Shown here: positions 1 to 64,000 of the stretch, piece by piece
Position numbering within the stretch: position 1 is the first letter of the stretch
Layout: each line of letters starts with the position of its first letter
Assembly: GCA_963842945.1 (NCBI GenBank)
Contig: CAWJIM010000002.1
Span: 32,001-96,000, forward strand
Direction of reading: 5' to 3'
Length of the DNA stretch: 64,000 nt
Origin: an uncultured Gemmatimonadales bacterium
Lineage (GTDB): Bacteria; Gemmatimonadota; Gemmatimonadetes; Gemmatimonadales; GWC2-71-9
Position numbers and translations under genes: made by a program
The notes under the pieces: model-generated
What the model saw: the letters and a program-made list of their open reading frames with translations, nothing else
The model's database searches: none
Told to the model about the DNA's origin: nothing

Positions 1-166
1 GTGCTACGGCTTCGGCGTGGCGATCTCCGAATTCAGGGTGCCATCCTTCTCCAACCAGCTCGCCATCCTGCAGGACCACCGCGCCTACCAGCGGATTCGG
101 CTGGACTCGCCCCCAACCTCGCCAGGCGAGGTCGAGGGCGCGGCCCATGGCCTCCCGCTCGTTCAT
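1..166 (-). CDS. ribD: Riboflavin biosynthesis deaminase/reductase RibD, N-terminus (runs off the left edge)
   Basis: Manual translation from ATG at 166: MNEREAMGRALDLAWRGWGRVQPNPLVGAVVLQDGELVGEGWHPEFGDRHAEAVA, with the PNPxVGAV and HAE deaminase motifs. Confidence 0.93.
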   Translation of the reverse strand, partial: MNEREAMGRALDLAWRGWGRVQPNPLVGAVVLQDGELVGEGWHPEFGDRHAEAVA

Positions 167-173
167 GCCGTCG

Positions 174-1131
174 CTAGAAGCTCACTCGCAGGCCCAAGCC
201 GGCGAAGAACTTTCCCTTGGGTGGTATCGAAGTTCTCGAAATCGGTCGAGAGGTTCTGGTCCTTGCCACCTTGATACCCCACCTCTCCCGTCAAGCGAAC
301 CATCGACAGGCTCAGCCCGGCGTTCACGAACCCGAGTACCCGTGAGTTATTCAAATCTACCGGGACGTTGGGCTGGAGGGTCGAGGTGATCGGATCGCGG
401 AACTGGATGATGGCGTTGCCGGTGTATTTGTCCCAGCCCAGGCCCCCGGCGAGGTCCAGCACGGCCACCTGTTTGCTCGCGATGAGGCGCAGGTTCGTGG
501 CATGCAGGTTCATCGAGTAGCCGTAGGTGTCGCCGCCTGCCACATCGCCGTAGATGACAGTCGGAACGTCTCGACGCATGGCGCTGAGCGAGATGTGCGG
601 CAGCGGACCCGTCCCCCGCATGAGACCGATCCTGGCGCCGTAGCCCAGACCAATGGCAATGCTTCCGACCCGTCGAGCATCGGCGTCGACGCTGAAGTTG
701 TTCATCTGATCCGTTGGCAGCAGCAGCGCGGAGCCCAGGAGGTCCACGGCGAAGAGCCCGCCGCTCATCCCCTTAAAGATCCCCAGAGCGCCTTCGACCA
801 GCGGCGCGGGTACCAGCACCTCGTCACCGGCGGGCACCGTGGAGCTGCTGCCGGTATAGCCGAGGTCGGGCAAGACCACATTGCTGGCGTTGGCCCGAAG
901 CGTGAGCGAGGCATGGCCGACTCCGCCCAGCGTGGCGGCCGAGCCGATCGTAGGATTGCCCCCGCTGACCAGCATGCCAAGAATCGGATGAAAGGCTCGA
1001 GTGCCATCGACTGCAGCGGCGCATACCCGCTCGGAGTTGCCCGAGTAGGCTGAGCATTCCGGGGTCTGGGCCAGGAGAGGTGAGGCGAGAGCGACGGCAG
1101 ACAACCCGGCGACAAGGTATGGCGCGCGCAT
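174..1131 (-). CDS. Secreted/outer-membrane beta-barrel-like hypothetical protein (frameshift near the C-terminus, ~220)
   Basis: Signal peptide MRAPYLVAGLSAVALASPLLAQ and amphipathic strands. Removing one C near 220 gives the end TTKGKFFAGLGLRVSF* (TAG 174-176), a BAM-type terminal Phe. Confidence 0.65.
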
Positions 1132-1142
1132 CGTATTCTCCG

Positions 1143-2180
1143 TTACGGACGGGCGAAACGCACGGCCCTTCTGCCTCGCTGGATCTCGCCCATCACCCAT
1201 GTGGTGACCCCGTCTCGCGCTGCGGCAGCCTGTGCCGCCGCAACCGCGGCCGGGGGCAGGACGGCGACGAGCCCCACCCCGAGGTTGAATACGTCACGCA
1301 TTTCCTCAGTGGAGATCTGCCCCGCCTGCTGCAGATACTGGAACAGCGGCGGCATCTCCCATGTAGCCGGATCTACCGTCGCGGTGCAGTCCTGAGGCAA
1401 TATCCGCACCAGATTTCCGCCTATTCCTCCTCCAGTGATGTGGGCGAGCCCATGAACTTGGTCGAGTACCGGGCTGGCGCTCCGGTAATAGCTGCGGTGC
1501 ACCGCCAGGAGGGCGTCCACCACGCTTTGGCCGGTTCCCTCCAGCGGATCGTCCAGGCTCAAGCCGGCGCGCTCGAACAGGATCTGCCGAGCCAGGGTAT
1601 AGCCGTTGGTGTGCAGTCCAGTGGAGGCGTATCCGAGAAGTAGATCGCCGGGGACAATGGCGCTCCCGTGAATCGCTCGATCCTCCTCCACTACGCCGAC
1701 GATGGTGCCGGCCAGATCGAAGGTTCCCGGCTGATAGAGTCCCGGCATCTGCGCGGTCTCGCCGCCGGCCAGGGCCATGTCGTGGGCGCGGCAGGCCCGG
1801 GCGATTCCTTCGACGATGCGGGCTATCTGCTCGACGCCAAGGGCGGCGCCGGCGATGTAGTCCATGAAGGCCAGCGGCTGGGCGCCGTGGACCAGGATGT
1901 CGTTGACGCTGTGGTTGACCAGATCCTCGCCGACTGTATCGAAGCGTTCCGCCTGCATCGCCACGAGCACCTTGGTGCCCACACCATCGGTGCTCAGCAC
2001 GAGGGTGGGCTGCTTCATACCGGGAGGCACTCGGATCATTCCGCCAAAGGCACCCACCAGCCCGAGTGAGTGCCGAGTCCGGGTGCTCGCTACCAGCTCG
2101 CCGATTCGCGCCTTGGCGACATCGGCCGCTGCGAGGTCAACCCCGGCGCGGGCATACTCGCTGGTCTTCCCAGCCTTCAC
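1143..2180 (-). CDS. purM: Phosphoribosylformylglycinamidine cyclo-ligase
   Basis: YARAGVD, TDGVGTK, GGETAQMPG, GLHTNGY and HITGGG motifs. Confidence 0.97.
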   Translation of the reverse strand: MKAGKTSEYARAGVDLAAADVAKARIGELVASTRTRHSLGLVGAFGGMIRVPPGMKQPTLVLSTDGVGTKVLVAMQAERFDTVGEDLVNHSVNDILVHGAQPLAFMDYIAGAALGVEQIARIVEGIARACRAHDMALAGGETAQMPGLYQPGTFDLAGTIVGVVEEDRAIHGSAIVPGDLLLGYASTGLHTNGYTLARQILFERAGLSLDDPLEGTGQSVVDALLAVHRSYYRSASPVLDQVHGLAHITGGGIGGNLVRILPQDCTATVDPATWEMPPLFQYLQQAGQISTEEMRDVFNLGVGLVAVLPPAAVAAAQAAAARDGVTTWVMGEIQRGRRAVRFARP

Positions 2181-3097
2181 GTAAGCGCCTCGGCCAGGCT
2201 GACGTGGGTCAGATCCTGGAAGGCGCGCACTCGCTGCTCCACGTCTGCCAGGGTGATTCGGTCGAAGCCGCGAATCCCGAACTGCTCCACGGCGTACGAG
2301 CCCATGGCGGCACCGTATACCATCGCCCGTCGAACGTTGTCCTCGGCTACCGATCTGGTGCGTGCGAGGTAGGCCATGAAGCCACCCGCGAAGGCGTCAC
2401 CGGCTCCGGTAGGATCGAAGACATTCTCCAGCGGATACGCCGGGACATAGAAGGTCCGCCGGGGCTCGATCAGAAGCGCGCCATGCTCGCCCTGCTTGAT
2501 GACCACTCGCTTGGGCCCATGGCGGAGGATCCAGCGCCCGGCTCGGTGGATGTTCCAGTCACCACTCAGCTCACGCGCCTCGCTGTCGTTCACCATCAGG
2601 ACATCCACCCGGGAAAGAAGCTGGAGCAGCGACGCCTTTTTCCCCTGGATCCAGTAGTTCATGGTGTCGCACACTACCAGCTCGGGGCGGGACACCTGCT
2701 CCAATACGCCGAGCTGGAGATCGGGATCGATGTTCCCGAGGAAGACGAACTTGGCCGATCGAAAGGCGGGCGGCAGCCGCGGCTGGAAGTCGGCGAACAC
2801 CCCCAGCCGTGTTTCCAGCGTTTCCCGACTCTGCAGGTCGTAAGAGTATTTCCCTTTCCAGCGGAAGCTTTCGCCGTCCGCCTCTTCCACGCCTCCCCAA
2901 TCGATGCCCCGGGCGGCCAGGCTCTCGAGCTCGTTGCGGGGGTAGTCCTTTCCGATCACCCCAACGACCTGGACCGGGTGGAGGATCGATCCCGCAACGC
3001 TGAAGTAGACCGCGGATCCGCCCAGGGCGTCAGCGGTTTCACCGAACGGGGTGAAGATCGAGTCCAGGGCGATGCTGCCTACGACCAGCAGGGTCAT
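2177..3097 (-). CDS. PfkB-family carbohydrate/nucleoside kinase
   Basis: VVGSIALD, LGGSAVY and DPTGAGDAFAGG signatures. Confidence 0.92.
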   Translation of the reverse strand: MTLLVVGSIALDSIFTPFGETADALGGSAVYFSVAGSILHPVQVVGVIGKDYPRNELESLAARGIDWGGVEEADGESFRWKGKYSYDLQSRETLETRLGVFADFQPRLPPAFRSAKFVFLGNIDPDLQLGVLEQVSRPELVVCDTMNYWIQGKKASLLQLLSRVDVLMVNDSEARELSGDWNIHRAGRWILRHGPKRVVIKQGEHGALLIEPRRTFYVPAYPLENVFDPTGAGDAFAGGFMAYLARTRSVAEDNVRRAMVYGAAMGSYAVEQFGIRGFDRITLADVEQRVRAFQDLTHVSLAEALT

Positions 3098-3101
3098 GGT
3101 G

Positions 3102-4740
3102 TCACATCCTGTCGGGGGCGGAGATGCCTAGCAGGGCAAGACCGTTGGCCAGCACGATCCGGCCGGCTCGGCTGAGAAGAAGCCGGGCCCGTTCGACATC
3201 GGGCGGCTCGCCCAGGGTGCGGGTGCGGTGATACCAACCGTGCACCACGGTCGCCAGCTCGTGAAGGTAGACCGTGATTCGGTGCGGCTCACGCTCGTGC
3301 GCCGCCTTCTCCACCGCTTCGGGAAACTGAACCAGCTTCTTGAGCAGCTCAACGTCTTCCGGATCGGGCAATGCGCGCATATCGAGATTGCCCTCCACGG
3401 TGTCCGGATCGCGCTGCGCGGTCCGGAAGATCCCACTGAGCCGCGCGTGGGCCATCTGCACGTAGAAGATGGGATTCTCGTCGGTCTGCTTCTTGGCCAG
3501 GTCAACATCGAAGTCGAGCGGACTCGCCCCCTTGCGGGCCAGAAAGAAGTAGCGCGCGGCATCGACCCCGACCTCCTCATAGAGATCCCGGAGGGTGACG
3601 AATTCCCCCGAGCGCTTGGACATCTTGACCTCTTCTCCGCCGCGCACCACGCGCACCAGCTGCACCAGCTCGACATCGAAGAATTCGGGAGGGTAACCGA
3701 GTGCGGCAAGCGCAGCCCGCATACGGGGGATGTATCCGTGGTGGTCGGCGCCCCAGACATCGATCGCGCGATCGAAGCCCCGGTCGTGCTTATCGATGTG
3801 ATACGCGATGTCGGGGGTGAGGTAGGTAAGCGTCCCATCGCTCTTGCGAAGAACCCGGTCCTTGTCGTCCCCGAAGTCCGTGGTGCGCAGCCAGAGCGCA
3901 CCCTCGGACTCATAGGTCAGTCCCCTCTGATGAAGCAGCTGGATCGCCCGCTCGACGCTCCCGCTGTCGTAGGCCCTCTGCTCCGAGCTGACGACATCGA
4001 ATGTGACGCCGAACTGCTCCAGATCGCGGTCCTGCTCGTCCCGCTGGATGCGCATGACCAGGGAGCGGCAACGCCGAAGCGCTTCCTCCTCCGGTAGATC
4101 GGCAAAGGCTCGGCCCTCACGCTCCAGCACCGCGAGTGCATTCTCCTTGAGGTACTCCCCATGGTAGCCGCCCTCGGGAACGTCGGCCCGATAGCCCGCC
4201 TCCTGCCGGATGCGCGCCCACAGACTTTGCGCCGCCTTGTCGATCTGGACGCCGGCATCGTTGACGTAAAACTCCCGGGTGACGGCGTGCCCAGTCCATT
4301 CGAGAAGCGAGGCGATCGCATCACCCAACGCCGCGCCGCGTCCGTGTCCGACGTGGAGCGGCCCGGTTGGGTTGGCGGAGACAAACTCCACGTTGACCTT
4401 GAGTCCGGCCCCAGAGGTTGCGCGACCGTACCTTGCTCCAGCGTTGAGAATCTGCTGGTGAGCATTCGCCAGCTGATCTTCGGCCAGCCAGAAGTTGATG
4501 AACCCCGGACCGGCGATCTCGGTCTTTGCGATGAGAGTGGGAGGGAGCTTCAACTCCTGGAGGACGCGCTCGGCCGTTTTCCGAGGATTGGCCCGCTCGC
4601 GACGAGCCAGCAACATGGCGATGTTGGTGGCCAGGTCTCCATGCCCGGCATCCCGCGGGCGTTCCAGAACAAAGTCCAGACCATCGGCGCCGAACTGCGC
4701 GGCCACCCGCGACAGCTCGGCCCGCAAGCGTGTCGCTCAC
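3102..4740 (-). CDS. argS: Arginine--tRNA ligase (probable GTG start at 4740 with a 1-nt error near 4727)
   Basis: VEFVSANPTGPLHVGHGRGA (HIGH), KMSKRSG and YVQMAHAR motifs. Confidence 0.97.
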
Positions 4741-5078
4741 TCGGAAGCGGCCTTCCCTTTAGTTTGGCGGGAGCTGGACTTGCCGGGAGCTGCCTCGGGC
4801 TTGCCAGCTTTTGTCTCGGACTTCTCCGGCTTGGACGCGGGAGATTTTGCCTCGGGGGCAGGCGCCGATTCGGTCTCCGGCTTTCGAGGACCTTTCCCGT
4901 CCTTGCCGTAGTCGGTGATGTAGAAACCACTGCCCTTGAATACCAGACCGGCCCCACCGGAAATCTTTCTGGTGGCCGTTTTGCCGCAGACCGGACACTT
5001 GGCTCGGCGCTTGTCGGTCATTTTCTGGAACTTGTCGAACAGGTGCCCTTCCGGGCACTGGTACTCATACGTGGGCAT
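4737..5078 (-). CDS. FmdB-family zinc-ribbon protein with a Lys/Pro/Ala-rich tail
   Basis: MPTYEYQC..H..CPVCG and FKGSGFYITDY. Confidence 0.9.
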   Translation of the reverse strand: MPTYEYQCPEGHLFDKFQKMTDKRRAKCPVCGKTATRKISGGAGLVFKGSGFYITDYGKDGKGPRKPETESAPAPEAKSPASKPEKSETKAGKPEAAPGKSSSRQTKGKAASE

Positions 5079-5243
5079 GGCGGCTCGTGAGGTAAATGAA
5101 ACCAGCCACTAAAGTTATCGCCTCATACCTGACGGTTCAACCTGGTGCTTGGTCGACTTCACCACAAAGCCACGAAGAGCACCAAGGAATGAATTGGAGC
5201 GAGCCTTTCCACACAATTCTCTGCAGAGGGCAGGTTCGTAGAC

Positions 5244-6775
<1,532 letters not shown>

Positions 6776-6779
<4 letters not shown>

Positions 6780-7816
6780 AAGGCTGGCTGAGAAACCGGG
6801 CCGCTGGCGCGCGCGGCGGTCCGGCGCAGGGTGTCGGCCACGTAGCCCACGTCTTCGCGCGAGCCGATCACCAGAGGCGTGCGTTGGTGCAGGCTGTCCG
6901 GCACGATATCCAGAATCCGGTGGACTCCATCCGTCGCGGAGCCTTCTGCCTGTTCGGCGATGAACGCCATAGGACTGGCCTCATACAGCAGACGCAGCTT
7001 CCCCTTCACGTTCTTGCTGTCGGCCGGGTACAGGAAAATCCCTCCGCTGATGAGGTTGCGATGGAAATCGCCGACCAGAGACCCGATGTAGCGGCTGTTC
7101 TTGGAGGTCACTCCGTCACCCAGATCGCCCTTGAGGCCCCTCACCGCCGTCTGCATCCCCTTGTCCCAACGATGGAAGTTGCTCTCGTTGACACTGTAAT
7201 ACCGGCCAACCCTGGGCGTGATGATCCTGGGGTGAGACAGCAGAAACTCCCCGATGGTGGGATCGAGGGTGAATCCATGCGCGCCCTGACCCGTGGTGTA
7301 TACCAGCATAGTGCTGGAGCCATACATCACGTACCCCGCTGCTACCTGCTTGCAGCCGGGCTGCAGTACGTCGTCCGCGGTACCGCGTCCATGCATGCTG
7401 ACCCGGCGATAAATACTGAAGATGGTGCCCACGGCTGAATTGACGTCGATGTTCGAGGAGCCGTCGAGCGGGTCGAAGAGAACGGCGTACTTTCCAGCTG
7501 CGTATTCCGGCGGCACGGGGATGATGTCGTCGTCCTCCTCGGATCCCATGGCACAGACCCGGCCGGTGTGCTTCAGGCAGTTCTTGATGGTCTCGTTGGC
7601 GAAAACATCCAGCTTCTGCTGTTCCTCGCCCTGCACGTTCTGATTTCCGGCCGCGCCCAGAATATTCACCAGCCCGGCCCGGCGAATGGCCGCGGCGATG
7701 ATCTTGCTGGCAAGTGCGATATCGTAGAGCAAATTGGAAAGCTCTCCGGTTGCCTCCGGGTACCGGTCCTCCTGGTCCAGAATGAACCGCTCGATCGTGG
7801 TGACTGAGGTCTGCAA
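6776..7816 (-). CDS. fbp: Class 1 fructose-1,6-bisphosphatase
   Basis: [28 protein letters not shown] and GKLRLLYEA. Confidence 0.96.
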
Positions 7817-7834
7817 GTACCCTCCTCGGCTGTG

Positions 7835-10090
7835 TTACTGAACGTCGTATGTCGACGCGCCGGCTACGGGACTGGACGACCATCTCCCGTCCATCGGTCG
7901 TAACGCTGACCGACCCGTCCTGATCGGTACGCCAGACGGCGATGCCATGACGCCGCAGCCGGCCCAAGCGTGGCCGGCGAAGGATGACCGTAGTTGTTCC
8001 TACCCACCGAGATCACAGCGGTCCGCGGGCGCAATGAATCCAGCCACTCGTCTCCGGTGCTGCCCCGGCTTCCGTGGTGACCCACCTTCAGCAGGTCTAC
8101 CCGCCGAGCACGGCTTCGCATCTCGAGCTCAGCCGGAAATCCGGCGTCGCCGGCAAAGAGGGCCTGAAAGCCGCCATACTCTACCAGCAGCACCAACGAA
8201 TCTTCATTCAAATCCTCGCCCCAATGCGGCCAGCGTTTATCGGGATGGAGGATACTGAAGCTCACGCTGTCGAGCGTGAAGCGCTCTCCGCGGGCGCCAA
8301 CGTGCCAGGGAATTGCCTCACTCGCGAGCTGGTTGAGGAAGGCGTAATACAAAGGGTCCGCCACTGGCTCGCCAGGCTCGACCACAACCCCGGTCCGATA
8401 CCGCTCCAGGACACTGATCACACCTCCCAAATGGTCGGCGTGGGCATGGGAGACGAACACCAGCGACAGGTCACCGACGCCATGGCGAGCAAGGAACGGA
8501 ACCATCACCCGCCGACCAGCATCGCTCTGGTCCGTCTTTGGTCCAGCGTCAATCAGCACCCAATGACCGGCCGGCGTCCGGAGCAGCGCACCATCGCCCT
8601 GTCCAACGTCAAGAAAATGTAACGCGAGTTTGGAACCCGTGTCAGCCGAGCCCGGAGCGAGGCTCGTTAACAGCGTCAGCCAGAGTGCCGCCACGCCGGA
8701 CCAGCTCCAGCGGCGCATTGCCTCGGCCAGGGTATTGCGGCGACGGGTGGCCCAGAGGGTAAGCATCAGCGCAACAACCCAGGGAGCGGCAGACCGCAGC
8801 TCGGCTACTTCAACGATGTGGCCGCCGGGGACTGTTGCCCCGGCGCGCGCCAGAAGCTCGAGCCCGTGCAGCCCCAGGCCTGCGCCTCCCGCCAGCGCCC
8901 CGGCCAGGCCCGGCCATAGGGGGAAGATCAACAGGCTGGCAAACACGCCGGGGATCGTCAGGGCGGCGAGTGGAATGGCAATGAAGTTCAGGATGATCCC
9001 GATGAGGGCGACGGTACCCAGGGCGGCTGCGGTCAGGGGAGCCGTGGCAACCGTGGCGCCGATGGAGGAGCCAAGCGTCCGCCACCATGCACTGGTCCCC
9101 AAGGCCTGGTCGGTCCAACGGGTGAACGTCGAGGCGCCCCAGAGGGCCGCGACCGAAAGCCAGCCGCCGAGATCCAGTATGGACCAGGGATCGACCAGCA
9201 GGACGCAGAGGCAGGTGGCGGAGAGAAGCGCATTGGGCTCCACTCGCCGCTGTCGGACGCGGCTCAGCGCCAGAAGTACCGCGAGCGCGGCCGCCCGAGT
9301 GGCTGGAGCGGGCCAGCCGAGAAAGGCCACGTAGCCCAGGCTGATGGTTGCCGCCAGGGCGAGTGCCCGCCCCCGGTTCAAGCGCACCATCGTGGCCAGG
9401 AGGAAGACCCAGCCGGTAATGACGCCCACATGGAACCCGGAGATGGACAGGAGGTGCACCAGGCCCGATTGGGCGAAGCGATCCTGCAGCTCGCGGTCGA
9501 TGCCGCCGCGCCGGCCTACCACGAGGGCGTCCACCAGGGCGGCGCGGGAGCCATAAAGGGTGCGGCGTGGCGCGGCTGATCGAATTCCGGATAGACCACT
9601 CCGCGGTACCCGACGCGCCTGATGGCGACGCCGTGGCAATCACGAGAGTGCCGCTGGGGCGCGAAGCTGGGCCGGGTCGCGGTATCCACCTAGCCCTGAC
9701 CCGCACCCTGGCTCCGGCTGAGAACGGGCGCCCAGAGGGCCAGCGCGCAGCAACGGATTCACGACAGCCGGCATCTATCGGCTGCACCTCCACCCGCCCT
9801 CCGGAGCCGTCGGCCGGCTCGAGCAACCGAACGGTCAGGCTGAGCTCTCCCGGGGAAAGTCGGGCCGCGCAAGCGCTGCTTTCCCGTACCCAGGCGACTC
9901 GGCTGCTCAGGCTACCCAGCAGAAAGGCGAACCCGAGTGTGGTGGTCAGCGCACGTCGGGCACCCAGAATGAGCGCCATAGCGAGGACGATTGCGCAGTA
10001 CGGGTTCAGAAAACGCGCGAGGCCGATCATGAGACCGGCCCCGTAAGCGATTGTCAGGAGGACTGGTGCCCGCGGTTTTACCCGCGGCAC
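7835..10090 (-). CDS. comEC: DNA internalization competence protein ComEC/Rec2 (frameshifts ~9570 and ~7970)
   Basis: Competence domain GLVHLLSISGFHV; beta-lactamase-like domain DVGQGD, HAHADH, KVGHHGS, NNYGHP; C-terminal RTDQDG in the next frame. Confidence 0.92.
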
Positions 10091-10094
10091 GGAA

Positions 10095-10382
10095 CTACCC
10101 GGAGGAGACCCGTCCTTGGTTCCCGCAGCGAGGCGCGACCGAAATTTTCCGCAGGCCTTCCATGACCACCACCTCGATGGCGGCCCGGCTCTGCTCCTTC
10201 TCCAGGGCCACCTCGGTGACTACGGAGCCTTCGAGGCGTGACACGTACCTGGGCGGAATGCGGTTGAGCGCGAAGGTGAGCACATCCTCCCGGCAGAGAT
10301 CGCACCCGCAGAACGCGGGAAAATGAGGCCGCAGGGTCTGGTACGCTGCGGTAACGTGATCTTCCACCAGATTCTTGATCAC
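10095..10382 (-). CDS. ComFB-family (late competence development / c-di-NMP receptor family) protein
   Basis: NLVE..V, CGCDLCREDVLTFALNRIPPRYV and a C-terminal APRC pattern. Confidence 0.85.
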   Translation of the reverse strand: MIKNLVEDHVTAAYQTLRPHFPAFCGCDLCREDVLTFALNRIPPRYVSRLEGSVVTEVALEKEQSRAAIEVVVMEGLRKISVAPRCGNQGRVSSG

Positions 10383-11689
10383 AACACCGCCAATGCCGGC
10401 GCGACCACTGAGCCGGTGAAGGTCGATCCGGTGGTCCCAGTAAGGCGCACCTGGTGGTAGGACCCGAGGGCACTGCCGGGCAGATCGAGGAGAACCAGTT
10501 GGTTGGCCCGGGTTCGGGCCAACAAAAGATTGCCGCGCTTGGCGGGTCGCTCCACAAGAGCCTCATGGACGCTACCGAGCCGCGCAATGTTCTTCTGCCG
10601 CACCCTGGCCCGTACCAGATCGACCAGCCGGTCCAGCCGCTCTGACGCGACCTCGTCAGGAACGTGATCGCGAAGCCGAACCGCTGGGGTTCCTTCCCGC
10701 ACCGAGTACTTGAAGGTGTACGCGTCGTCGAAATCGGCTGCACCCACGAGGCTCAGGGTCTGTTCGAAATCGGATTCGGTTTCCCCCGGAAATCCGACGA
10801 TGATATCGGTCGAGAATGTGATCTGGGGAATGGCCCGGCGAAGCTCGTTAACCACTTCCAGATATCGCTCCCGGGTGTAGCGACGAAGCATTCGCCTGAG
10901 TACCGCATTCGAGCCGCTCTGGACCGGCAGGTGCACGTGCTCACACACCGCTGGCGTTGTGGCCATTGCGTCGATGACCCGCGGTGTGAAGTCCGTGGGA
11001 TAGGGACTGGTAAACCGCAGGCGGCGTAACCCGGTGATGGTGCCGGCAGCACGGAGCAGATCGGCGAAATCGTGCTCACCATCGTGATAGCTGTTGACCG
11101 TTTGGCCGAGAAGAGTGATCTCGCTGGTGCCCTGCTCCACCAGGTCCGCAATTTCGCGGATGACGTCGGCCAGGCGCCGGCTTCGTTCGGGCCCCCGGGT
11201 GTAGGGGACAATACAGAAAGTGCACCGGTAGTCGCAGCCCCGTTGTACCGTGACGAAGGCGGTGGGTGCCTTTTCCCGCGCAGCGGGCACGTCCTCGTAG
11301 TGTTCCCAGGAACGAAATTCGGTGTCAGAGGACCGGTGACCCTGCCGCGCCTGGCTGAGCAACTCGGGAAGATTGCGATAGGCATCGGGACCAACCACGA
11401 GGTCCACCCGGGGGACCTTGGCCAGCAGCGCGGGGCCCAGTCGCTGGGCCATGCAGCCCACCACGCCGAGCACGCTCCCTTCGCGCTTGTAGCGCTGCAG
11501 CTCGCCCATCCGTCCGATGACCCGCTGCTCGGCGTTGTCTCGCACCGCGCAGGTGTTCACCAGCATCACGTCGGCCTCTGCCGGGCTGTCGGTGCTGACG
11601 TACCCGTCACGGCGCAGCACTCCGAGCATCAGCTCGGAATCGGCCACGTTCATCTGACAGCCGTAGGTCTCGATGTACACCCGTTTCAT
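10379..11689 (-). CDS. miaB: tRNA-2-methylthio-N6-dimethylallyladenosine synthase
   Basis: IETYGCQMN, NTCAVR, radical-SAM CDYRCTFC and a TRAM domain. The true start is ATG 11689; the ORF track over-extends it. Confidence 0.96.
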   Translation of the reverse strand: MKRVYIETYGCQMNVADSELMLGVLRRDGYVSTDSPAEADVMLVNTCAVRDNAEQRVIGRMGELQRYKREGSVLGVVGCMAQRLGPALLAKVPRVDLVVGPDAYRNLPELLSQARQGHRSSDTEFRSWEHYEDVPAAREKAPTAFVTVQRGCDYRCTFCIVPYTRGPERSRRLADVIREIADLVEQGTSEITLLGQTVNSYHDGEHDFADLLRAAGTITGLRRLRFTSPYPTDFTPRVIDAMATTPAVCEHVHLPVQSGSNAVLRRMLRRYTRERYLEVVNELRRAIPQITFSTDIIVGFPGETESDFEQTLSLVGAADFDDAYTFKYSVREGTPAVRLRDHVPDEVASERLDRLVDLVRARVRQKNIARLGSVHEALVERPAKRGNLLLARTRANQLVLLDLPGSALGSYHQVRLTGTTGSTFTGSVVAPALAVL

Positions 11690-11696
11690 GCTGGAA

Positions 11697-11705
11697 AGTA
11701 TAGCA
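11697..11705 (-). promoter_or_regulatory. Extended -10 promoter (TGnTATACT) 7 nt upstream of the miaB ATG, probably a leaderless transcript
   Basis: Minus strand reads TG C TATACT TTCCAGC ATG with no Shine-Dalgarno. Confidence 0.6.
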
Positions 11706-12842
11706 CTATGGCCGGACAGAGATTCCCAGCGTGAAGATGAAGCCGTGCTCAGAGTGCACCCCCTCCGACCTCCAGACGTGTTCCACTCCCAGATCCACTC
11801 CAGCGCGTTGCTGGGCAAACCGCATTCCGCTTCCCACCGAAACTCCATACTCGTGGGCCTCGGTCCCGGGCTCCAGCGGAAAGGGCAGCCGCCCGTAACG
11901 ACCACCGAAACGAAGGGGTCGGCTATAGGGGCGCTGCGGATCAATGGTAAACTCCCCCCCAAGAGCAACCTCGAAAGTGTTATTCGCACCGACTCCGCCT
12001 TGGGCGACCAGATCACTGTTCGCGCCAGACCAGGTGCGAACAATGGCCTGGGTGGCCAAGCCGAATTTTGGCGCCGGCTGCCATCGTAACCCCAGGCCGA
12101 AGGTGTAAGGCAGGTCCACCGTAGCTACGCGGGTAGAATCCCGATCTACGTTGACGTGTCCGTCGGAGCGAACCAGCGCCGCGATGGCAAACCGAGGTCC
12201 CATCTGCCGAATCGCCCCGCCACTGACTCCGAACCCGGCAAAGGAGAGTTCCGCCCGCTGGACACTCGATAGATAAGTCGAATCGTTGAACGCCCGGCGG
12301 GATTCCACCCGATTGGAACCCGTGATCACATGAAAGCCGGCACCCAGGAGCCATCGGTCGTGGATTCGGTAGGCGCCGGCCGCACGCAGATCGCTCAGAC
12401 CGCCCCGGGAAGAGAATGAATCCGTCACTCCGACCGGGCCGCCCCGGAGATCGAGCGTGCCCGAGCTGATGATGGTGAAATCGCGATCGGTGTAGCCGGA
12501 GAAGCTGAACCCCAGCGCACTCCCGGTTTGCCGCACCGGACCCAGGATCATCAGCAGCGGAAACCGGGTGTCTCGCGTCGACGCGGTCCCGGCTGGATTC
12601 TCCACGGTGCGGTACGCCCCGCTCGCCGTGAAGATGCTGGTCAGGGCCGTTGCTCCAGCGAGTGCTGCCGGATTCAAGGCCGACTCCGAATCGAACAGCC
12701 CAAAAGCCCCGCCTGTAGCGATTACACGGGCGTTCAATCCTCGTCCGGGAAATCCGAGGCCTCGAACTCCGAACTGGGAAGATTGGCCCCACGCCAGGGC
12801 TGGTATGGTGGCCAATAACCCGAGCAGCCAGGCGGCCCGCAT
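11706..12842 (-). CDS. Outer-membrane beta-barrel protein, FadL/PorV-like
   Basis: Signal peptide, GRGLNARVIATGGA and ALNPAALAG N-terminal pattern, amphipathic strands. Confidence 0.6.
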   Translation of the reverse strand: MRAAWLLGLLATIPALAWGQSSQFGVRGLGFPGRGLNARVIATGGAFGLFDSESALNPAALAGATALTSIFTASGAYRTVENPAGTASTRDTRFPLLMILGPVRQTGSALGFSFSGYTDRDFTIISSGTLDLRGGPVGVTDSFSSRGGLSDLRAAGAYRIHDRWLLGAGFHVITGSNRVESRRAFNDSTYLSSVQRAELSFAGFGVSGGAIRQMGPRFAIAALVRSDGHVNVDRDSTRVATVDLPYTFGLGLRWQPAPKFGLATQAIVRTWSGANSDLVAQGGVGANNTFEVALGGEFTIDPQRPYSRPLRFGGRYGRLPFPLEPGTEAHEYGVSVGSGMRFAQQRAGVDLGVEHVWRSEGVHSEHGFIFTLGISVRP

Positions 12843-14050
12843 CAGGGATTCTCGAAGGGAAACGAGCGCAAATAACTGACCCGTAGCCGCGGCCGCAGAG
12901 CGGGGTCAGCCGCCCGACTGGAGTAGAACACCGGACGGGAGAAGCTTGCGGCCTCGAGCTCGGGAGTCACTGAGAGCACCAGCCCGGCGGGCCGGGATTC
13001 CCCAATCCATACCTGCTGGAGCAGCCGCACCATTTCCAGCTGCTCGGTCGCGAACGCTCCTACCGCTATGGTATCAACGGCTACCCCGAATCTGGACTCG
13101 ACTGGCGACTTGGCGCCGAGATCGCTGAGAATTCCGCGAGCCACGATTCGGATGGGATCAGTGGCGAGGCCGGTAAGTGGGGCAACCGGCGTCAACTCCA
13201 GCGTGGCCCGGATTACCGTGGCTGAATCCCGGATGCGCGAAGGCAACTCGAAGCGGATCAGCGAGCGCGCCGACGGAGAGCCGCCCACCGTGAGTAGTGT
13301 CGAGTCAATCACTTCGGGAACGGCGGGAAGGGTCGTGTTGAAGGTTGCCGTCAGCGGAAAGGTTCTGAGCTTGGCGGCGCCCGTGTCGGGGATGGCGACG
13401 GTGGCATAGGTCAAGAACACGCCCCCGTTCCCGGCCGCGGACGCGCCGAGCCGGACCCCGGTCAAGCTGGGGGAATCGAGCCGGACGCCGAGGGAGAGGA
13501 CGCCGCTATCGGCGGGAGTCAGAGCGATCCGCGAGAGATCGCTGCCCTGTACCACCGCGCGGATCGCCCCGGTCTTAACTGAATCCGGAATGGGTACGGT
13601 CAGCACCAGATTCTCCGGTATGAACGCCGGATCGAGCTGAGCGTAGCTGGCGGTGGAATCGATAAACGGTGGAAGCCGGTAGAGCAGGAGTTGGAGTGCG
13701 GGTGCCAGGGTATCCCGGGCCAGCACAGTAAAGCCAAAGGCCACCGAATCTACGGTGTAACTCCGCACGGTATCCCGCACACTCACCGAGTCGCTTCGGG
13801 GAGGGAAGCGCATGACCGCGCGCTCCTCGAAGCCCTCGAGGCCGTTGGAAACCAGCAGGGCCGGCGCAGCTTGCGGTTTAACGTAGCCTGCGAAGCTGCT
13901 ATCAGTCCCGGTTATAGGACTGAGTATCTCATCCACTACTTGAGGTGAGCCGCCGGGGCAGAGTGCGGGACAATCACCGGGGGAGGTCAGTTTTTCCTGA
14001 CACCCGCCCAGCAGAAGAGCCCCTCCCAGCGCCAGGCACCATGCTCTCAC
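12842..14050 (-). CDS. Hypothetical lipoprotein
   Basis: GTG start overlapping the cdd stop; [17 protein letters not shown] lipobox; beta-rich, many D(S/T) pairs. Confidence 0.7.
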
Positions 14051-14433
14051 CGGAGCTGCTCGGGTCCAAAGGCAGCCGGAAGCAGCTCGGATAGGCGCCA
14101 GCTGACGGTCTGCTTGGCGCCCACGCCTTGGATCGGGAGATCCAGCCCGAACTCCGCCAGAACCTGGCGGCAGGCTCCACAGGGAGCTGCCGGCGGATCC
14201 ACATCCGATACGACGACGGCGCGGCGAAAGCGCTGGGCTCCGGCGCTGACCGCCGCGCAGATGGCCGCCCGCTCGGCGCAAATGGTGAGGCCGTAAGACG
14301 CGTTCTCGACGTTGCACCCGAGGAAGACAGTGCCATCGTCTGCCTCTAGGGCAGCACCGACCCGGAAACGGGAGTAGGGAGCATACGCTCGAGCCTGAGC
14401 GGAGCGCGCAGCGGCAATCAGCGAATCAGTCAC
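14047..14433 (-). CDS. cdd: Cytidine deaminase
   Basis: [31 protein letters not shown] and PCGACRQ. Confidence 0.97.
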
Positions 14434-15592
14434 GCCAAACCTCGGACAGAAACGAGGTGCCGGACGCGAGCGCCGGCACGTGAAAGAACTCAGCTACAGT
14501 TTGCCCGATGTCGGCGAAGGTGGAGCGGCGGCCGAGATCCACCGGACGTACTCTGGGACCCAGCACGAGCAGTGGGACTACCTCGCGCGAGTGATCGGTC
14601 GAAGCGGTCGTGGGGTCGTTCCCGTGATCGGCGGTAAAGATAATGAGGTCCTGATCTCGGATTTTCCGAAGCAGGCGAGGCATCGCGGCATCGAGCTCTC
14701 GCAGCCCGCGATAGAACCCCGGAACATCGTTGCGGTGGCCCCAGGTCTGATCGAATTCGATGACGTTGGCCAGCACGAGACCGCCGCTGAGTGTCTCCAA
14801 CGCATCCTCAATGAGGTCGTATGCCTCGCTATTGGTCGCGGCGTGAACGCTGGAGATGCTCCGTCCGGCGAACAGGTCATCCACCTTGCCAACACCGACT
14901 CTGGCGACTCCAGCTTCTGCCAGGCGGTCGAGCAGCGTCAGGCCCGGCGGCGTCAGGCTGAAGTCCCGCCGGTGTGGGGTGCGGACCCAGGCGCCGGGCT
15001 CACCAACGAAGGGCCGGGCGATGACGCGTGACACCGCATGCTCGCCGCGAAGGAGGTTGCGCGCCCGCTCACATGCCAGATACAGCTCGGCCAGGGGAAC
15101 TGTGGACTGGTGAGCCGCCACCTGAAAGACGCTATCGGCGGAGGTATAGACGATCCAGCGTCCGGTCCGGCAGTGCTCCTCCCCATATAGGTCCAGGACG
15201 GCCGTGCCCGAGCTCGGCAAGTTCCCCAGCACACCTCGCCCGGTGATGCGCTCGAACTCCTGAATGAGCTCCGGAGGGAATCCCTGGGGGTAGGTGGGAA
15301 AAGGACGCTTCAGAATGACTCCGCAGATTTCCCAGTGCCCGGTGGTGCTGTCTTTTCCCGGACTGGCTGGCTCGCAGACCCCGAACGCGGCCTCTGGATC
15401 GGGGACGTCTGCCAAGCCCTCCACCATAGCACAGCGGCCCAGGCCGAGCCGTTCCAGCTGGGGCAGCCTTAGGCCTCCTACCACCCGCGCCACGTTGCCC
15501 AGGGTGTTGCTACCGGCGTCTCCGTAGGCCGGTGTATCGTGGGCTGAACCGATACCGAGGCCATCGAGCACGATGATCGCGGCCCGCCGCAT
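14426..15592 (-). CDS. deoB: Phosphopentomutase
   Basis: [41 protein letters not shown] and TADHGNDP. Confidence 0.96.
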
Positions 15593-15840
15593 CAGGGCTT
15601 GGGGCCGGTTTGGACGAACCGGAAACGAAGCGCGGTGACTGCCTGATCCAGCAGCTGTTTCTCGTCCTGCTCGAGCTTGCCCTCGGTCTTTTCGGAGAGC
15701 ATACCGAGCGTGTCGATCAGGGTCTGCGCCACCTGGCGCGGATCACCCACGCTTTCCGCGCCGGGAGGCAGCTGCCCCGAAAGGGCCGCTTCGGCCTGGT
15801 GGGCCAGCCCGAGGACGAGCGAGGCGAAATGGGGGTTCAT
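15592..15840 (-). CDS. DUF1844-like small protein
   Basis: MNPHFASLVLGL...AQTLIDTLGMLSEKTEGKLEQDEKQLL..LRFRFV. Confidence 0.8.
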   Translation of the reverse strand: MNPHFASLVLGLAHQAEAALSGQLPPGAESVGDPRQVAQTLIDTLGMLSEKTEGKLEQDEKQLLDQAVTALRFRFVQTGPKP

Positions 15841-16944
15841 GGAGAGTTTCGGTATTCTCGGTGGACCCGGGGCCCAATCCTGGTCAGCAGCTCGTAGGAG
15901 ATGGTACCGGCCCAATCGGCCTGTTGGTCCAGGGAGACGAGGCCACCATAGATGGTTCCCACGTCCCCTACGGCAACCGCCTCGTCCACCAGCGCCATGC
16001 ACATGTCCATGGTGACCCGCGCAACGAGCGGCACGAGCCTGCCGTTCAGTTCGATCTCTCGCACCCCCGGCTGAGAGCCGCGGGCAGAGCGCGGAAACCC
16101 GTCGGCATAGCCTACGGCAAGCGTCGCGATGTTGCAGCGGCGGTCCGCCCGAAAGCTCCCGCCATAACCCACGGTGTCTCCCGGCTCCAAGCAGCGAAAC
16201 GCCACAACCCGGGCGCGGAGTGCAGCCACGGGCTGCGCGATTGCGGTGCCGGCAGCTCCTCCATAGAGGAAGATGCCGGGGCGAACCAGATCTGCCGCGT
16301 AGCGGCTGCCCTGCAATGCGGCGGCGCTGTTGGCGGCGTGAACCAGCGAAGGTCGCCGAGGCAGCGTCTTCCAGGGTCTGCTGGAAGCGCCGCCACTGGA
16401 GCGCCGTAGTATCAGCATCGGACTCGGAGTCGAGAAAATGGGTGAACACCCCTTCCCATGCGCGAGCCGTTTTCAATGTGCTCCGAATTCGTTCCATTGC
16501 TGGGCCGTCGTTCCACCGAACCCCCGCCCGGCTCATCCCGGTATCGATCTCGAGGTGGAATGGCCGGTCGCCCTGAGCCACCCAGGCGTCGAGCGCCGCC
16601 GGATCTCCAACAGCGGGACGTAGATCGAGCTCTATGTACCGAGAAATCCACTGGGGAACGAGCGGTGTTGCCACGAGGATGGGCCGAGTGATTCCAGCGG
16701 AGCGGAGGCTCTCCCCTTCCTCGATCGACGCTACCCCGAAGCCCCAGGGGTCTACGACCTCCAGGGCTCGCGCCACTTCCACCGCACCCAAACCATAGCC
16801 GTTAGCTTTGACCATCGGCAACAAACGACTACCACTGACTGCGGCAACTTTGCGCGCGTTCGCCACCAGCGCGGCCAGGTCAACATCCACCCAGGCACGC
16901 GCGGTCTCGGGAGAAAAGGTGGTGGTCAAGGCGGCGGGTATCAT
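15837..16944 (-). CDS. alr: Alanine racemase (frameshift ~16370; start TTG 16929 or ATG 16944)
   Basis: PLP lysine motif MVKANGYGLG, IDTGMSRAG, HAANSAA, VRPGIFLYG, GYADG, VTMDM and TISYE. Confidence 0.94.
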
Positions 16945-16945
16945 A
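16939..16945. promoter_or_regulatory. Overlapping -10 elements on both strands between divergent alr and mazG
   Basis: TATCATA gives TATCAT on plus (16939-16944) and TATGAT on minus (16945-16940). Confidence 0.5.
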
Positions 16946-16962
16946 TTCGGCGTGAGGGTTAC

Positions 16963-17789
16963 ATGCAAGACAAATCGGCGTTGGGGCGCGCGATGGAGAT
17001 GGTGAGAGATCTCCGCATCCGCTGTTCCTGGGACCGGGCCCAGACCCGCGAAACCCTTCGGCCCTACCTGGTCGAGGAAGCGCTCGAGCTGGACCATGCG
17101 TTGGGTGAAGGCGATCCCCGTACGATCCAGGGTGAATTGAGCGATCTCCTGCTTCACCTCGCCTTTCAGCTGGTGCTGGCCGAGGAATCAGGCGATTTCA
17201 CCCCCGAAGAGGTGGCCGGCGAGCTCGAGCGAAAGATGCAACGACGGCATCCTCACCTGTTCGAGCTCGGCGAACCCGAGCCGTGGGAGGCGATCAAACG
17301 GCGGGAGCGGCGAGGGCGGGTGCTCGACGGTATCGTTCCTACCCTACCCCCACTCCTTATGGCGTGTCGCCTGCAAGAGCGTGCCGCATCGGTCGGGTTC
17401 GATTGGCCGGACGTGAGTGGGCCGCTGAGGAAGGTCAGAGAGGAGTTGGCCGAAGTGGAGGCAGAGCTGCAAGCCGTCGCAGCGGGCAGAGCGCCCCCGA
17501 GATCCGGATCCGAACAGCTCCAGACTGGGTCTCCGGCGACGCCCTGATCGGCGAGATTGGTGATCTGCTCTTCGCGGTGGTCAATCTCGCCCGGAAAGCT
17601 GGGGTACAGCCGGGGGTCGCGCTCGACCGTGCCAATCGGAAATTCCGCAGCCGGTTCGGCGATGTGGAGCGGCTGGCAGCGGAAAGGGGAATCGATGTGT
17701 CCGCCGCAGGACTCGAGACCCTCGACGCCTTGTGGGATGAGGTAAAGGCTAGGGATACAACCGGTGTATCTGCCGCGGAAAAGCTATAG
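16963..17789 (+). CDS. mazG: Nucleoside triphosphate pyrophosphohydrolase MazG (frameshift ~17530)
   Basis: CSWDRAQT..TL.PYLVEE, ELSDLL, RRHPH, RAASVGFDW, EIGDLLF and ANRKFRSRF. Confidence 0.93.
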
Positions 17790-19045
17790 CCTCGCGAATG
17801 TGAGGAATCCCACAGATCCAGGCCACGGTTCGCTCGATGCCCAGGCCGAAACCCGAGTGGACAAAGGTGCCGTACTTTCTGAGATCGAGATACCAGCGAT
17901 AAGCCTCGGGATCGAGACCCTGTTCCTGGATCCGGCTCAGCAGCTTCTCGTAGTTATCCTCCCGCTGCGATCCGCCGATGATCTCCCCGTACCCCTCCGG
18001 CGCGAGACAGTCATTGTTCAGTACCGTCCGCTGATCCGCCGGGTTTTCCTTCATGTAGAAGGCCTTCACGTGCTTGGGATAGTTGTACACGAACACCGGA
18101 CGGTCATACTCGCGCGCAAGCAACGTCTCATCGTCCCCGCCCAGGTCGCTGCCCCAGATCATATCGGAGCCGAGAGCGTTGAGACGGGCCACAGCATCGG
18201 TATAGGAGATTCGGGGAAACGGCGGCTGGACTCGCTGCAGATGGAGCGACGTCCCGCTCCAGCTCCTTCAGCTCCTCCTGACGGCGTTCCAGAGCGCGGC
18301 CTACCAGGTAGCTGACGAATTCCTCCTGCAGACGCATGTTGGCGTCGGAATCGTTGAAAGCGACCTCCGGCTCGACCATCCAGAATTCAGTAAGATGCCG
18401 GCGGGTCTTGGACTTCTCGGCTCGGAAGGTGGGCCCGAAGCAGTAGACCTTGCCGAAGGCGGCCGCCGCCGCTTCCACGTACAGTTGACCGGTCTGGGCG
18501 AGGTAGGCCTTACCCAGATCGAAGTAGTCGGTAGCAAAGAGGTTTCCTGCCTCTTCCCCGATGGCCCCGGTCAGAATGGGGGTATCTACCAGGACAAAGT
18601 CCCGCTGGTAGAAAAAGTCGCGGATGGCCTGCACCACCTCATGGCGCACCCGGGCAATGGCGGCCTGGCGGCGGCTCCGAAGCCACAGGTGTCTATGCTC
18701 GAAGAGGAAAGTCGTCCCATGCTCTTTGGGACTGATAGGAAAATCAGGGCTGCTCCCGAGCAGCTCGATGGACTGGACCGCAAGCTCGTAGCCACCGGGC
18801 GAACGCGGCTCGGCCCGCACGGTCCCGGTCACCGCCACGCTGGCTTCATGGGTCAGCGCCGAAAACGTAGCCCAGGTGGCTTCCGCTACCTCTTTCTTCG
18901 AAAGAACGCCTTGGACGTATCCCGAACCATCGCGGAGGACCACGAACGCGATCTTTCCGCTGGAGCGCGTGGTCGCGACCCATCCTCGCACGGTGACGGT
19001 TTCGCCCACGTGCGCGTGAAGCCCGCTGATGTTCGCTACGGTCAT
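17749..19045 (-). CDS. asnS: Asparagine--tRNA ligase (frameshifts ~18190-18250)
   Basis: OB fold, [42 protein letters not shown] and [10 protein letters not shown]. Confidence 0.96.
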
Positions 19046-19084
19046 GCGGTATCCGCTGGGAGTGGGTGCAGCCTACGAGGAGCG

Positions 19085-20139
19085 TTGAGTCTAGCCGTGC
19101 TGCTGGGAGGCGTCAACGCGGCCTGCATAAACTTCCGTCCGCCACCGGCGCCACTTGCCGCCAGCGTGGCCGGCGATGCCCCTACGCCAGTGTGGACGGC
19201 GAAAGCCGGCCGGCGGTTTACCGATCCGGTCGAGATCGAGGACAACACGCTCTATGGCGGCAGCATCGATCGAAGAGTCTATGCGGTGAATCTCGCGAGC
19301 GGTGACGTGCGCTGGTCCTCGCGCTTGCCTGGCATGATCGTTGGCGGCGTCCTGGTCTCGGGCGACACCGTGTTCGCGGCTAGCTCCCGGCCTCAGGGAA
19401 GAGTCTCCGCCCTTCGCGGATCCACCGGGAAGCAGATCTGGCGAGTCTCGACCCCGCCTGATCGGCGCCCCGCTCGCGCTCATCAATGGGACACTGATCG
19501 CGCTCACTCAGCAGGGTGAGGCACTGGGCGTCGATCCGGCGCAAGGCAAGATCAAATGGCGGCGGAGACTCGGCGTGGCCCGCACCGCGGCCGTGCCCGC
19601 TGGTGAGGGCGGAGCACTGGTCGCAACGACGGATTCCCTGTTCCGGTTGGAGACCGGCGATGGGAGGATTACCCATCGGGCCAGGACACCCGGAACGATC
19701 GTGTCTTCGGTGCTCCAGCAGGGAGACGCCCTGATCGCGGGCACCACCGACTCTCTGGTGGTATCGATCAGCCCGGATGACCTGCAAGTCCCGGTGGACT
19801 CTGCGAGTTGATGCGCCGGTACTCGGGTCCCCGGCTGCCTTGGGAGACACATTGTACCTGGCGACTCGGGCGGGAACTCTGTACCGGATCGAGTCTGGGC
19901 CGGAGCCGAAACTGAAGACACTGGCTCGGCTGGACTGGCCGGTCACGACTCCGGTGACAATTGTAGGGCGGCAGATTCTGCTGGGCGGAGCGGACGGCGT
20001 GATCCGTGCGCTCCGCACGGACGGAACCGAGATCTGGCGGGTGCGGGTGTGGCGCCCGGTTGAGCTGGGTCCGGTTCCGCTGAGCGACGGGCTCCTCGCC
20101 TTGGGAGGGAATGGCGACTTGCATCGATTCCGGCGATGA
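19085..20139 (+). CDS. PQQ-like beta-propeller (BamB-like) protein, possibly a lipoprotein (frameshifts ~19455 and ~19790; start uncertain)
   Basis: Repeated A.D..G...W blades (AVNLASGDVRW, ALRGSTGKQIW, GVDPAQGKIKW, ALRTDGTEIW); possible lipobox ..NAAC. Confidence 0.8.
19088..19116 (-). promoter_or_regulatory. Sigma70-like promoter for asnS
   Basis: Minus strand TTGACG (19116-19111), 17-bp spacer, TAGACT (19093-19088). Confidence 0.55.
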
Positions 20140-20588
20140 TCCGCCTCTGGATTCTCTTGTTGGGGGCGGCGCTGTTAAGCAGCCCAGCTCAGGCGCAGGA
20201 ACCGAGCCCGCTGGTCAAGTACGGCAAGTGGGTGCTGGTGGCCGGCTCAGCTGCCATGAACTATCTAGCCCTGGAAGCGCATAACGACGCGGAGGACTCC
20301 TTCGACGAGGTGGAATCGCGCTGCTTCGATAACCCCTCCCGGTGTGACCTCGGACCCACCGGCACTTACACCGATCCCGAGATCGAAGCCTTCTATCAGA
20401 CCTCACTCCACTACGACCGGGCGGCCCGGGGTTGGCTGATTGGAGGCCAGGCGGCGCTCGCCGGGGCGGCAGTGCTGTTCATCTGGGAGCTCACGCTGCC
20501 CAAGGGCCCGCCGGAGAACATTCCCTTCGAGCCCGAAGTGCGCAGCCTGTACCAGGCCACCGGGCTGGGAGTGCGGCTACAATTTTAA
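20136..20588 (+). CDS. Hypothetical secreted/membrane protein
   Basis: Signal peptide, Cys pair, two hydrophobic segments, C-terminal Phe; ATGA overlap with the upstream gene. Confidence 0.7.
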   Translation: MIRLWILLLGAALLSSPAQAQEPSPLVKYGKWVLVAGSAAMNYLALEAHNDAEDSFDEVESRCFDNPSRCDLGPTGTYTDPEIEAFYQTSLHYDRAARGWLIGGQAALAGAAVLFIWELTLPKGPPENIPFEPEVRSLYQATGLGVRLQF

Positions 20589-20600
20589 GCTTCCGTGGGT

Positions 20601-22689
20601 TTACCCCACCCGAAACAACTCGACTGCCCGAGGATAACGCGACACCGCTCGCTCCCGCAGACGCTGGTTCTCCCGCCGCTGCAACCCAGGGTCCGCGGTA
20701 ATCACCTGCGTGGCCAGCTCGCGGGCGTGGGTCAGCAGATCGGTATCCTCGGGGAGTCTCGCGTGGCGCAGCTCGAATCCTCCGTGCTGCCGGGCGCCAA
20801 TCAAGTCGCCCATTCCCCGCTCTGCCAAATCCAGCTCCGCGATCTTGAAACCATCCAGGGTGGACGCAAATCCCTCCAACCGCTCGGGCGACGGACCGTC
20901 AACCAGGAGGATGCAATAGCTCTCCTGGGAACCCCGGCCGATCCGGCCCCGTAGTTGGTGCAGCTGGGCCAGGCCAAATCGGTCTGGGTGCTCGATCACC
21001 ATAATGGTGGCGTTGGGCACGTCGATGCCGACCTCGATGACCGTGGTGGCCACCAGCACGTGCACCTCGCCATTGCGAAAGCGGCGCATCACCTGGTCAC
21101 GGTCTTCCGCCTTCATCCTGCCATGCACCAGATCCACTTGCAGGTCGGGCCAGCGAGCGGCCAGCGTCTGGACCATCGTGGTTGCGGCGCGCAGATCGGC
21201 CCGCTCGGATTCCTCGATCACCGGCAACACCACGTAGGCCTGGCGTCCCTTCAGGCACTCGGCACGGACGAAATCGAACACCCGCTCGCGCTGATTCGCG
21301 GTAACGCAGCGCAGTTCGAACCAGCCCGCGTCCAGGCGGCCGTTCGCGCAGGGTCGATACGTCGAGGTCACCGTAAAGCGTCAGAGCGAGTGAGCGTGGA
21401 ATAGGCGTAGCGGTGAGCAGCAGCACGTCCGGGGCAACACCTTTCCCGATCAGCGCCCGCCCGCTGCTCGACGCCGAACCTGTGCTGCTCGTCGATGACC
21501 ACCAGGCCGAGCCGCTTGAACGTCACCCCCTCCTGCAGCAGGGCATGGGTACCGACCGCGAGCCGAGCCTGCCCCGTGGCCAGCCGTTTTCGCACCGCCG
21601 CTTTCTCCGCCGGCGTCTGCCGGCCGAGCAGTAGCTCGGGCCTGAGCTGCAGAGGCTCCAGCAGCTTCTCGAGGGTGGCGCCGTGCTGCTCCACCAGCAG
21701 CTCGGTGGGCGCCATGAGGGCAGCCTGAAAGTCGTTTTCCAGGGCCAGCAGCATCGCAAACAGGGCGACCACCGTCTTTCCCGTTCCGACGTCGCCCATG
21801 AGCAGGCGGTGCATCCGGTCGGGGATGTCATGTCGCCGGTGATCTCGCGCAGGGCTCGTTGCTGGTCGCCGGTCAGCTCCCACGGCAGATTCTCGCGCAA
21901 CCTGCGTCGTCAGGTCCCGTTTGAGGCTGAATGCAACGCCGCTTCGGTGGCGCTTGGCGATCACGCGGGCGCGAATCAGCATCAACTGCAGATCGAACAG
22001 CTCGTCGAAGGCCAGGCGCCGGCGGCCTCGCTCCGCCTCCTCCAGCGCACGAGGACGGTGTACCGCCTGAAGCGCCTCGCGGAAGGGATGGCAGCTGCGA
22101 GACTCGCCGGCAGGGCCGGCGGGAGAACGTCTTCTGCCAGCGGGATCAGCGCATCGAGGTGCCGGTCGATCAGCGAGCGGATGACCTTGTGACTCAGCCC
22201 CTCAGTTGCCGGGTAGACCGGCAGCACTTTGCCGCTGAACAGTGGGTCGGCATCGGTGTCGAGGTCGCCCAGAACGACAAATTCGCGGGGTGCCATCTGC
22301 CGGCCATGGTAGAAGCGGACCGGACCGGATACGAGGAGCGTCTGACCGACCACGATGGTACGGTCGAGAAATGGCTGGCCGGGCCAGACGCACTCCAGAA
22401 GCCCGCTCTCGTCGCGGAGAACCGCATGAAAGATTCGGAGCCCGCGGCGGGTCGGGAGAACACCTTTGGTGACCACCCGGCCCATGCAGGCAACTTCCTG
22501 CCCGACTTCTGCCCGGGCCAGCGGAGTAAGGGTTGACGCGTCGATGTAGCGATGGGGGAGATGCCAGAGAAGATCGCGAGCGGTACGGATGCCCAGCCGG
22601 CCAAGAGCCTCCGCGCGCCGTTCCCCGATCCCCTTGAGAAACTGGACCGGGGTGTCCAGCCGGACGGCGCCGGCGGTCCTGCTGGGCAT
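20601..22689 (-). CDS. recG: ATP-dependent DNA helicase RecG (multiple frameshifts)
   Basis: [55 protein letters not shown] and QLRGRIGRG spread across frames. Confidence 0.95.
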
Positions 22690-22695
22690 GATGAG

Positions 22696-23638
22696 CTACG
22701 AGGCCGGGACCGGGGCCTCAGCCAGCAGGTTCTCGGCAAACCGCTCCGGATCGAACGGCTCCAGATCCTCGACCGACTCGCCGAGGCCGATGAACCGAAT
22801 CGGCAGAGCCAGCTCCCGCCGCAGCGCCGCGACGGCCCCACCCCGGGCGCTGCCGTCCAGCTTGGTGACGATCAGGCCGGTCGGTGACACGGCCTCGGCG
22901 AAGAGCTTGCCCTGTTGCACGGCGTTCTGCCCCACGGTTCCGTCGAGCACCAGCAGGGTCTCGTGGGGCGCGCCAGGCAGCCGCCGGCCCACGACCCGGG
23001 TAATCTTCCGGAGCTCGTCCATGAGACCCTCCTGCGTGTGCAGCCGGCCCGCCGTGTCAACGATGACCGTATCCAGGCCGCGGGAGCTTGCGGCGTCGAT
23101 CGCATCGAAACGCCACCGAAGCGGGATCGCCCCCGGGAGCACCGGCCACGCAGGGCAGGCCCAAACGGTTGGCCCAGATCTGCAACTGTGCCACGGCACC
23201 GGCACGATAAGTATCCGCGGCGGCAAGCAGCACCTTGCGCCCTTCCTTCTGAAGTTTCCAGCCCAGCTTGGCCGCAGTGGTCGTTTTTCCCGTTCCGTTC
23301 ACTCCGACGAGGAGAATGACCGTGGGACCAGAACTGGCTCTGGCAATGTCTCCGGGAGCCTCCTCGCCGCGCAGCAGGTCGGCAAGGCGATGCTGCAGGG
23401 ATCGCTTGAGATCGGCTTCAGTCTTGAGCTTTCCGCGCCGGACCTCGTCCTCCAGCGCTTCCGTGAGCTCCACCGTGGCGGCAACACCGAAGTCGGCCTC
23501 GATCAGGACCCGCTCCATGTTCTCCAGATCATCGGCATTGAGTCCGCGCATGAGCGCGCCGACATCCGTGAGCGCAATGCGCTTGATCCGAGACCAGACG
23601 CTTGGTTTTTCCGAGCTTCCCAGCCTGTTGTATTTCAT
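22696..23638 (-). CDS. ftsY: Signal recognition particle receptor FtsY (frameshift ~23115)
   Basis: GVNGTGKTTT, DTYRAGA, DTAGRLH, TKLDGSARGG and GLGE. Confidence 0.95.
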
Positions 23639-23677
23639 CCCTTGCTCTTGCAGTGCATAGAAAGGGAATCTATCACC

Positions 23678-25471
23678 TCAGCGAAGTCCCAGTCGGCGAC
23701 GCGCCAGCCACTCTCCCGAAAATGCGAGAATGCAGATCCCGAACAGCCAGAGCCAGTCGCGGGCAGTGGTGCTTCCCTTAGGCTGTGCCGCCCGAGGTTC
23801 ATGCGGAGTCAGGGTCACGGGCCGGTGCAGCAACTCATCGGAGTACTGTTCCACCGCCACCACACCCTCGCCTCCGGATGCCAGGCGATATCGGTAAACG
23901 CCTGGCGGACGCCAGACGGTGGCCCGGCCATCACCGTCGAAGAACAGAGTGTCGCGGCTGGCGCTGTCACCGGACAAGGTCAGGCCCAAAGGGCGACGGC
24001 TGCCCGGTCCCGACCCACTCGAAGACAATAGGCCGCCCGTTTGCGACTACTGGCTGCACCGGTCGAGCTTGTCCCTGAGCGGAGTCAGTGCCACCCAAGA
24101 GCCAGCTGGCGGTCTCGGACACCCAGGAGCGATAGCTCTGCTCGCTGGGGCCTCCCCGAAATGCCCACCGCCATAGGCCTCCCACCGCGACGGTGACGCG
24201 GCGCACTCGGCCGTCCTGCTTGCCGTACACCGCGGGGCGCTGCAGGCCCCGCCGGCCGAGCTGGGCGCTGAGAGTCACCCAAGACCCTCGATCTGGCTCC
24301 ACGGGTGTCAGCTCGACAGCAGGAGGGAAGGAGTCGAGTGGTTGCCCCAGGAACGCTCCGGACACTGGAGAATCTCCCTCAGGAAGGAGATACCAGTCTC
24401 CCGGCTGCGCCTGGCCAGTCTCCCCACTGATCCAGGTCCACACCCCGCGAGCTCGGCTTCCGCTAGCCGCGTCGCCAACCGGACCTTTGAGAACCAGAAG
24501 ATCGGCGCCTCGCGCGGCACGCCGCACCTGGTCCAGGGAAACGGAGCGCAGGTCGGACATTGACCGCCACCGGTTTCCCTCCAGCCTGACGAATCCTTGC
24601 ACGGGCAGCTGGCTGACCTCGCGAATGGTCCGGTAAAGGAAGCGGCTGTCCCAGTCTGCGGCTCCAGCGAGCAGAACGACCCCAGGTGTGGCGGCCACCG
24701 TGACGATATGGAGACGGGTGTCGGTACGCGGCTCCGGATCACGGTTGCCGGAGAGCGACACCTGCAGGACGTGGTTTCCTGGTCTCAACCGGGTGGTGGG
24801 GATTACGACTCGAGCCCGATCCCCGCCCTCGGAGCCGGACGCTTCGACGGGCAAGTCCGCTTCCTTCGGTAGAGACCTGGATCGTCGCGGTATCCCTTTT
24901 TTGCTCCGGGCGGCGGCTGAATCACCACCTCGAGCCTGATGGAGTCACCCGCCGTCACCCGGCGAGCACCGGTGACGCGAGTGATCGCCCAGTCGGGCTG
25001 CCGGTCTCGAGTGAATAGCCGGACCCCGCTGCGAGCGAGAATGTCGGGCGGTATTTCCGGCACATCCTCGATCTCGCCGTCGCTGACCACGATGATGGGG
25101 CGCTCCGAGGCCGACGCCGCCACGAGCGATGGCGCGAGGAGGGAGCGGCCCCGGATCGGTAAGGAGTCGGAGCCCGCCCGTTCGTCGCCGAAATCCCGAA
25201 TCTCGCCCCATCGCGCAGCGGAGTCCCGCGCCTCACGCCAACGGCCACCTGGGGCACTCAGGCTCAGTGAGGCATCCAACAGCACCAGCGGTCGGCGGGC
25301 AGGCGATCGAACTGCACAGGTGAGGTTGACCACCAGCAGACCCAGAGCGGTATAGCCGAGCGCTCGGAAAAGGAGTGGGATCCAGGAGCGGCGTCCCAGT
25401 CTCTCCAGCCAGAGGTAGGTGAGGCCGGACAGACCCAGGGCGAGTGCAGCGACCAGCAGGACCGTCAGCAC
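23678..25471 (-). CDS. Membrane-anchored vWA-like hypothetical protein (frameshifts ~24900, ~24860 and ~23980)
   Basis: Two N-terminal TM helices, LLDASLS and VVSDG, GLWRW, and a C-terminal TM ending EWLARRRLGLR. Confidence 0.65.
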
Positions 25472-25576
25472 CGTCGGGCCAGGAAAATGGCTTGCCGTGT
25501 CAGCTCATCCGGCTCGGGATGAACGACGCGGCCATATGATGTGATGTGGATACTGGGGGAAGGCACTAATCCGGCG

Positions 25577-26882
25577 CTACGGCAACCACCGCTTCGAGGT
25601 TTCACTGACTTGGCGGGCGATAGCAGAAGGGGGCGAGGTGGAGTCACCAGGCTGGTCGAGCAGCAGGAGCAGCCGGTCACGTTCCCGCTCGAAATCGTCC
25701 CGCGCCCGTTGGGGAACCGGAGAGCCGGTGCCCAGGGTTACCCGGCGAGAGTCCCGAGCGATCCCGTTCTCCCGAAATTCATAATGCAGATGCGGACCGG
25801 TGGCGAGACCGGTAGAGCCGACATAGCCGATCGTCTGACCTTGCACCACGCGTACCCCGTGCCGAATACCCCGGGCAAAGCCCCGTAAATGGCCGTATCG
25901 CGTCGTGATCCCGTTCACATGTCGCAGCTCGATCAGATTACCGTACCCTCCGGCCCGGCCCGCCCGCAGGACCATCCCGTCTCCCGCCGCCATGACCGGC
26001 GTGCCGGGCGTTGCCGCGTAGTCAGTGCCTTCGTGTCGCCGGCTCAACCCGAGCACCGGGTGATAGCGACGGCGGGCGAAGCTGGAGGAGATCCTCCGGA
26101 ACTGTACCGGTGCCCGCAGGAATGCCCGCCGGAGGGAGCCCCCGCTGGCGTCATAGTAAAGAGGGCTTCCGCCGGAGACGCCACCGAAACGGAACGCGCT
26201 GAGCCGTTTTCCTGACATCGTCAGGTTGCTGGCCAGAACGTTCCCTACCCGGACCTCACCATCCTGCGAGACGCGGCGCTCAAAGACCACGCGAAAGCTG
26301 TCGCCGGGCTGGATGTCACGGGTGAAATCCACCTGCCAGGCGTACACGTCGGCCAGGTCCCAGGCCAGCCGCTGCCGGTTGCCGCTATCGAGCTGCTCGT
26401 CGGCAACGCCGGCATCCAGCGCTTCATAGAGCGAGTTATTGATCGACCCCCTCGATCCGGGTTTCCTCGGTCTGCCACCGAATGGGCTCAGCGTTGGCAT
26501 CCCACCCGGTTGGAGATCCGGGTGAATACAACTCGCTGCTCCGGTGAGGTTCGTACCGAAATGTGATTGGGCGCGGAGTCGCCCAGAGGCTGCCGAAAAT
26601 TGAAGACCAGACCGGCCCGCACCCGCCGGGGATTCAGCAGCGACCCCGGAATCCAGCCGCTGGAAGTCGAAAGTGATGTTGTGCCGGGCGAAGAGATCGG
26701 AAAGGGTTTCCCCGCCGTGCAGAGTGTCTTGAGTCTCGGTGTAAGGAGGAGGCGGCGGGGGTAATGCAGTTGGGGGCACCGCTGGCGAGCTCAGCCGGTG
26801 CCAGGGCCAGCGCCCGCTGAGCCCGAAGAACACCGACGTCCCGAACACCAGTGCCAGCCACCAAAAGACCCAGCTTCCGCAT
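25577..26882 (-). CDS. M23-family murein DD-endopeptidase, MepM-like (frameshifts in the N-terminal third)
   Basis: HEGTDYAA, GGYGN, YGHL and GSTGLATGPHLHYE; start overlaps the ftsZ stop (TGATG). Confidence 0.9.
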
Positions 26883-28060
26883 CAGTCCATCTGCCGACGA
26901 ATGAACGTGGGGATCTCCATCTCGGGCACGTCGGTGGGCGTGGCCGTAGGCGGCGCCTGATGGATCCGCGGCTGCACCCGGGTAATGACCGGCGTGGCCG
27001 GCTGCGAGGGGGTGGACGGCCGCTGCCGGTTGGAGGGGAAGTTGATCACGCCCGCGGCCCCGGAGACCCGACCGGTTGGCTGTTCCGCGGTAACCGGCCG
27101 ATCGAATCCGGTGGCGATGACGGTGACCCGAACCTCGCCATGCATGGCCGGATCGTTCCCGGCGCCGAAGATGATTTCGGCGTCGTCGCCCACGGCATCG
27201 TGAATGATGTCGTTGATCTGGGTGGTCTCGCCCAGGGTGAGATCGTCGCCGCCGATGATGTTGATGAGAACGCCCATGGCGCCGGCGATGGAGATGTTGT
27301 CCAGCAGCGGACTGGAGATGGCCTGCTGGGCTGCCTCGAGGGCGCGGTTCTCGCCTCGGCCGATCCCGGTGCCCATCAGCGCGGCGCCGCCGTTCTGCAT
27401 CACCGTGCGGACGTCAGCAAAATCCACGTTGATGATGCCGGTCGAGGTAATCAGGCTGGCGATGCCCTGGGTGGCGTGGAGCAGCACCTCGTCGGCTTTC
27501 TTCAGGGCTTCCTGGAAGGGAATGCCCTTGCCCACCACGGCGAGCAACCGCTCGTTCGGCACCACGATCATGGTGTCGACGTTGTTGCGCATTTCGGAGA
27601 TGCCGCCCTCCGCCTGCTTCATCCGCCGACGGCCCTCGAAGAGGAAGGGCTTGGTGACTATCCCGACGGTGAGTGCCCCGGCCTCGCGCGCCATCTGGGC
27701 CACGACCGGAGCGGCACCAGTGCCGGTGCCACCTCCCATGCCGCAGGTCACGAAGACCATGTCGGCGCCCTGCACCGCATGAAGCACCTCGTCCCGGTTT
27801 TCCTCGATGGCTTGCCGGCCGATTTCGGGACGGGCGCCTGCCCCAAGCCCGCGGGTCAGTTTACGTCCGATCTGAATTTTGATGTCGGATTTGGACATCG
27901 CGAGGGCCTGTGAGTCGGTGTTCACCGAGATGAACTCGACTCCGCCCAACTGGTCCTCGATCATGCGGTTGACGGCATTACCACCGCCGCCTCCTACGCC
28001 CACCACCTTCATCCGCGCGGTCTGGGCCGCGCCCTCTTCCAGCTCAAAGATCATGGTCAT
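26882..28060 (-). CDS. ftsZ: Cell division protein FtsZ
   Basis: [32 protein letters not shown] and C-terminal [11 protein letters not shown]. Confidence 0.98.
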
Positions 28061-28076
28061 GTCCCCTCGGCCCGAC

Positions 28077-29332
28077 TCAGAAGAAGTCTTGGAGCCACCG
28101 TCGCACAGGAGCCAGCACCTTTTCCACGGCCGGTGACTTCCGCCCCCCCGCTCCCAACCCACCACTAACAGCAACCTGCCTGGCGCCATAGAGCACCAGA
28201 CCTGCCGGTACCGCCATCCGGGGTGATTCGACGCTGTCCGCCAGACCACGCAAGCGTTGGCCCGGCACGCCACAGCGTGCCGGCATCGCGAAGACCTCAC
28301 GGGCGAGCTCCACGATGCCCGGGGCAAGCGCCCCACCGCCGGTTATGATCACTCCTGCGGGTAAGCGCTGATGATAGCCTGCCCGGGTGATCTCGTCGAG
28401 CGCATACTCCAGCACTTCCTGCAGCCGCATGTGCATGATGTGAGCGAGGATTCTCCGCTGCGCGTTGCGGGCGCCCTGGCCCGGCGTGCTGGGCAGCTCG
28501 AAGACGTCGCTTTCCGGCACCAGCGGCTCGAAAGCCGCTCCGTACCGTTCTTTCAATCGCTCTGCGTCGTGTTGGGTAACCTGCAGGCCGTGCACGATGT
28601 CGGCGGTGACGTGCCCGCCGGCACAGGGCAGCGAGCCCGTGTGGCGAATCTTGCCGCTGTGGAAGATCGACACATTGGTGGAGCCCTCCGCCCAACTCCA
28701 CGATGGCACAGCCGAGCTCGATCTCGTCAGAGGTGAGCACGGCGAGAGAAGCAGCCAGCGGCTCGAGCACGAACTCCGCGACCTGGTAGCCCGCCCGCTC
28801 CACGCACTTTCGAAGGTTCAGGAGCACGCTGGAGAGCACGGTAACCAGGTAGACTTCGGCTTCCAGCCGAGATCCCGTCATCCCGATCGGTTCGCTGATC
28901 CCCCCCTGCTGGTCGATCAGGTAATCCTGAGGGATCGCGTGGAGCAACTCATGATCGCGGCCGAACCTGACACTGCTCGCCATATCATTGACCCGGGCGA
29001 CATCGCCGGTCCGGATCTCATCGCCGGTGACCGACACCATGCCATGAGAGGTACGCCCGGCCACGTGCTCTCCGGCCAGACCACAGTAGATCGAGCCCAC
29101 TTCCACGCCTGCCATCCGCTGGGCGCTCTTCATGGCCCGCTCGATAGCCCGGGTCGTTTCTTCGATGTCGCGAACCACTCCTCGGCGAATGTCCGCCGCT
29201 GCGCTCCACCCCGAGTCCCAGAATCTTGGCCCCGGGCTCTCGGACTTCGCCGGTCACCTCGGCGATCACGGCGACCACCTTGGTCGAGCCGAGGTCGAGG
29301 GCCGCCACCAGGCGCCCCGGAGGTGTGGTCAT
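28077..29332 (-). CDS. ftsA: Cell division protein FtsA (frameshifts ~29190 and ~28690)
   Basis: [30 protein letters not shown] and C-terminal amphipathic RRWLQDFF. Confidence 0.95.
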
Positions 29333-30049
29333 GCGCCTTCCCATCGGACGATGACCTGCCCCGCGAACCGTCCGTCGAGCTCTCGGTAATTTCGCCCCTG
29401 CCGGGCGAGATCCTGCGCCACCGCCATCACCGCTCGTATGTCCTCCGCCGTCACCGCAGGGCCGAACCACAGCTGCCGCCCATTCCACTCGAGCATTACA
29501 TCGTCATGCACCCGCCGCGCCATCCCGATTTGAGCGAACAACGCAGGATCGTGTTCCCTGATCGTTGCCAGCACCCGTGCGATGGCCGGGTCGGCCGTCG
29601 CGGCAATCGGCAGATCCGGGGCCGTTGCAGCGGGATCGAACGGGAGCACCCGGCCGCTCGAGTCGATCAGGGCGAGAGTGGAGCCGCGGGGCGCGAGCGC
29701 CACCGGCACCGCTTCCTCGACAACGATCTCGAGAGTTCCCGGCAACCGCCGCCGGACCACTGCCGAACGAATTCCTGGGAGTGCTCTCAGGCCTTTGCCT
29801 GCGGCGAGCAAATCGTCGAAGACGCTCGACCGCGCGTCCAACCCGAGCGAACCGAGAATCGTGGCTGGAGCAAGATACTGAATTCCGGCAATTTCCACCC
29901 GCCTGATCCGAAAGAACTCGAGCCTCCGCAGGATCGAGGGCGTGGCATACCAGAGCAGGAGCGCGGCGATAAGACCGCCCAGGAGCTGCAACCCGACGCT
30001 GCAGAGAAAATCGCTGGAGCGAGCCGTGCGTCAGGCGGCGCTGAGCCAA
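29329..30049 (-). CDS. ftsQ: Cell division protein FtsQ/DivIB (start uncertain, probable frameshift ~29992)
   Basis: TM followed by POTRA (FRIRRVEIAG..RRLPGTLEIVVEEAVP) and LDGRFAGQVIVR; lies between murC and ftsA. Confidence 0.85.
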
Positions 30050-31404
30050 CGCACCAACTCGGGAGCGACCCGGGTGATGTCGCCCGCGCCCAGGGTCAGG
30101 ACCACGTCACCGGACCTGAGCTCCTGAAACACCGTCTTCCCCACCTTCGCGCGGGTGGGCTCGAACCGGGTATCGGCTCCAGCCATGTTGGCGGCGTCGG
30201 CCACCTGGCGACCACTCACCCCGGCGATGGGCTGCTCGCGCGCCGGATAAATCTCGGTGACGAACACCAGATCGGCAGCGGCGAGTGCCTGACCCATGGC
30301 CTGCCCGTGCGCGGCGGTGCGGGAATACAGATGCGGTTGAAAGACCGCGACCAGCCTGCGCCCGGGAAACGCCTGCCGCGCCGCCGACAATGTGGCGGCC
30401 AGCTCCGAGGGGTGATGCGCGTAATCGTCGACCACCGCAACCCCGCCGAACTCGCCCAGCCGCTCGAAGCGTCGGCCAACACCGTGGAACCGGCCCAGCG
30501 CCTCGGCGGCGGGTTCCAGAGCGCCGCCCAAGGCGTCCACCACGCTCAGCGCAGCCACAGCGTTTCGCAGATTGTGCAGTCCAGGCACCCGGAGCTGAAG
30601 GGCAGTCGAGCGGCCGGTCGGCCAGCGAATGCAGGCCACAGTGCGGTCGGCCTGCTGAACGATGTCTTCGATCCGGACGTCGGCTTCAGCATCCAGCCCG
30701 AATCGAACCACCTCAGTGCTCAGTCGAGAGGCGATCTCTCGCGCGCCAGGATCGTCAGCACTCACCACCGCCACTCTGGCCCGCCCGGCAAACTCCACGA
30801 AGGCATCTTCCAAGGCTGCCATCGAGCCGTAACACTCCAGGTGGTCGGGCTCAACGTTATTCACCACCGCGATCGTCGGGTGAAGGGTGAGAAAGGCCTG
30901 GTCGAACTCGTCGGCTTCCACCACGAACAACTCGTCTCCGGCGACGCGTGCGTTACCTCCCCAGGTACTCACTCTGCCACCGGCAATTCCGGTGGGCTGC
31001 AAGCCCGCGGCGGTGAGCGCCTCAGTGGTCATCACGGTGGTGGTGGTCTTGCCATGAGTACCCGAGATACCCACGCTCTGCCCACCTTCGATCAACTCCG
31101 CCAACGCCACCTTCCGGGGAACAATTGGGAGCCCCAGCGTACGGGCCTGCTCCAGCTCGGGGTGAGATGGGGGAATGGCGGCTGTGACCACAACAGCCCG
31201 CGCGCCGGCCAGGTGAGCTCCGTCGTGGCCCTGGTAGATCCTGACGCCAAGGGCCTCGAGGTCGGCTGCGCCGGTGGGATCCACGTCGCAGCCGCTCACC
31301 GCCACACCCCGACGGCAGGCGATGAGAGCCAGCGCACTCATGCCGGCGCCGCCGATTCCCATGAAGTGCACAGTACGCTTATCCGTGGGGCTGAACAGTG
31401 CCAT
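30031..31404 (-). CDS. murC: UDP-N-acetylmuramate--L-alanine ligase
   Basis: HFMGIGGAGMS, GTHGKTTT, EADE and DDYAHHPSE. Confidence 0.97.
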   Translation of the reverse strand: MALFSPTDKRTVHFMGIGGAGMSALALIACRRGVAVSGCDVDPTGAADLEALGVRIYQGHDGAHLAGARAVVVTAAIPPSHPELEQARTLGLPIVPRKVALAELIEGGQSVGISGTHGKTTTTVMTTEALTAAGLQPTGIAGGRVSTWGGNARVAGDELFVVEADEFDQAFLTLHPTIAVVNNVEPDHLECYGSMAALEDAFVEFAGRARVAVVSADDPGAREIASRLSTEVVRFGLDAEADVRIEDIVQQADRTVACIRWPTGRSTALQLRVPGLHNLRNAVAALSVVDALGGALEPAAEALGRFHGVGRRFERLGEFGGVAVVDDYAHHPSELAATLSAARQAFPGRRLVAVFQPHLYSRTAAHGQAMGQALAAADLVFVTEIYPAREQPIAGVSGRQVADAANMAGADTRFEPTRAKVGKTVFQELRSGDVVLTLGAGDITRVAPELVRWLSAA

Positions 31405-31451
31405 GATTGCAGGGCTAATTTAAGATGGTGCCGAAGGTTCTGAAAGTCCGC

Positions 31452-32570
31452 TCATCCAATGAGTGTCAATAACTTGTACACTATCTCTCGAGCAGAGTTG
31501 GGCCGTCCCCGGCTCAGAGCTCGGTCGGCCATCTGCTGTCGTTGCGAGGGATCTCCGAGCAGGCCATTGATTGTGGCGGCCAGCCGGTCCGGCGTGAGCT
31601 CTGACTGTCGCAGCAGCAGAGATGCCCCCGCCTCGGCAAGAACCCGCGCGTTGTGGGTTTGATGGTCCGCCGCAGCCGTGGGCAGCGGGACCAGAATGTT
31701 GGGCAGGCCCCACGCACAGAGCTCTGCCACAGTGATCATGCCGGCCCGGGACACGACGAGATCGGACACGGCGTAGGCATCGCCCATCGGATCCAGGAAA
31801 TCGAAGACGTGCACCTGCGGTGCCTCGTAGCGGCGAAACTGCTCGAAGGTGCCCCGCCCCGTCACCCAGATCAGCTCGGCATTCCCGGGGCCGCTGTCTT
31901 CCAACCACGCGGCTACGGATTGATTGAGCGCCAGCGCCCCCTGACTTCCCCCGGTAATGAGGACGACCGGTCGGTGTCCGTTGAGTCCGAACCTCGCTTT
32001 AGCCGCTTCCCTTCTTTCCTTGGAAGGCGGCGTTATCGGGTTTCCGGTGTCAAACACCTCCGTCCCGGTTCCGAATCGGAGCAGTCGGCGCGCTTCAGGG
32101 AGGCCGAGATAGACGTGCCGGACTCGTCGGCTCAACCAGCGGCTGGCGAGCCCAGGATACGCGTTCTGCTCCTGGATGGCGGTCGGGATGCCGTGCCTCG
32201 CTGCCCACCAGACCACTGGCCCCGACGCGTAACCACCAGTTCCTAGGACGGCAGCAGGCTGCTCTCGCTCGAAGACCCGGCCCACCTCGCGCAGCAGCCG
32301 GCCGGCGACGAATGGCCATTTGAAGTTCTTCCACCAGGTCCGGCGGTAGATCGGCTCGGTGGGCAACAAGTAAAAGCGGAAGTCCCGGCCGGGGAGAATG
32401 CGTGCCTCTACCCCGCGAGTCGCGCCTACCAGTACCGGCTCCACTTGTGGAGCGTACTCCCGGATGGCGTCGGCAATTGCGAGTGCCGGCATGAGATGTC
32501 CGCCGGTTCCACCGCCGGCGATTAGAACGGTACGCCGGAGTGGTGGTGCGTCAGTTCCGGTGCCGCTCAT
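31452..32570 (-). CDS. murG: Undecaprenyl-PP-MurNAc-pentapeptide GlcNAc transferase
   Basis: GGGTGGH, GTGGY, EQN, GGSQGA, SRAG and HQTHNA. Confidence 0.97.
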   Translation of the reverse strand: MSGTGTDAPPLRRTVLIAGGGTGGHLMPALAIADAIREYAPQVEPVLVGATRGVEARILPGRDFRFYLLPTEPIYRRTWWKNFKWPFVAGRLLREVGRVFEREQPAAVLGTGGYASGPVVWWAARHGIPTAIQEQNAYPGLASRWLSRRVRHVYLGLPEARRLLRFGTGTEVFDTGNPITPPSKERREAAKARFGLNGHRPVVLITGGSQGALALNQSVAAWLEDSGPGNAELIWVTGRGTFEQFRRYEAPQVHVFDFLDPMGDAYAVSDLVVSRAGMITVAELCAWGLPNILVPLPTAAADHQTHNARVLAEAGASLLLRQSELTPDRLAATINGLLGDPSQRQQMADRALSRGRPNSAREIVYKLLTLIG

Positions 32571-33833
32571 CGCCGAGTCGGCCGTCGACCTTCGGCCTTG
32601 CCGTTTCCGGCCTCTTGTCGCCGGGCCCGCCGGGTAGCAGCTCGGACTGCGCTCCGCGATTTTGTCGTTCCGCCCGGCGCTGCGCTCTGGTCCCGCTGCC
32701 GCGCGAGCGGCCTCGCAATCGCCCGATATTGATGAGGATCCCGGTGCCGAGCAGCGAGATCACCTGGCTGGAGCGTCCGTACGACATGAAGGGCAGCGTC
32801 AGACCCGTCGTCGGAATCAGACCGAGTGATACCGCCATGTGCATGAACGCGGTAAGCCCGATGGCGGCGGTCAGCCCCACGGCGAGATACTGGCCGAACG
32901 GATCGGTTGCCGTTCGCGCGATTCGGAAGCCGAGCCAACAGAAGAGGGCGAACAGGGCGACCACCACGCAGACACCCGCAAACCCCCATTCCTCACCGAT
33001 GGTGCTGAAGAGGAAGTCAGAGTAGGCGTAAGGGAGATATCCGAGCTTTTGCTGGCCTTCCCCAAAGCCGACCCCAAACAGCTGGCCCGATCCGATTCCG
33101 ACCAGCGACTGATGGATTTGAAAACCGGCTTCCGTGGTGGCGTCGCCGGGATTCAGGAAGGTCAGCATCCGGGCGAGACGATACTGCACGTCGCGAATCT
33201 GATGGAAAACCAGAATCATCCCGACCCCGGCGACCAGACCGAAGTGGCCGATCTTGGCGCCCGAGGTGAACAGCACCAGCCCGCCCAGCAACGCCACCAG
33301 CGTGGCCATCGATAGATTGGGCTCCAGCAAGATCAGAAGCGATACCAAGCCGAGAATCACGATGAACGGCAGGACCCCTTTTTGAACTCGCGGACCTGAG
33401 CTCCCTTTTTGGACGCCAGCATGGCGCACCAGATCACCACCACCAGCCGGGCAAGCTCTGAGGGCTGGAAGTTCAGCGGTCCGAGGTCGATCCAACGCCG
33501 TGCTCCGTTGACCGAAGGCGCCAGTCCTCTGGTAAACGGAAGCAGTGGAATTACGAGAAACAGGATGGTCACGAACAGCAGAGGCCAGGCGAGCTGCCGC
33601 CAACGATAGTAGTCGAGCCGTGAGGCCAAGAGGAGGAGCACGCCTCCAAAAACGGCTCCGGTCAGCTGGCGGAGGGCAAAGCCGAGTCCGGCGTTCTGGC
33701 CTTGCAGCGTCGCCAAACTGGCAGCGCCGTAGGTGGCCGCTACGCCGAACACCAGCAGTGCCGCCGTGACCATGCCGAGCAGGCGAGTCTCCCAGCGCAT
33801 CTCGCCGGGGTGCCGTACGGGTCGCGGCATCAT
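32551..33833 (-). CDS. ftsW: Peptidoglycan polymerase FtsW (frameshift ~33375)
   Basis: GARRW, FQPSE, YLPYAYSDF, GEEWG and PTTGLTLPFMSYG. Confidence 0.95.
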
Positions 33834-35206
33834 AGCGCCTGGACCGAGGCGCGGAAGCAATCCCCGCGTTCCTCGTAGTTGCGAAACATGTCGTAACTGG
33901 AGCAGGCCGGAGACAGCAGGACTGCATCCCCGGGCCGGGCCAGCTTTCGAGCCGTCAGGATCACTTCCTCAAAGCTGGCCGCTCGCAGCACCTTGAGCTT
34001 GGCGCCGAGGTCCTGCACGATGATCGGGCCCGCTTCTCCATAGGCCACGATCGCGCGACAGCGATCCTGCAGCCGCTCGACCAACCGGGTGTAAGGCTCT
34101 CCCTTGTGCCGGCCGCCCAGGAGCAGAACGAACGGCCGGTCCAGAGCCGCGATAGCCACCTCAGTGGAGGTGATGTTGGTGGACTTGGAGTCGTTGATCC
34201 AGAGCACGCCCTCGATCTCCCGAACCGGCTCGACTCGATGGGGGATGGCCCGGAAGGACTGGAGTCCAGCGGCTATGCGATGCAACGGGGCGCCCAGCTC
34301 AGCGGCCACAAGCGCAGCAGCCAGAGCATTGGCCACATTGTGATCGCCGAGCAAAGGCAAAGCGGCCCGGGGCAAGACCTCACTCCTTCCCAGCATCAAC
34401 CGGGCACCTTCGCGGTCGTACCACCCGTCGGCCGAGTGGTTGGTGGAGAAGCGCAGCTGCCGCCCGGGGACGCCACGGATCATCTCCTGTACTGCGGGAT
34501 CGTCGTCATTGGTGATCCACAACGAGGTCGCGTCGGCATTGCGGAAGAGCTGAGCCTTATCGCCGTAATACTCCTCCAGCGAGCGGTAGCGATCGAGATG
34601 GTTGGGCGCCAGGTTCGTGAGCACCCCGGCCGCCGGTTTGAGGTGGGGCGCATCGTGCAGCTGAAACGACGAGAGCTCCAATGCCAGCCACGGCGGGGGG
34701 TCGGTCGAGAGGGCCACATCGCAGAGGGGACGCCCGATATTGCCCGCGGTCTCGGCCCGGAACCCGGCGCTCGAGAGCAGGTGGCCAATCAGCGCAGTCG
34801 TGGTGGTCTTGCCGTTGGTTCCAGTGATCGCCACGCAGCTGGTAGCGCGGAGGGCCAGAAAACCGATATCCACTTCGGCGTAGATCTCGAGGCTCGCCTG
34901 TCGCGCGGCTTCCAAGGGCGGAGCATCGGGCGGCACACCGGGTGCCACCACCACCCCTACCGCCCGGCCGATACGGCCCAGATCGTGACCGCCCAGATCA
35001 ACGGCTGCTCCGGTCTCCCGCAGCGTACGAGCCCAGGCCTCGAAGGTTGGCCCTGACCCCGTATCCGAGGCGTACACCCCAATACCCATCCGCCGAAGCA
35101 GCAGGGTGGCCGCCACTCCGCTCTTACCCAGGCCCACCACCGCCACCTCTCCTCCCGATCCTAGCCAGCGCTCGAACAGCGACACGCTCTCGGCGACACC
35201 AGTCAT
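33830..35206 (-). CDS. murD: UDP-MurNAc-L-Ala--D-Glu ligase
   Basis: GLGKSG, GTNGKTTT, GNIG, ELSSFQL, NDSKSTN and SPACSSYDMF. Confidence 0.97.
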   Translation of the reverse strand: MTGVAESVSLFERWLGSGGEVAVVGLGKSGVAATLLLRRMGIGVYASDTGSGPTFEAWARTLRETGAAVDLGGHDLGRIGRAVGVVVAPGVPPDAPPLEAARQASLEIYAEVDIGFLALRATSCVAITGTNGKTTTTALIGHLLSSAGFRAETAGNIGRPLCDVALSTDPPPWLALELSSFQLHDAPHLKPAAGVLTNLAPNHLDRYRSLEEYYGDKAQLFRNADATSLWITNDDDPAVQEMIRGVPGRQLRFSTNHSADGWYDREGARLMLGRSEVLPRAALPLLGDHNVANALAAALVAAELGAPLHRIAAGLQSFRAIPHRVEPVREIEGVLWINDSKSTNITSTEVAIAALDRPFVLLLGGRHKGEPYTRLVERLQDRCRAIVAYGEAGPIIVQDLGAKLKVLRAASFEEVILTARKLARPGDAVLLSPACSSYDMFRNYEERGDCFRASVQAL

Positions 35207-36330
35207 CGGACCTTCAGCGTGGAGAGTGCGACCAGGGCGCAGAGCAGCCCAAGAATGTAGAACCGGGTGACCACGGTCGTTTCGGCCCAGCCCAGCTTCT
35301 CGAAGTGATGGTGCAGTGGCGCCATTCGGAACACGCGGTGGGCGTCGGCGTACTCGCGGCCGCGGGTCCGCTTGAACCATTTATACGTGCCGGTCTGGAG
35401 CAGCACCGAGATGGCCTCCGCCGCAAACACCCCGCCGATGAGGAGGAGCAGGAACTCCGCCTTGAGCAGAATGGCAACCGTCCCCAGCGCGCCGCCGATC
35501 GCGAGGCTGCCGGTGTCGCCCATGAAGACCTCGGCGGGATGGGCATTGAACCAGAGGAATCCGATGGTCGCACCCATGAGCGCGGCGCAAAAGACCGCCA
35601 GTTCGCCCGCGCCGGGCAAGTAGAAGACGTTGAGGTACGTGGTGACGTCCACTCGGCCGAAGAGGTACGCGAACACGGCAAAAGCTGCAGCCGCGATTCC
35701 CGCCAGGCCGGTGGCGAGCCCGTCGAGCCCGTCAGTCAGGTTGACCGCGTTGCTGCTCCCGGTGATCACCACGGTCACGAATACAATGAAAAGCCAGGGA
35801 GCAAAATTCACCACCAGGTACTTGAAGAACGGAAGCGTCGTAGCGGTGGCGGGAAGCACATCGGCCGGCACCACCGGGTTGAAGGCTAGAAACAGCCCAA
35901 GCAGGAGGCCGAAGCTGCATTGCCCGGCCAGCTTCCAGCGGGCAACCAGGCCGCGGGATTTCCCCTGCACGATCTTGAGGTAGTCGTCGAGGAAGCCGAT
36001 GCAGCCCATCCACAAGGTGGACAGCATGGCGACCACCACGTAGCGATTGGTCAGCGGAGCCCAGAGCAGCGTCGGAACCACCGTAGCCAGGAGGATGATG
36101 AGGCCGCCCATCGTGGGGGTGCCCCGCTTACTCTGATGGCTCGCCGGTCCCTCTGCCCGGACCACCTGACCCACCTTACGCGCCCGGAGGCGGCGAATGA
36201 CCGGTGGTCCCACGACAAATGCGAGGAGAAGCGCAGTGACGGTCGCGCCCGCAGCCCGAAAGCTGATGTAGTTGAAAAGATTGAAGATGATATAGGTCTT
36301 GCCGAGCGGGGCGAGCCAGTGATAGAACAT
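35203..36330 (-). CDS. mraY: Phospho-N-acetylmuramoyl-pentapeptide transferase
   Basis: GTPTMGG, DDYLK, NAVNLTDGLDGL, FMGDTGS and PLHHHFE. Confidence 0.98.
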   Translation of the reverse strand: MFYHWLAPLGKTYIIFNLFNYISFRAAGATVTALLLAFVVGPPVIRRLRARKVGQVVRAEGPASHQSKRGTPTMGGLIILLATVVPTLLWAPLTNRYVVVAMLSTLWMGCIGFLDDYLKIVQGKSRGLVARWKLAGQCSFGLLLGLFLAFNPVVPADVLPATATTLPFFKYLVVNFAPWLFIVFVTVVITGSSNAVNLTDGLDGLATGLAGIAAAAFAVFAYLFGRVDVTTYLNVFYLPGAGELAVFCAALMGATIGFLWFNAHPAEVFMGDTGSLAIGGALGTVAILLKAEFLLLLIGGVFAAEAISVLLQTGTYKWFKRTRGREYADAHRVFRMAPLHHHFEKLGWAETTVVTRFYILGLLCALVALSTLKVR

Positions 36331-36336
36331 CGAACC

Positions 36337-37749
36337 TCAGCGGGGATGTAGCGGAGCACCGGGGGGGTCGACGTGCTTCGCGCGAGCCTTGAGCGCCGGA
36401 AGTATACGCTCCAAGGCCACGCCACGGGATGCCTTCAGCACCACGATCTCGTCTCCCCTGAGATGTTGGGCCAGTCGCGGCGCGAGCTCCAGCGGGTCGG
36501 CGGCCGTGATCAGACGATGCCGCAGCGCCCCGGCATAGGGCTCCAGGGCGGGCACGAACTCCCCCACCGCCGCGAGCAGCTCCGGGTGCAGCTCCACCAG
36601 CTCCTCCGCTATCTCTCGATGGAGCCGCGGGGATTCAGAGCCCAGCTCTCGCATGGTCCCCGCGACAAACACCAGGCGCCGGTTGCCCCGCATGGCCCTC
36701 GCGGTAGCGATCACGGCCCGGAATGATTGTGGGTTGGCGTTGTAGCAGTCGTTGAGGAAAGTGAGCTGTCCTTCCTGCACCAGCTCGCCGCGTCCGCCCG
36801 GCATCGCGAACTCTTCCAGGGCCTGGGCCGCCCGGCGCAGGTCGAGCCCCAGCTCCTCAGCCACCGCCCAGACACGAATAGCGTTGTCCGCCTGATGGAG
36901 ACCGCGGGTCCCCAGCACGAACCTCTGGCCCGCGATCGAGATCACCGGACGTGCGTCGCCGTTCAGGCTGACGCTGTCCGGCACAAGGTCGGCGCCCTTT
37001 AGCGCCGCGGTACGGACCCGCCCGGCCCGTTTGCGGGCGCCCTCAGCGAGGGCCGGCGGATCAGTCCCCACGACGGCGAGCGGTACCCCCTGCGTCAGCG
37101 AGAGTTTCTCCTCCATGACGCCGGCCAATGAACCGAACCCCTCCAGGTGTCCCGCCACCGCATTGGTGACGATGGTGATCGCGGGCTCGATGATCTCTCG
37201 ATACCGCGCGATTTCTCCGGGAAGGTTCGCTCCCGCTTCAACGATCAGCGCCTCGGTGTCAGAAGGCGCTTCCAGAATGGTGAGCGGAACGCCGACGAGA
37301 TTGTTGAGGTTTGCTCGGGTAGCGTAGGTTCGATATCGAGTGCTGAGCACGGCGGCAAGCATTTGCTTGGTGCTGGTCTTGCCATTGGTGCCGGTTACCG
37401 CGACGACTGGCCCGCTCAGAGCTCGTCGTCTGGCGCGGGCCAGCAGACCGAAGGCGCGGAGCGGGTCGTCCACCTCGAAGAAGTGCAGCGGCGGAACACC
37501 GGCGGTTCCGCGCCGTACTACAGCACCTTTGGCTCCTGCCTTGGCAACGACCGGCAAATAGTCGTGACCGTCGAAGCGTTCACCCTGGAGCGCGACGAAC
37601 AAAGCGCCGGGACTGATGGCGCGGCTGTCGGTGGAGATGCCGTTGTAGGTAACTTCCGCGTCGCCAACATCCGGTTTTATACCAAGGGCGGCTTTTATTG
37701 CTGCCGCGGACCAGGTACCGCCGGCGGTCGTCGCCTGGTCAGCGCTCAC
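36337..37749 (-). CDS. murF: UDP-MurNAc-tripeptide--D-Ala-D-Ala ligase
   Basis: TDSR, GERFDGH, GTNGKTSTK, DCYNANP and KASRG. Confidence 0.96.
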   Translation of the reverse strand: MSADQATTAGGTWSAAAIKAALGIKPDVGDAEVTYNGISTDSRAISPGALFVALQGERFDGHDYLPVVAKAGAKGAVVRRGTAGVPPLHFFEVDDPLRAFGLLARARRRALSGPVVAVTGTNGKTSTKQMLAAVLSTRYRTYATRANLNNLVGVPLTILEAPSDTEALIVEAGANLPGEIARYREIIEPAITIVTNAVAGHLEGFGSLAGVMEEKLSLTQGVPLAVVGTDPPALAEGARKRAGRVRTAALKGADLVPDSVSLNGDARPVISIAGQRFVLGTRGLHQADNAIRVWAVAEELGLDLRRAAQALEEFAMPGGRGELVQEGQLTFLNDCYNANPQSFRAVIATARAMRGNRRLVFVAGTMRELGSESPRLHREIAEELVELHPELLAAVGEFVPALEPYAGALRHRLITAADPLELAPRLAQHLRGDEIVVLKASRGVALERILPALKARAKHVDPPGAPLHPR

Positions 37750-39209
37750 CGTTCACCTCGGACCAGTCCCTGCACAATCTCCCGTTCGTCGAAGTCGATC
37801 CTTCTGGTGCCGATGACCTGGTAGGTCTCGTGCCCCTTGCCGGCGAGCAGAATGGTGTCGCCGGCCCGGCCCTGGTTCAATGCCGCCTCTATGGCTGAGA
37901 GCCGGTCGGGGATGCGCAGGTGGGGGGCGCCCCCCATTCCGCGCTCGATCTCGTCGATGATGGTTCCAGGATCCTCGGTGCGCGGGTTGTCCGAAGTGGC
38001 TATCGCCAGGTCGGACAGCTCGGCCGCGATGCGTCCCATCAGCGGCCGCTTCCCTTTATCCCGGTCGCCCCCACAGCCGAACACCAGGATGATTCGTCCC
38101 GGCGTGAGTGGCCGCAGGGTCCGGAGGGCCCGTTCCAGCGAGTCGGGAGTATGGGAATAGTCCCGCAGAACCGTGCAGGGAACGTTCGAGATGCGCTCCA
38201 TCCGACCAGGGATCTGGGGTGCCGTCGCCAGCCGCTCGATTACTTCCTGCAGAGAAAGCTCCAGCCCGAGCGCCGCGGCTGCGGCAGCAAGCGCGTTGCT
38301 GACGTTGAAGTCACCCAACAGGGGCAGGAGTACCTCGGACGAGCCGAACCGGCCCGTCAGCAGGAAACAGGAGCCGCCCGCGTTGAGACTGATCTGTGTG
38401 GCTCGGACGTCGGCTGCGGGATGGAGGCCAAACGTGACCCGGCGATTGCGGGACGGCAATGCCCTCCAAGCGTCGTCATCGAGATTGACCACCTCGACGC
38501 CTGAAGGTCGAAGCAGATCGGCCAGGCGAAGCTTGGACCCGAGATATGCCTCCATGGTCCCGTGATAATCCAGGTGATCGCGGGTGAGATTGGTAAAAAC
38601 TCCCGCAGCAAAGCTGAGCCCATCCAGGCGTCCCTGATCGAGACTGTGCGACGAAGTTTCCATCGCCACGTGGGTGACTCCCCTGCTCTGCAATGCCGCC
38701 AATGTCGCCTGCAAATCAATGGGTCCGGGCGTGGTCAGTGAGCCGGCAGTCGAGGGAACCGGTTGGTCAGCACCGTCGAAGGCGCCCAGAGTACCGATGC
38801 TGCCGGCGTTCTGATTTCGGTTCAGGAGATGGCGGATAAGTCCGGTGGTGGTGGTCTTGCCGTTGGTGCCGGTGACTCCAATTAAGGAGAGGCGCCGCGC
38901 CGGATGACCATACCACGCAGCGCCGAGTACCTGAGCGGCGCGTCGGCTGTCTCCAACCACAATCTCGGGAACACCCGACTTTTGCGGACTTTCCACAATA
39001 ACGGCTGAAACCCCTCTTCCTACGGCATCCGGCACAAAGCGATGGCCGTCGGCCTGCGATCCGCGAACAGCGATGTAGAAGCTGCCCCGATCGACGCTGC
39101 GGCTGTCCACGCCCAAGGCACGAGGGTCTGGCCCGGCGTCCGGTGCCTCGCTCAGGAGATCGGCACGACGGAGCTCATCAACAACCTGAGACCAGGTCAG
39201 TCCGCCCAT
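37746..39209 (-). CDS. murE: UDP-MurNAc-dipeptide--meso-DAP ligase
   Basis: GTNGKTTT, DHLDYH, FGCGGDRD, DNPR (DAP-type) and AGKGHE. Confidence 0.97.
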   Translation of the reverse strand: MGGLTWSQVVDELRRADLLSEAPDAGPDPRALGVDSRSVDRGSFYIAVRGSQADGHRFVPDAVGRGVSAVIVESPQKSGVPEIVVGDSRRAAQVLGAAWYGHPARRLSLIGVTGTNGKTTTTGLIRHLLNRNQNAGSIGTLGAFDGADQPVPSTAGSLTTPGPIDLQATLAALQSRGVTHVAMETSSHSLDQGRLDGLSFAAGVFTNLTRDHLDYHGTMEAYLGSKLRLADLLRPSGVEVVNLDDDAWRALPSRNRRVTFGLHPAADVRATQISLNAGGSCFLLTGRFGSSEVLLPLLGDFNVSNALAAAAAALGLELSLQEVIERLATAPQIPGRMERISNVPCTVLRDYSHTPDSLERALRTLRPLTPGRIILVFGCGGDRDKGKRPLMGRIAAELSDLAIATSDNPRTEDPGTIIDEIERGMGGAPHLRIPDRLSAIEAALNQGRAGDTILLAGKGHETYQVIGTRRIDFDEREIVQGLVRGER

Positions 39210-41167
39210 ACCACCACCGTGGTGCCGGGCGTGGCCGTGGCGCCAGCAGCCGGTACGGTCTTGCTGACTCGGCCCAGACCGCGCAGGGTCACCCTGAAGC
39301 CCTGGCGATGGAGCAGCAAGGCCGCCTCCCGAACCGGACGACCCTCGACCTCCGGTACCAACCGCGCTTCGTCATCGACTTTCGGACTACTGTAGGGCCA
39401 GGGCACTACCAATCGAGCCATCGTCGCTGCATTGGACGAGGTCCGGGATTCCGGTGCGGCTGCCGTATCGAGGTCGGTAAAGCGACTGCGGTCGATCGCG
39501 ACCCGGCGGGAGGCCAACGCTTGCTGCAACATCGTTCGAGTCACGGGAGCTGCGGTGAGGCCGCCGTAGTATTTGCCCTGGGGATTGTCGATTTTGACGA
39601 TCACCGCAAGCTGCGGATTGTCAGCCGGGAAAAGAGCGGCAAACGATGCGGTGTATTCTCCGCGCACATAGCGGCCGTTCTCGAAACGCACGGAGGTTCC
39701 GGTCTTGCCCAGCAAGGTGTAGTTCACCAATTGAGCCTCTTCTCCGGTTCCCCCCTCCCCAGCCGCACCCTTGAGGTACTCTCGGAGCTTTGCCGCTATA
39801 GGTGGCGGCACCACCTGGCGCACCGGCTCGGGATGATGACGATACAGGAGATCTCCTTGCGGGCTTCGGATCTCCCGAACCAGGGTGGGGGTGAGCAGCA
39901 ATCCGTTGTTGGCAATGGCGCCATAGGCCACGGCCAGTTGAACCGGAGTTACCCCGAACTCGTAGCCCATCGCGAGACTGGCTCGGGTGTACATCGGCTG
40001 CCATTTGTCGGGCCGGGCCAGGCGGCCCCTCGACTCAGAGGGAAACTCCGCCCCGGTGGGCGTACCGAAGCCGAAGTCCCGCAGCATCTCGAATTGTTCT
40101 TCCGAAGACAGGCGGGACGAGAACTTTGCGATGCCGATATTGCTGGAAACCTGAATAGTCTGAGCCAGCGTCAGAGCACCGGGGGTCTTATGCGCATCGG
40201 TGATCACCCGGGTGACACCGCTGCTGGTGATCGGCATATGCCAGGTCCCGCCTTCGGCAAAGACCCGGTCGGAACTGTCCACCCGCTGATGTAGCAAGAG
40301 GGCCGCCGCGGTAAACAGCTTGGCCGTGCTTCCAGGCTCGAACGGATCGGTGAACGTGGAGGCGCGGTTTGAGGTATAGCCTGAACGGCCGGCGGGCTGG
40401 CGGGAAGCAAGGGCGAGCAGCTCCCCATTATTGGGGTCTAAAAAGACCACATCGCCGCCTTCTGCGTCCATCCTCGACAGCGCATCGTCCAGTCCCCGCT
40501 CCGCAATCTCCTGCAGCTCCGCGTCTATCGTGAGAATGACGTCGTTGCCGGCCGCGGGCTCGCGGATCACTCGAGCCGGGGAGTCGTAGCGGCGGCCCGC
40601 GCGATCCTTGAGGAGCACCGCCTCTCCCGGGGCGCCGGTGAGGATAGAGTCCAGCGAGAGCTCGAGTCCCGCGGCGCCACTCTCCCGCTCCGCCGAAAGT
40701 CCGCCAATGATGGGCCGGGCCAGGAGTCGAGAGGGGTAGAATCGCTGATAATCCTGACTCAGATGGACGCCACTGACCCGGCGTAAAGGCTGCACCTGGG
40801 TGGCGCTGAAGGGGCCGTGGTAATAAACCCAGCGCTTGCCGGAGCGAAGATCGCGGGAGAGCACAGGCCAGGGGATGCCGAGTTGACGGCTAACCAGGCG
40901 CGCGGAGGTGCGGACGTCAGTCAGCTCGTTGGGGGCAATGCCGACGTGATAGAACTCCTGGCTGATCGCAAGCGGCACGCCGTTTCGATCGAACAGCCCT
41001 CCGCGCCGGGCGGGAAGCACGGCACGTTCGGTCCGCTGGCGGCGGGCCTGCTCCCCCCACCGCTCTCCCTGGAACAGTTGGAGCTGCGCCGCACGGGCGA
41101 GAATGGCTGCGATAACCAGAGCAAACCCAAGCTGAACCGCCGCGATCCGCACCAGCGGTTTGGCCAT
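39197..41167 (-). CDS. ftsI: Peptidoglycan transpeptidase FtsI/PBP3 with a C-terminal PASTA-like domain
   Basis: EPGSTAK (SxxK), SSN and KTG motifs. Confidence 0.94.
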   Translation of the reverse strand: MAKPLVRIAAVQLGFALVIAAILARAAQLQLFQGERWGEQARRQRTERAVLPARRGGLFDRNGVPLAISQEFYHVGIAPNELTDVRTSARLVSRQLGIPWPVLSRDLRSGKRWVYYHGPFSATQVQPLRRVSGVHLSQDYQRFYPSRLLARPIIGGLSAERESGAAGLELSLDSILTGAPGEAVLLKDRAGRRYDSPARVIREPAAGNDVILTIDAELQEIAERGLDDALSRMDAEGGDVVFLDPNNGELLALASRQPAGRSGYTSNRASTFTDPFEPGSTAKLFTAAALLLHQRVDSSDRVFAEGGTWHMPITSSGVTRVITDAHKTPGALTLAQTIQVSSNIGIAKFSSRLSSEEQFEMLRDFGFGTPTGAEFPSESRGRLARPDKWQPMYTRASLAMGYEFGVTPVQLAVAYGAIANNGLLLTPTLVREIRSPQGDLLYRHHPEPVRQVVPPPIAAKLREYLKGAAGEGGTGEEAQLVNYTLLGKTGTSVRFENGRYVRGEYTASFAALFPADNPQLAVIVKIDNPQGKYYGGLTAAPVTRTMLQQALASRRVAIDRSRFTDLDTAAAPESRTSSNAATMARLVVPWPYSSPKVDDEARLVPEVEGRPVREAALLLHRQGFRVTLRGLGRVSKTVPAAGATATPGTTVVVWAD

Positions 41168-41469
41168 CAGCGACTCCCTCCGGCCGGAGGCGAAGGAACC
41201 GCAAAGAGCACAAACTCCGAGTCGGCCGGTTCGTGGAGCCCCAAGCCGCGGCGAGCTAGGGGCACCAGCACCTCCCGGCTGGAAGCCACCCGGATGCGGC
41301 GCTCCAGGTCCGTTCGCCGTGCCTCAAGGCTGCCGCGGACTTCGCGCAGCTCACGGAGCCTGCGAGCCGTCTTGAACGCGGCAGTCTGACGGCCGACCAC
41401 GATCAAGGCTCCGCCCAGAAAAACCAACAGCCACAGCAATACCCAGTGTCGCCCCCTAAGCCGAAGCAT
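41167..41469 (-). CDS. ftsL: Cell division protein FtsL-like
   Basis: Short cytoplasmic part, TM and coiled coil; lies between rsmH and ftsI. Confidence 0.75.
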   Translation of the reverse strand: MLRLRGRHWVLLWLLVFLGGALIVVGRQTAAFKTARRLRELREVRGSLEARRTDLERRIRVASSREVLVPLARRGLGLHEPADSEFVLFAVPSPPAGGSR

Positions 41470-42376
41470 TGACGACGAAGGTTCGGAGTTTGGCGCTCCT
41501 CGCTCGCGGATTGGCCTCGAGCTCGTCGCTAGCGGGAAGGAGGGGCTTGCGTGGCTGAACCCGGCCCTGCGGCCTGGCGCCGCAGATACAGACTGGAAGG
41601 CCCGGAGGACAGACGCAGTCCGCACTCCAGCTGCGGAACGCGTGCTTCACCAGCCTATCTTCGCCTGAATGATAGGTAATGATCGACAGCCTTCCCTCCG
41701 GCTTGAGTGCATCGCGAAGGACCGGGAGAGCCCGCTCCAGGTCTTCCAGTTCTCGATTCACCGCAATCCGCACGGCCTGGAAGATCCGGGCGAAGTCACC
41801 CGGTCCACTCTGAGGGCCCAGAACCGCGCGGATGGCGTTGACCAGGTCGTCGCTCGTGCTGAAGCCTTGCCGTTGCCGGCGCCGCACGATCTCGGCCGCC
41901 AGACGCCGCGCTCGCCGTTCGTCTCCGTAGTCCCGGAAAATCTGTTCGAGGGTAGCAGCGTCGGCTTCGTTCAGCAGCTGGGCCGCCGTATCGTCACCGG
42001 AGCCCATCCGCATGTCGAGCGGCGCACCAGGACGGAAGGTAAAACCGCGGCCTTCCTCGTCCAGTTGGCGGGAAGACACCCCGAGATCGAGGAGGATGAA
42101 ATCCGGTCCAAAGCGGGTCACTGTCTCGAGCGCCTCCGGCGAGCCGTATGAGGCCTGGAGATAGTGGATGCCGGTCTCGCCCAGGCGGCGGCGGCTGATC
42201 GCAATAGCCTCCGGGTCCCGGTCGATTCCGAGGACCTGTGCGCCGCTGCTGAGTAGAGCCGCGGCGTGCCCGCCGTCCCCCAACGTCGCATCGACTACCC
42301 GGCGTGCTCCCCGGGCAGCTTCGAGCACCGGTGTCAGCAGCACCGGCACATGGTACTTCGCTTCGGGTTCGAACAT
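41456..42376 (-). CDS. rsmH: 16S rRNA m4C1402 methyltransferase
   Basis: HVPVLL, DATLGDGGH, DLGVSS.QLD, LDMRM, YHSGEDR and NPRARSAKLR; start ATG 42376. Confidence 0.97.
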   Translation of the reverse strand: MFEPEAKYHVPVLLTPVLEAARGARRVVDATLGDGGHAAALLSSGAQVLGIDRDPEAIAISRRRLGETGIHYLQASYGSPEALETVTRFGPDFILLDLGVSSRQLDEEGRGFTFRPGAPLDMRMGSGDDTAAQLLNEADAATLEQIFRDYGDERRARRLAAEIVRRRQRQGFSTSDDLVNAIRAVLGPQSGPGDFARIFQAVRIAVNRELEDLERALPVLRDALKPEGRLSIITYHSGEDRLVKHAFRSWSADCVCPPGLPVCICGARPQGRVQPRKPLLPASDELEANPRARSAKLRTFVVNASA

Positions 42377-42402
42377 GCGAGCTCTGAAGGGCTGAAACAC
42401 AA

Positions 42403-42426
42403 CACCCCGTCCGGAGGGACGGGGTG
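42403..42426 (-). terminator. GC hairpin after tRNA-Asp, possible intrinsic terminator or processing stem
   Basis: Minus strand CACCCCGTCC-CTCC-GGACGGGGTG (10-bp stem) followed by TTGTGTTT. Confidence 0.6.
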
Positions 42427-42446
42427 AGGTGGTTTCGAGAAGCGAG

Positions 42447-42521
42447 CGGGGCTGACGGGGCTCGAACCCGCGACCTCCGCAGTGACAGTGCGGCACTCTA
42501 ACCAAGCTGAGCTACAGCCCC
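42447..42521 (-). tRNA. tRNA-Asp (GTC), CCA not encoded
   Basis: GGGGCTGTAGCTCAGCTTGGTTAGAGTGCCGCACT-GTC-ACTGCGGAGGTCGCGGGTTCGAGCCCCGTCAGCCCCG cloverleaf. Confidence 0.97.
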
Positions 42522-42535
42522 CGTTAGGGAGCGGG

Positions 42536-42564
42536 AATATAGGCGGGAAGAGAGGGAGGGTCTA
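42536..42564 (-). promoter_or_regulatory. Sigma70-like promoter of tRNA-Asp
   Basis: Minus strand TAGACC, 17-bp spacer, TATATT, then a GC-rich discriminator CCCGC. Confidence 0.55.
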
Positions 42565-42580
42565 GGGTAGACCCTCACCA

Positions 42581-44485
42581 TTAAGCCTTCTTCTTCTCCC
42601 CCTTACAGTACGCCTTCAGCATGGAATTGATTCTCGGCGTGTACTTCTTGATGATGCCGAGATTCTTGTCCACCGCCTGAGGGTTCACCGAGCGACCAGC
42701 CGTCAGAGCAGAGTCAGCACCGGCCAGCAGCGCCTGCTCCTGCTTGGCGCCATCACACGACTTCTGCTTTTCGGTGACGGGATCGATCTGCGGCACCTGG
42801 AACAGGAGAGCCAAGCCAAGCAGGTAGTTCGCGGCCGGGTGCACCTTTCCAGCCGGATTGGCGGACTGAGCCGAAAGTCGAAGCAGCTGCTCCGCTCCCT
42901 GCAGATCCTGCGGCTGCTGCAGCAGCGGCGCGGCGCCGGTGTATAGCAGAGCGGCCGCCTGTTCCTTCCGCTGGGGATCCCCATGCTTGATGGCGAACTC
43001 GAGGAACGGTACCGCTTCCTTAGGCCGCGGGGTGAATCCGGATGGGTCGCCTCCCGCGGCGCCGCGAGAAACCGAGTCCTTCGCGGCCCCAGTCGGAGCA
43101 GAATCCGGCCGCACCGCCGCAGTGGACCCGGCGGCGGAATCCTTCGGCGCCGCCCGACCGGCGGAGTCCGGCCGTTGGGTACTGGCCTGGTCCGGCGGCA
43201 TGATCAGCGCCTGAGCCGCAGCGAGGGCGGCAATCACGCCGGTTTCCGTCGTGTCTTTGGCAATGATGCGATTGGTGACGGACACGACGCTGTCCGTCTG
43301 GCCGTTCATCATGTACCCCTTGTTCAGATATCCCAACAGCGTTGGGTTGTTGGGATACTTCCGAACGCCGATCTGGGACCACTTGAGCAACCGCACCTTG
43401 TCCGGGTTCTCACCCTCGGAAGCCGCCGCCGAGATCTTGGTAAAGAAGAGCGTATCCGCCTTGGTGGAGTCGGTGGCATACATCGTCTCCAGCGCGTCCA
43501 CCGCACACTTGAAGTCGCCGAGGAACAGGCAAGCGTTGCTCTTGAGGTCGTACAGATCGGCATTGTAGGGATCCAGCTTGAGGCCGGAATCGGCTATCGC
43601 CTTGGCTGTCTCCGGATGTCCGGACTGCAGGAAGTATTTGAACAGCTCCTCCCGCAGCTTCTGGTTCGTCGGCGCCACCCGCAGCATCTGTCCGAATGCC
43701 ACCAGAGTGTTGGCGGTATCATTGGCCTGCTGGTACTGACCGGCCAAAGCGGTCCACACGGGAAGGCTGAGCGGATCTCCCTTGGTGGCGGCTTGCAGGT
43801 GTTTGACGACCTCAGCGCGCGGGGCCTTCTTGTCCGCGGCAATCTGGGCGAGACAGAATTCCGCCAACCCATGATTGGGAAGCGTCTTGACCGCCTTTCC
43901 GGCCGCGTCCTGCGCCTTGTCGGCCTTGGTGGTTCGCTGGTCCACGCAGGCCTTGGCGTCGGGGAGCGCCTTCACCGCCGGCTCCAGAGCCTTGGCGACC
44001 TGTTTCCCAAAGTCTACCGGCGCCTGGCCCTGGCCCTGGGTCAGCGTGACGACGTACCCGGCGTCGTCGTTCACCCCAATCAGGCGGGCGGTCACAGTCG
44101 GCCGGCCATTGTTCGCTTTGGCCAGGGTGCCGGTCACGATAACCCGGGCCTGAATGTTTTTGGCCAGGGTAGTGGCCAGTGGCGGACTCAGAATGGCATC
44201 GATCGGATAGCCGTACTGCTTCAGCGCGTCGTTCATTTGAGTCTGTTCGATCACGGTGAAGTTCCGGCCTACGATGTCTTTGATCTCCTGACGCATCGCG
44301 GTTCCGATTTGCACCGCAGCCCCCGAGTCACCGGGAGCGTAAGCAAACGGGTTCGCGACCATCAGGCGCGGAGCATTCGTCACCGCTTGCGTGGTGCGAG
44401 CACCGCGAGGTATGCCTTGCGCAGCGAGAGGGGCGGACAGCGCAGCCGCAACCGCAGCAAATCCAACGAAACGCGACAGGTACAT
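42581..44485 (-). CDS. Secreted TPR-like helical-repeat protein
   Basis: GGGGAG RBS, signal peptide MYLSRFVGFAAVAAALSAPLAAQ, helical repeats ending DP/AP/YP.N, Cys pairs. Confidence 0.8.
   Translation of the reverse strand: MYLSRFVGFAAVAAALSAPLAAQGIPRGARTTQAVTNAPRLMVANPFAYAPGDSGAAVQIGTAMRQEIKDIVGRNFTVIEQTQMNDALKQYGYPIDAILSPPLATTLAKNIQARVIVTGTLAKANNGRPTVTARLIGVNDDAGYVVTLTQGQGQAPVDFGKQVAKALEPAVKALPDAKACVDQRTTKADKAQDAAGKAVKTLPNHGLAEFCLAQIAADKKAPRAEVVKHLQAATKGDPLSLPVWTALAGQYQQANDTANTLVAFGQMLRVAPTNQKLREELFKYFLQSGHPETAKAIADSGLKLDPYNADLYDLKSNACLFLGDFKCAVDALETMYATDSTKADTLFFTKISAAASEGENPDKVRLLKWSQIGVRKYPNNPTLLGYLNKGYMMNGQTDSVVSVTNRIIAKDTTETGVIAALAAAQALIMPPDQASTQRPDSAGRAAPKDSAAGSTAAVRPDSAPTGAAKDSVSRGAAGGDPSGFTPRPKEAVPFLEFAIKHGDPQRKEQAAALLYTGAAPLLQQPQDLQGAEQLLRLSAQSANPAGKVHPAANYLLGLALLFQVPQIDPVTEKQKSCDGAKQEQALLAGADSALTAGRSVNPQAVDKNLGIIKKYTPRINSMLKAYCKGEKKKA
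43050..43175 (-). repeat. Imperfect ~21-codon tandem duplication in a low-complexity linker
   Basis: RPDSAGRAAPKDSAAGSTAAV / RPDSAPTGAAKDSVSRGAAGG. Confidence 0.6.
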
Positions 44486-44549
44486 TCTGGATCTCCCCAA
44501 CAAGACGGCCCTCTTGGACCAACACAGTCCCGCCTAATGCGGGGACGAG

Positions 44550-44624
44550 TGGGCGAAGAGGGATTCGAACCCCCGACATCCTGCGTGTAAGGCAGGCGCT
44601 CTGAACCAGCTGAGCTATTCGCCC
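44550..44624 (-). tRNA. tRNA-Val (TAC), CCA not encoded
   Basis: GGGCGAATAGCTCAGCTGGTTCAGAGCGCCTGCCT-TAC-ACGCAGGATGTCGGGGGTTCGAATCCCTCTTCGCCCA cloverleaf. Confidence 0.97.
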
Positions 44625-44695
44625 TGATCGAGCATCACGGCTGCTAAGTTTTTAGCGGTATCGCAGAGACCGTGCCGTGACGAGCAACACCCCGG

Positions 44696-44902
44696 CTACA
44701 AAGCGATGCCGATCGGAAACAGGACGCAATAACCGAAGACCAGGATCACCGCAGCTGCGCTAGGGTGACCGGCTCGAAGTGTCAGATACCCGATTACCAG
44801 CACGAGAACCGCCAGCGCCAGGATGATGAGGTTTCGTGGGGCCAGCACGAAATGCCTGGGCGGAGCCTGCCCCGGACGGGTGGAAGGGCGAGGATTCGAC
44901 AT
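44696..44902 (-). CDS. Small two-TM membrane protein (DUF3098-like)
   Basis: RNLIILALAVLVLVIGY...SAAAVILVFGYCVLFPIGI. Confidence 0.65.
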   Translation of the reverse strand: MSNPRPSTRPGQAPPRHFVLAPRNLIILALAVLVLVIGYLTLRAGHPSAAAVILVFGYCVLFPIGIAL

Positions 44903-44918
44903 ATTGAGGATGAGGCTA

Positions 44919-45834
44919 CTACGGTTCCCGGGTTCGGTCAAGTTCAGACGTGGCTGCGTCTTCCGGTGGAATCTCCCATCCTTCATCGAGCGCGGCCCGG
45001 CGCGGCAGGTCGGCAGCGCGACGGCGGCGCAGCAGGATCCAGAGGACCAGCGTGAGGACCCCCCACCCTCCCCCGGCCAGGATCCAGTTGGCCAGGCTGT
45101 ACCGCTGGCGAAGGCTTCGGCGCCATTCGACATCGAATTGAGGGACGGTTAGCCCGGTCGTGCGCTGCACAGCAATCTCGAAGTCCTGGCCCGCTCTAAG
45201 GAGGTCCAGCAGTGGAGTGAGCGAACGGGTGGGATTTCGGCGCGCGAGCTCGGTGACGGCCGAGGCCGCCAGGGCGTACGCGGCATCCGCCGTTGAGGCA
45301 GAGCCTCGAAGCGCCCCATCCAGACCGGGAAGATCGGGCACCGCTCCCCGGACCACGGCCAGGTTCAACTCGAGGCTACCCAGCCGCTCCCATTCGCCCG
45401 CTGCCCAGGCCGCATACCCCTCATCAAACCAGAGCGGGACTCTGACCCGTACAGCCTCATGAAGGGCCAGATGGGCCAGCTCGTGCCGCAAGGTTCGGTA
45501 GACGTCTCCCAGATCGGCCCGAAGGAGCACGATGCGCTCCCCCGGCAACGCCACCGCTGCGCCCCAGCCCGGCGCCCGGCCGGCAGAAAGAGAGTCGAGG
45601 CGTCGTGCATCGGGTACCACAATCAGCCGAAGGGGTCCGGGACTGCGGCGCCCCAGGCCGGGCCACTCAGTTGGCTCGGCCGCCCGGCGAGCGAGATCGG
45701 TAGCCAGCCGCAACTGCTCGGGCCAGGCCACAGCAGTAACGGGTCCAACCCGGATAGCTGTCGGTGGGTTCTGCGCGGGCGTGCCCGCCAGGATACTGAG
45801 TAGGACTAGGAGAGCGGACTGCGCGGGACTTCAC
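44919..45834 (-). CDS. Exported zinc metallopeptidase (peptidase MA-like) with a C-terminal TM (frameshift ~45815)
   Basis: HELAH followed by PLWFDEGYA (gluzincin pattern); hydrophobic signal segment in frame upstream of the ORF; GGAG-GTG start at 45834. Confidence 0.8.
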
Positions 45835-46672
45835 CTCCGGCCGATGCAACCTCCAACATTTCCTGACACCGCTTGGCCCAGGGATTGAACTTGTTGGCTT
45901 TGTATCCGTCGGTCCAGACTCGAACGGCGCCTTCCCGCTCTCCGCCCAGCCAGAGAGCGCGACCCAGCTCGAAATAGGCCTCGATGAGGTTGGGGCCGAG
46001 CTTCAGAGTCTTGCGGAGAAAGGTCTGGGCATCTTCGTACATCTCCCGCTCCAGGTACACCAGACCGAGATAATAGTGAGCGTACAAGGTGGCCTTGCGG
46101 TCATTGTCCAGTCGAATGGCTTTGGACAGATGCTCGATGGCCTCCCCGAAGATCCCTTTCTTGAGACAAATATATCCGACGTTGATCCGGGCGAGCGCGT
46201 TGGCCGGTTCCTTCATCAGAACTTTGGAGAAGTTTCCCAGTGCCTCATCGTAGTTCTCGTTCAGCATCTGTGCCCAGCCCAGGAGCGATGTCGCGTGGAC
46301 CGCGCCGGGCGAAAGCGCCAGGGCCTTTTCCAGAGCCTGAATGGCACCACCATAATCGCCCAATGAGATCAGGCTCCAGCCCTTCTCGATATAGGTCGAG
46401 GCCCCCAGGTGGTCGGCGTGAACTGCGGGCCGCTCGCCGGTAAACTGTGGAGCCGCCGTGGCGTCGGCTCCGTTTGCCGTTTGCTTGTAGCGCTCGACCA
46501 GCTCCCGAATGCCTTCCTTGATCTGCCCCAGGTCCGTCAGGGCGCCGTCCACCCGCTTGAACAGAGAGATGATGTCCTTCTTCAGAGTATCCCGTTCACC
46601 ACCCGGTGCGTCCAGGCGGGCGGCCATTTCCGTCAGCTCCGCCTTGAAGGCGGTGAGCCAGGCTTGGGCCAT
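45806..46672 (-). CDS. Coiled-coil plus TPR protein
   Basis: N-terminal heptad segment followed by about five TPRs. Confidence 0.85.
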   Translation of the reverse strand: MAQAWLTAFKAELTEMAARLDAPGGERDTLKKDIISLFKRVDGALTDLGQIKEGIRELVERYKQTANGADATAAPQFTGERPAVHADHLGASTYIEKGWSLISLGDYGGAIQALEKALALSPGAVHATSLLGWAQMLNENYDEALGNFSKVLMKEPANALARINVGYICLKKGIFGEAIEHLSKAIRLDNDRKATLYAHYYLGLVYLEREMYEDAQTFLRKTLKLGPNLIEAYFELGRALWLGGEREGAVRVWTDGYKANKFNPWAKRCQEMLEVASAGGEVPRSPLS

Positions 46673-47137
46673 CTACGCCGCCCCGAGCTCGCTCAGCGCC
46701 AACCGCTCGCTGGAGGAGAGCAGCTTGCGGGCGTTGAGCAGGATGATGGTGCGCTCCGGCCGGGAGATAATTCCGGAGATGTACGCCGCTGCCAGGCCAC
46801 TCACCACCGGGCCGGGCGGCGCGATGGCAGTACTGTCCACCCGCAGCACCTCGCGCACCTCATCTACCAGCACGGCCACCCGCTGCTTCTCCAGCTCCAG
46901 CACCATGACCCGCGTTTCCTCCCGTATCGGTGCATCCAGCTCGAAGCGTTTGCGCAAGTCAATTACGGGTACGGCGGTGTCGCCGTACGGCATCACGCCT
47001 TCGAGGAACTGGGGTGCCTTGGGGAGCGGAGACGGGGGTGAGTAGCGGAGAATACGCTCCACCTGCAGGATGTCGAAGGCGAATTCCTGGCGTCCCACCC
47101 TGAAGGTTACTACCTGCACATCGTCGCCAGTGTTCAT
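46673..47137 (-). CDS. cheW: CheW coupling protein
   Basis: VVTFRVG.QEFA..I..V.RI, PKAPQFLEGV and PVIDLRKRF. Confidence 0.92.
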   Translation of the reverse strand: MNTGDDVQVVTFRVGRQEFAFDILQVERILRYSPPSPLPKAPQFLEGVMPYGDTAVPVIDLRKRFELDAPIREETRVMVLELEKQRVAVLVDEVREVLRVDSTAIAPPGPVVSGLAAAYISGIISRPERTIILLNARKLLSSSERLALSELGAA

Positions 47138-47565
47138 GATGCAGAGGCCTCCGTCAAACGTGAGCTCAGCGCGGGCAAGTCGAGCAGCGGCACCAATGTT
47201 TCCGCATGGCGCGCCACTCCCACAGCCCAGGGCAGCGTCTCCCCAGGGGGAACCGGCAGCGCCCGCTCCCGAACCAGCACCTCTGCCTCGTCCACCTCGA
47301 GACAGACGCGGCGGCCGGCAATGTTCACCACTACCCCGACATTTCCAGAGCCGACCGGAGTCGGCCGGCCTTCCAGCAGTGACGCGAGGTGAACCAGCGG
47401 CAGCATGCGGCCATGAAGCGCGACCAGGCCGCGGACGGCGGCCTCCCTGACCGGTACAGGATGGACCTCACTCAATTGGATTACCTCCACCACCTGCTCG
47501 ACCAGGAGGCCTACGCGGCGTTGGCCGACGCGAACCAGAAGAAATCCGCTTGTACGTGCACTCAT
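47134..47565 (-). CDS. cheW: CheW-like protein
   Basis: [34 protein letters not shown] and LLDL. Confidence 0.85.
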
Positions 47566-48638
47566 TGATGCTTCAACCGGTACAGCTCGGTGGCAATGCG
47601 GTCCGCCATCTGGGCCATGGGCACGACGTACTGAGCTCCTCCGGCGTGGAACGCCGCCCCCGGCATACCATAGATGGTGGCGCTCTCCCGATCCTGAGCC
47701 ATTCCAGTTCCCCCGGCGTCACGAATCTGCCTCAGGCCTTCTGCTCCATCCCGACCGATTCCGGTCAGCACCACGCCGATCGCTCGTGGTCCAAACACCC
47801 GGGCCACGCTTCCGAAGGTGGGATCGGCGGCTGGACGGACGCCCCAGACCGGTGGCTCCTGATCCAGGGCGAGACAGAGCCCGCCGGCTGCTGGACTCAC
47901 CCGCATGTGAAAACCGCCCGGCGCCACATAGGCGGTGTCGGCCAGCAGCGGCATACGGTCTTCTGCTTCGACCACCCTGCAGCGACTCTGTGCGGCCAAC
48001 CGCTCGGCCAGGCTTCTGGTGAACTTGGGCGGCATATGCTGCACGATCAGAATGGCCGCTCCCTGGCCAACCGGCAGGTGAGGCACCAGGAGAGACAAGG
48101 CGCGGGGCCCCCCGGTCGATGCCGCGATGGCCACACACAGTCTTGCCTCACCAGGGGCTTCGACCGCCTGGCCGGCAGGCCAAGTCGGCGGTGGCGCCGC
48201 TGCCTGAGTCAATCGCTTGATGTCGGCGGTCCGGGCGGCGCGCAGGACCGTGATGAGCCGGTCGGCGAAGCGGGCGTTGGCGGCCACACCGCGATCGTCC
48301 TCTTTGACCACCAGATCGATGGCACCCAACTCGAGCGCGCGGATCGCAGCCGAGGCGCCCGGCCCGACGTGAGCGCTGACCACGACGATGGGCCGCGGTG
48401 ACTCCGCCATGATGTACCCGATCGCGCCGAGCCCGTCGACTTCCGGCATTTCCAGATCCATCAGCACGAGGTCTGGAGCGTGCGCCCGAACCTTCCGTAG
48501 CGCATCCATGCCATCGCGCGCGGTGGCCACGACCCGGAACTCGCCGGACCCCTCTACCACGTCGGTGAGAAGTCGCCGGAAGAATGGACTATCGTCCACC
48601 ACGAGGACCCGGCCGGGATCAGAGGTGCCGGACGCCAT
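47562..48638 (-). CDS. cheB: Chemotaxis methylesterase CheB (REC plus catalytic domain)
   Basis: [30 protein letters not shown] and IYGMP; Ser-His-Asp triad present. Confidence 0.95.
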
Positions 48639-49107
48639 GCGCCACCGTGCTCACCTCGACCAGGCCATCGGCCACCCGCAGCCGCACCGTTCGGCCGAAA
48701 TCGCCTCCAACAGCTTCCCCAACCAACGGCAGGTTGTGCGACATGAGTGCCTGGCGCGTCGCGGCCAGATTGCGCTCGCCCATCTGAATGGTGCCGGGCG
48801 GAGCCAGTGCCGCGAACATGCTGGCGCCTCCGGCCAACCGGGCCGTGATGCGCCGGGGCTGAGCTCCCTTGGCCGACATCAGGTGCAGCAGCCGGGGTAC
48901 AGCTGATTGAGGGAACCGGGCCGGATTGCCGTCATCCCGGGCCAACGCCGGCGAGGGGAGAAGCACGTGCGCCAATCCGCCCACCCTGGCCTCGGCGTCG
49001 TGCAGAACGATGGCGACGCAGCTCCCCAGTCCGACCGTCAGGAGCGTGTCCTCCCCTTGCCCGACGCCCAGATCCGCTACCCGGACCACCACCTCACGGC
49101 CGCTCAC
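48619..49107 (-). CDS. cheD: Chemoreceptor glutamine deamidase CheD
   Basis: [28 protein letters not shown] and [11 protein letters not shown] start at 49107. Confidence 0.95.
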
Positions 49108-49925
49108 GCTGCCCGCCGGTAGATTCGCTCGCGCGCGTCCAACAGTGTCAGCAGGTCTCGGGCTCGTCCCGACAGCGATTCCACCTTGCCCAGAACCAGG
49201 AACCCTCCGGGCGCCAGCGCCTCGGCAAAGTCGAGAAAGACCCGCTCCTGCATGGCTCGGCCGAAGTAGATGACCACATTCCGGCAGAAAATCAGCTGAT
49301 AACTGCGTCGAGGAGCCGGATCGATGCAAAGATCGGAGGCCCGAACCACCACCCTGCGACGGACCCGCTCGATCACCCGGTACTCGGAACCCCGCTCTTC
49401 GAAGTACCGGCGGGCCAGCGACGCCGGCACGTCAGCGAGAGCCTCGCGGGGATATCGAGCTTCGTGCGCCCGGGCCAGACACTGGGCGTCGACGTCGGTC
49501 GCGTCCACCGTCACCCGATCGAGGTGCTCTCCTCTGCCCTGCTGATCCAGGAATTCGGCCATCAGCGTGGCGAGGGTGTACGCTTCTTCCCCGGAGGAGC
49601 ACCCTGCACTCCATGCCCGCACCGCGGACCAAGTTCCGCTGAACAGTTCGGGGAGGACTCGATTGCGCACCAGATTCCAGGTTTCGGCGTTGCGATAAAA
49701 GCTGGTGACGTTGATCGTGATCGTGGCCTTGAGCCGGGCAGCTTCCGCGGAATCCCGCTCGAGCAGCTCCTGGTATTCCCCGTAGCTCTGTACCCCGCAC
49801 GCGCGCATGCGAACCGCTATGCGCCGCCGGAGACACTTGTCCTTGTAGCCATCGAGCGAGAGCCCGGTGTGGCGGGAGATCCTGCCGATCAGGTCGAGAA
49901 ATGCTTCCTCATCCGGCGGCGTCAT
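49104..49925 (-). CDS. cheR: Chemotaxis methyltransferase CheR
   Basis: YKDKCLRRRI, INVTSFYRN, WSAGCSSGEE, ATDVD and CRNVVIYF. Confidence 0.95.
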   Translation of the reverse strand: MTPPDEEAFLDLIGRISRHTGLSLDGYKDKCLRRRIAVRMRACGVQSYGEYQELLERDSAEAARLKATITINVTSFYRNAETWNLVRNRVLPELFSGTWSAVRAWSAGCSSGEEAYTLATLMAEFLDQQGRGEHLDRVTVDATDVDAQCLARAHEARYPREALADVPASLARRYFEERGSEYRVIERVRRRVVVRASDLCIDPAPRRSYQLIFCRNVVIYFGRAMQERVFLDFAEALAPGGFLVLGKVESLSGRARDLLTLLDARERIYRRAA

Positions 49926-51539
49926 CGGGAGAGGTCCAGCATTTCCAGGTTGGCCCGAGCCAGCTGATGCCCCGGATTGAGCGCGGTGGCCTGGGCCCAG
50001 CTTTCCCGGGCTCGCGCCAGATCGCGCCGTTTGTAGGCGATGTTCCCCAGCTTGAAATAGAGGTCGTCTCCGAGCCCGGGGTTCAGCTTGGCCGCCCGTT
50101 CGTAGGCCTCGCCCGCTTCGTCGTAGCGTCCGGTGCGGTAGAGAATGTCGCCCAGGTTCTTGGAGACCTGCGGCAGTGCGGCATCTTCCGCCAGGGCGGA
50201 GCGAAGCATCGCCTCAGCCGCCTGCGTATCACCGCTGGCCTCCAGGAGCACGGCCAGATTGTTCTGGAGAACCGGATTGTTCGGGTAGGCCTCGACCCCC
50301 TGCCGGGCGATCCGCAAAGCGTTTTCCGTATCGTCCTGTCCGACCGCCGCCAGAGGCGGCCGCCCAATACCACAGCGCCGGCACCGGCTTCCCCTGCATC
50401 AGCTCGCAGGCCTGGGCCAGGCGCGACTGGGCCACCTTGTTGTCTCCCCGCTTCAGTGCCACGATGCTCCAGCCCAGCATGATCCGGGCGTCGTCCTTGG
50501 CTCGCCCGGCGGCGTCTCCGTAGGCCGCCTCGGCCTCATCCAACCGGCCCAGCTGCTCCAGCGCAAAGCCGAGATTATGCAGAGCAGCCGGCCGGGGAAC
50601 TCCGGCTTCGGCCGCCTGACGTAGCGCCAGAGCGGCCTCGTCCCAGCACGCCTGGCGGATGGCGATCAAACCCAGGAACAACGGGGCTCGGCTGTCGGCC
50701 GGACGCAGCTCGACCACCCGCCTGAACTCCCGCAAGGCCTCCTCCAGCATGCCTGCCTTGTAGAACGCAATCCCCAGGTTCCGGTGCTCGTCGACTCGGT
50801 TATCGTTGACCTTTGGAGGCGCCGCCTTGGAGGTTCCCGTCCGATGAGCAAACCCGGCGGTGATCAGACCGAACAGCGCCTTCCCGACCTCGAATTCCAC
50901 CAGCCCGGATGCATCGATCAATTGCCGCACATCGCGGGTCCCGTCGACCAACGGGAGCAGACGCCGCTGCTCGGCGGACAGCGTGGGTCCTGACTCTGCG
51001 ATGTGGTGCTGGTCGACCGAAAAGATCAGATCGAAAGAGGGGATCTTCTTCTCGATCAGGCTCCATTCATCGACCCGACGGGCCCCTTCCAACAGCAGGG
51101 CCTCGGGACTGATTCGAACCAGAAAGTCTTCCCGCTCCGGTTTCACGCCGGCCTCGAAGTTGAAAGTCCCCGAGGTCCAGGTGAACAGGTAGTACACCGC
51201 CTCTTCGATCTGGAGGCGTATGTAGTCCTCCAGCTCGGCCCGGGTCAGCATGCCGAGCCCTACCAGTATTTCTCCCAGCTTGTGCTGCCGGTCTTCGTCC
51301 TGAGCATCGATCGCCTGCTGCAGCTGCGCGGCACTGATGCGCCCCTTGCGAAGCAGGATATCGCCCAGCCGGTCCCGCCGATTGACGATGGAGGCGTAGA
51401 CGATCTGCCCCTCGTCGAGGTAGATCGTGCCGAAATTGTGCTGATCGGCGAGGGCCAGACAGCCGGTCCGCCGGCCGAGGAAGAGCAGCTGGATGACATC
51501 CGGGAGACTGGCCTCCTTGAGGCTGCCTTTGATGGCCAT
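49922..51539 (-). CDS. DUF4388 (PATAN) + MshEN-like + TPR protein (frameshift ~50340)
   Basis: [35 protein letters not shown] and LLLEGARRVDEW; TPRs continue in ORF 49922..50317. Confidence 0.88.
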
Positions 51540-53536
51540 CAGCGCCACTCCTCGATGATGCGCTCACCGACATCAGGCCAGTCCCAAACTATTTTCTCCC
51601 GGCTCTTGAGTCCGCCGGCGACTGCCACCACTCCGCTTGACCGGGTGGAGGACTTCCGGGGTGGTTTGGGTTGCGCTCCCTCGAGCACTTCTCGAGCCAA
51701 AGTCACCGTTGGCGGGCCACCCTGCGCCTCAGCGGCGTTGAGGATTCGCTGAAGCAGGCCGTGCACCGCTCTGATGGACTCTACCGGACGCGAGCCGACA
51801 TAAGCCGCCAACTCGGGATCGACTGTGCCCACCTTGGCCTGCAGCGAACGCTCGACCACCTGCTGGCGAACTTCCCGTTCCGGAGGCGGCAAATCCACCA
51901 CCAGCCCGCCCTCGAGCCGGGTTCGGAGGCGGCCCTCCACGGCCTTCATTTCCGCCAGTGGCACCGCGGACGTGAAGACCATCTGCCGGCCGGATTCGAT
52001 CAGGAAGTTGAACAGGACGAACAGCTCATCCTGGGTTCGATCCTTCTCGGCGACGAGATGGACATCGTCCAACAGAAAGGCCGCGGCACCGCGGTACCGT
52101 GCCCGCCACGCCGGGACGGCGTCGCGATCGATGGCCTCGATCAGCTCTCCGGTGAGCTCATGGGCGCTGAGGCAGGCCACCGGGCCCTTTAACCGCGTTG
52201 CCAAAGCATTCCCCAGAGCGTGCAGCAGGTGCGTCTTGCCCACCCCACTCGCGCCAACAATGACAAGAGGGTTGTAACGACGGGCTGGTTCCCCGGCGAT
52301 GGCCCGAGCGGCCTGCAGCGCCATGCGATTGCCAGGGCTCTCGAAGAGGTCGTCGAGCCGCCAGATCGGAAGCGGAGCCGGCGGGGGATGCGCGCCCTCG
52401 CGGGCACGTTGGGTAACCGCCTCCGCGCCCGCGATGTCCTCCGGATCGCGAAAGGCGCTGGAGCCGGCCAGCGATGGAGCCAGCTCCGAGGCCTCGGCGT
52501 GAAGCGCCTGGAGCCGGCGCACGTCGGACTCGAACTGGCGCAGCACCTCCTCCGGATCCGTGGTCATCTCCCGCTGCAGCAACGTGTCGAGCCGCGCGGT
52601 ACTGAATCCTTCTCCTTCCCATCGGAGAATTGCCGCTGCCACCTTGGTTCGCCACGAATCCACCTGCTGGGCCACCGTGGCGGAGACCTCCGACAGAAAA
52701 TCGCTGAACTCGTCGATACCCTCCGCCTCTGCTTCCTCCTCTGGCTTCTCTGGCTTCTCTGTCTTCTCGACGTCTCCCGCCAGCTTCCCGGTCTTCCGCG
52801 GTTGCTCCTCAACCCGTTCTGCTCCCCCGGCGAGCGCCCGAGCCTGAGCCGGCTTGAGGGGAGTATCACTCACCGCCTGAAAGGCGACCAGCCGATTGAG
52901 CGCGCCGAGCAACTCACGCACGTTGTCGATCACCAGCGATCCTACCGCCTCGAGCACACCCTCACCAAACCTGGCACGCCGTTCCTCCGCTTTCCGCCGG
53001 AGAATGGCCACCCGGGTCTCATAGTCAGGAGCCGCGATATCGATCACCAGGCCGCCGGCAAAGCGGCGGATGAGCCGCTCGTCGAGCGCCTCAATCTCGG
53101 CCGGCGGACGGTCGCTAGTGAGCACGATTTGACGATTGGTGGTCTGCAAGGCGTCACTGAGCCTGAGCAGCTCAGCCTGCATCTCCCGGCGGTGGGTCAG
53201 GAACTGCACATCGTCGACCAGGAGCAGATCGACGTCACTGAACCGGCGGCGGTAGGCCTCACCCTGCCCTGCCGCCACGGCCGCATGGAAGGACTCAACG
53301 AACTCGTCCAGTGTGAGGTATTCGACCGTCAGCCTGGGGTTGATCGCGCGGGCAGCATGCCCGAGGCCCATCAAGAGATGGGTCTTGCCCAGCCCGGGAC
53401 GGGCATAAATAAAGAGCGGGTTGTACACCGTGCCCGGAGATTCCGCGACTGCCTTGGCGGCGGTGAATGCCAAGCGATTGGCCGCACCCACGACCAGCGT
53501 GTCGAAGCGGTAGAGCGGGTTGAGCGTAGCGGTCAC
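51539..53536 (-). CDS. Tandem DnaA/Hda-type AAA+ ATPase-domain protein lacking DnaA domains I and IV
   Basis: Two copies of ..V.G/SPG.NR.A, YNPL, Walker A ([18 protein letters not shown]), Walker B ([14 protein letters not shown]) and RL..R..GGL. Confidence 0.88.
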
Positions 53537-54135
53537 GCGACGGCGCTCCCCGCGGCCAGACGCTTCAGGACCTGTTCCGATATCCCTTTCAGAGTTTCGA
53601 ACACGCCGGTCCCATGCAAGGCGTCGGCGCTGAAGCTCTGAACCGCGCGGAAGTTCAGGGCGTCATCCATCTCCTCCTGGGTCAGTATCAGGTCGCGCGG
53701 GAGATCCTGCTTGTTGTACTGGAACACCACCGGGAGGTGCCGGATGTCCACGCCCTGCGCCAGCAGATTATCCTGCAGGTTCTGCAGACTCTCCAGATTG
53801 TCGTCGAAGCGGCGAGCCTGGCTGTCGGCTACGAACACCACTCCGTCCGCCCCCTGCAGCACCAGCTTCCGGGTTGCGTTGTAGTAGCTCTGTCCCGGCA
53901 CCGTGTAGAGCTGGAACTTCGTGGTGAAGCCGGATATCGATCCCAGCTCCAGCGGGAGAAAGTCGAAGAACAGGGTGCGGTCGGTCTGGGTAGCCAGCGA
54001 CACCATGCGGCCCCGGCGGGACTCGGGAACGCGGCCATAGACGTACTGCAGATTCGTCGTCTTGCCCGAACGGCCCGGGCCGTAGTAGACGATCTTGCAG
54101 GTGATTTCGCGGGCGGTAAAGTTGACCAGAGACAT
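53533..54135 (-). CDS. mglA: MglA-family small Ras-like GTPase
   Basis: [36 protein letters not shown] and GTGVFETLK. Confidence 0.94.
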
Positions 54136-54138
54136 TCG

Positions 54139-54600
54139 CTACCGTCCAAAGAGTTCTTTGAGGCTCGTGTCCAGCTCACGCTCGAAGTTTTCCGGCAACG
54201 GCTGGTTCTCCGCCGGCTCCCGCGGGGCTGCTTGAACCAGTTCCTCTACCATCTGGTCGAAAAAGAGCTGCACCAGTCCCACCGACGTCTCCGATCCGAA
54301 CACCACCAGACCAATCCACCGTCCCCGCGGCGTGCCGAAGGCGGAGAGCATGCAGCTCTGGCGGTTTCCCCCATGCACCAAAGCAGCAAACCGGGACGCT
54401 CCCATCAATCGAGCAAGCTCTTCGGTCGAAGCCACGATGGCGGCTCCCAGCGCTGCCGCGGTCATCACCTCCACCGACCGGGAGAACCCGTGCTGGGCCA
54501 CCACCTGCCCCGAGGTGGTCATCAGCAGGATCAGCCGGGCGGAGGATTCGGTGATGAAGGTCTGCAGGGGCGCCGCCACCCAGGGCTCGAGCGCGCGCAT
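54139..54600 (-). CDS. mglB: MglB-like Roadblock/LC7 protein with a C-terminal helix
   Basis: LMTTSGQVVAQ, AAALGAA..ASTEELARLMG..F, GLVQL and tail ELDTSLKELFG; directly upstream of mglA. Confidence 0.8.
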   Translation of the reverse strand: MRALEPWVAAPLQTFITESSARLILLMTTSGQVVAQHGFSRSVEVMTAAALGAAIVASTEELARLMGASRFAALVHGGNRQSCMLSAFGTPRGRWIGLVVFGSETSVGLVQLFFDQMVEELVQAAPREPAENQPLPENFERELDTSLKELFGR

Positions 54601-54947
54601 CAGGCCAGGCGACCCACCGCATCCAGCATCTGAACCCGGGCGAGTCCCAGGTTTGCATCGGTCGCCGCAACCGCCACCAGCACCAAATCGTTCCGGCCCG
54701 GTGCCGCCAGAACCGAGCCGTTGTTGCCCCGCAAGTGCACGAAGGTCGGCGCCGGCATGCCGGCCTGCTGCGTGGCGCGATCCAGCCGCTGGACCAGACT
54801 GGCTGCCAGAGCGGCAATCGCCCGGCCGTCGATGCCGTCCATCAGCCTCTCGGCCACCACGAGCCCGTCGGTGCCCGAGATGAGCAGCGAGCCCTTTACT
54901 CCGGGCACCTGAGTGACCCGCTCCAGGGTGACTTGGGCATCACTCAT
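54600..54947 (-). CDS. Roadblock/LC7 protein (MglC-like)
   Basis: VPGVKGSLLISGTDGLVVA, AIAALAASL and ANLGLARVQM. Confidence 0.85.
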   Translation of the reverse strand: MSDAQVTLERVTQVPGVKGSLLISGTDGLVVAERLMDGIDGRAIAALAASLVQRLDRATQQAGMPAPTFVHLRGNNGSVLAAPGRNDLVLVAVAATDANLGLARVQMLDAVGRLA

Positions 54948-55792
54948 GTGTGACTCTCCAGCCAGGCTCGGGCCTCGCGGCCGGCGCGCTCAGCGATCAG
55001 CCCGAGCCGCGCCATCGGTAGAGAGGGATCTCGCACCGCGAGCAGCATCGTGTCCGGCGTGGGTGCCACCAGAAACAGGTTTCCTTCGGGCGACTCCACC
55101 GCGATGGCCTGCCATCCGCCTAGACCGAGCAAGCGGCTCGTCCGATTGGCCTCCTTGGACACTCCGGCCAGCTCAGCAGCCACTCGATCGCCTACATCTT
55201 CGTTGCTCGGACTGAACAGAGTTCCATTCAACCGCAGGCCCTTGCTATCCACCAACATGATGCCGTGATCGCCCCGCCCATTGGCTTCGCTGGTGCCATT
55301 CACGGCGTGAGACACGGGGGTGGGCGGAGCCTCGACCGAGGCGGCCTTGGGTCCGGCCGCTTTTGACGAAGCAGGCCCACTGGCCGGAGCCGCACCGGTT
55401 CCCTTGACCCGCTCAATTGCCTGACCGATAGTGACATCGTCGGGGTCGATCTCGGCGGCGCGGCGGAGATGCTCTAGAGCCGCGGGAATGTCGCCAGCGC
55501 GGAAGTACAGGAAGGCGATGCCCTTCAGGGCGCCGATTCGCATTGGGTCAAACCGCAGCGCTTCGGCCCAGGCATCGAAAGCGCCCGCAAGATCGCCCTG
55601 ATCCCCCAGAATCCTGCCGAGCAGATCGTGAGCGTCAGCCAGGGCGGGATATCGGCTGAGGCCGCCCCGCGTCACCTTGTAGGCGGCGTCGAGCTGCCCT
55701 CGGCGGCGCAGCGCTTCACCCAAATCCAGAAAAGCCAGGCTCGCCGGCTCGTCCGCCAGTCGGGCGGTCAGGGTCTTGATGTCGTCACTCAC
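54944..55792 (-). CDS. TPR + Roadblock/LC7 fusion protein
   Basis: About three TPRs, a Pro/Ala linker, then MLVDSKGLRL..VAAELAG..ARLGLI. Confidence 0.82.
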   Translation of the reverse strand: MSDDIKTLTARLADEPASLAFLDLGEALRRRGQLDAAYKVTRGGLSRYPALADAHDLLGRILGDQGDLAGAFDAWAEALRFDPMRIGALKGIAFLYFRAGDIPAALEHLRRAAEIDPDDVTIGQAIERVKGTGAAPASGPASSKAAGPKAASVEAPPTPVSHAVNGTSEANGRGDHGIMLVDSKGLRLNGTLFSPSNEDVGDRVAAELAGVSKEANRTSRLLGLGGWQAIAVESPEGNLFLVAPTPDTMLLAVRDPSLPMARLGLIAERAGREARAWLESHT

Positions 55793-56822
55793 GATAGCTC
55801 TCCAGCTCTTCTGCCAGGATTTCCGCTGCTTGTCTCAAGCGCTCAACCTCGGGCGCGAGCGCCTCTTCCGCAGGCGTCCGCGTGCCCAGGCGGGACCAGC
55901 TCTTCCAGGTCTCCGCTGCGCCACGAAAACGTCCGAGGGCCGCCTGACACAGACCCATCAGGCGTCGCGCCTCCGGCATCAGCGGATCCGCCCGAAGAAC
56001 CTCCTGGACCGCCTGGGCAGCCTTTTCGAATTGTCCCTTGGCCAATGCTTCACGCACGGGGAGAAGCGGCGTGTTGTGGTCCTTGCCGTTTTGCCCCGCT
56101 GATCCGGCATCCAGTACTACCACTCCTGCTTCAGCCAGGGTGTAGATGGTGCGGGCCACATCGAACTCGGACTTGCCCAAGAGGTCGGCCAGCGTTTGGA
56201 GGTCCCGCAAGCCGTCGACCGCCGCCAGCACTTCCCATTGGAACGGAAGCAGATCCAGCTTGCCCTTTGCCGCTGAATCCGGTGGTGGCAGCTTGGGCAC
56301 GACCCGCAGGTGAGGCAGCTTGTCTTCCATCCGGGACCACTCGTCCGAGCGCCGGGCGGATTCCATCAGCAGCCCTTCGGTCGGGATCCGGAGTGGGGCC
56401 TCGACCAACGCCTCCGATTCGGCCGATTCCTCGAAGCGGAAGTGTCCCTCGGTCCAGCCCAGCAGGTCGAGGATCGTTTCCTCGATCTGAGCCTTCAATT
56501 GTCGGTCGAGCTCCCGGCGGTTGATCGCGCCATTCGCCACCAGGATGTCCCCCAGACGGCGGGTATCTCCCTTCTCCTGCTGGACGAGTGCCCGATCCAG
56601 ATCCTTTGCCGAGATCTTGCCGAGGCGCACCAGCCGAGTCCCGAAGCGCTGCGGGTTCTTTCCCATGCTGGCTGCGACAACGCCGCCCCGGTCGAACGTG
56701 ACCGATGCCGCGGTCTGGCGCAGCTCGGAGGTGACGCGCAAGACCCCGTTCTTCCGGCCCAAATCGAGCAGCTGAAAGACGTCCTGGATATGGAATTCCT
56801 TCAGCGGACCTTCGAGCGCCAT
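55785..56822 (-). CDS. DUF4388 (PATAN) + MshEN-like + TPR protein
   Basis: MALEGPLKEFHIQDVFQLL..RKNGVL, LLGWTEGHFRF and LLMESARRSDEW; C-terminal TPR. Confidence 0.88.
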   Translation of the reverse strand: MALEGPLKEFHIQDVFQLLDLGRKNGVLRVTSELRQTAASVTFDRGGVVAASMGKNPQRFGTRLVRLGKISAKDLDRALVQQEKGDTRRLGDILVANGAINRRELDRQLKAQIEETILDLLGWTEGHFRFEESAESEALVEAPLRIPTEGLLMESARRSDEWSRMEDKLPHLRVVPKLPPPDSAAKGKLDLLPFQWEVLAAVDGLRDLQTLADLLGKSEFDVARTIYTLAEAGVVVLDAGSAGQNGKDHNTPLLPVREALAKGQFEKAAQAVQEVLRADPLMPEARRLMGLCQAALGRFRGAAETWKSWSRLGTRTPAEEALAPEVERLRQAAEILAEELESYRE

Positions 56823-56825
56823 GTC

Positions 56826-59594
56826 TCAGCTTGCCCCGGCAAAGATGTGCTGGAGGTCGCGGGCAGATCGGGCCCGGCTCCGGGCCTCGGTGGCGAAAGG
56901 TCCATCCGGGTCCAGCTCGATTACCCGCTCCCATACTTGAACCGCCTGGTCGAACTGACGTTGGCGGGCAAAGCCGGTACCCTGGTGGTACAGCGCTGCC
57001 GGGTGGTCAGGATCGAAACGGAGCACCCGCGCGAAGGCCTCGAGGGCCTGGACCGTTCGCCCATCCTCTAGCAAGGCGTGGCCCAGCGCCGTCAGCGCCT
57101 CCAGCTCATAAGGATCGGCTTCCAGGACCTGGACCAACACTGGAATGGCGGCCTGGGCCGATTCCGTCCGGCGAATGAGGTCGGCCAGCGGGAGTGCGGC
57201 CGGGGCGTAGGTGGGCAGCAGGTCGAGCGCCCGCTCGTAGGCGGCCCGGGCGGAGGTCCAGTTATGCTGTTCCTCCTCCAGCCCGCCCAGCTCGCACCAG
57301 ACTCGAACCAGAGAAGGATCCAGTTGAAGCGCCGATTGGAAGGCGGTGAGCGCACCGGTCCTATCACCCAGTCGGGCCGAGGCTTGGGCCTGGAGATGAA
57401 AGAGGTCGGCTTGACCGGGCGCGATCGACTGCGCCTTCCGAACTGTCTCGAGCGCACCGGCGGCATCGCCGACGGCAAGTCTCACCCGGGCCCTGGTTCC
57501 CAGAACAGCCGGATCGGCCGGGGCTCGTGACGCGAGCTCATCAGCCAGGGGAGCGGCCTCGGCGCCGCGACCCAGCGACAGTAGCGCCCTGATTTCTCCG
57601 AGCAGCGCCCCGGTGTGCGCTTTAGCAAGAATCCGCGCCTCGCGGTAGCGCTCCAGCGCCTCGCCATAAAGGCCACGGCGAGCGAAGATGTCGCCCAGAA
57701 GCACCGTGGTAGGCGCGGTAGGGGCACCCCGGGCCATGGCACGATTGAGCTCGCCCGAGGCCTGGTCGAGCAAACCCCTGGCGATGAGATCACGGGCTAC
57801 GTTCAGCGATTCTTCGGCGGGCCCGGCCCGGGGAGTTGGGGTGGTGGCCGGGGCGAGCTCCTCGAACAACCGGTCCAGCACCGGGGACTCGAAGCTGAAT
57901 TCCCCGGCCAGCTCTTCGCCACTCACATCGGCCACCAGCTCGGGTGCGATGGCTATAGTCGGATCTTCGTACTGGAGATCGATGGTCAGCGCAAACTTCT
58001 GCGGGACATAGAGCGGCTCGAGCTCGAGCGCACGCTTGGTCTCCCGCAACGCACCATCGAAGTCGCCCAGCTGACTCAGCACAAAGCTCAGGTTGTAGTG
58101 CGCTGGGGCGAAGTCGCTGTCCAGATCCACCGCCCGCCCAAAGGCGTTGCGGGCGTCCTCGAACCGTTTCATCTCCACCAGCACCAGTCCCACACCGTTC
58201 CAACCGATGGCACTGGCCGGCTGCTCCGCCAGCGCACGCTGGTACTCCTCCAGCGCGGACTTGTACTGCCGCTGCTGAAAGAGCAGCAGAGCCAGGTTGA
58301 GCCGCGCGGTGAGCAGCGGGTGGTCACCAGTGAGTGCTTTGCGGAACGCGCTGACGGCTTTGTCGTTCCCAGTCTCACTGGACCGAATGACGCCTAGATT
58401 GTTCCAGGCCAGCTGATAAGCGGCATCGATGGCGACGGCCTTTTCATAGGAGGCGATGGCCTCCTTCCGTCGGCCCGACTGGTGCAGGCAGACGCCGCGC
58501 TCGTTCCAGAGCTTGGGCGAATCGGCGTGTTCCTTCACGAGGTCGTCGTAGAGCTTCAGCGCCGCGGTGAGGTCGCGCCGCAGAATGTGAACCTCGGCCA
58601 TGGCCTGGAGGTTGAGCCGGCGGTCTTCCCCGGCGTCGAGCGCGAGCTGGTACTCTCGCAATGAATCGTCGTGGTAGCCCTGCTGTCGAAGGGCCAGACC
58701 CAGGTTGTAGTGCGCCAGGAGAGAGCCGGGAACGGAAAGCGGGCCAGCCGGGCGGCCGGGCAGCGGGGCAGATTGCGCCGGGGTCGATTGCGCAGTTTCG
58801 CCCGAACCAGGGTGTGCACGCTGGCTGCGTCTCGAGCCCGACTCTTCCTCACTGCCCCGCCGCCCCACCGCCCCGCTGCCGAGCGCCAGATTCGCCTGCG
58901 CCCGCCCGAGCATGGGGTTCAGCTCGAGAGCCCGCTTGGTTGCCGCGCGAGCGGCCTCGGGCTGACCCAGCTCGCCGTACACGAAGGCGAGCAGATAGTG
59001 CGCTTCGGCGTAGTCCGGATTGCGAGCTACCGCCTCTTTCAGTGAGACCAGCGCCAGTTCGGTCAGGCCCCGATTGTAGAGCACCTCGCCCCGATGAAAC
59101 CGGGCCACCGGATTCTCCGGCTCCTGGTCACAGGCTCGGGCCAGCCAGTCACTCGCTGCGTCGAGCCGGCCTCGCGCCTTTTCCGCCAGTCCGAGCTGGA
59201 GCATGGCGGGGACGTCGTCGGGGTGATTCGCCAGAAGTTGCTGGAACTCGATGATGGCGTCTTCATGGCGGCCCAGCATGGCATAGGCTCGGCCCAATTC
59301 CCAGCGCGATTCGCGAGCCGTGGGGGCGCGTTGGACCCGCTGTTTCAGCTCTCCGATCTTGCGATCGTAGTGCCCGCTCTCCCGATAGGCGATCTCCAGG
59401 TTGGTCTGCGCCACCTGCATTTTGGGATCGAGCTCCAGGGCGCGCGCGAACTCTGCGATCGCTTCCTCGATCAGGCCTTTCTGGTAATACAGGACACCGA
59501 GGTTGTTGTGGGCGCCGGCATCGGAGGGATCGATCCGGGAGGCGAAGGATCGAAGCACGGTGAGATCGCGCTCCGAGAGCGCGGGAGCCGGCAT
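56826..59594 (-). CDS. Large cytoplasmic multi-TPR protein (922 aa)
   Basis: Roughly 20 TPRs (AHNNLG, AHYNLG, AWNNLG); no signal peptide or catalytic domain seen. Confidence 0.9.
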   Translation of the reverse strand: MPAPALSERDLTVLRSFASRIDPSDAGAHNNLGVLYYQKGLIEEAIAEFARALELDPKMQVAQTNLEIAYRESGHYDRKIGELKQRVQRAPTARESRWELGRAYAMLGRHEDAIIEFQQLLANHPDDVPAMLQLGLAEKARGRLDAASDWLARACDQEPENPVARFHRGEVLYNRGLTELALVSLKEAVARNPDYAEAHYLLAFVYGELGQPEAARAATKRALELNPMLGRAQANLALGSGAVGRRGSEEESGSRRSQRAHPGSGETAQSTPAQSAPLPGRPAGPLSVPGSLLAHYNLGLALRQQGYHDDSLREYQLALDAGEDRRLNLQAMAEVHILRRDLTAALKLYDDLVKEHADSPKLWNERGVCLHQSGRRKEAIASYEKAVAIDAAYQLAWNNLGVIRSSETGNDKAVSAFRKALTGDHPLLTARLNLALLLFQQRQYKSALEEYQRALAEQPASAIGWNGVGLVLVEMKRFEDARNAFGRAVDLDSDFAPAHYNLSFVLSQLGDFDGALRETKRALELEPLYVPQKFALTIDLQYEDPTIAIAPELVADVSGEELAGEFSFESPVLDRLFEELAPATTPTPRAGPAEESLNVARDLIARGLLDQASGELNRAMARGAPTAPTTVLLGDIFARRGLYGEALERYREARILAKAHTGALLGEIRALLSLGRGAEAAPLADELASRAPADPAVLGTRARVRLAVGDAAGALETVRKAQSIAPGQADLFHLQAQASARLGDRTGALTAFQSALQLDPSLVRVWCELGGLEEEQHNWTSARAAYERALDLLPTYAPAALPLADLIRRTESAQAAIPVLVQVLEADPYELEALTALGHALLEDGRTVQALEAFARVLRFDPDHPAALYHQGTGFARQRQFDQAVQVWERVIELDPDGPFATEARSRARSARDLQHIFAGAS

Positions 59595-59598
59595 GGCG

Positions 59599-60216
59599 CT
59601 ATGGCAGGCGAATGGCGTCGAAAATGGCCCGCAGCGACGACATATCGGGCAGCAGCAGGAAATGGCCCCCCAGCGTGTCCGCGGCTCCCTCCACTTTGAA
59701 GGTGGTCTCTACGCAAAAGGCGTAGTCCCGCTCATGCCCGAAATTGAGCTGCGCCGTGGTGAGAACCGCTCCACTTAGATCGATGACGAGGCTGGGTACT
59801 GACGGGATCAGCATCATGCCCATGAAATCGCTCAGCGCATTCAGATAGGCGCTGGCGAGGATGTTTCCCGTTTCCTTGAGTCCGGATTGCTCCATCTCGC
59901 CCAGCTCCTTGGTGGTGCCCACGGGCCGACGAAACAGGAAGTCACACACGGTGTAGGCGGACTTCTCGGGAAAGAGCACCAACGCCCGGCCGGTCAGGTC
60001 GCCCATCATATGCATGAGCACCGCGGCAACCACCGCGTCGGCCGCGCCGACCAGGTCACACGCTTCTTCCAGCGGGCGCACAAACACGCGTGGCACGGTG
60101 ATCATGATGGTGCGGTTGGTCATGCCGGAGAGCGCGGTGGCAGCGTGGCCGGCGCCGATATTGGCCACCTCGCGAATGGCGTCGAGCTGTGACTCCTTCA
60201 GGTCACGGACTTCCAT
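59599..60216 (-). CDS. cheC: CheY-P phosphatase CheC
   Basis: Two D/S-x3-E-x2-N sites: DAIREVANIG and SGLKETGNIL. Confidence 0.94.
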   Translation of the reverse strand: MEVRDLKESQLDAIREVANIGAGHAATALSGMTNRTIMITVPRVFVRPLEEACDLVGAADAVVAAVLMHMMGDLTGRALVLFPEKSAYTVCDFLFRRPVGTTKELGEMEQSGLKETGNILASAYLNALSDFMGMMLIPSVPSLVIDLSGAVLTTAQLNFGHERDYAFCVETTFKVEGAADTLGGHFLLLPDMSSLRAIFDAIRLP

Positions 60217-60225
60217 GCGGGCCTC

Positions 60226-62088
60226 CTAGAGGAGCGCCGCTGCGTCGAGGATCAACGCAGGCGCCCCATCGGCGAGAATAGTCGCGCCGCCCACGAACGA
60301 CGGGAGCCCCCGGGGGGCGTCGAACGGCTCGACCACGATGTCTTGTTGCCCTACCAGAGCATCGACTACGAGCGCGGCGCGGCGCTCGCCCACTTCCAGG
60401 ATCACCGTAGGCCGGCGGTTCGACCTAGACCCCGCCCGGGCCGCGATCAGGTCACGCAAGTGAACCGTCGGTATCACCCGGTCCCGTACCACCAATGCCT
60501 CGCGATCGCGCAGCGCCGTCACCATCGCACGGTCGAAGTCCACCGTCTCGGCGACATAGGCCAGCGGCACGGCGTACCGTTCGCCACCGGCCTCGGTCAG
60601 CAATGCGCGGACAATGGCAAGGGTGAGCGGAACGCGGATCAGAAACGTGGTCCCCCGCCCCAGCTCGCTGCGCACCTCGAGGGTTCCGCCGAGCGCACGG
60701 ACCCGGCTCATCGCCACGTCCACACCCACGCCACGACCGGAAACACCACTCACCTGCTGAGCGGTGCTGAATCCCGGTCGCGCCAGCACCCGAACCAGGA
60801 GATCGTCGGGCAGCGTATCCGTCTCGGGCGCCAGCCCCTCGCGTCGAGCCTTGGCCAGGACCTTGTCCCGGTCGATGCCGCGGCCGTCATCCGTGACCCT
60901 GATCGCCACCGTGTTCCGCTCCCGTGAGGCCGAGACCAGAATGCGACCTTCGGCCAGCTTACCGGAGGCCAGCCGCTCGGCGGGAGACTCGAGCCCGTGA
61001 TCCGCCGCGTTCCGGATCAGGTGCACCAGAGGCTCACCGATCTCGTCCAGGATCGACCGGTCCAGCTCGATTTCGTCGCCTTCCGTATCGAAGCGGATCT
61101 GCTTGCCCAGATCCCGCGAAAGGTCACGCACCAGGCGAGGAAACCGCTCGAATACCTCACCTACCGGGGTCATGCGGGAGGCGAGCACCTCGCCCTGCAT
61201 ACTGGAAACGAGGCGGTTGACCCTCTCGCTCACTTCCATGAGGACGGGATCGCGGGACTCCGTGGCTAGTGCACCGAGGCGGTTCTTCGCCACGACCAGC
61301 TCGCCGACCTGCTTCATCAGCAGATCGAGCCGGCGCAGATCCACCCGAATTTGCCGGTTTGCTCCCGGCTGCGAATCCACAGTGGCCGCAACCGCCTCGA
61401 CGATCTCCATGGTCTCCACGTCGCCGACAGCACGCAGCGCGGCGATGATCTCGGGATCGGACGACCGGGTCTGCAGCCGGAAGGAGAAGCGGCCGTCGAA
61501 ATCATCCCGCTCGAATTCGACTAGTGGGGGACGGATCGTGCTCACCGCGCCCAAGGTCTCGGCCCGCCGGAGCACCAGGGCTGCTCGAGCCCCCCGCATG
61601 ACCGCACCAGGACGAATGGTCACCTGAATCGGTCGAGAGCGAGGAGCATCGGTAATGCGCCGGGCCGGAGGTGAAGTCTCCCCTGCCACTGCCGGAGGGT
61701 TGGCGGGGCGATCTGCTTCGGCTGCACGATCCAGCTCAACCAGTAGCGCCGCATCCGGGGCTTCTTCTGCCCCTGCGGCGGCGGCTTCCACGGACTTCCC
61801 CAGCGTGTCAATCGCGCGGAAGAGCAATTGGAAGACTGCCGAGCTGCCCTGCAGGCGGCCCCCCCGAAGCCCATCGAGCAGATTCTCGATCCCATGAGCC
61901 AGCTGGGCCACGGCCGAGTAGCCCATAGTCGCAGCCATGCCCTTGATCGTGTGGATCGCCCGGAAGAGCCGATCCACCGGCTCGAGTGCGGACGGCGCCT
62001 TTTCCCACTCGAGCAAAGAGCTGTTGCAGGCTTTGAGATGCTCGCGGCTTTCCGCAACAAACAGGCTGGCGTACTTGGAGAGGTCCAT
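60226..62088 (-). CDS. cheA: Chemotaxis histidine kinase CheA (Hpt-P2-dimerisation-HATPase-CheW)
   Basis: FRAIHTIKGMA, HLIRNAADHG, DDGRG, SGRGVGVDV and PLTLAI. Confidence 0.97.
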   Translation of the reverse strand: MDLSKYASLFVAESREHLKACNSSLLEWEKAPSALEPVDRLFRAIHTIKGMAATMGYSAVAQLAHGIENLLDGLRGGRLQGSSAVFQLLFRAIDTLGKSVEAAAAGAEEAPDAALLVELDRAAEADRPANPPAVAGETSPPARRITDAPRSRPIQVTIRPGAVMRGARAALVLRRAETLGAVSTIRPPLVEFERDDFDGRFSFRLQTRSSDPEIIAALRAVGDVETMEIVEAVAATVDSQPGANRQIRVDLRRLDLLMKQVGELVVAKNRLGALATESRDPVLMEVSERVNRLVSSMQGEVLASRMTPVGEVFERFPRLVRDLSRDLGKQIRFDTEGDEIELDRSILDEIGEPLVHLIRNAADHGLESPAERLASGKLAEGRILVSASRERNTVAIRVTDDGRGIDRDKVLAKARREGLAPETDTLPDDLLVRVLARPGFSTAQQVSGVSGRGVGVDVAMSRVRALGGTLEVRSELGRGTTFLIRVPLTLAIVRALLTEAGGERYAVPLAYVAETVDFDRAMVTALRDREALVVRDRVIPTVHLRDLIAARAGSRSNRRPTVILEVGERRAALVVDALVGQQDIVVEPFDAPRGLPSFVGGATILADGAPALILDAAALL

Positions 62089-62091
62089 GGA

Positions 62092-62454
62092 TTACGCCAG
62101 GACGCGCTGTACCGCCTCGAGGACACGGGAGGGCTGGAAGGGCTTCACCACGAAATCCTTGGCACCGGCCTGGATCGCTTCGACGACGAGGGCCTGCTGC
62201 CCCATGGCGCTGCACATCAGGATCTTGGCCTCGGGGTCTGACTTGCAGATCTCCCGCACCGCCTCGATGCCGCCCATGTCGGGCATCACGATGTCCATGG
62301 TGACGAGATCGGGCTTGAGCTCGCGATACTTCGCGACCGCCTGTAACCCGGACTCGGCCTCGCCCACTACCTCGAAGCCCGCCTGGCTCAGGATGTCGCT
62401 GATCATCGTGCGCATGAAGATGGCGTCGTCGCAGACGAGCACGGTGTGGTTCAC
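62092..62454 (-). CDS. cheY: CheY response regulator (DifD/Firmicutes-type)
   Basis: DDAIFMR, TMDIVMP, CSAMGQ and DFVVKPF. Confidence 0.95.
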   Translation of the reverse strand: MNHTVLVCDDAIFMRTMISDILSQAGFEVVGEAESGLQAVAKYRELKPDLVTMDIVMPDMGGIEAVREICKSDPEAKILMCSAMGQQALVVEAIQAGAKDFVVKPFQPSRVLEAVQRVLA

Positions 62455-62466
62455 GGAACTCCTCCT

Positions 62467-62904
62467 TTAGCTTCCGATGATCGGCGCGAATACGGCATCA
62501 ACATCGAGCAGAATGAAGTGCCGGTTCGACTCCAGTCCTACCGCCTTGACCAACCGGGGATCGACCCCAGGGAGCTCCTGCCGCTCCACCACGGAGGCAG
62601 CGGGCACTTCGAGGAAATCCAGCACCTGGCCGACCCCAAGCCCGTAAGCCTTCCCTCTGACTTCGAGCACGACAATGGCGCCCTCGTCGGACAGTCGCCG
62701 CTCCTGTTGCAGGAGCATGTGCCCGTCGAGAACTGTCAGCAGGCTTCCTCGAACGTTGACCAGCCCTTCGACTGCGTCCGCCACCCCAGGAATGCGGGTG
62801 GCTGGGAGCCGGGGGAGGATCTCACGCACGATCCCTGCCGGGGCCGCGCAGACAATCTCACCGATTCGAAAAATGACGGCGTGAAGCGCGGAAGAGTTAG
62901 CCAT
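62467..62904 (-). CDS. cheW: CheW-like protein
   Basis: VIFRIG, VREIL, TRIPG and EGLVNVRG; ATG 62904 overlaps the rluD end. Confidence 0.88.
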   Translation of the reverse strand: MANSSALHAVIFRIGEIVCAAPAGIVREILPRLPATRIPGVADAVEGLVNVRGSLLTVLDGHMLLQQERRLSDEGAIVVLEVRGKAYGLGVGQVLDFLEVPAASVVERQELPGVDPRLVKAVGLESNRHFILLDVDAVFAPIIGS

Positions 62905-63904
62905 CTCTATTGAAGAAACGAAGATAGCGGAGCGGGTCTGACCGATCAACCAGTTCTTTGCCACCAGCCAGAGCGAGTGCTGGACGTAAGTCGTCAGGCC
63001 ATTCGGCCGCGAACTCAAGTGGTGCTCCGCTCACAGGATGGCGGAATGCCAGAGCGGCCGCGTGCAGCGCTTGCCGCGGAGTGGTGCGGCCAAGCAGGTC
63101 GGCATTGCGCCGTTGCGCGCCGGAGATCCGCCGGCTCCCGCCTCCGCTGTAGATCGGATCGCCGACCACGGGGTGTCCCACATGCTCCAGATGCACTCTG
63201 ATCTGATGGGTTCGGCCGGTGTGCAGCTCCAGCCGAAGCAGATCGACCACATCGAATCGGGCGACCACGAAGGCGTCGGTGCGGGCGGCGCGGCCGTTGG
63301 CTACGATCGCCATGCGCTTCCGATCCTGGGGGTGCCGCGCCACGGGAGCCTCAATGACCAGAGGGCTGGAGTCGAGGTGTCCCCAGGCCAGGGCGGCATA
63401 GGTCCGGCGAACCCGTCGGGCGGCGATCGCAGCCCCCAGGCGCCGGTGCGCCAGATCAGTCTTCGCCACCAGCATCAAACCCGAGGTGTCACGATCCAGC
63501 CGGTGAACGATGCCGGGCCGGCCCTCGGCGCCTCCGGCCAGGGTTGTTCCCCGCGCGACCAGCGCGTTGACCAGAGTGTCGTCCCAGTGGCCTGGGGCCG
63601 GATGCACCACCAGCCCGGCCGGCTTGTCGATCACTGCCAGGTGCTCGTCTTCGAAGATGATGCTGAGCGGGATTGCGCGAGGCAGGAGCGTCCGCGGGGG
63701 TTCGGACTCAGGAAGGCGCACGGTCACGGTCTCACCCCGGGAGAGCAGCCGGGACGCCCGCGCGATTTTCCCTTCGACGCTGACCCGTTTTCCGGCGATC
63801 AGCCGGGCTGCCTGGGTTCTGGAGAATCCGAGCTGATCGCCGAGGAAGCGATCCAAACGCTCGGTTTGAGAGCTGAGAACAGTGAACGAGATTTCGTCAC
63901 TCAC
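62897..63904 (-). CDS. rluD: RluA/RluD-family pseudouridine synthase
   Basis: S4 domain, KPAGLVVHP, HRLDRDTSG, TGRTHQIRVH and RQALHA; GTG start at 63904. Confidence 0.93.
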   Translation of the reverse strand: MSDEISFTVLSSQTERLDRFLGDQLGFSRTQAARLIAGKRVSVEGKIARASRLLSRGETVTVRLPESEPPRTLLPRAIPLSIIFEDEHLAVIDKPAGLVVHPAPGHWDDTLVNALVARGTTLAGGAEGRPGIVHRLDRDTSGLMLVAKTDLAHRRLGAAIAARRVRRTYAALAWGHLDSSPLVIEAPVARHPQDRKRMAIVANGRAARTDAFVVARFDVVDLLRLELHTGRTHQIRVHLEHVGHPVVGDPIYSGGGSRRISGAQRRNADLLGRTTPRQALHAAALAFRHPVSGAPLEFAAEWPDDLRPALALAGGKELVDRSDPLRYLRFFNRDG

Positions 63905-64000
63905 ACCACCGAAGCCGATTCCGGCTCCGGGCGGTGGGCATCTTCCCGCCACAGCGAGATCGCCAGGGCGATGGCTCCGCAACTGACCGCGATGTCGGCC
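63901..64000 (-). CDS. lspA: Signal peptidase II C-terminus (runs off the right edge)
   Basis: Manual translation ADIAVSCGAIALAISLWREDAHRPEPESASVV*, matching the end of the FNxAD motif; lspA-rluD synteny. Confidence 0.7.
   Translation of the reverse strand, partial: ADIAVSCGAIALAISLWREDAHRPEPESASVV

Follow-up and report, generated by a model that had tools for sequence, protein, structure and literature searches.

We analysed a 64,000-nucleotide window from the genome of an uncultured Gemmatimonadales bacterium and found, at positions 44696-63904, a string of 21 genes, all on the minus strand, whose ends overlap or nearly abut. The array holds the genes of a complete chemosensory pathway, a dedicated MglA polarity module and a DnaA-derived ATPase/PATAN-TPR pair, and we put at about 0.55 the probability that the pathway is genetically hard-wired to the module and the pair in an operon-like, Gemmatimonadota-conserved unit. 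The arrangement is far beyond chance, and its order recurs in every related locus fetched. An earlier sequence-only reading had proposed that the gene combination is undescribed; literature searches likewise yielded no paper describing the array, and a 2014 supplement gives just "PATAN>MglA>-PATAN>" for Gemmatimonas aurantiaca.

Gene content and packing of the array

The features, in the direction of transcription, are as follows.

62897..63904, minus strand: rluD (flank); TIGR00005 265 bits against a cut-off of 192.7, PF00849 and S4
62467..62904, minus strand: cheW-1, 145 aa; PF01584 75.7 bits
62092..62454, minus strand: cheY, single-domain response regulator; PF00072 108.5 bits
60226..62088, minus strand: cheA, Hpt-P2-dimerisation-HATPase-CheW; five Pfam domains over their cut-offs
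59599..60216, minus strand: cheC, CheY-P phosphatase family; PF04509 71 bits
56826..59594, minus strand: 922-aa all-TPR protein (TPR922); TPR_2 254.6 bits in 12 stretches
55785..56822, minus strand: PATAN (DUF4388)-TPR protein 1; PF14332 102.3 bits
54944..55792, minus strand: TPR-Roadblock/LC7 fusion; TPR_2 47.5 bits, PF03259 26.9 bits against a cut-off of 23
54600..54947, minus strand: Roadblock/LC7 protein; PF03259 47.6 bits
54139..54600, minus strand: MglB-like Roadblock protein; solved MglB chains 6izw/6h5b, E 7e-10
53533..54135, minus strand: MglA-family small GTPase (cluster paralogue); M. xanthus MglA 5ymx/6h17, E 1.4e-72
51539..53536, minus strand: tandem DnaA-domain-III AAA+ ATPase; PF00308 300.5 bits in 2 stretches
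49922..51548, minus strand: PATAN-TPR protein 2; PF14332 126.1 bits
49104..49925, minus strand: cheR methyltransferase; PF01739 159.1 bits and PF03705
48619..49107, minus strand: cheD deamidase; PF03975 83.4 bits
47562..48638, minus strand: cheB methylesterase with receiver domain; PF01339 206.9 bits and PF00072
47134..47565, minus strand: cheW-2; PF01584 66.2 bits
46673..47137, minus strand: cheW-3; PF01584 119.1 bits
45806..46672, minus strand: 288-aa TPR protein; TPR_2 89 bits
44919..45731, minus strand: MA-clan metallopeptidase; PF13485 35.9 bits against a cut-off of 32.4
44696..44902, minus strand: small conserved protein of ~68 aa with two hydrophobic (TM) helices, last gene of the array
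44549..44624, minus strand: tRNA-Val (ARAGORN), downstream boundary of the array

Pfam and NCBIfam searches, together with the coordinates, verified each gene named in the sequence-only reading, as well as the order, the tight packing and the use of the minus strand throughout. Of the 19 junctions between rluD and the 288-aa TPR gene, 11 are overlaps of 1-20 nt, and the widest gap is 12 nt. At the module borders, cheC and TPR922 are 4 nt apart, and overlaps of 4 nt join the mglA stop to the ATPase start and PATAN-TPR-2 to cheR. The position behind lspA-rluD was also borne out: rluD overlaps the start of cheW-1 by 8 nt at its stop, and at its own start it adjoins the stop of a genuine lspA, which ends at 63901 and has just its final ~100 nt inside the window, with ileS and a dksA-like gene alongside it upstream. 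At the distal end, the 288-aa TPR gene abuts cheW-3 with zero gap (protein 46-75% identical in relatives), and the metallopeptidase gene follows 74 nt past it. The peptidase has a TM helix at its C-terminus and HELAH at residue 83, and the HExxH motif is retained in 8/8 relatives checked. The ORF at 44696-45133 was rejected as a gene in favour of the small two-helix protein, which matched no Pfam family and has 62-79-aa counterparts in 7 relatives, alike in the C-terminal half.

The che genes flank the central block on both sides. The start of cheW-1 is the ATG at ORF codon 39, and relatives align with the resulting protein from its first residue; that of cheD is the GTG at ORF codon 75, which overlaps the cheR stop, and relatives align from about residue 1-8. 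CheY, 79-93% identical in relatives, has Thermotoga maritima CheY (1tmy, E 1.3e-50) as its top solved-structure match. CheA has no receiver domain, and its closest NCBIfam model is CheA_Halo (413 bits, under the equivalog cut-off). CheC scores 160.5 bits with CheC_Thtogales, under that model's cut-off, and CheB scores 350.3 bits with NF001965 against a cut-off of 293. The likeness to F1 systems derives from the CheC/CheD content and the best matches to Thermotoga and archaeal CheA, CheY and CheC, and is not a class assignment. The host is a soil Gemmatimonadota bacterium. All 4 CheW-domain matches of its genome fall inside the array, and there are no further CheW or CheA domains. No MCP gene lies within the array; three are found on other contigs, all with TM-like segments.

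In the central block, TPR922, a candidate scaffold or effector, is collinear in relatives at 33-70% identity. Both PATAN-TPR proteins pass the model for the MshE-related c-di-GMP motif (NF053729, cut-off 38; 43.3 bits for PATAN-TPR-1 and 47.1 bits for PATAN-TPR-2), which lends support to the proposed c-di-GMP link, and both are predicted c-di-GMP sensors. The cluster MglA aligns with 5ymx/6h17 over residues 1-197, including the P-loop and switch residues, and is 57-94% identical in relatives. The MglB-like protein (NF052242 35 bits, under the cut-off) is a candidate GAP of the adjoining MglA. An ordinary stand-alone mglB-mglA pair is present elsewhere in the genome and scores 281.8 bits against M. 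xanthus MglA, compared with 246.6 bits for the more diverged cluster copy. The cluster MglA is a second paralogue beside an ordinary pair, which is a new observation.

The DnaA-like ATPase and its predicted partner

The ATPase consists of AAA-1 (residues 1-238), a disordered stretch (239-278), a helical linker (277-382), AAA-2 (about 404-620) and a conserved C-terminal tail. Its AlphaFold2 model (pLDDT 87.7) superposes on 8bv3 with a Foldseek TM score of 0.93 and an rmsd of 1.7 A, and the sequence match to 8bv3 has an E value of 2.7e-55. AAA-1 shares 48% identity with domain III of B. subtilis DnaA, the Walker A, Walker B, sensor and box-VII-like segments being aligned, and 44% identity with the host's own dnaA candidate on contig C19.

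PATAN-TPR-2 is frameshifted here near 50346-50353, giving ORFs at 50229-51548 (439 aa) and 49922-50317 (a 131-aa TPR fragment), and is a single ORF of 537-587 aa in 19/19 relatives examined. The complex prediction was made with the L003 orthologues and purpose-made alignments. It gave scores of 0.77, 0.77 and 0.76 against 0.00 for the best control; part of the score may reflect a likeness to the TPR-peptide complexes that are common among solved structures. Of 157 solved complexes, 116 attain the score mark applied, compared with 2 of 215 mismatched pairs. The runs had at least 72% of contacts in common, with partner pLDDT of at least 76, and place ATPase residues 647-673 of the C-terminal tail in a groove formed by TPR residues 286-496. 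Predicted contact residues are slightly more conserved than other TPR residues (0.58 versus 0.47; one-sided Mann-Whitney p 0.027, a value overstated because the sequences are related), and conservation is higher in the tail than in the segment preceding it (0.46 versus 0.24). The model thus predicts that the ATPase tail docks in the TPR groove of PATAN-TPR-2, an interaction newly proposed here. For the single complex envisaged in the sequence-only reading, the in silico support concerns this contact, and an assembly of all parts together is conjectural.

The kinship with DnaA raises the possibility that the ATPase targets DNA or the initiation of replication, for example by forming oligomers together with DnaA or by binding single-stranded DNA through DnaA-like AAA+ surfaces, and that the array couples chemosensory, c-di-GMP and polarity signals to replication, budding or division instead of motility. 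The identity and fold match of AAA-1 and the presence of mraW downstream of the array fit this explanation, and Gemmatimonas divides by budding. However, neither DnaA domain I nor domain IV was detected in the ATPase with Pfam or NCBIfam, its predicted partner is a TPR signalling protein, Longimicrobium-type forms have lost AAA-2, whose P-loop is degenerate in the genome G224, and between the array and mraW lie two tRNA genes and a TPR gene. We consider this explanation quite unlikely.

A positioning role was considered as well, in which the ATPase would place or segregate the chemosensory or polarity complex without transmitting a signal. PpfA and ParC/ParP are known from the literature, PpfA and ParC being ParA-like ATPases encoded in che operons, of which the ATPase would be a functional analogue. 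The ATPase gene lies within a che operon and its product is predicted to be tethered to an adaptor through a short tail, as such an analogue might be. Its fold, in contrast, is DnaA-type AAA+ and not ParA/MinD, the ATPase is present without any che gene in G224, and the three MCPs look membrane-bound, so that nucleoid-based positioning is not obviously needed. This makes a purely positioning function improbable.

Conservation across Gemmatimonadota

The order was retained in 20/20 related loci from several Gemmatimonadota families (G224 with the ATPase/PATAN core only), which agrees with the earlier view of a lineage-conserved system free of mobility genes. By set, it was retained in 10/10 loci of named Gemmatimonadota MAGs, within the reach of the respective contigs, in 4/4 complete genomes of genus g58 and in 5/5 genomes of families f2, f4, f5 and f8. 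Locus L004 lacks the peptidase and both distal cheW genes, and L002 has one distal cheW. At E<=1e-90, a cut-off that misses the shorter or more diverged forms seen in f2, f4, f5 and f8, the cluster-type ATPase was found in 213 of 401 sampled phylum genomes (f1, 160/166; f2, 46/93; f3, 5/5; other families, 1/136).

These comparisons bear on whether the che, MglA/Roadblock and ATPase/PATAN-TPR/peptidase modules are simply juxtaposed and functionally separate, within a merely syntenic region from ileS-lspA-rluD to tRNAs-mraW and with no cross-signalling. Since the housekeeping neighbours rluD, the tRNAs and mraW, as well as TPR640, hold their position in the same loci, conserved order alone is no proof of common function. 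G224 has rluD-ATPase-PATAN-TPR-2-peptidase without che genes or the cluster mglA, and without a CheW domain genome-wide, which indicates that the ATPase/PATAN-TPR-2 pair can work without the remaining genes. In the g58 copies, searches with the window's proteins at E<=1e-6 detected neither cheR nor Roadblock nor MglB-like genes, and the host has its ordinary mglB-mglA pair elsewhere. Against separate modules, the che set stands on both sides of the block, the overlaps and near-abutting ends cross the module borders, the order persists down to about 33-45% protein identity between families, the MglA block and the two che halves are jointly absent from G224, and CheY is left without a flagellar target in its own genome. 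We therefore regard mere juxtaposition as unlikely. In one rhizosphere RNA library, short contigs of close relatives were present, which may include DNA carry-over and cannot show a single transcript.

An inserted module need not have split the che set, since the G224 locus also fits an ATPase/PATAN pair that is the older core; the che and MglA genes may have been gathered around that core later or lost from it.

Probable non-flagellar output and proposed signalling

A flagellar chemotaxis operon of the ordinary kind, in which the other genes are mere passengers, would fit the CheC/CheD content and the best matches to Thermotoga and archaeal proteins, since CheY, CheA and CheC of those organisms control flagella or archaella. 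However, neither the flagellin N-terminal domain nor FliM was found in the host genome (86.9% complete), and FliM occurs in 24 of 171 genomes of the host's family compared with 160 of 166 for the ATPase marker, the two samples being different. The complete g58 genomes have FliM (4/4) and 8-11 CheW domains at 3-4 places, the array being an additional cluster; in one of them (G067), another che cluster lies within about 40 kb of fliM. A flagellar operon is accordingly very improbable. The sole CheA/CheW set, the lack of flagellin and FliM, and the extra che clusters of flagellated relatives indicate that the system is very probably non-flagellar, as the sequence-only reading had proposed.

The host encodes pilB (TIGR02538, 756.9 against a cut-off of 675.65) and pilT (TIGR01420, 497.8 against 319.1), with an adjoining PilC/GspF-family gene. 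According to one preprint, PATAN is the output domain in Synechocystis through which PilB1 and PilC are bound (10.1101/2021.06.11.447907). By this analogy, and given the pil genes, the output is probably a pole-based machine such as type IV pili.

For the hard-wired system, we infer what CheY targets, what the ATPase does and which machine is controlled, as follows. Membrane chemoreceptors encoded elsewhere would join the three CheW proteins and CheA; CheA would phosphorylate the single-domain CheY, CheC would reset it, and CheR, CheB and CheD would mediate receptor adaptation. As the genome has no flagellar switch, CheY-P would act on proteins encoded between the two che halves. There, the second MglA paralogue would cycle between GTP and GDP under the MglB-like protein and two further Roadblock proteins, with the TPR proteins as possible scaffolds or effectors. 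The two PATAN-TPR proteins would bring c-di-GMP input and may contact the pilus motor, by analogy with cyanobacterial PATAN regulators. The double DnaA-type ATPase, tethered by its tail to the PATAN-TPR-2 groove, may serve as an ATP-dependent switch or an oligomeric platform, and the likeliest output of the system would be the polarity or activity of type IVa pili.

Gene content, packing and borders of the array

The window corresponds to G000:C2:32001-96000, and public proteins almost identical to those encoded there bear the name Gemmatimonadales. The genome (G000; 4.3 Mb, 24 contigs, 86.9% complete) carries the minus-strand gene string, hereafter the array, in the following setting on contig C2 (positions in the window).

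42446-42521, tRNA-Asp gene
42581-44503, gene for a 640-aa TPR protein
44549-44624, tRNA-Val gene
44696-63904, minus strand, the array
45806-46672, minus strand, gene for a 288-aa TPR protein (TPR288)
49922-51548, minus strand, second PATAN-TPR gene (PATAN-TPR-2)
51539-53536, minus strand, gene for the double-AAA+ ATPase
63901, end of lspA

The gene list and minus-strand order proposed in the sequence-only reading were upheld, each gene being backed by Pfam and NCBIfam. The first part of the array consists of rluD, cheW, cheY, cheA, cheC, and the gene for a 922-aa all-TPR protein (TPR922). The middle part encodes a PATAN(DUF4388)-TPR protein (PATAN-TPR-1), a TPR-Roadblock protein, a Roadblock protein, an MglB-like Roadblock protein, MglA, the 665-aa ATPase, and PATAN-TPR-2. 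The last part consists of cheR, cheD, cheB, two cheW genes, TPR288, and an MA-type metallopeptidase with a HELAH motif and a C-terminal TM helix. From rluD to TPR288, the genes overlap at 11 of the 19 junctions, and all gaps are at most 12 nt. The last ORF of the array is actually a small protein (~68 aa) that has a pair of hydrophobic helices and a conserved counterpart in 7 relatives.

The array is preceded by ileS, a dksA-like gene, and lspA, and is followed by the tRNA-Val gene and then by a TPR gene, the tRNA-Asp gene, and mraW. This 640-aa TPR protein, encoded between the two tRNA genes, parts the array from mraW; it gave a weak FlgO-like match (E 0.0013) and is found at the same place in relatives with 24-41% identity. 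A scan for promoter-like sites (4 vs 2.1 expected) and terminator-like sites (5 vs 9.7 expected) gave no usable operon borders.

PATAN-TPR-2 was found in the place assigned to it from the sequence alone, and its reading frame is broken in the window. The 541-aa protein of a relative matches one frame down to 50346 and another frame from 50353, and each of the 19 orthologues examined is encoded by one uninterrupted ORF (537-587 aa). The 131-aa TPR ORF was therefore ruled out as a gene of its own. The ileS gene of this contig likewise falls into at least three ORFs that differ in frame (L092 992-3969 = G000:C2:96791-99768, just beyond the window end), which points to indel errors in the assembly as a likely cause of the frame change; the other explanation is a real disruption. 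If the frameshift were real, the predicted tail-binding TPR groove of PATAN-TPR-2 would be cut in two in this organism.

Short contigs of close relatives were present in a single rhizosphere RNA library (X1, with a share of 0.06 and available as contigs), from which 63 contigs aligned (9 at 99% likeness or more, 17 at 95-99%, and 37 at 90-95%). Short near-identical pieces, two in all, span the cheW-3/TPR288 and cheD/cheB junctions, and others lie in cheR, PATAN-TPR-2, the ATPase gene, and TPR922; DNA may be present in the library, so that these contigs prove neither transcription nor a single transcript, and uncovered bins are uninformative. Contig joints with 21-33-nt sides at 90% likeness were taken as other organisms or repeats.

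Conservation across Gemmatimonadota

Related loci were collected with a 10-sequence alignment of the double ATPase as the query against one genome per species. The scan returned 80 loci, of which 70 were ordinary dnaA genes (matches of ~660-820 nt) and were left out. The ten loci kept (L001-L010) came from nine Gemmatimonadota MAGs and one MAG labelled Acidimicrobiia. As far as the contigs reach, the whole gene order is kept in 10/10 loci, in line with the lineage-conserved system that had been expected from the window alone; the exceptions are L004, without the two distal cheW genes and the peptidase, and L002, with a single distal cheW. The locus from the MAG labelled Acidimicrobiia (L006, CAXMUQ010000073.1) is a full array of the Gemmatimonadota type and may be mis-binned.

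The ATPase was detected at E ≤1e-90 in 213 of 401 sampled genomes of the phylum (by family: f1, 160/166; f2, 46/93; f3, 5/5; all others, 1/136), a cut-off that under-counts because shorter or more diverged forms are missed. The full array is present in all five genomes of f2, f4, f5, and f8 that were selected for a cluster-type MglA, the ATPase being shorter or more diverged in them, and a single-module form of 392-395 aa is typical of proteins named Longimicrobium. MglA was found at E ≤1e-30 in 315/401 genomes, comprising every genome of f1 (166/166), f2 (93/93), f3 (5/5), f4 (7/7), f5 (2/2), and f8 (4/4), and more sparsely in f7 (34/70) and f6 (3/30), with none in f9-f12 (0/23). The ATPase tally includes three genomes flagged as unpublished (G057, G182, and G157) and the MglA tally also G097; their loci and sequences were not used.

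The array order is also kept in four complete genomes of g58, a genus with flagellated members, in which no cheR, Roadblock, or MglB-like hits were obtained at E ≤1e-6. A genome of another family, G224, has a reduced locus consisting of rluD-ATPase-PATAN-TPR-2-peptidase alone (L085, G224:C1:4533304-4553283), and CheW domains and FliM are absent from that genome. The ATPase and PATAN-TPR-2 genes adjoin in every locus, G224 included. Alternatively, the array may be a set of separate modules held together by regional synteny; we consider this reading unlikely.

Chemosensory, GTPase and PATAN components

All four CheW-domain matches of the genome fall inside the array, and CheA has the domain order Hpt-P2-dimerisation-HATPase-CheW with no receiver (Pfam). 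Three MCP genes, each with TM-like segments, lie on other contigs. The closest match of CheY was Thermotoga maritima CheY (E 1.3e-50), and the best NCBIfam resemblances of CheA, CheY, and CheC were to the CheA_Halo, CheY_Halo, and CheC_Thtogales models, all below the equivalog cut-offs. From these resemblances to Thermotoga and haloarchaeal forms, the che set looks F1-like. CheC (PF04509) and CheD (PF03975) accompany CheA/W/Y/R/B, detected by the other che domains, and the gene set cheA-W-Y-C-D-R-B is shared with the F1-type systems of Thermotoga, Firmicutes, and archaea, a likeness of content and of below-cut-off scores. Unlike these systems, the array stands in a genome that yielded neither flagellar nor archaellar marker genes. 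A different contig encodes a cheR paralogue (40% identical; C24:434114-434857) and a CheY-like receiver (C24:446374-446727), and neither has CheW or CheA in its neighbourhood.

Flagellar chemotaxis, the output that an F1-like gene set might suggest, was considered and rejected. FliM was found in 24/171 genomes of the family, and in the flagellated g58 genomes 8-11 CheW domains are found at three or four places, the array being an extra cluster there. The present genome, at 86.9% completeness, yielded neither a flagellin N-terminal domain nor FliM, and its CheW proteins all belong to the array; a flagellar role is thus highly improbable. A pilB-pilT-pilC/gspF group is present, with pilB and pilT above the NCBIfam cut-offs. 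The pilB product (L093 5106-6815 = G000:C19:105105-106814) has an N-terminal MshE-related c-di-GMP motif (NF053729, 59.5 bits), as do both PATAN proteins. About 3.6 kb from pilB, past three ORFs, lies an ORF resembling the T9SS translocon protein SprA (196.9 bits vs cut-off 200).

The cluster GTPase is, by sequence, a member of the MglA family. It matched the solved M. xanthus MglA structures 5ymx, 6h17, and 6hjh over residues 1-197 (E 1.4e-72 to 2e-72) and T. thermophilus 3t12 (E 3e-65). In the alignment it is identical to M. xanthus MglA in the P-loop and in the 'tdrtlffdf' and 'ytvpgq' segments. We take the MglA-type switch residues to be the intrinsic Arg together with Thr/Gln in the TxxGQ segment. 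The MglB-like gene beside it ends 3 nt before mglA, and its product resembles solved MglB (E 7e-10). A second MglA of 224 aa is encoded on the same contig (G000:C2:302424-303095, minus; L091 9998-10672) directly after a 122-aa Roadblock gene, in the context dnaX-like, recR, mglB, mglA, and pgsA/cinA. This copy scores higher against M. xanthus MglA (281.8 bits, residues 1-159) than the cluster copy (246.6 bits), which indicates at the sequence level that the cluster MglA is a dedicated second paralogue.

Both PATAN-TPR proteins gave PATAN domain scores (PF14332; 102.3 and 126.1 bits for PATAN-TPR-1 and PATAN-TPR-2, respectively) well above the cut-off of 25, and both have the MshE-related c-di-GMP motif (NF053729; 43.3 and 47.1 bits vs cut-off 38). 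The core of the motif (N56, R57, D59, R60, D63, and L65 of L003) is invariant in 19/19 PATAN-TPR-2 orthologues. A c-di-GMP site in these proteins is accordingly a prediction from the motif.

The array resembles the Frz-MglA/MglB(/MglC/RomR-RomX) system of M. xanthus, which has type IV pilus and gliding polarity as its output, in combining a Che-type pathway with an MglA GTPase and Roadblock-type regulators. In M. xanthus, a TPR effector of MglA is also known (SgmX). In the Frz pathway, CheA carries a fused receiver domain and the operon includes a gene for a receptor. Unlike Frz, the array has a receiver-free CheA, CheC and CheD are present, and there is no MCP gene in the cluster, the MCPsignal matches being all on other contigs; its MglA, unlike that of the Frz-MglA system, is a second paralogue. 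To our knowledge, Frz has no DnaA-type ATPase or PATAN-TPR pair. A further difference is that all parts are here in one string, whereas M. xanthus mglA is encoded away from its signalling partners (PMC4316618).

The cyanobacterial Tax/Pix systems, with PatA-type PATAN-REC regulators, likewise bring Che-type genes together with PATAN proteins. In contrast to these, PATAN in the array is fused to TPR instead of a receiver and has the MshE-related motif, and the array adds the MglA GTPase and the DnaA-type ATPase. In Synechocystis, the PATAN domain binds both PilB1, the motor of pilus extension, and PilC, and it determines the polarity of the pili (preprint 10.1101/2021.06.11.447907).

Parts of this arrangement are already on record. 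In Myxococcus, a Che pathway is known to be linked functionally to MglA, and the adjacency of MglA and PATAN genes was catalogued in 2014: certain mglA genes of Group 1 and Group 5 have PATAN genes in their vicinity (Wuichet and Sogaard-Andersen 2014, PMC4316618). The supplementary table of that paper gives two Group 1 MglA for Gemmatimonas aurantiaca T-27, listed as 'PATAN>MglA>-PATAN>' for GAU_1409 and 'MglB>MglA>' for GAU_1115, and these layouts match the two MglA paralogues of the present genome. The gene between mglA and the second PATAN is left unnamed there; DnaA does not occur in the main text, nor CheA, CheW, or CheY in the searched supplement, one supplementary file lying outside the search. 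In our literature search, which reached a minority of subscription journals, we found neither the array nor the ATPase family described.

The DnaA-derived ATPase and its place in the array

The ATPase matched PF00308 in two stretches (300.5 bits). Its first module, AAA-1, shares 48% identity with B. subtilis DnaA domain III (8bv3, E 2.7e-55), on which it superimposes in Foldseek with a TM of 0.93 and an rmsd of 1.7 Å, and 44% identity with the genome's own dnaA candidate, a separate gene on contig C19. AAA-2 most resembles the Hda model TIGR03420 (150.2 bits vs cut-off 194.8). No DnaA domain I or IV was detected with Pfam or NCBIfam (no DnaA N- or C-terminal family among the 14 Pfam families matched), and TIGR00362 aligned with the ATPase at profile positions 102-328 of 437 only; the protein is therefore not DnaA. 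Nor is it Hda, being below the TIGR03420 cut-off and having two modules in 665 aa vs a single short AAA+ module. Set against the DnaA/Hda group of initiator-clade AAA+ proteins, the ATPase joins two AAA+ modules in one chain, lacks the origin-binding domain IV and domain I, and bears a helical linker specific to its family as well as a C-terminal tail that is conserved.

The AF2 model (pLDDT 87.7, pTM 0.51) comprises two confident AAA+ modules, a disordered stretch, the helical linker, and a disordered C-terminus closing in a short helix. A Foldseek search with the whole model retrieved DnaA domain III only, apart from double-AAA proteins like p97 that superimposed poorly (rmsd ~15-20 Å). The linker, folded alone (pLDDT 82.9) and compared with 48,161 chains, gave a best Z of 6.3 (EzrA cytoplasmic domain), in the range of generic helical hairpins, and no fold was assigned. 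Walker A and B are kept in both modules of most of the 30 aligned sequences; the short forms lack AAA-2, three g58 copies have a truncated one, and in G224 its P-loop is degenerate. The tail, with an invariant Trp, is present in 30/30 sequences, G224 included.

The constant adjacency of the ATPase and PATAN-TPR-2 genes, together with a tail resembling a TPR ligand, led us to choose this pair for complex prediction, using the L003 orthologues (full-length PATAN-TPR-2, 541 aa, and ATPase residues 278-673). The scores were 0.77, 0.77, and 0.76 in three runs, and the best of three controls gave 0.00, values to be read with the caveat that TPR-peptide complexes are frequent among solved structures. 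The mark was reached by 116/157 solved complexes and 2/215 mismatched pairs, a calibration that is only rough since own alignments were used. The runs shared at least 72% of contacts, and the partner pLDDT was at least 76. In the predicted confident interface, tail residues 647-673 lie along the concave face of TPR repeats 286-496 (L003 numbering). Conservation is somewhat higher at the predicted contact residues than elsewhere in the TPR region (0.58 vs 0.47, p 0.027, the sequences being related), and it is higher in the tail than in the stretch preceding it. These modelling results support binding of the ATPase tail to the TPR groove of PATAN-TPR-2.

From the gene-level facts, a predicted tail contact, and a predicted c-di-GMP site, we infer that Che signalling acts on an MglA polarity block with c-di-GMP-sensing PATAN-TPR proteins and a tethered ATPase, a reading to which we assign a probability of roughly 55%. 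Membrane receptors, CheW, and CheA would bring about phosphorylation of CheY, and CheY-P would act on the polarity block because there is no flagellar switch. MglA, its Roadblock regulators, and the TPR scaffolds would set the pole; the PATAN-TPR proteins would supply c-di-GMP input and, by analogy with Synechocystis PATAN, might contact the pilus motor. The tethered ATPase may serve as an ATP-dependent switch or platform.

Two other roles for the ATPase were weighed. A cell-cycle or DNA role would fit the nearness of AAA-1 to DnaA domain III and is to be set against the missing domains I and IV; we regard it as doubtful. A positioning ATPase is a slightly poorer prospect: a ParA/MinD type with deviant Walker A (PpfA, ParC) was rejected on fold and sequence, which are those of a DnaA-type AAA+ protein. 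Bolder, and as doubtful as a cell-cycle role, is the idea that the ATPase keeps the ATP-dependent self-assembly of DnaA, and perhaps its grip on DNA or DnaA. With its tail docked to a PATAN-TPR protein that senses c-di-GMP, it would form with that protein a hitherto undescribed switch carrying chemosensory, second-messenger, and MglA signals to the chromosome or the replication/division cycle, or relying on the nucleoid as its platform.

The flipping of a Ras-like polarity switch by a chemosensory pathway has been investigated almost exclusively in Myxococcus, whose genome has the parts dispersed. In the array, an entire phylum holds every candidate part together in a single compact string, which thereby lists the likely interaction partners. 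In the organism studied here, no other che system competes with the array and flagellar genes were not detected, and complete genomes are available for relatives. The ATPases form a family without a described function, in which the DnaA AAA+ core is usually doubled and the DNA-recognition domains are missing. The predicted placement of the tail in the TPR groove of a predicted c-di-GMP sensor offers a testable coupling which, if confirmed, would mean that an initiator ATPase has been re-used outside replication; were the switch to the chromosome or cell cycle also true, the motor of the replication initiator would have been recruited into bacterial cell-polarity signalling.

Follow-up and report, generated by a model that had tools for sequence, protein, structure and literature searches.

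The AAA+ core of DnaA is known as a replication device, and its known derivatives Hda, DnaC/DnaI, and IstB act in replication or transposition. In the ATP-DnaA filament, DnaA protomers give an arginine finger to the ATP site of the neighboring protomer. STAND NTPases with TPR sensors (MalT/AfsR type) pair an oligomerizing P-loop switch with a TPR sensor in a signaling hub. The gene neighborhood described here recalls the Frz and MglA/MglB systems of M. xanthus and the PatA-type PATAN proteins of cyanobacteria, since it unites CheA, CheY, CheW, CheR, CheB, CheC, and CheD with MglA, Roadblock, PATAN, and TPR proteins in one block. In the parts of the two sources available to us, the association of MglA/MglB with PATAN is described (PMC4316618), as is the binding of PATAN to the pilus-motor proteins PilB1 and PilC in Synechocystis (bioRxiv 10.1101/2021.06.11.447907); a DnaA-type ATPase goes unmentioned in those same parts, where "dnaa" occurs 0 times in each. 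The supplementary table of PMC4316618 lists G. aurantiaca GAU_1409 as "PATAN>MglA>-PATAN>", leaving the gene between MglA and PATAN unnamed. Our literature search found no paper on a tandem ATPase of the type described below.

The 64,000-nucleotide stretch analyzed here (the window) comes from a soil Gemmatimonadota bacterium, represented by a metagenome-assembled genome (MAG; 86.9% complete, 6% contamination). The gene of interest, here referred to as DnaA2x, lies at 51539..53536 on the minus strand, as do all features below, and encodes 665 aa from a GTG start to a TGA stop, with no internal stops in the translation. Its modules are arranged in the order D1, LinkA, LinkB, D2, and Tail. A sequence-only reading of the window had described a protein built from two DnaA-type AAA+ domains, devoid of DnaA domain I and of the C-terminal DNA-binding helix-turn-helix, and translationally coupled to its neighbors. 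Every motif that it quoted is found in the translation, and both gene overlaps are as it claimed: the mglA TGA and the DnaA2x GTG start have 4 nt in common (...GCG TGA with GTG ACC...), and the DnaA2x TGA shares 1 nt with the probable start ATG of the PATAN-TPR gene (TGG CGC TGA TGG CC). This ATG corresponds to residue 4 of the listed PATAN open reading frame and is the first invariant residue in the PATAN alignment.

The domain assignment was likewise borne out. Pfam Bac_DnaA matched DnaA2x in two stretches (E = 4.3e-90), and the AlphaFold2 model (pLDDT 85.9) contains two confident AAA+ modules. As expected from the sequence-only reading, neither Bac_DnaA_C (PF08299) nor DnaA_N was among the 14 Pfam families matched at E ≤ 0.01. 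At the N terminus, only 4 residues precede the domain-III match (Pfam stretch 5-166, model positions 1-162), and the region after D2 is modeled as a low-confidence tail of 45 aa. The DnaA model TIGR00362 (NCBIfam) aligns solely over model positions 102-328 of 437, which correspond to domain III. DnaA2x nevertheless scores above the equivalog cut-off of this model (440.6 bits versus 343.9), because its two partial domain-III matches add up. Databases name the homologs "chromosomal replication initiator protein" (DnaA), a misleading name that arises because the two modules jointly pass the TIGR00362 cut-off. Models for IstB (95.1 bits) and DnaC/DnaI matched weakly, far under their cut-offs, and nSTAND models gave marginal, below-cut-off matches on the P-loop.

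The first module, D1 (52829..53536, aa 1-236), is a DnaA domain-III AAA+ module. Its top PDB matches are 8bv3/8btg (E = 3e-55), and in Foldseek the model of D1 superimposes on B. subtilis DnaA domain III (8bv3_A) with a TM score of 0.93 and an rmsd of 1.6 Å. It shares 44% identity with the DnaA encoded by the same genome. The catalytic residues comprise Walker A K51/T52, Walker B D108/D109 (DDVQFL), sensor-1 D142 (TSDRPP), box VII R154 and arginine finger R158 (RLIRRF), and sensor-2 R207 (NVRELLGAL); in E. coli DnaA numbering, positions 178, 179, 235, 236, 269, 285, and 334 are K, T, D, D, D, R, and R. Among 75 less-redundant family members scored in the same numbering, the Walker A lysine (K178, 75) and the first Walker B aspartate (D235, 75) are invariant, T/S179 is found in 75, and the remaining catalytic residues persist in 55-73 members (D236, 73; D269, 58; R285, 57; R334, 66). 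The H/B-motif residues with which DnaA contacts single-stranded DNA (ssDNA) are gone from D1, V211 being replaced by H, R, A, T, or E. D1 is also the best conserved part of the protein, with a mean identity to the window's DnaA2x of 0.86 versus 0.69 for D2 across 20 relatives (alignment A3). We predict that D1 is a catalytically competent AAA+ ATPase module.

What had been called an acidic/helical linker is indeed acidic and helical but consists of two separate parts. LinkA (52712..52828, aa 237-275) is an acidic low-complexity stretch, predicted to be disordered (pLDDT <50 over aa 239-276) and poorly conserved (in alignment A3, aa 233-272 average 0.20 identity). LinkB (52361..52711, aa 276-392) is a family-specific helical domain with near-invariant columns and the motifs DEFxxFLSEV, WxxEGFxTxRLExLL, and FRDPD; its pLDDT is 85-92 in the full model and 81.9 when modeled by itself. 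Searches with LinkB matched nothing in Pfam or the ESM Atlas and gave no specific PDB fold. D2 (51677..52360, aa 393-620) is a second, degenerate DnaA-type AAA+ module that retains K434/T435 (GASGVGKT), D490/D491 (DDVHL), R536/R540 (RLRTRL), and R589. Its sensor 1 (TSAVP) is degenerate, as had been noticed from the sequence: Ala replaces Asp. In addition, a His stands at the position that aligns with E. coli E204. D2 shares 33% identity with D1 and likewise with the DnaA of this genome, and its branches in the tree are longer than those of D1. Among the same 75 members, K178 is kept in 52, D236 in 46, D269 in 32, R281 in 56, and R285 in 60, so that the box-VII arginines of D2 are kept more often than its P-loop, and the lid is missing in 25. 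The W-rich C terminus pointed out earlier proved to be a family-wide motif (51542..51604, aa 645-665) at the extreme C terminus, with the consensus [WF][FL]xxxEKxVWxWPxxxxRhhEE and near-invariant E647, K648, W653, and P654. It was seen in 9 of 10 distant loci (L083-L092), including single-module and f7 forms; the frame of the tenth, L086, stops short. Single-module cluster representatives among those listed carry the tail motif as well, and LinkB and the tail are retained together in single-module forms, where D2 is absent.

Immediately upstream of DnaA2x, the gene at 53533..54135 encodes a true MglA of 200 aa, matching M. xanthus MglA (5ymx) with E = 1.4e-72 over aa 1-197 and T. thermophilus MglA (3t12) with E = 3e-65. 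The downstream gene (50229..51548, probable ATG start at 51539) encodes a PATAN-TPR protein that matches Pfam DUF4388 (PF14332; E = 1e-36, 126.1 bits, cut-off 25) and TPR families. An MshEN-type c-di-GMP motif is present in this partner, as judged from a match to NF053729 over aa 60-111 (47.1 bits versus a cut-off of 38) and from similarity to the N-domain of V. cholerae MshE (5htl; E = 3.5e-7); the MshEN motif is defined as a tandem 24-residue RLGxx..Q sequence (PMC5013675). Beyond mglA lie three Roadblock/LC7 (MglB-like) genes within 54139..55792 (54139-54600, 54600-54947, and a TPR-Roadblock gene at 54944-55792), with Robl_LC7 E values of 0.0015, 1.4e-12, and 4e-6. Pfam assigned the upstream half of the block (55785..63018) to PATAN-TPR (345 aa), TPR (922 aa), CheC, CheA, CheY, and CheW proteins, and the downstream half (45806..50317) to TPR (131 aa), CheR, CheD, CheB, two CheW, and TPR (288 aa) proteins. 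In the window, the block adjoins the dcw division cluster.

Synteny of this Che-MglA block is conserved at the 78 related loci, to the extent that the DNA at each one covers it. The PATAN-TPR gene lies directly downstream of DnaA2x in all 73 loci with enough DNA (63/63 close, 10/10 distant). An mglA gene is next to DnaA2x in 77/81 loci overall and immediately upstream in 71/71 close loci, of which 62 were scored by script and 9 by inspection because of secondary-HSP artifacts (6 re-examined; L036, L041, and L050 taken from the table). The sequence-only reading had named homologs unlinked to mglA/che genes as evidence against its inference; in family f7, the 4/4 loci inspected have neither nearby (mglA, 0/4), which partly bears out that objection, and the mglA adjacency is therefore not obligatory. 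In f7 the PATAN-TPR adjacency persists, and the f7 genomes still encode MglA elsewhere. Five LinkB-negative genomes (93-99% complete) contain a canonical Bac_DnaA match only, and in 3/3 loci fetched from these genomes the PATAN-TPR gene comes straight after mglA. The block does not require DnaA2x in every lineage: three keep the operon but lack the gene.

The best 120 database matches to DnaA2x are 592-664 aa long and 83-94% identical, with query coverage of 92-100%. At the 78 related loci the homologs are 59-94% identical and full length wherever the contig permits, and the order D1-LinkA-LinkB-D2-Tail is common to dozens of clusters formed at 50% identity. Of the 401 Gemmatimonadota genomes sampled, 273 have LinkB and 315 have MglA, and MglA is encoded in 273/273 LinkB-positive genomes (from family tallies plus the f7 genome lists, 21/21), although such counts overstate the support because relatives are not independent. 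DnaA2x constitutes a separate family, known to date from Gemmatimonadota alone. Single-module forms of the family exist, as do giant relatives in which an MshEN domain is joined to one DnaA-type module, with about 1250 residues between this module and another of the same type; read by eye, the 1250 residues are Glu/Ala/Lys-rich and coiled-coil-like. The same survey bears on the idea that the fusion is an assembly artifact, a chimera, or a decaying dnaA duplicate. Such an origin might be suspected from a MAG source, and at L018, a related long-read locus, the gene is split over several frames. The full-length architecture, however, recurs at 78 loci recovered independently in many studies, the reading frame is uninterrupted, and the catalytic motifs are conserved; near-identical short contigs in the RNA libraries of one rhizosphere study are a weaker argument, as DNA carry-over is possible. 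We regard an artifactual origin as refuted by the homolog searches and the phylum survey and give it next to no credence.

DnaA2x resembles DnaA (PF00308, TIGR00362; 8bv3/8btg, 2z4r, 1l8q/2hcb/3r8f) in the AAA+ fold and motifs of both modules and, in D1 of most members, in its arginine finger, sensor 1, and sensor 2. Unlike DnaA, it carries two AAA+ modules per chain, to which the helical LinkB and the C-terminal tail motif are added, and its gene is not beside dnaN. The same genome has one canonical dnaA with Bac_DnaA_C on contig C19, the sole PF08299 match in that genome, as the sequence-only reading had anticipated, and a canonical dnaA with this domain is present in 41/41 genomes searched for it. 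In the tree, D1 and the single-module forms make up one clade (SH-aLRT 100), and 30 Gemmatimonadota DnaA proteins with E. coli DnaA make up another (SH-aLRT 86). With D1 in a separate clade and a canonical dnaA on C19, we rejected a role for DnaA2x as the replication initiator. DnaC, DnaI, and IstB, initiator-clade relatives in which DnaA-like AAA+ modules are reused as ATP-dependent adaptors, differ in that DnaA2x has no helicase-binding N-domain and sits in a conserved chromosomal context rather than a mobile element.

Two functions had been put forward from the sequence: an Hda-like paralog that regulates DnaA, and an initiator-clade ATPase repurposed as a signaling scaffold. The comparative data fit the second better. 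As an Hda-like protein, DnaA2x would use D1, D2, or both to enter or cap oligomers of ATP-DnaA and would either promote or block the hydrolysis of DnaA-ATP, so that signals from polarity, chemosensory, or c-di-GMP systems would be coupled to the initiation of replication. Like Hda/HdaA, it has a DnaA-type AAA+ without DNA-binding domains and a conserved arginine finger (57/75 in D1, 60/75 in D2). Mixed assemblies with DnaA are conceivable, as D1 keeps the arginine finger and is 44% identical to domain III of the genome's DnaA (D2, 33%); D2 (aa 398-619) is the best-scoring stretch for the Hda model TIGR03420, and division genes adjoin the block. Yet the TIGR03420 score of 150.2 bits is under the cut-off of 194.8, and the scores for the HdaA models NF006571 (44.6 bits, cut-off 297) and NF051883 (41.5 bits, cut-off 300) are below theirs as well. 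A clamp motif of the Hda type (regular expression Q[LIV][SDPTE]L[FPL], first 30 aa), which the E. coli Hda control matches as QLSLPL, was found in 0/91 family members, and the D1 clade is separate from DnaA. Hda/HdaA also lack the second module, LinkB, and the tail, and the genomic partner of DnaA2x is the PATAN-TPR gene. Finally, DnaA2x, scored by LinkB, is absent from 128/401 genomes, against a canonical dnaA in every genome searched, and its presence tracks MglA and PATAN-TPR, not dnaA or dnaN. An Hda-like role is therefore unlikely in our judgment.

A further alternative is that DnaA2x forms filaments on ssDNA or RNA, serving DNA uptake by type IV pili or a nucleoid-anchored polarity mark. 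In E. coli DnaA, positions 211, 227, and 245 contact ssDNA or mark ATP-DnaA; D2, not D1, keeps these residues (I/V211 in 42/75 members, R227 in 44/75, R245 in 46/75; I, R, and R in the window), so a nucleic-acid ligand is possible. The DnaA domain-III fold with its initiator-specific helices is modeled with high confidence, and the genome encodes PilB-like MshEN ATPases. Against this, D1, the best-conserved module, is without the ssDNA-contact residues, D2 is lidless in a third of members (25/75) and missing altogether where a single module is combined with LinkB and the tail, and the Pfam scan of DnaA2x returned no duplex-DNA-binding domain family. The D2 residues may serve module-module packing only, and we find a nucleic-acid-bound filament improbable.

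DnaA2x seems instead to be a non-replicative DnaA paralog in which the DnaA ATP switch is reused outside replication, because the DNA-recognition parts are gone and the setting is one of PATAN-TPR, polarity, and chemosensory genes. The repurposed-ATPase reading agrees with the PATAN-TPR tie at 73/73 loci, with MglA in every LinkB genome, with LinkB and the tail as non-DnaA parts, and with a D1 without ssDNA-contact residues. We put at about even odds its more specific form, that DnaA2x is an ATP-driven assembly switch acting with its PATAN-TPR partner in polarity or motility signaling. D1 would bind and hydrolyze ATP, and D2 would probably serve mainly to donate an arginine finger to a neighboring ATP site or to regulate that site, in cis or between molecules; given these roles, ATP would drive a change in assembly state. 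LinkB and the tail would be adaptor surfaces, and the tail would most likely dock on the TPR region of the co-translated partner. The two proteins would then form a switch or scaffold, timed by nucleotide, through which c-di-GMP, MglA, or Che signals reach cell polarity or type-IV-pilus-type motility. By analogy, it would resemble a STAND NTPase with its TPR sensor, except that here the ATPase and TPR are separate, translationally coupled proteins and the ATPase belongs to the DnaA type rather than to NACHT/NB-ARC. A bolder version, tentative and on balance doubtful, is that DnaA filament chemistry has been turned into a cytoplasmic, DNA-independent assembly, which would polymerize or close head to tail on ATP, have its WxWP tails caught by the c-di-GMP-sensing PATAN-TPR protein, and serve with it as a nucleotide-timed polar landmark or scaffold setting MglA-dependent polarity. 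The existence of the giant MshEN/DnaA-type relatives makes a structural role plausible.

The question can be taken to the bench, because the cultured species G. aurantiaca appears, from the published table, to carry a DnaA2x-type locus. The misnaming of these proteins as DnaA can introduce errors when origins are predicted or genes counted in Gemmatimonadota. DnaA2x is conserved over much of a bacterial class, having kept the catalytic apparatus and dropped the DNA-recognition parts. If the proposed role is true, it would be a first case of the initiator ATP switch at work in signaling or cell polarity.

The gene between mglA and a PATAN-TPR gene, here referred to as DnaA2x, is a single open reading frame on the minus strand (51539..53536) that, on translation of the window, begins with GTG and encodes 665 amino acids. 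Every motif quoted in the sequence-only reading is present in this translation, and a Pfam scan returned what that reading had anticipated: two Bac_DnaA domains (PF00308; protein E value, 4.3e-90), with Bac_DnaA_C and DnaA_N absent. The NCBIfam DnaA equivalog model (TIGR00362) aligns to DnaA2x only at model positions 102 to 328 of 437, corresponding to domain III, and the score of 440.6 bits lies over the cutoff of 343.9 only because two partial matches are summed. The NCBIfam Hda model scored 150.2 bits, under its cutoff of 194.8. An AlphaFold2 model built from 40 family members (mean pLDDT, 85.9) contains two confident AAA+ modules, at amino acids 1 to 236 (D1) and about 395 to 620 (D2), separated by a disordered acidic stretch (amino acids 239 to 276) and a confident helical region (amino acids 276 to 385, within the part that we call LinkB), and ends in a low-confidence tail. 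Because the pTM of the full model is 0.48, the mutual placement of D1 and D2 is not read from it. The top Foldseek match was domain III of Bacillus subtilis DnaA (8bv3_A; target-normalized TM score, 0.93; root mean square deviation, 1.6 Å; 42% identity), and a sequence search of the PDB retrieved the same DnaA entries (E value, 3e-55). D1 and D2 are 44% and 33% identical, respectively, to the DnaA of the same genome and 33% identical to each other. Many JGI homologs, whose tandem modules jointly exceed the TIGR00362 cutoff, are named "chromosomal replication initiator protein DnaA." This creates a risk of systematic misannotation, in which Gemmatimonadota genomes can seem to hold two dnaA genes.

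A canonical dnaA is indeed found elsewhere in the window's genome, a metagenome-assembled genome (MAG) of 24 contigs that is 86.9% complete. Its third Bac_DnaA match (the other two being D1 and D2) lies on another contig, C19, in a frame that holds the only Bac_DnaA_C match of the genome and encodes what looks like an ordinary DnaA of about 460 amino acids. We exclude the possibility, raised with the original reading, that the tandem arrangement is an assembly artifact. The best 120 database hits to DnaA2x are 592 to 664 amino acids long and 83 to 94% identical over 92 to 100% of the query, and where named they come from Gemmatimonadales. A scan of species-representative genomes yielded 183 relatives, from which we retained 78 loci (the close loci); these are 59 to 94% identical and full length wherever the contig permits. 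All but one are in Gemmatimonadota bins, the exception being a 4,070-bp contig in a Solirubrobacterales bin. This contig and a 4,070-bp contig of a Gemmatimonadales bin (loci L057 and L059) agree in length and match coordinates. It is probably misbinned, the same contig having been binned twice, and is therefore no evidence for DnaA2x outside Gemmatimonadota. A library of 50%-identity clusters contained dozens more clusters with the order D1, LinkA (the spacer before LinkB), LinkB, D2, and tail, down to about 31 to 36% identity, and the few representatives with source names are also from Gemmatimonadota. At one locus in a long-read MAG (L018, positions 6112 to 8082), DnaA2x aligns as several pieces in different frames, which is probably a homopolymer or frameshift error and possibly a real pseudogene. 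In three metatranscriptome runs from one rhizosphere study, we found short contigs (151 to 277 nucleotides) that match stretches of the gene almost exactly (in one case, 227 nucleotides with 0 differences at 52340-52566), none of which bridged a gene junction. These contigs, which could be DNA carry-over, give a weak hint of expression. Parts of the gene left uncovered carry no meaning. The word share was small (0.05 to 0.11), and we therefore make no habitat claim.

The overlaps with both neighbors described in the sequence-only reading are present. On the minus strand, the GTG start of DnaA2x overlaps the upstream TGA stop of mglA by four bases, and its own TGA stop overlaps an ATG of the downstream gene by one base; this ATG is the first invariant residue in an alignment of the downstream protein. 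The upstream gene encodes MglA (match to Myxococcus xanthus MglA, 5ymx; E value, 1.4e-72). The downstream protein combines a PATAN/DUF4388 domain (E value, 1e-36) with TPR repeats, as determined by Pfam. Amino acids 60 to 111 of this protein passed the NCBIfam model for the MshE-related c-di-GMP motif (47.1 bits versus a cutoff of 38) and matched the c-di-GMP-binding N domain of Vibrio cholerae MshE (5htl; E value, 3.5e-7), and the sequence shows two RLG/KLG...Q repeats (for the definition of the MshEN motif, see PMC5013675). Roughly the final 40 residues of the 439-amino-acid downstream frame (window positions 50229-50360) are unconserved, homologs aligning to about residue 397, and their coding sequence runs into the beginning of the next TPR gene (49922-50317); either the true C terminus of the PATAN-TPR protein or the start of that TPR gene may differ from the open reading frame list.

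These three genes occupy the center of a block of minus-strand genes (45806-63018). From about 63.0 kb, the block runs through genes for CheW, CheY, CheA, and CheC, a TPR protein (922 amino acids), a first PATAN-TPR protein (345 amino acids), and TPR-Roadblock, Roadblock, and Roadblock-like proteins to MglA, DnaA2x, and the 439-amino-acid PATAN-TPR protein; it continues to 45.8 kb with genes for a TPR protein (131 amino acids), CheR, CheD, CheB, two CheW proteins, and a TPR protein (288 amino acids). In all, it encodes CheA, CheY, CheC, CheD, CheR, and CheB, along with four proteins that have a CheW domain. The open reading frames scanned in the block contained no methyl-accepting receptor domain; the receptor is therefore either atypical or the product of a gene outside the block. 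The block is flanked upstream by a pseudouridine-synthase gene and downstream by a peptidase-MA gene, followed a short way downstream on the same strand by the dcw cluster (35203-42505; mraW, an ftsI-type penicillin-binding protein gene with a PASTA domain, murE, murF, and mraY).

Both neighbors are constant among the close loci. mglA lies directly upstream of DnaA2x in all 71 close loci whose upstream DNA extends for 700 bp or more (62 identified by script and 9 by inspection, comprising 6 re-examined loci and 3 taken from the locus table), and the PATAN-TPR gene lies directly downstream in all 63 with at least 1,300 bp of downstream DNA, the commonest alignment offset between the two being −6 nucleotides. 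The apparent lack of mglA at those nine inspected loci was an artifact of secondary alignments. At 10 distant loci from other families, the PATAN-TPR gene is again next in every case and mglA precedes in six. The four without adjacent mglA (L085, L086, L087, and L092) all belong to one Gemmatimonadota family, coded f7. The expected linkage to mglA thus stands for the close loci and 6 of the 10 distant ones and fails at these four, which also have no che genes nearby. In L085 (G288:C3:1827000-1846000), the only f7 locus scanned with Pfam, the ATPase and PATAN-TPR genes form a pair between pseudouridine-synthase and peptidase-MA genes. These flanks are the same as those of the whole 17-kb Che-Mgl block (compared over window positions 44919-63982); either an insertion of the Che-Mgl genes around the pair or their deletion therefore separates the two arrangements. 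L085 also has a DivIVA gene nearby. Two f7 genomes (G336 and G288) carry their sole MglA-type gene on the same contig, 87 kb to >1 Mb away, and two others (G116 and G322) carry theirs on a different contig from the pair.

We examined distribution with the LinkB region (123 amino acids) as the query, chosen against cross-hits to DnaA. LinkB was matched in 273 of the 401 Gemmatimonadota genomes sampled and MglA (E value of ≤1e-30) in 315 of them, including the window's genome; these counts are descriptive only, as kin are not independent, and they take in four genomes flagged as unpublished (G057, G182, G097, and G157) that no locus-level statement uses. By family, LinkB and MglA were found in 161 and 166 of 166 genomes (f1), 74 and 93 of 93 (f2), 5 and 5 of 5 (f3), 5 and 7 of 7 (f4), 2 and 2 of 2 (f5), 0 and 3 of 30 (f6), 21 and 34 of 70 (f7), 4 and 4 of 4 (f8), and 0 and 0 of 23 (f9 to f12). 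All LinkB-positive genomes are MglA positive, as judged from the family tallies and, for f7 (21/21), from comparison of the genome lists. Most f1 to f5 genomes have two MglA-type genes, one matching with an E value of about 1e-85 to 1e-130 and a second at about 1e-63; in the loci inspected, the copy that adjoins the ATPase or PATAN-TPR gene is the stronger match. Two matches also occur in the window's own genome, and f7 genomes have a single MglA, 55 to 56% identical to the window's in the four listed. Five LinkB-negative genomes (93 to 99% complete) contained the canonical Bac_DnaA match only, and in all three loci fetched from such genomes, the PATAN-TPR gene comes straight after mglA. Che and Roadblock genes still surround it in two of these loci; the third shows only CheR after the PATAN-TPR gene. 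Some lineages have thus lost the ATPase gene from the block, and others keep it with neither mglA nor che genes beside it; at all 73 loci examined, the ATPase comes with the PATAN-TPR gene.

The domain content of the family also varies. Single-module forms with D1, LinkB, and, where printed, the tail, all without D2, occur in f5, f8, and several cluster representatives of 355 to 456 amino acids; the f5 and f8 genes likewise lie between mglA and the PATAN-TPR gene. In the f4 and f7 forms, D2 matches the alpha-beta core only (profile positions of about 17 to 175 of 232), the lid being missing. A tail motif, [WF][FL]xxxEKxVWxWPxxxxRhhEE, is found at the extreme C terminus in 9 of the 10 distant loci, the frame of the tenth (L086) ending before it, and also in the single-module representatives printed. 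Since single-module forms keep D1, LinkB, and the tail, these three make up the family signature, and D2 is optional. Mean identity to the window among 20 relatives is 0.86 for D1, 0.69 for D2, 0.68 for LinkB, 0.69 for the tail, and 0.20 for the disordered spacer. Some relatives are unusual. Two giant cluster representatives, P0199 (1,990 amino acids) and P0202 (1,876 amino acids), have an N-terminal MshEN domain (amino acids 64 to 147; E value, about 1e-19) to which a DnaA-type AAA+ module is directly fused, then about 1,250 residues rich in Glu, Ala, and Lys that are coiled-coil-like by eye, and a second DnaA-type module near the C terminus. This fusion connects MshEN, and hence c-di-GMP, with the DnaA2x kind of ATPase; no MshEN-DnaA fusion spanning both parts was present among the 150 of 424 matches listed from 201 Gemmatimonadota genomes. 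Another representative, P0200 (673 amino acids, on a 2,656-bp contig), has two Bac_DnaA modules, a C-terminal Bac_DnaA_C helix-turn-helix (E value, 4e-24), and an Hda_lid hit, and may be either a tandem-AAA+ DnaA that has kept DNA binding or a fusion or assembly artifact.

The family members in a quick IQ-TREE phylogeny (LG+C20; 112 domain sequences, 232 columns) came from all 10 distant loci, 12 of the 78 close ones, the two giant proteins, and cluster representatives with two modules (12) or a single module (8). One clade (SH-aLRT, 100) unites D1 with the single-module forms and stands apart from 30 Gemmatimonadota DnaA sequences that cluster with Escherichia coli DnaA (SH-aLRT, 86), and the D2 sequences fall outside both clades on longer branches. 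The comparison with DnaA and Hda that had been proposed is thus informative for the former, D1 being distinct from DnaA. We draw no conclusion on the order of duplication or the origin of D2 from D1 by rooting on E. coli Hda, whose very long branch (3.12) groups with other long branches. Single-module forms arise at at least four places within the D1 clade, which suggests that D2 was lost repeatedly, with the proviso that gain and loss are indistinguishable in an unrooted tree.

We counted catalytic residues in 75 two-module members of reduced redundancy, drawn from the window, the cluster representatives, and the distant loci (62 close-locus sequences were dropped), using E. coli DnaA numbering verified on the E. 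coli sequence (L093). In D1, the Walker A residues K178 and T/S179 and the Walker B residue D235 are each present in 75/75 members, D236 in 73, the acidic E204 in 61, the sensor 1 residue D269 in 58, the box VII residue R281 in 55, the arginine finger R285 in 57, and the sensor 2 residue R334 in 66. The corresponding counts in D2 are 52, 57, 54, and 46 for the Walker residues in the same order, 6 for E204 (Glu), 32 for D269, 56 for R281, 60 for R285, and 40 for R334 (with 25 gaps); by these counts, D2 keeps its box VII arginines more often than its own P-loop. At the single-stranded DNA/AID positions of DnaA, D1 has lost the DnaA residues (V211 is replaced by H, R, A, T, or E; R227 is gone; and E mostly stands in place of R245). 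These residues are often retained in D2 (I/V211 in 42/75, R227 in 44/75, and R245 in 46/75), and the window's D2 has I, R, and R, respectively. All 137 sequences gave the same picture. These patterns suggest that D1 is a functional, strongly constrained ATP switch and that D2 is a partly degenerate partner retaining mainly trans-acting arginines.

LinkB modeled alone from a 28-row alignment is a bundle of long helices (pLDDT, 81.9). Its best Pfam match was T2SSF at an E value of only 0.2, ESM Atlas gave no usable match, Foldseek against the PDB gave a best E value of 1.5, and VIA-align over 48,161 chains reached a best Z score of 6.4 with generic helical hairpins over residues 1 to 59 only. 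These searches assign no known fold to LinkB, which does not in itself imply a novel one. Predicted complexes of PATAN-TPR amino acids 1 to 400 with DnaA2x amino acids 268 to 665, for which each partner was given a 21-row alignment, scored 0.33, 0.55, and 0.45, compared to 0.42 for one control with an unrelated partner, and thus speak neither for nor against an interaction.

In DnaA, Hda, and other AAA+ proteins, box VII arginines reach the ATP of the neighboring protomer and make assembly ATP dependent. By analogy with DnaA, DnaA2x may be read as an ATP-driven assembly switch. LinkB and the tail would serve as its adaptor surfaces, and the translationally coupled PATAN-TPR protein would be its obligatory partner. 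TPR domains commonly bind short peptides. The MshEN-type motif of the partner would make c-di-GMP a candidate input, and the usual place of the gene beside the MglA/MglB genes, inside a Che block, points to polarity or pilus-type motility as the putative output. Such an output is consistent with the reported binding of PATAN domains to PilB1 and PilC in Synechocystis (bioRxiv 10.1101/2021.06.11.447907) and with published MglA/MglB-PATAN neighborhoods (PMC4316618).

Two other roles have to be weighed against this one. The sequence-only reading had offered, besides a signaling scaffold built from an initiator-clade ATPase, an Hda-like protein that acts on DnaA. The identity of D1 to DnaA and the arginine fingers fit this idea, but the Hda-type clamp motif is absent from the first 30 residues of all 91 family members, the Hda family score is below its cutoff, and the gene shows no linkage to dnaA or dnaN. 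Moreover, DnaA2x is missing from 128 of the 401 genomes, whereas canonical dnaA was present in 41 of 41 genomes searched. The Hda-like role is the weaker of the two, and the signaling scaffold is better supported. The third role, that of a nucleic acid-bound filament former, has only the retained D2 residues in its favor.

Among AAA+ proteins of the DnaA/initiator-clade kind, the DnaA2x family is a variant that is new in both architecture and gene context. Our literature search, whose coverage lay outside most subscription journals, found no paper on DnaA2x. The row for GAU_1409 of Gemmatimonas aurantiaca T-27 in the supplement of PMC4316618 reads "PATAN>MglA>-PATAN>," with the gene between MglA and PATAN left unnamed. 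We infer from this row that the unnamed gene is the counterpart of DnaA2x, and our guess for its locus tag is GAU_1410. The function of DnaA2x can thus be addressed in a cultured Gemmatimonas.
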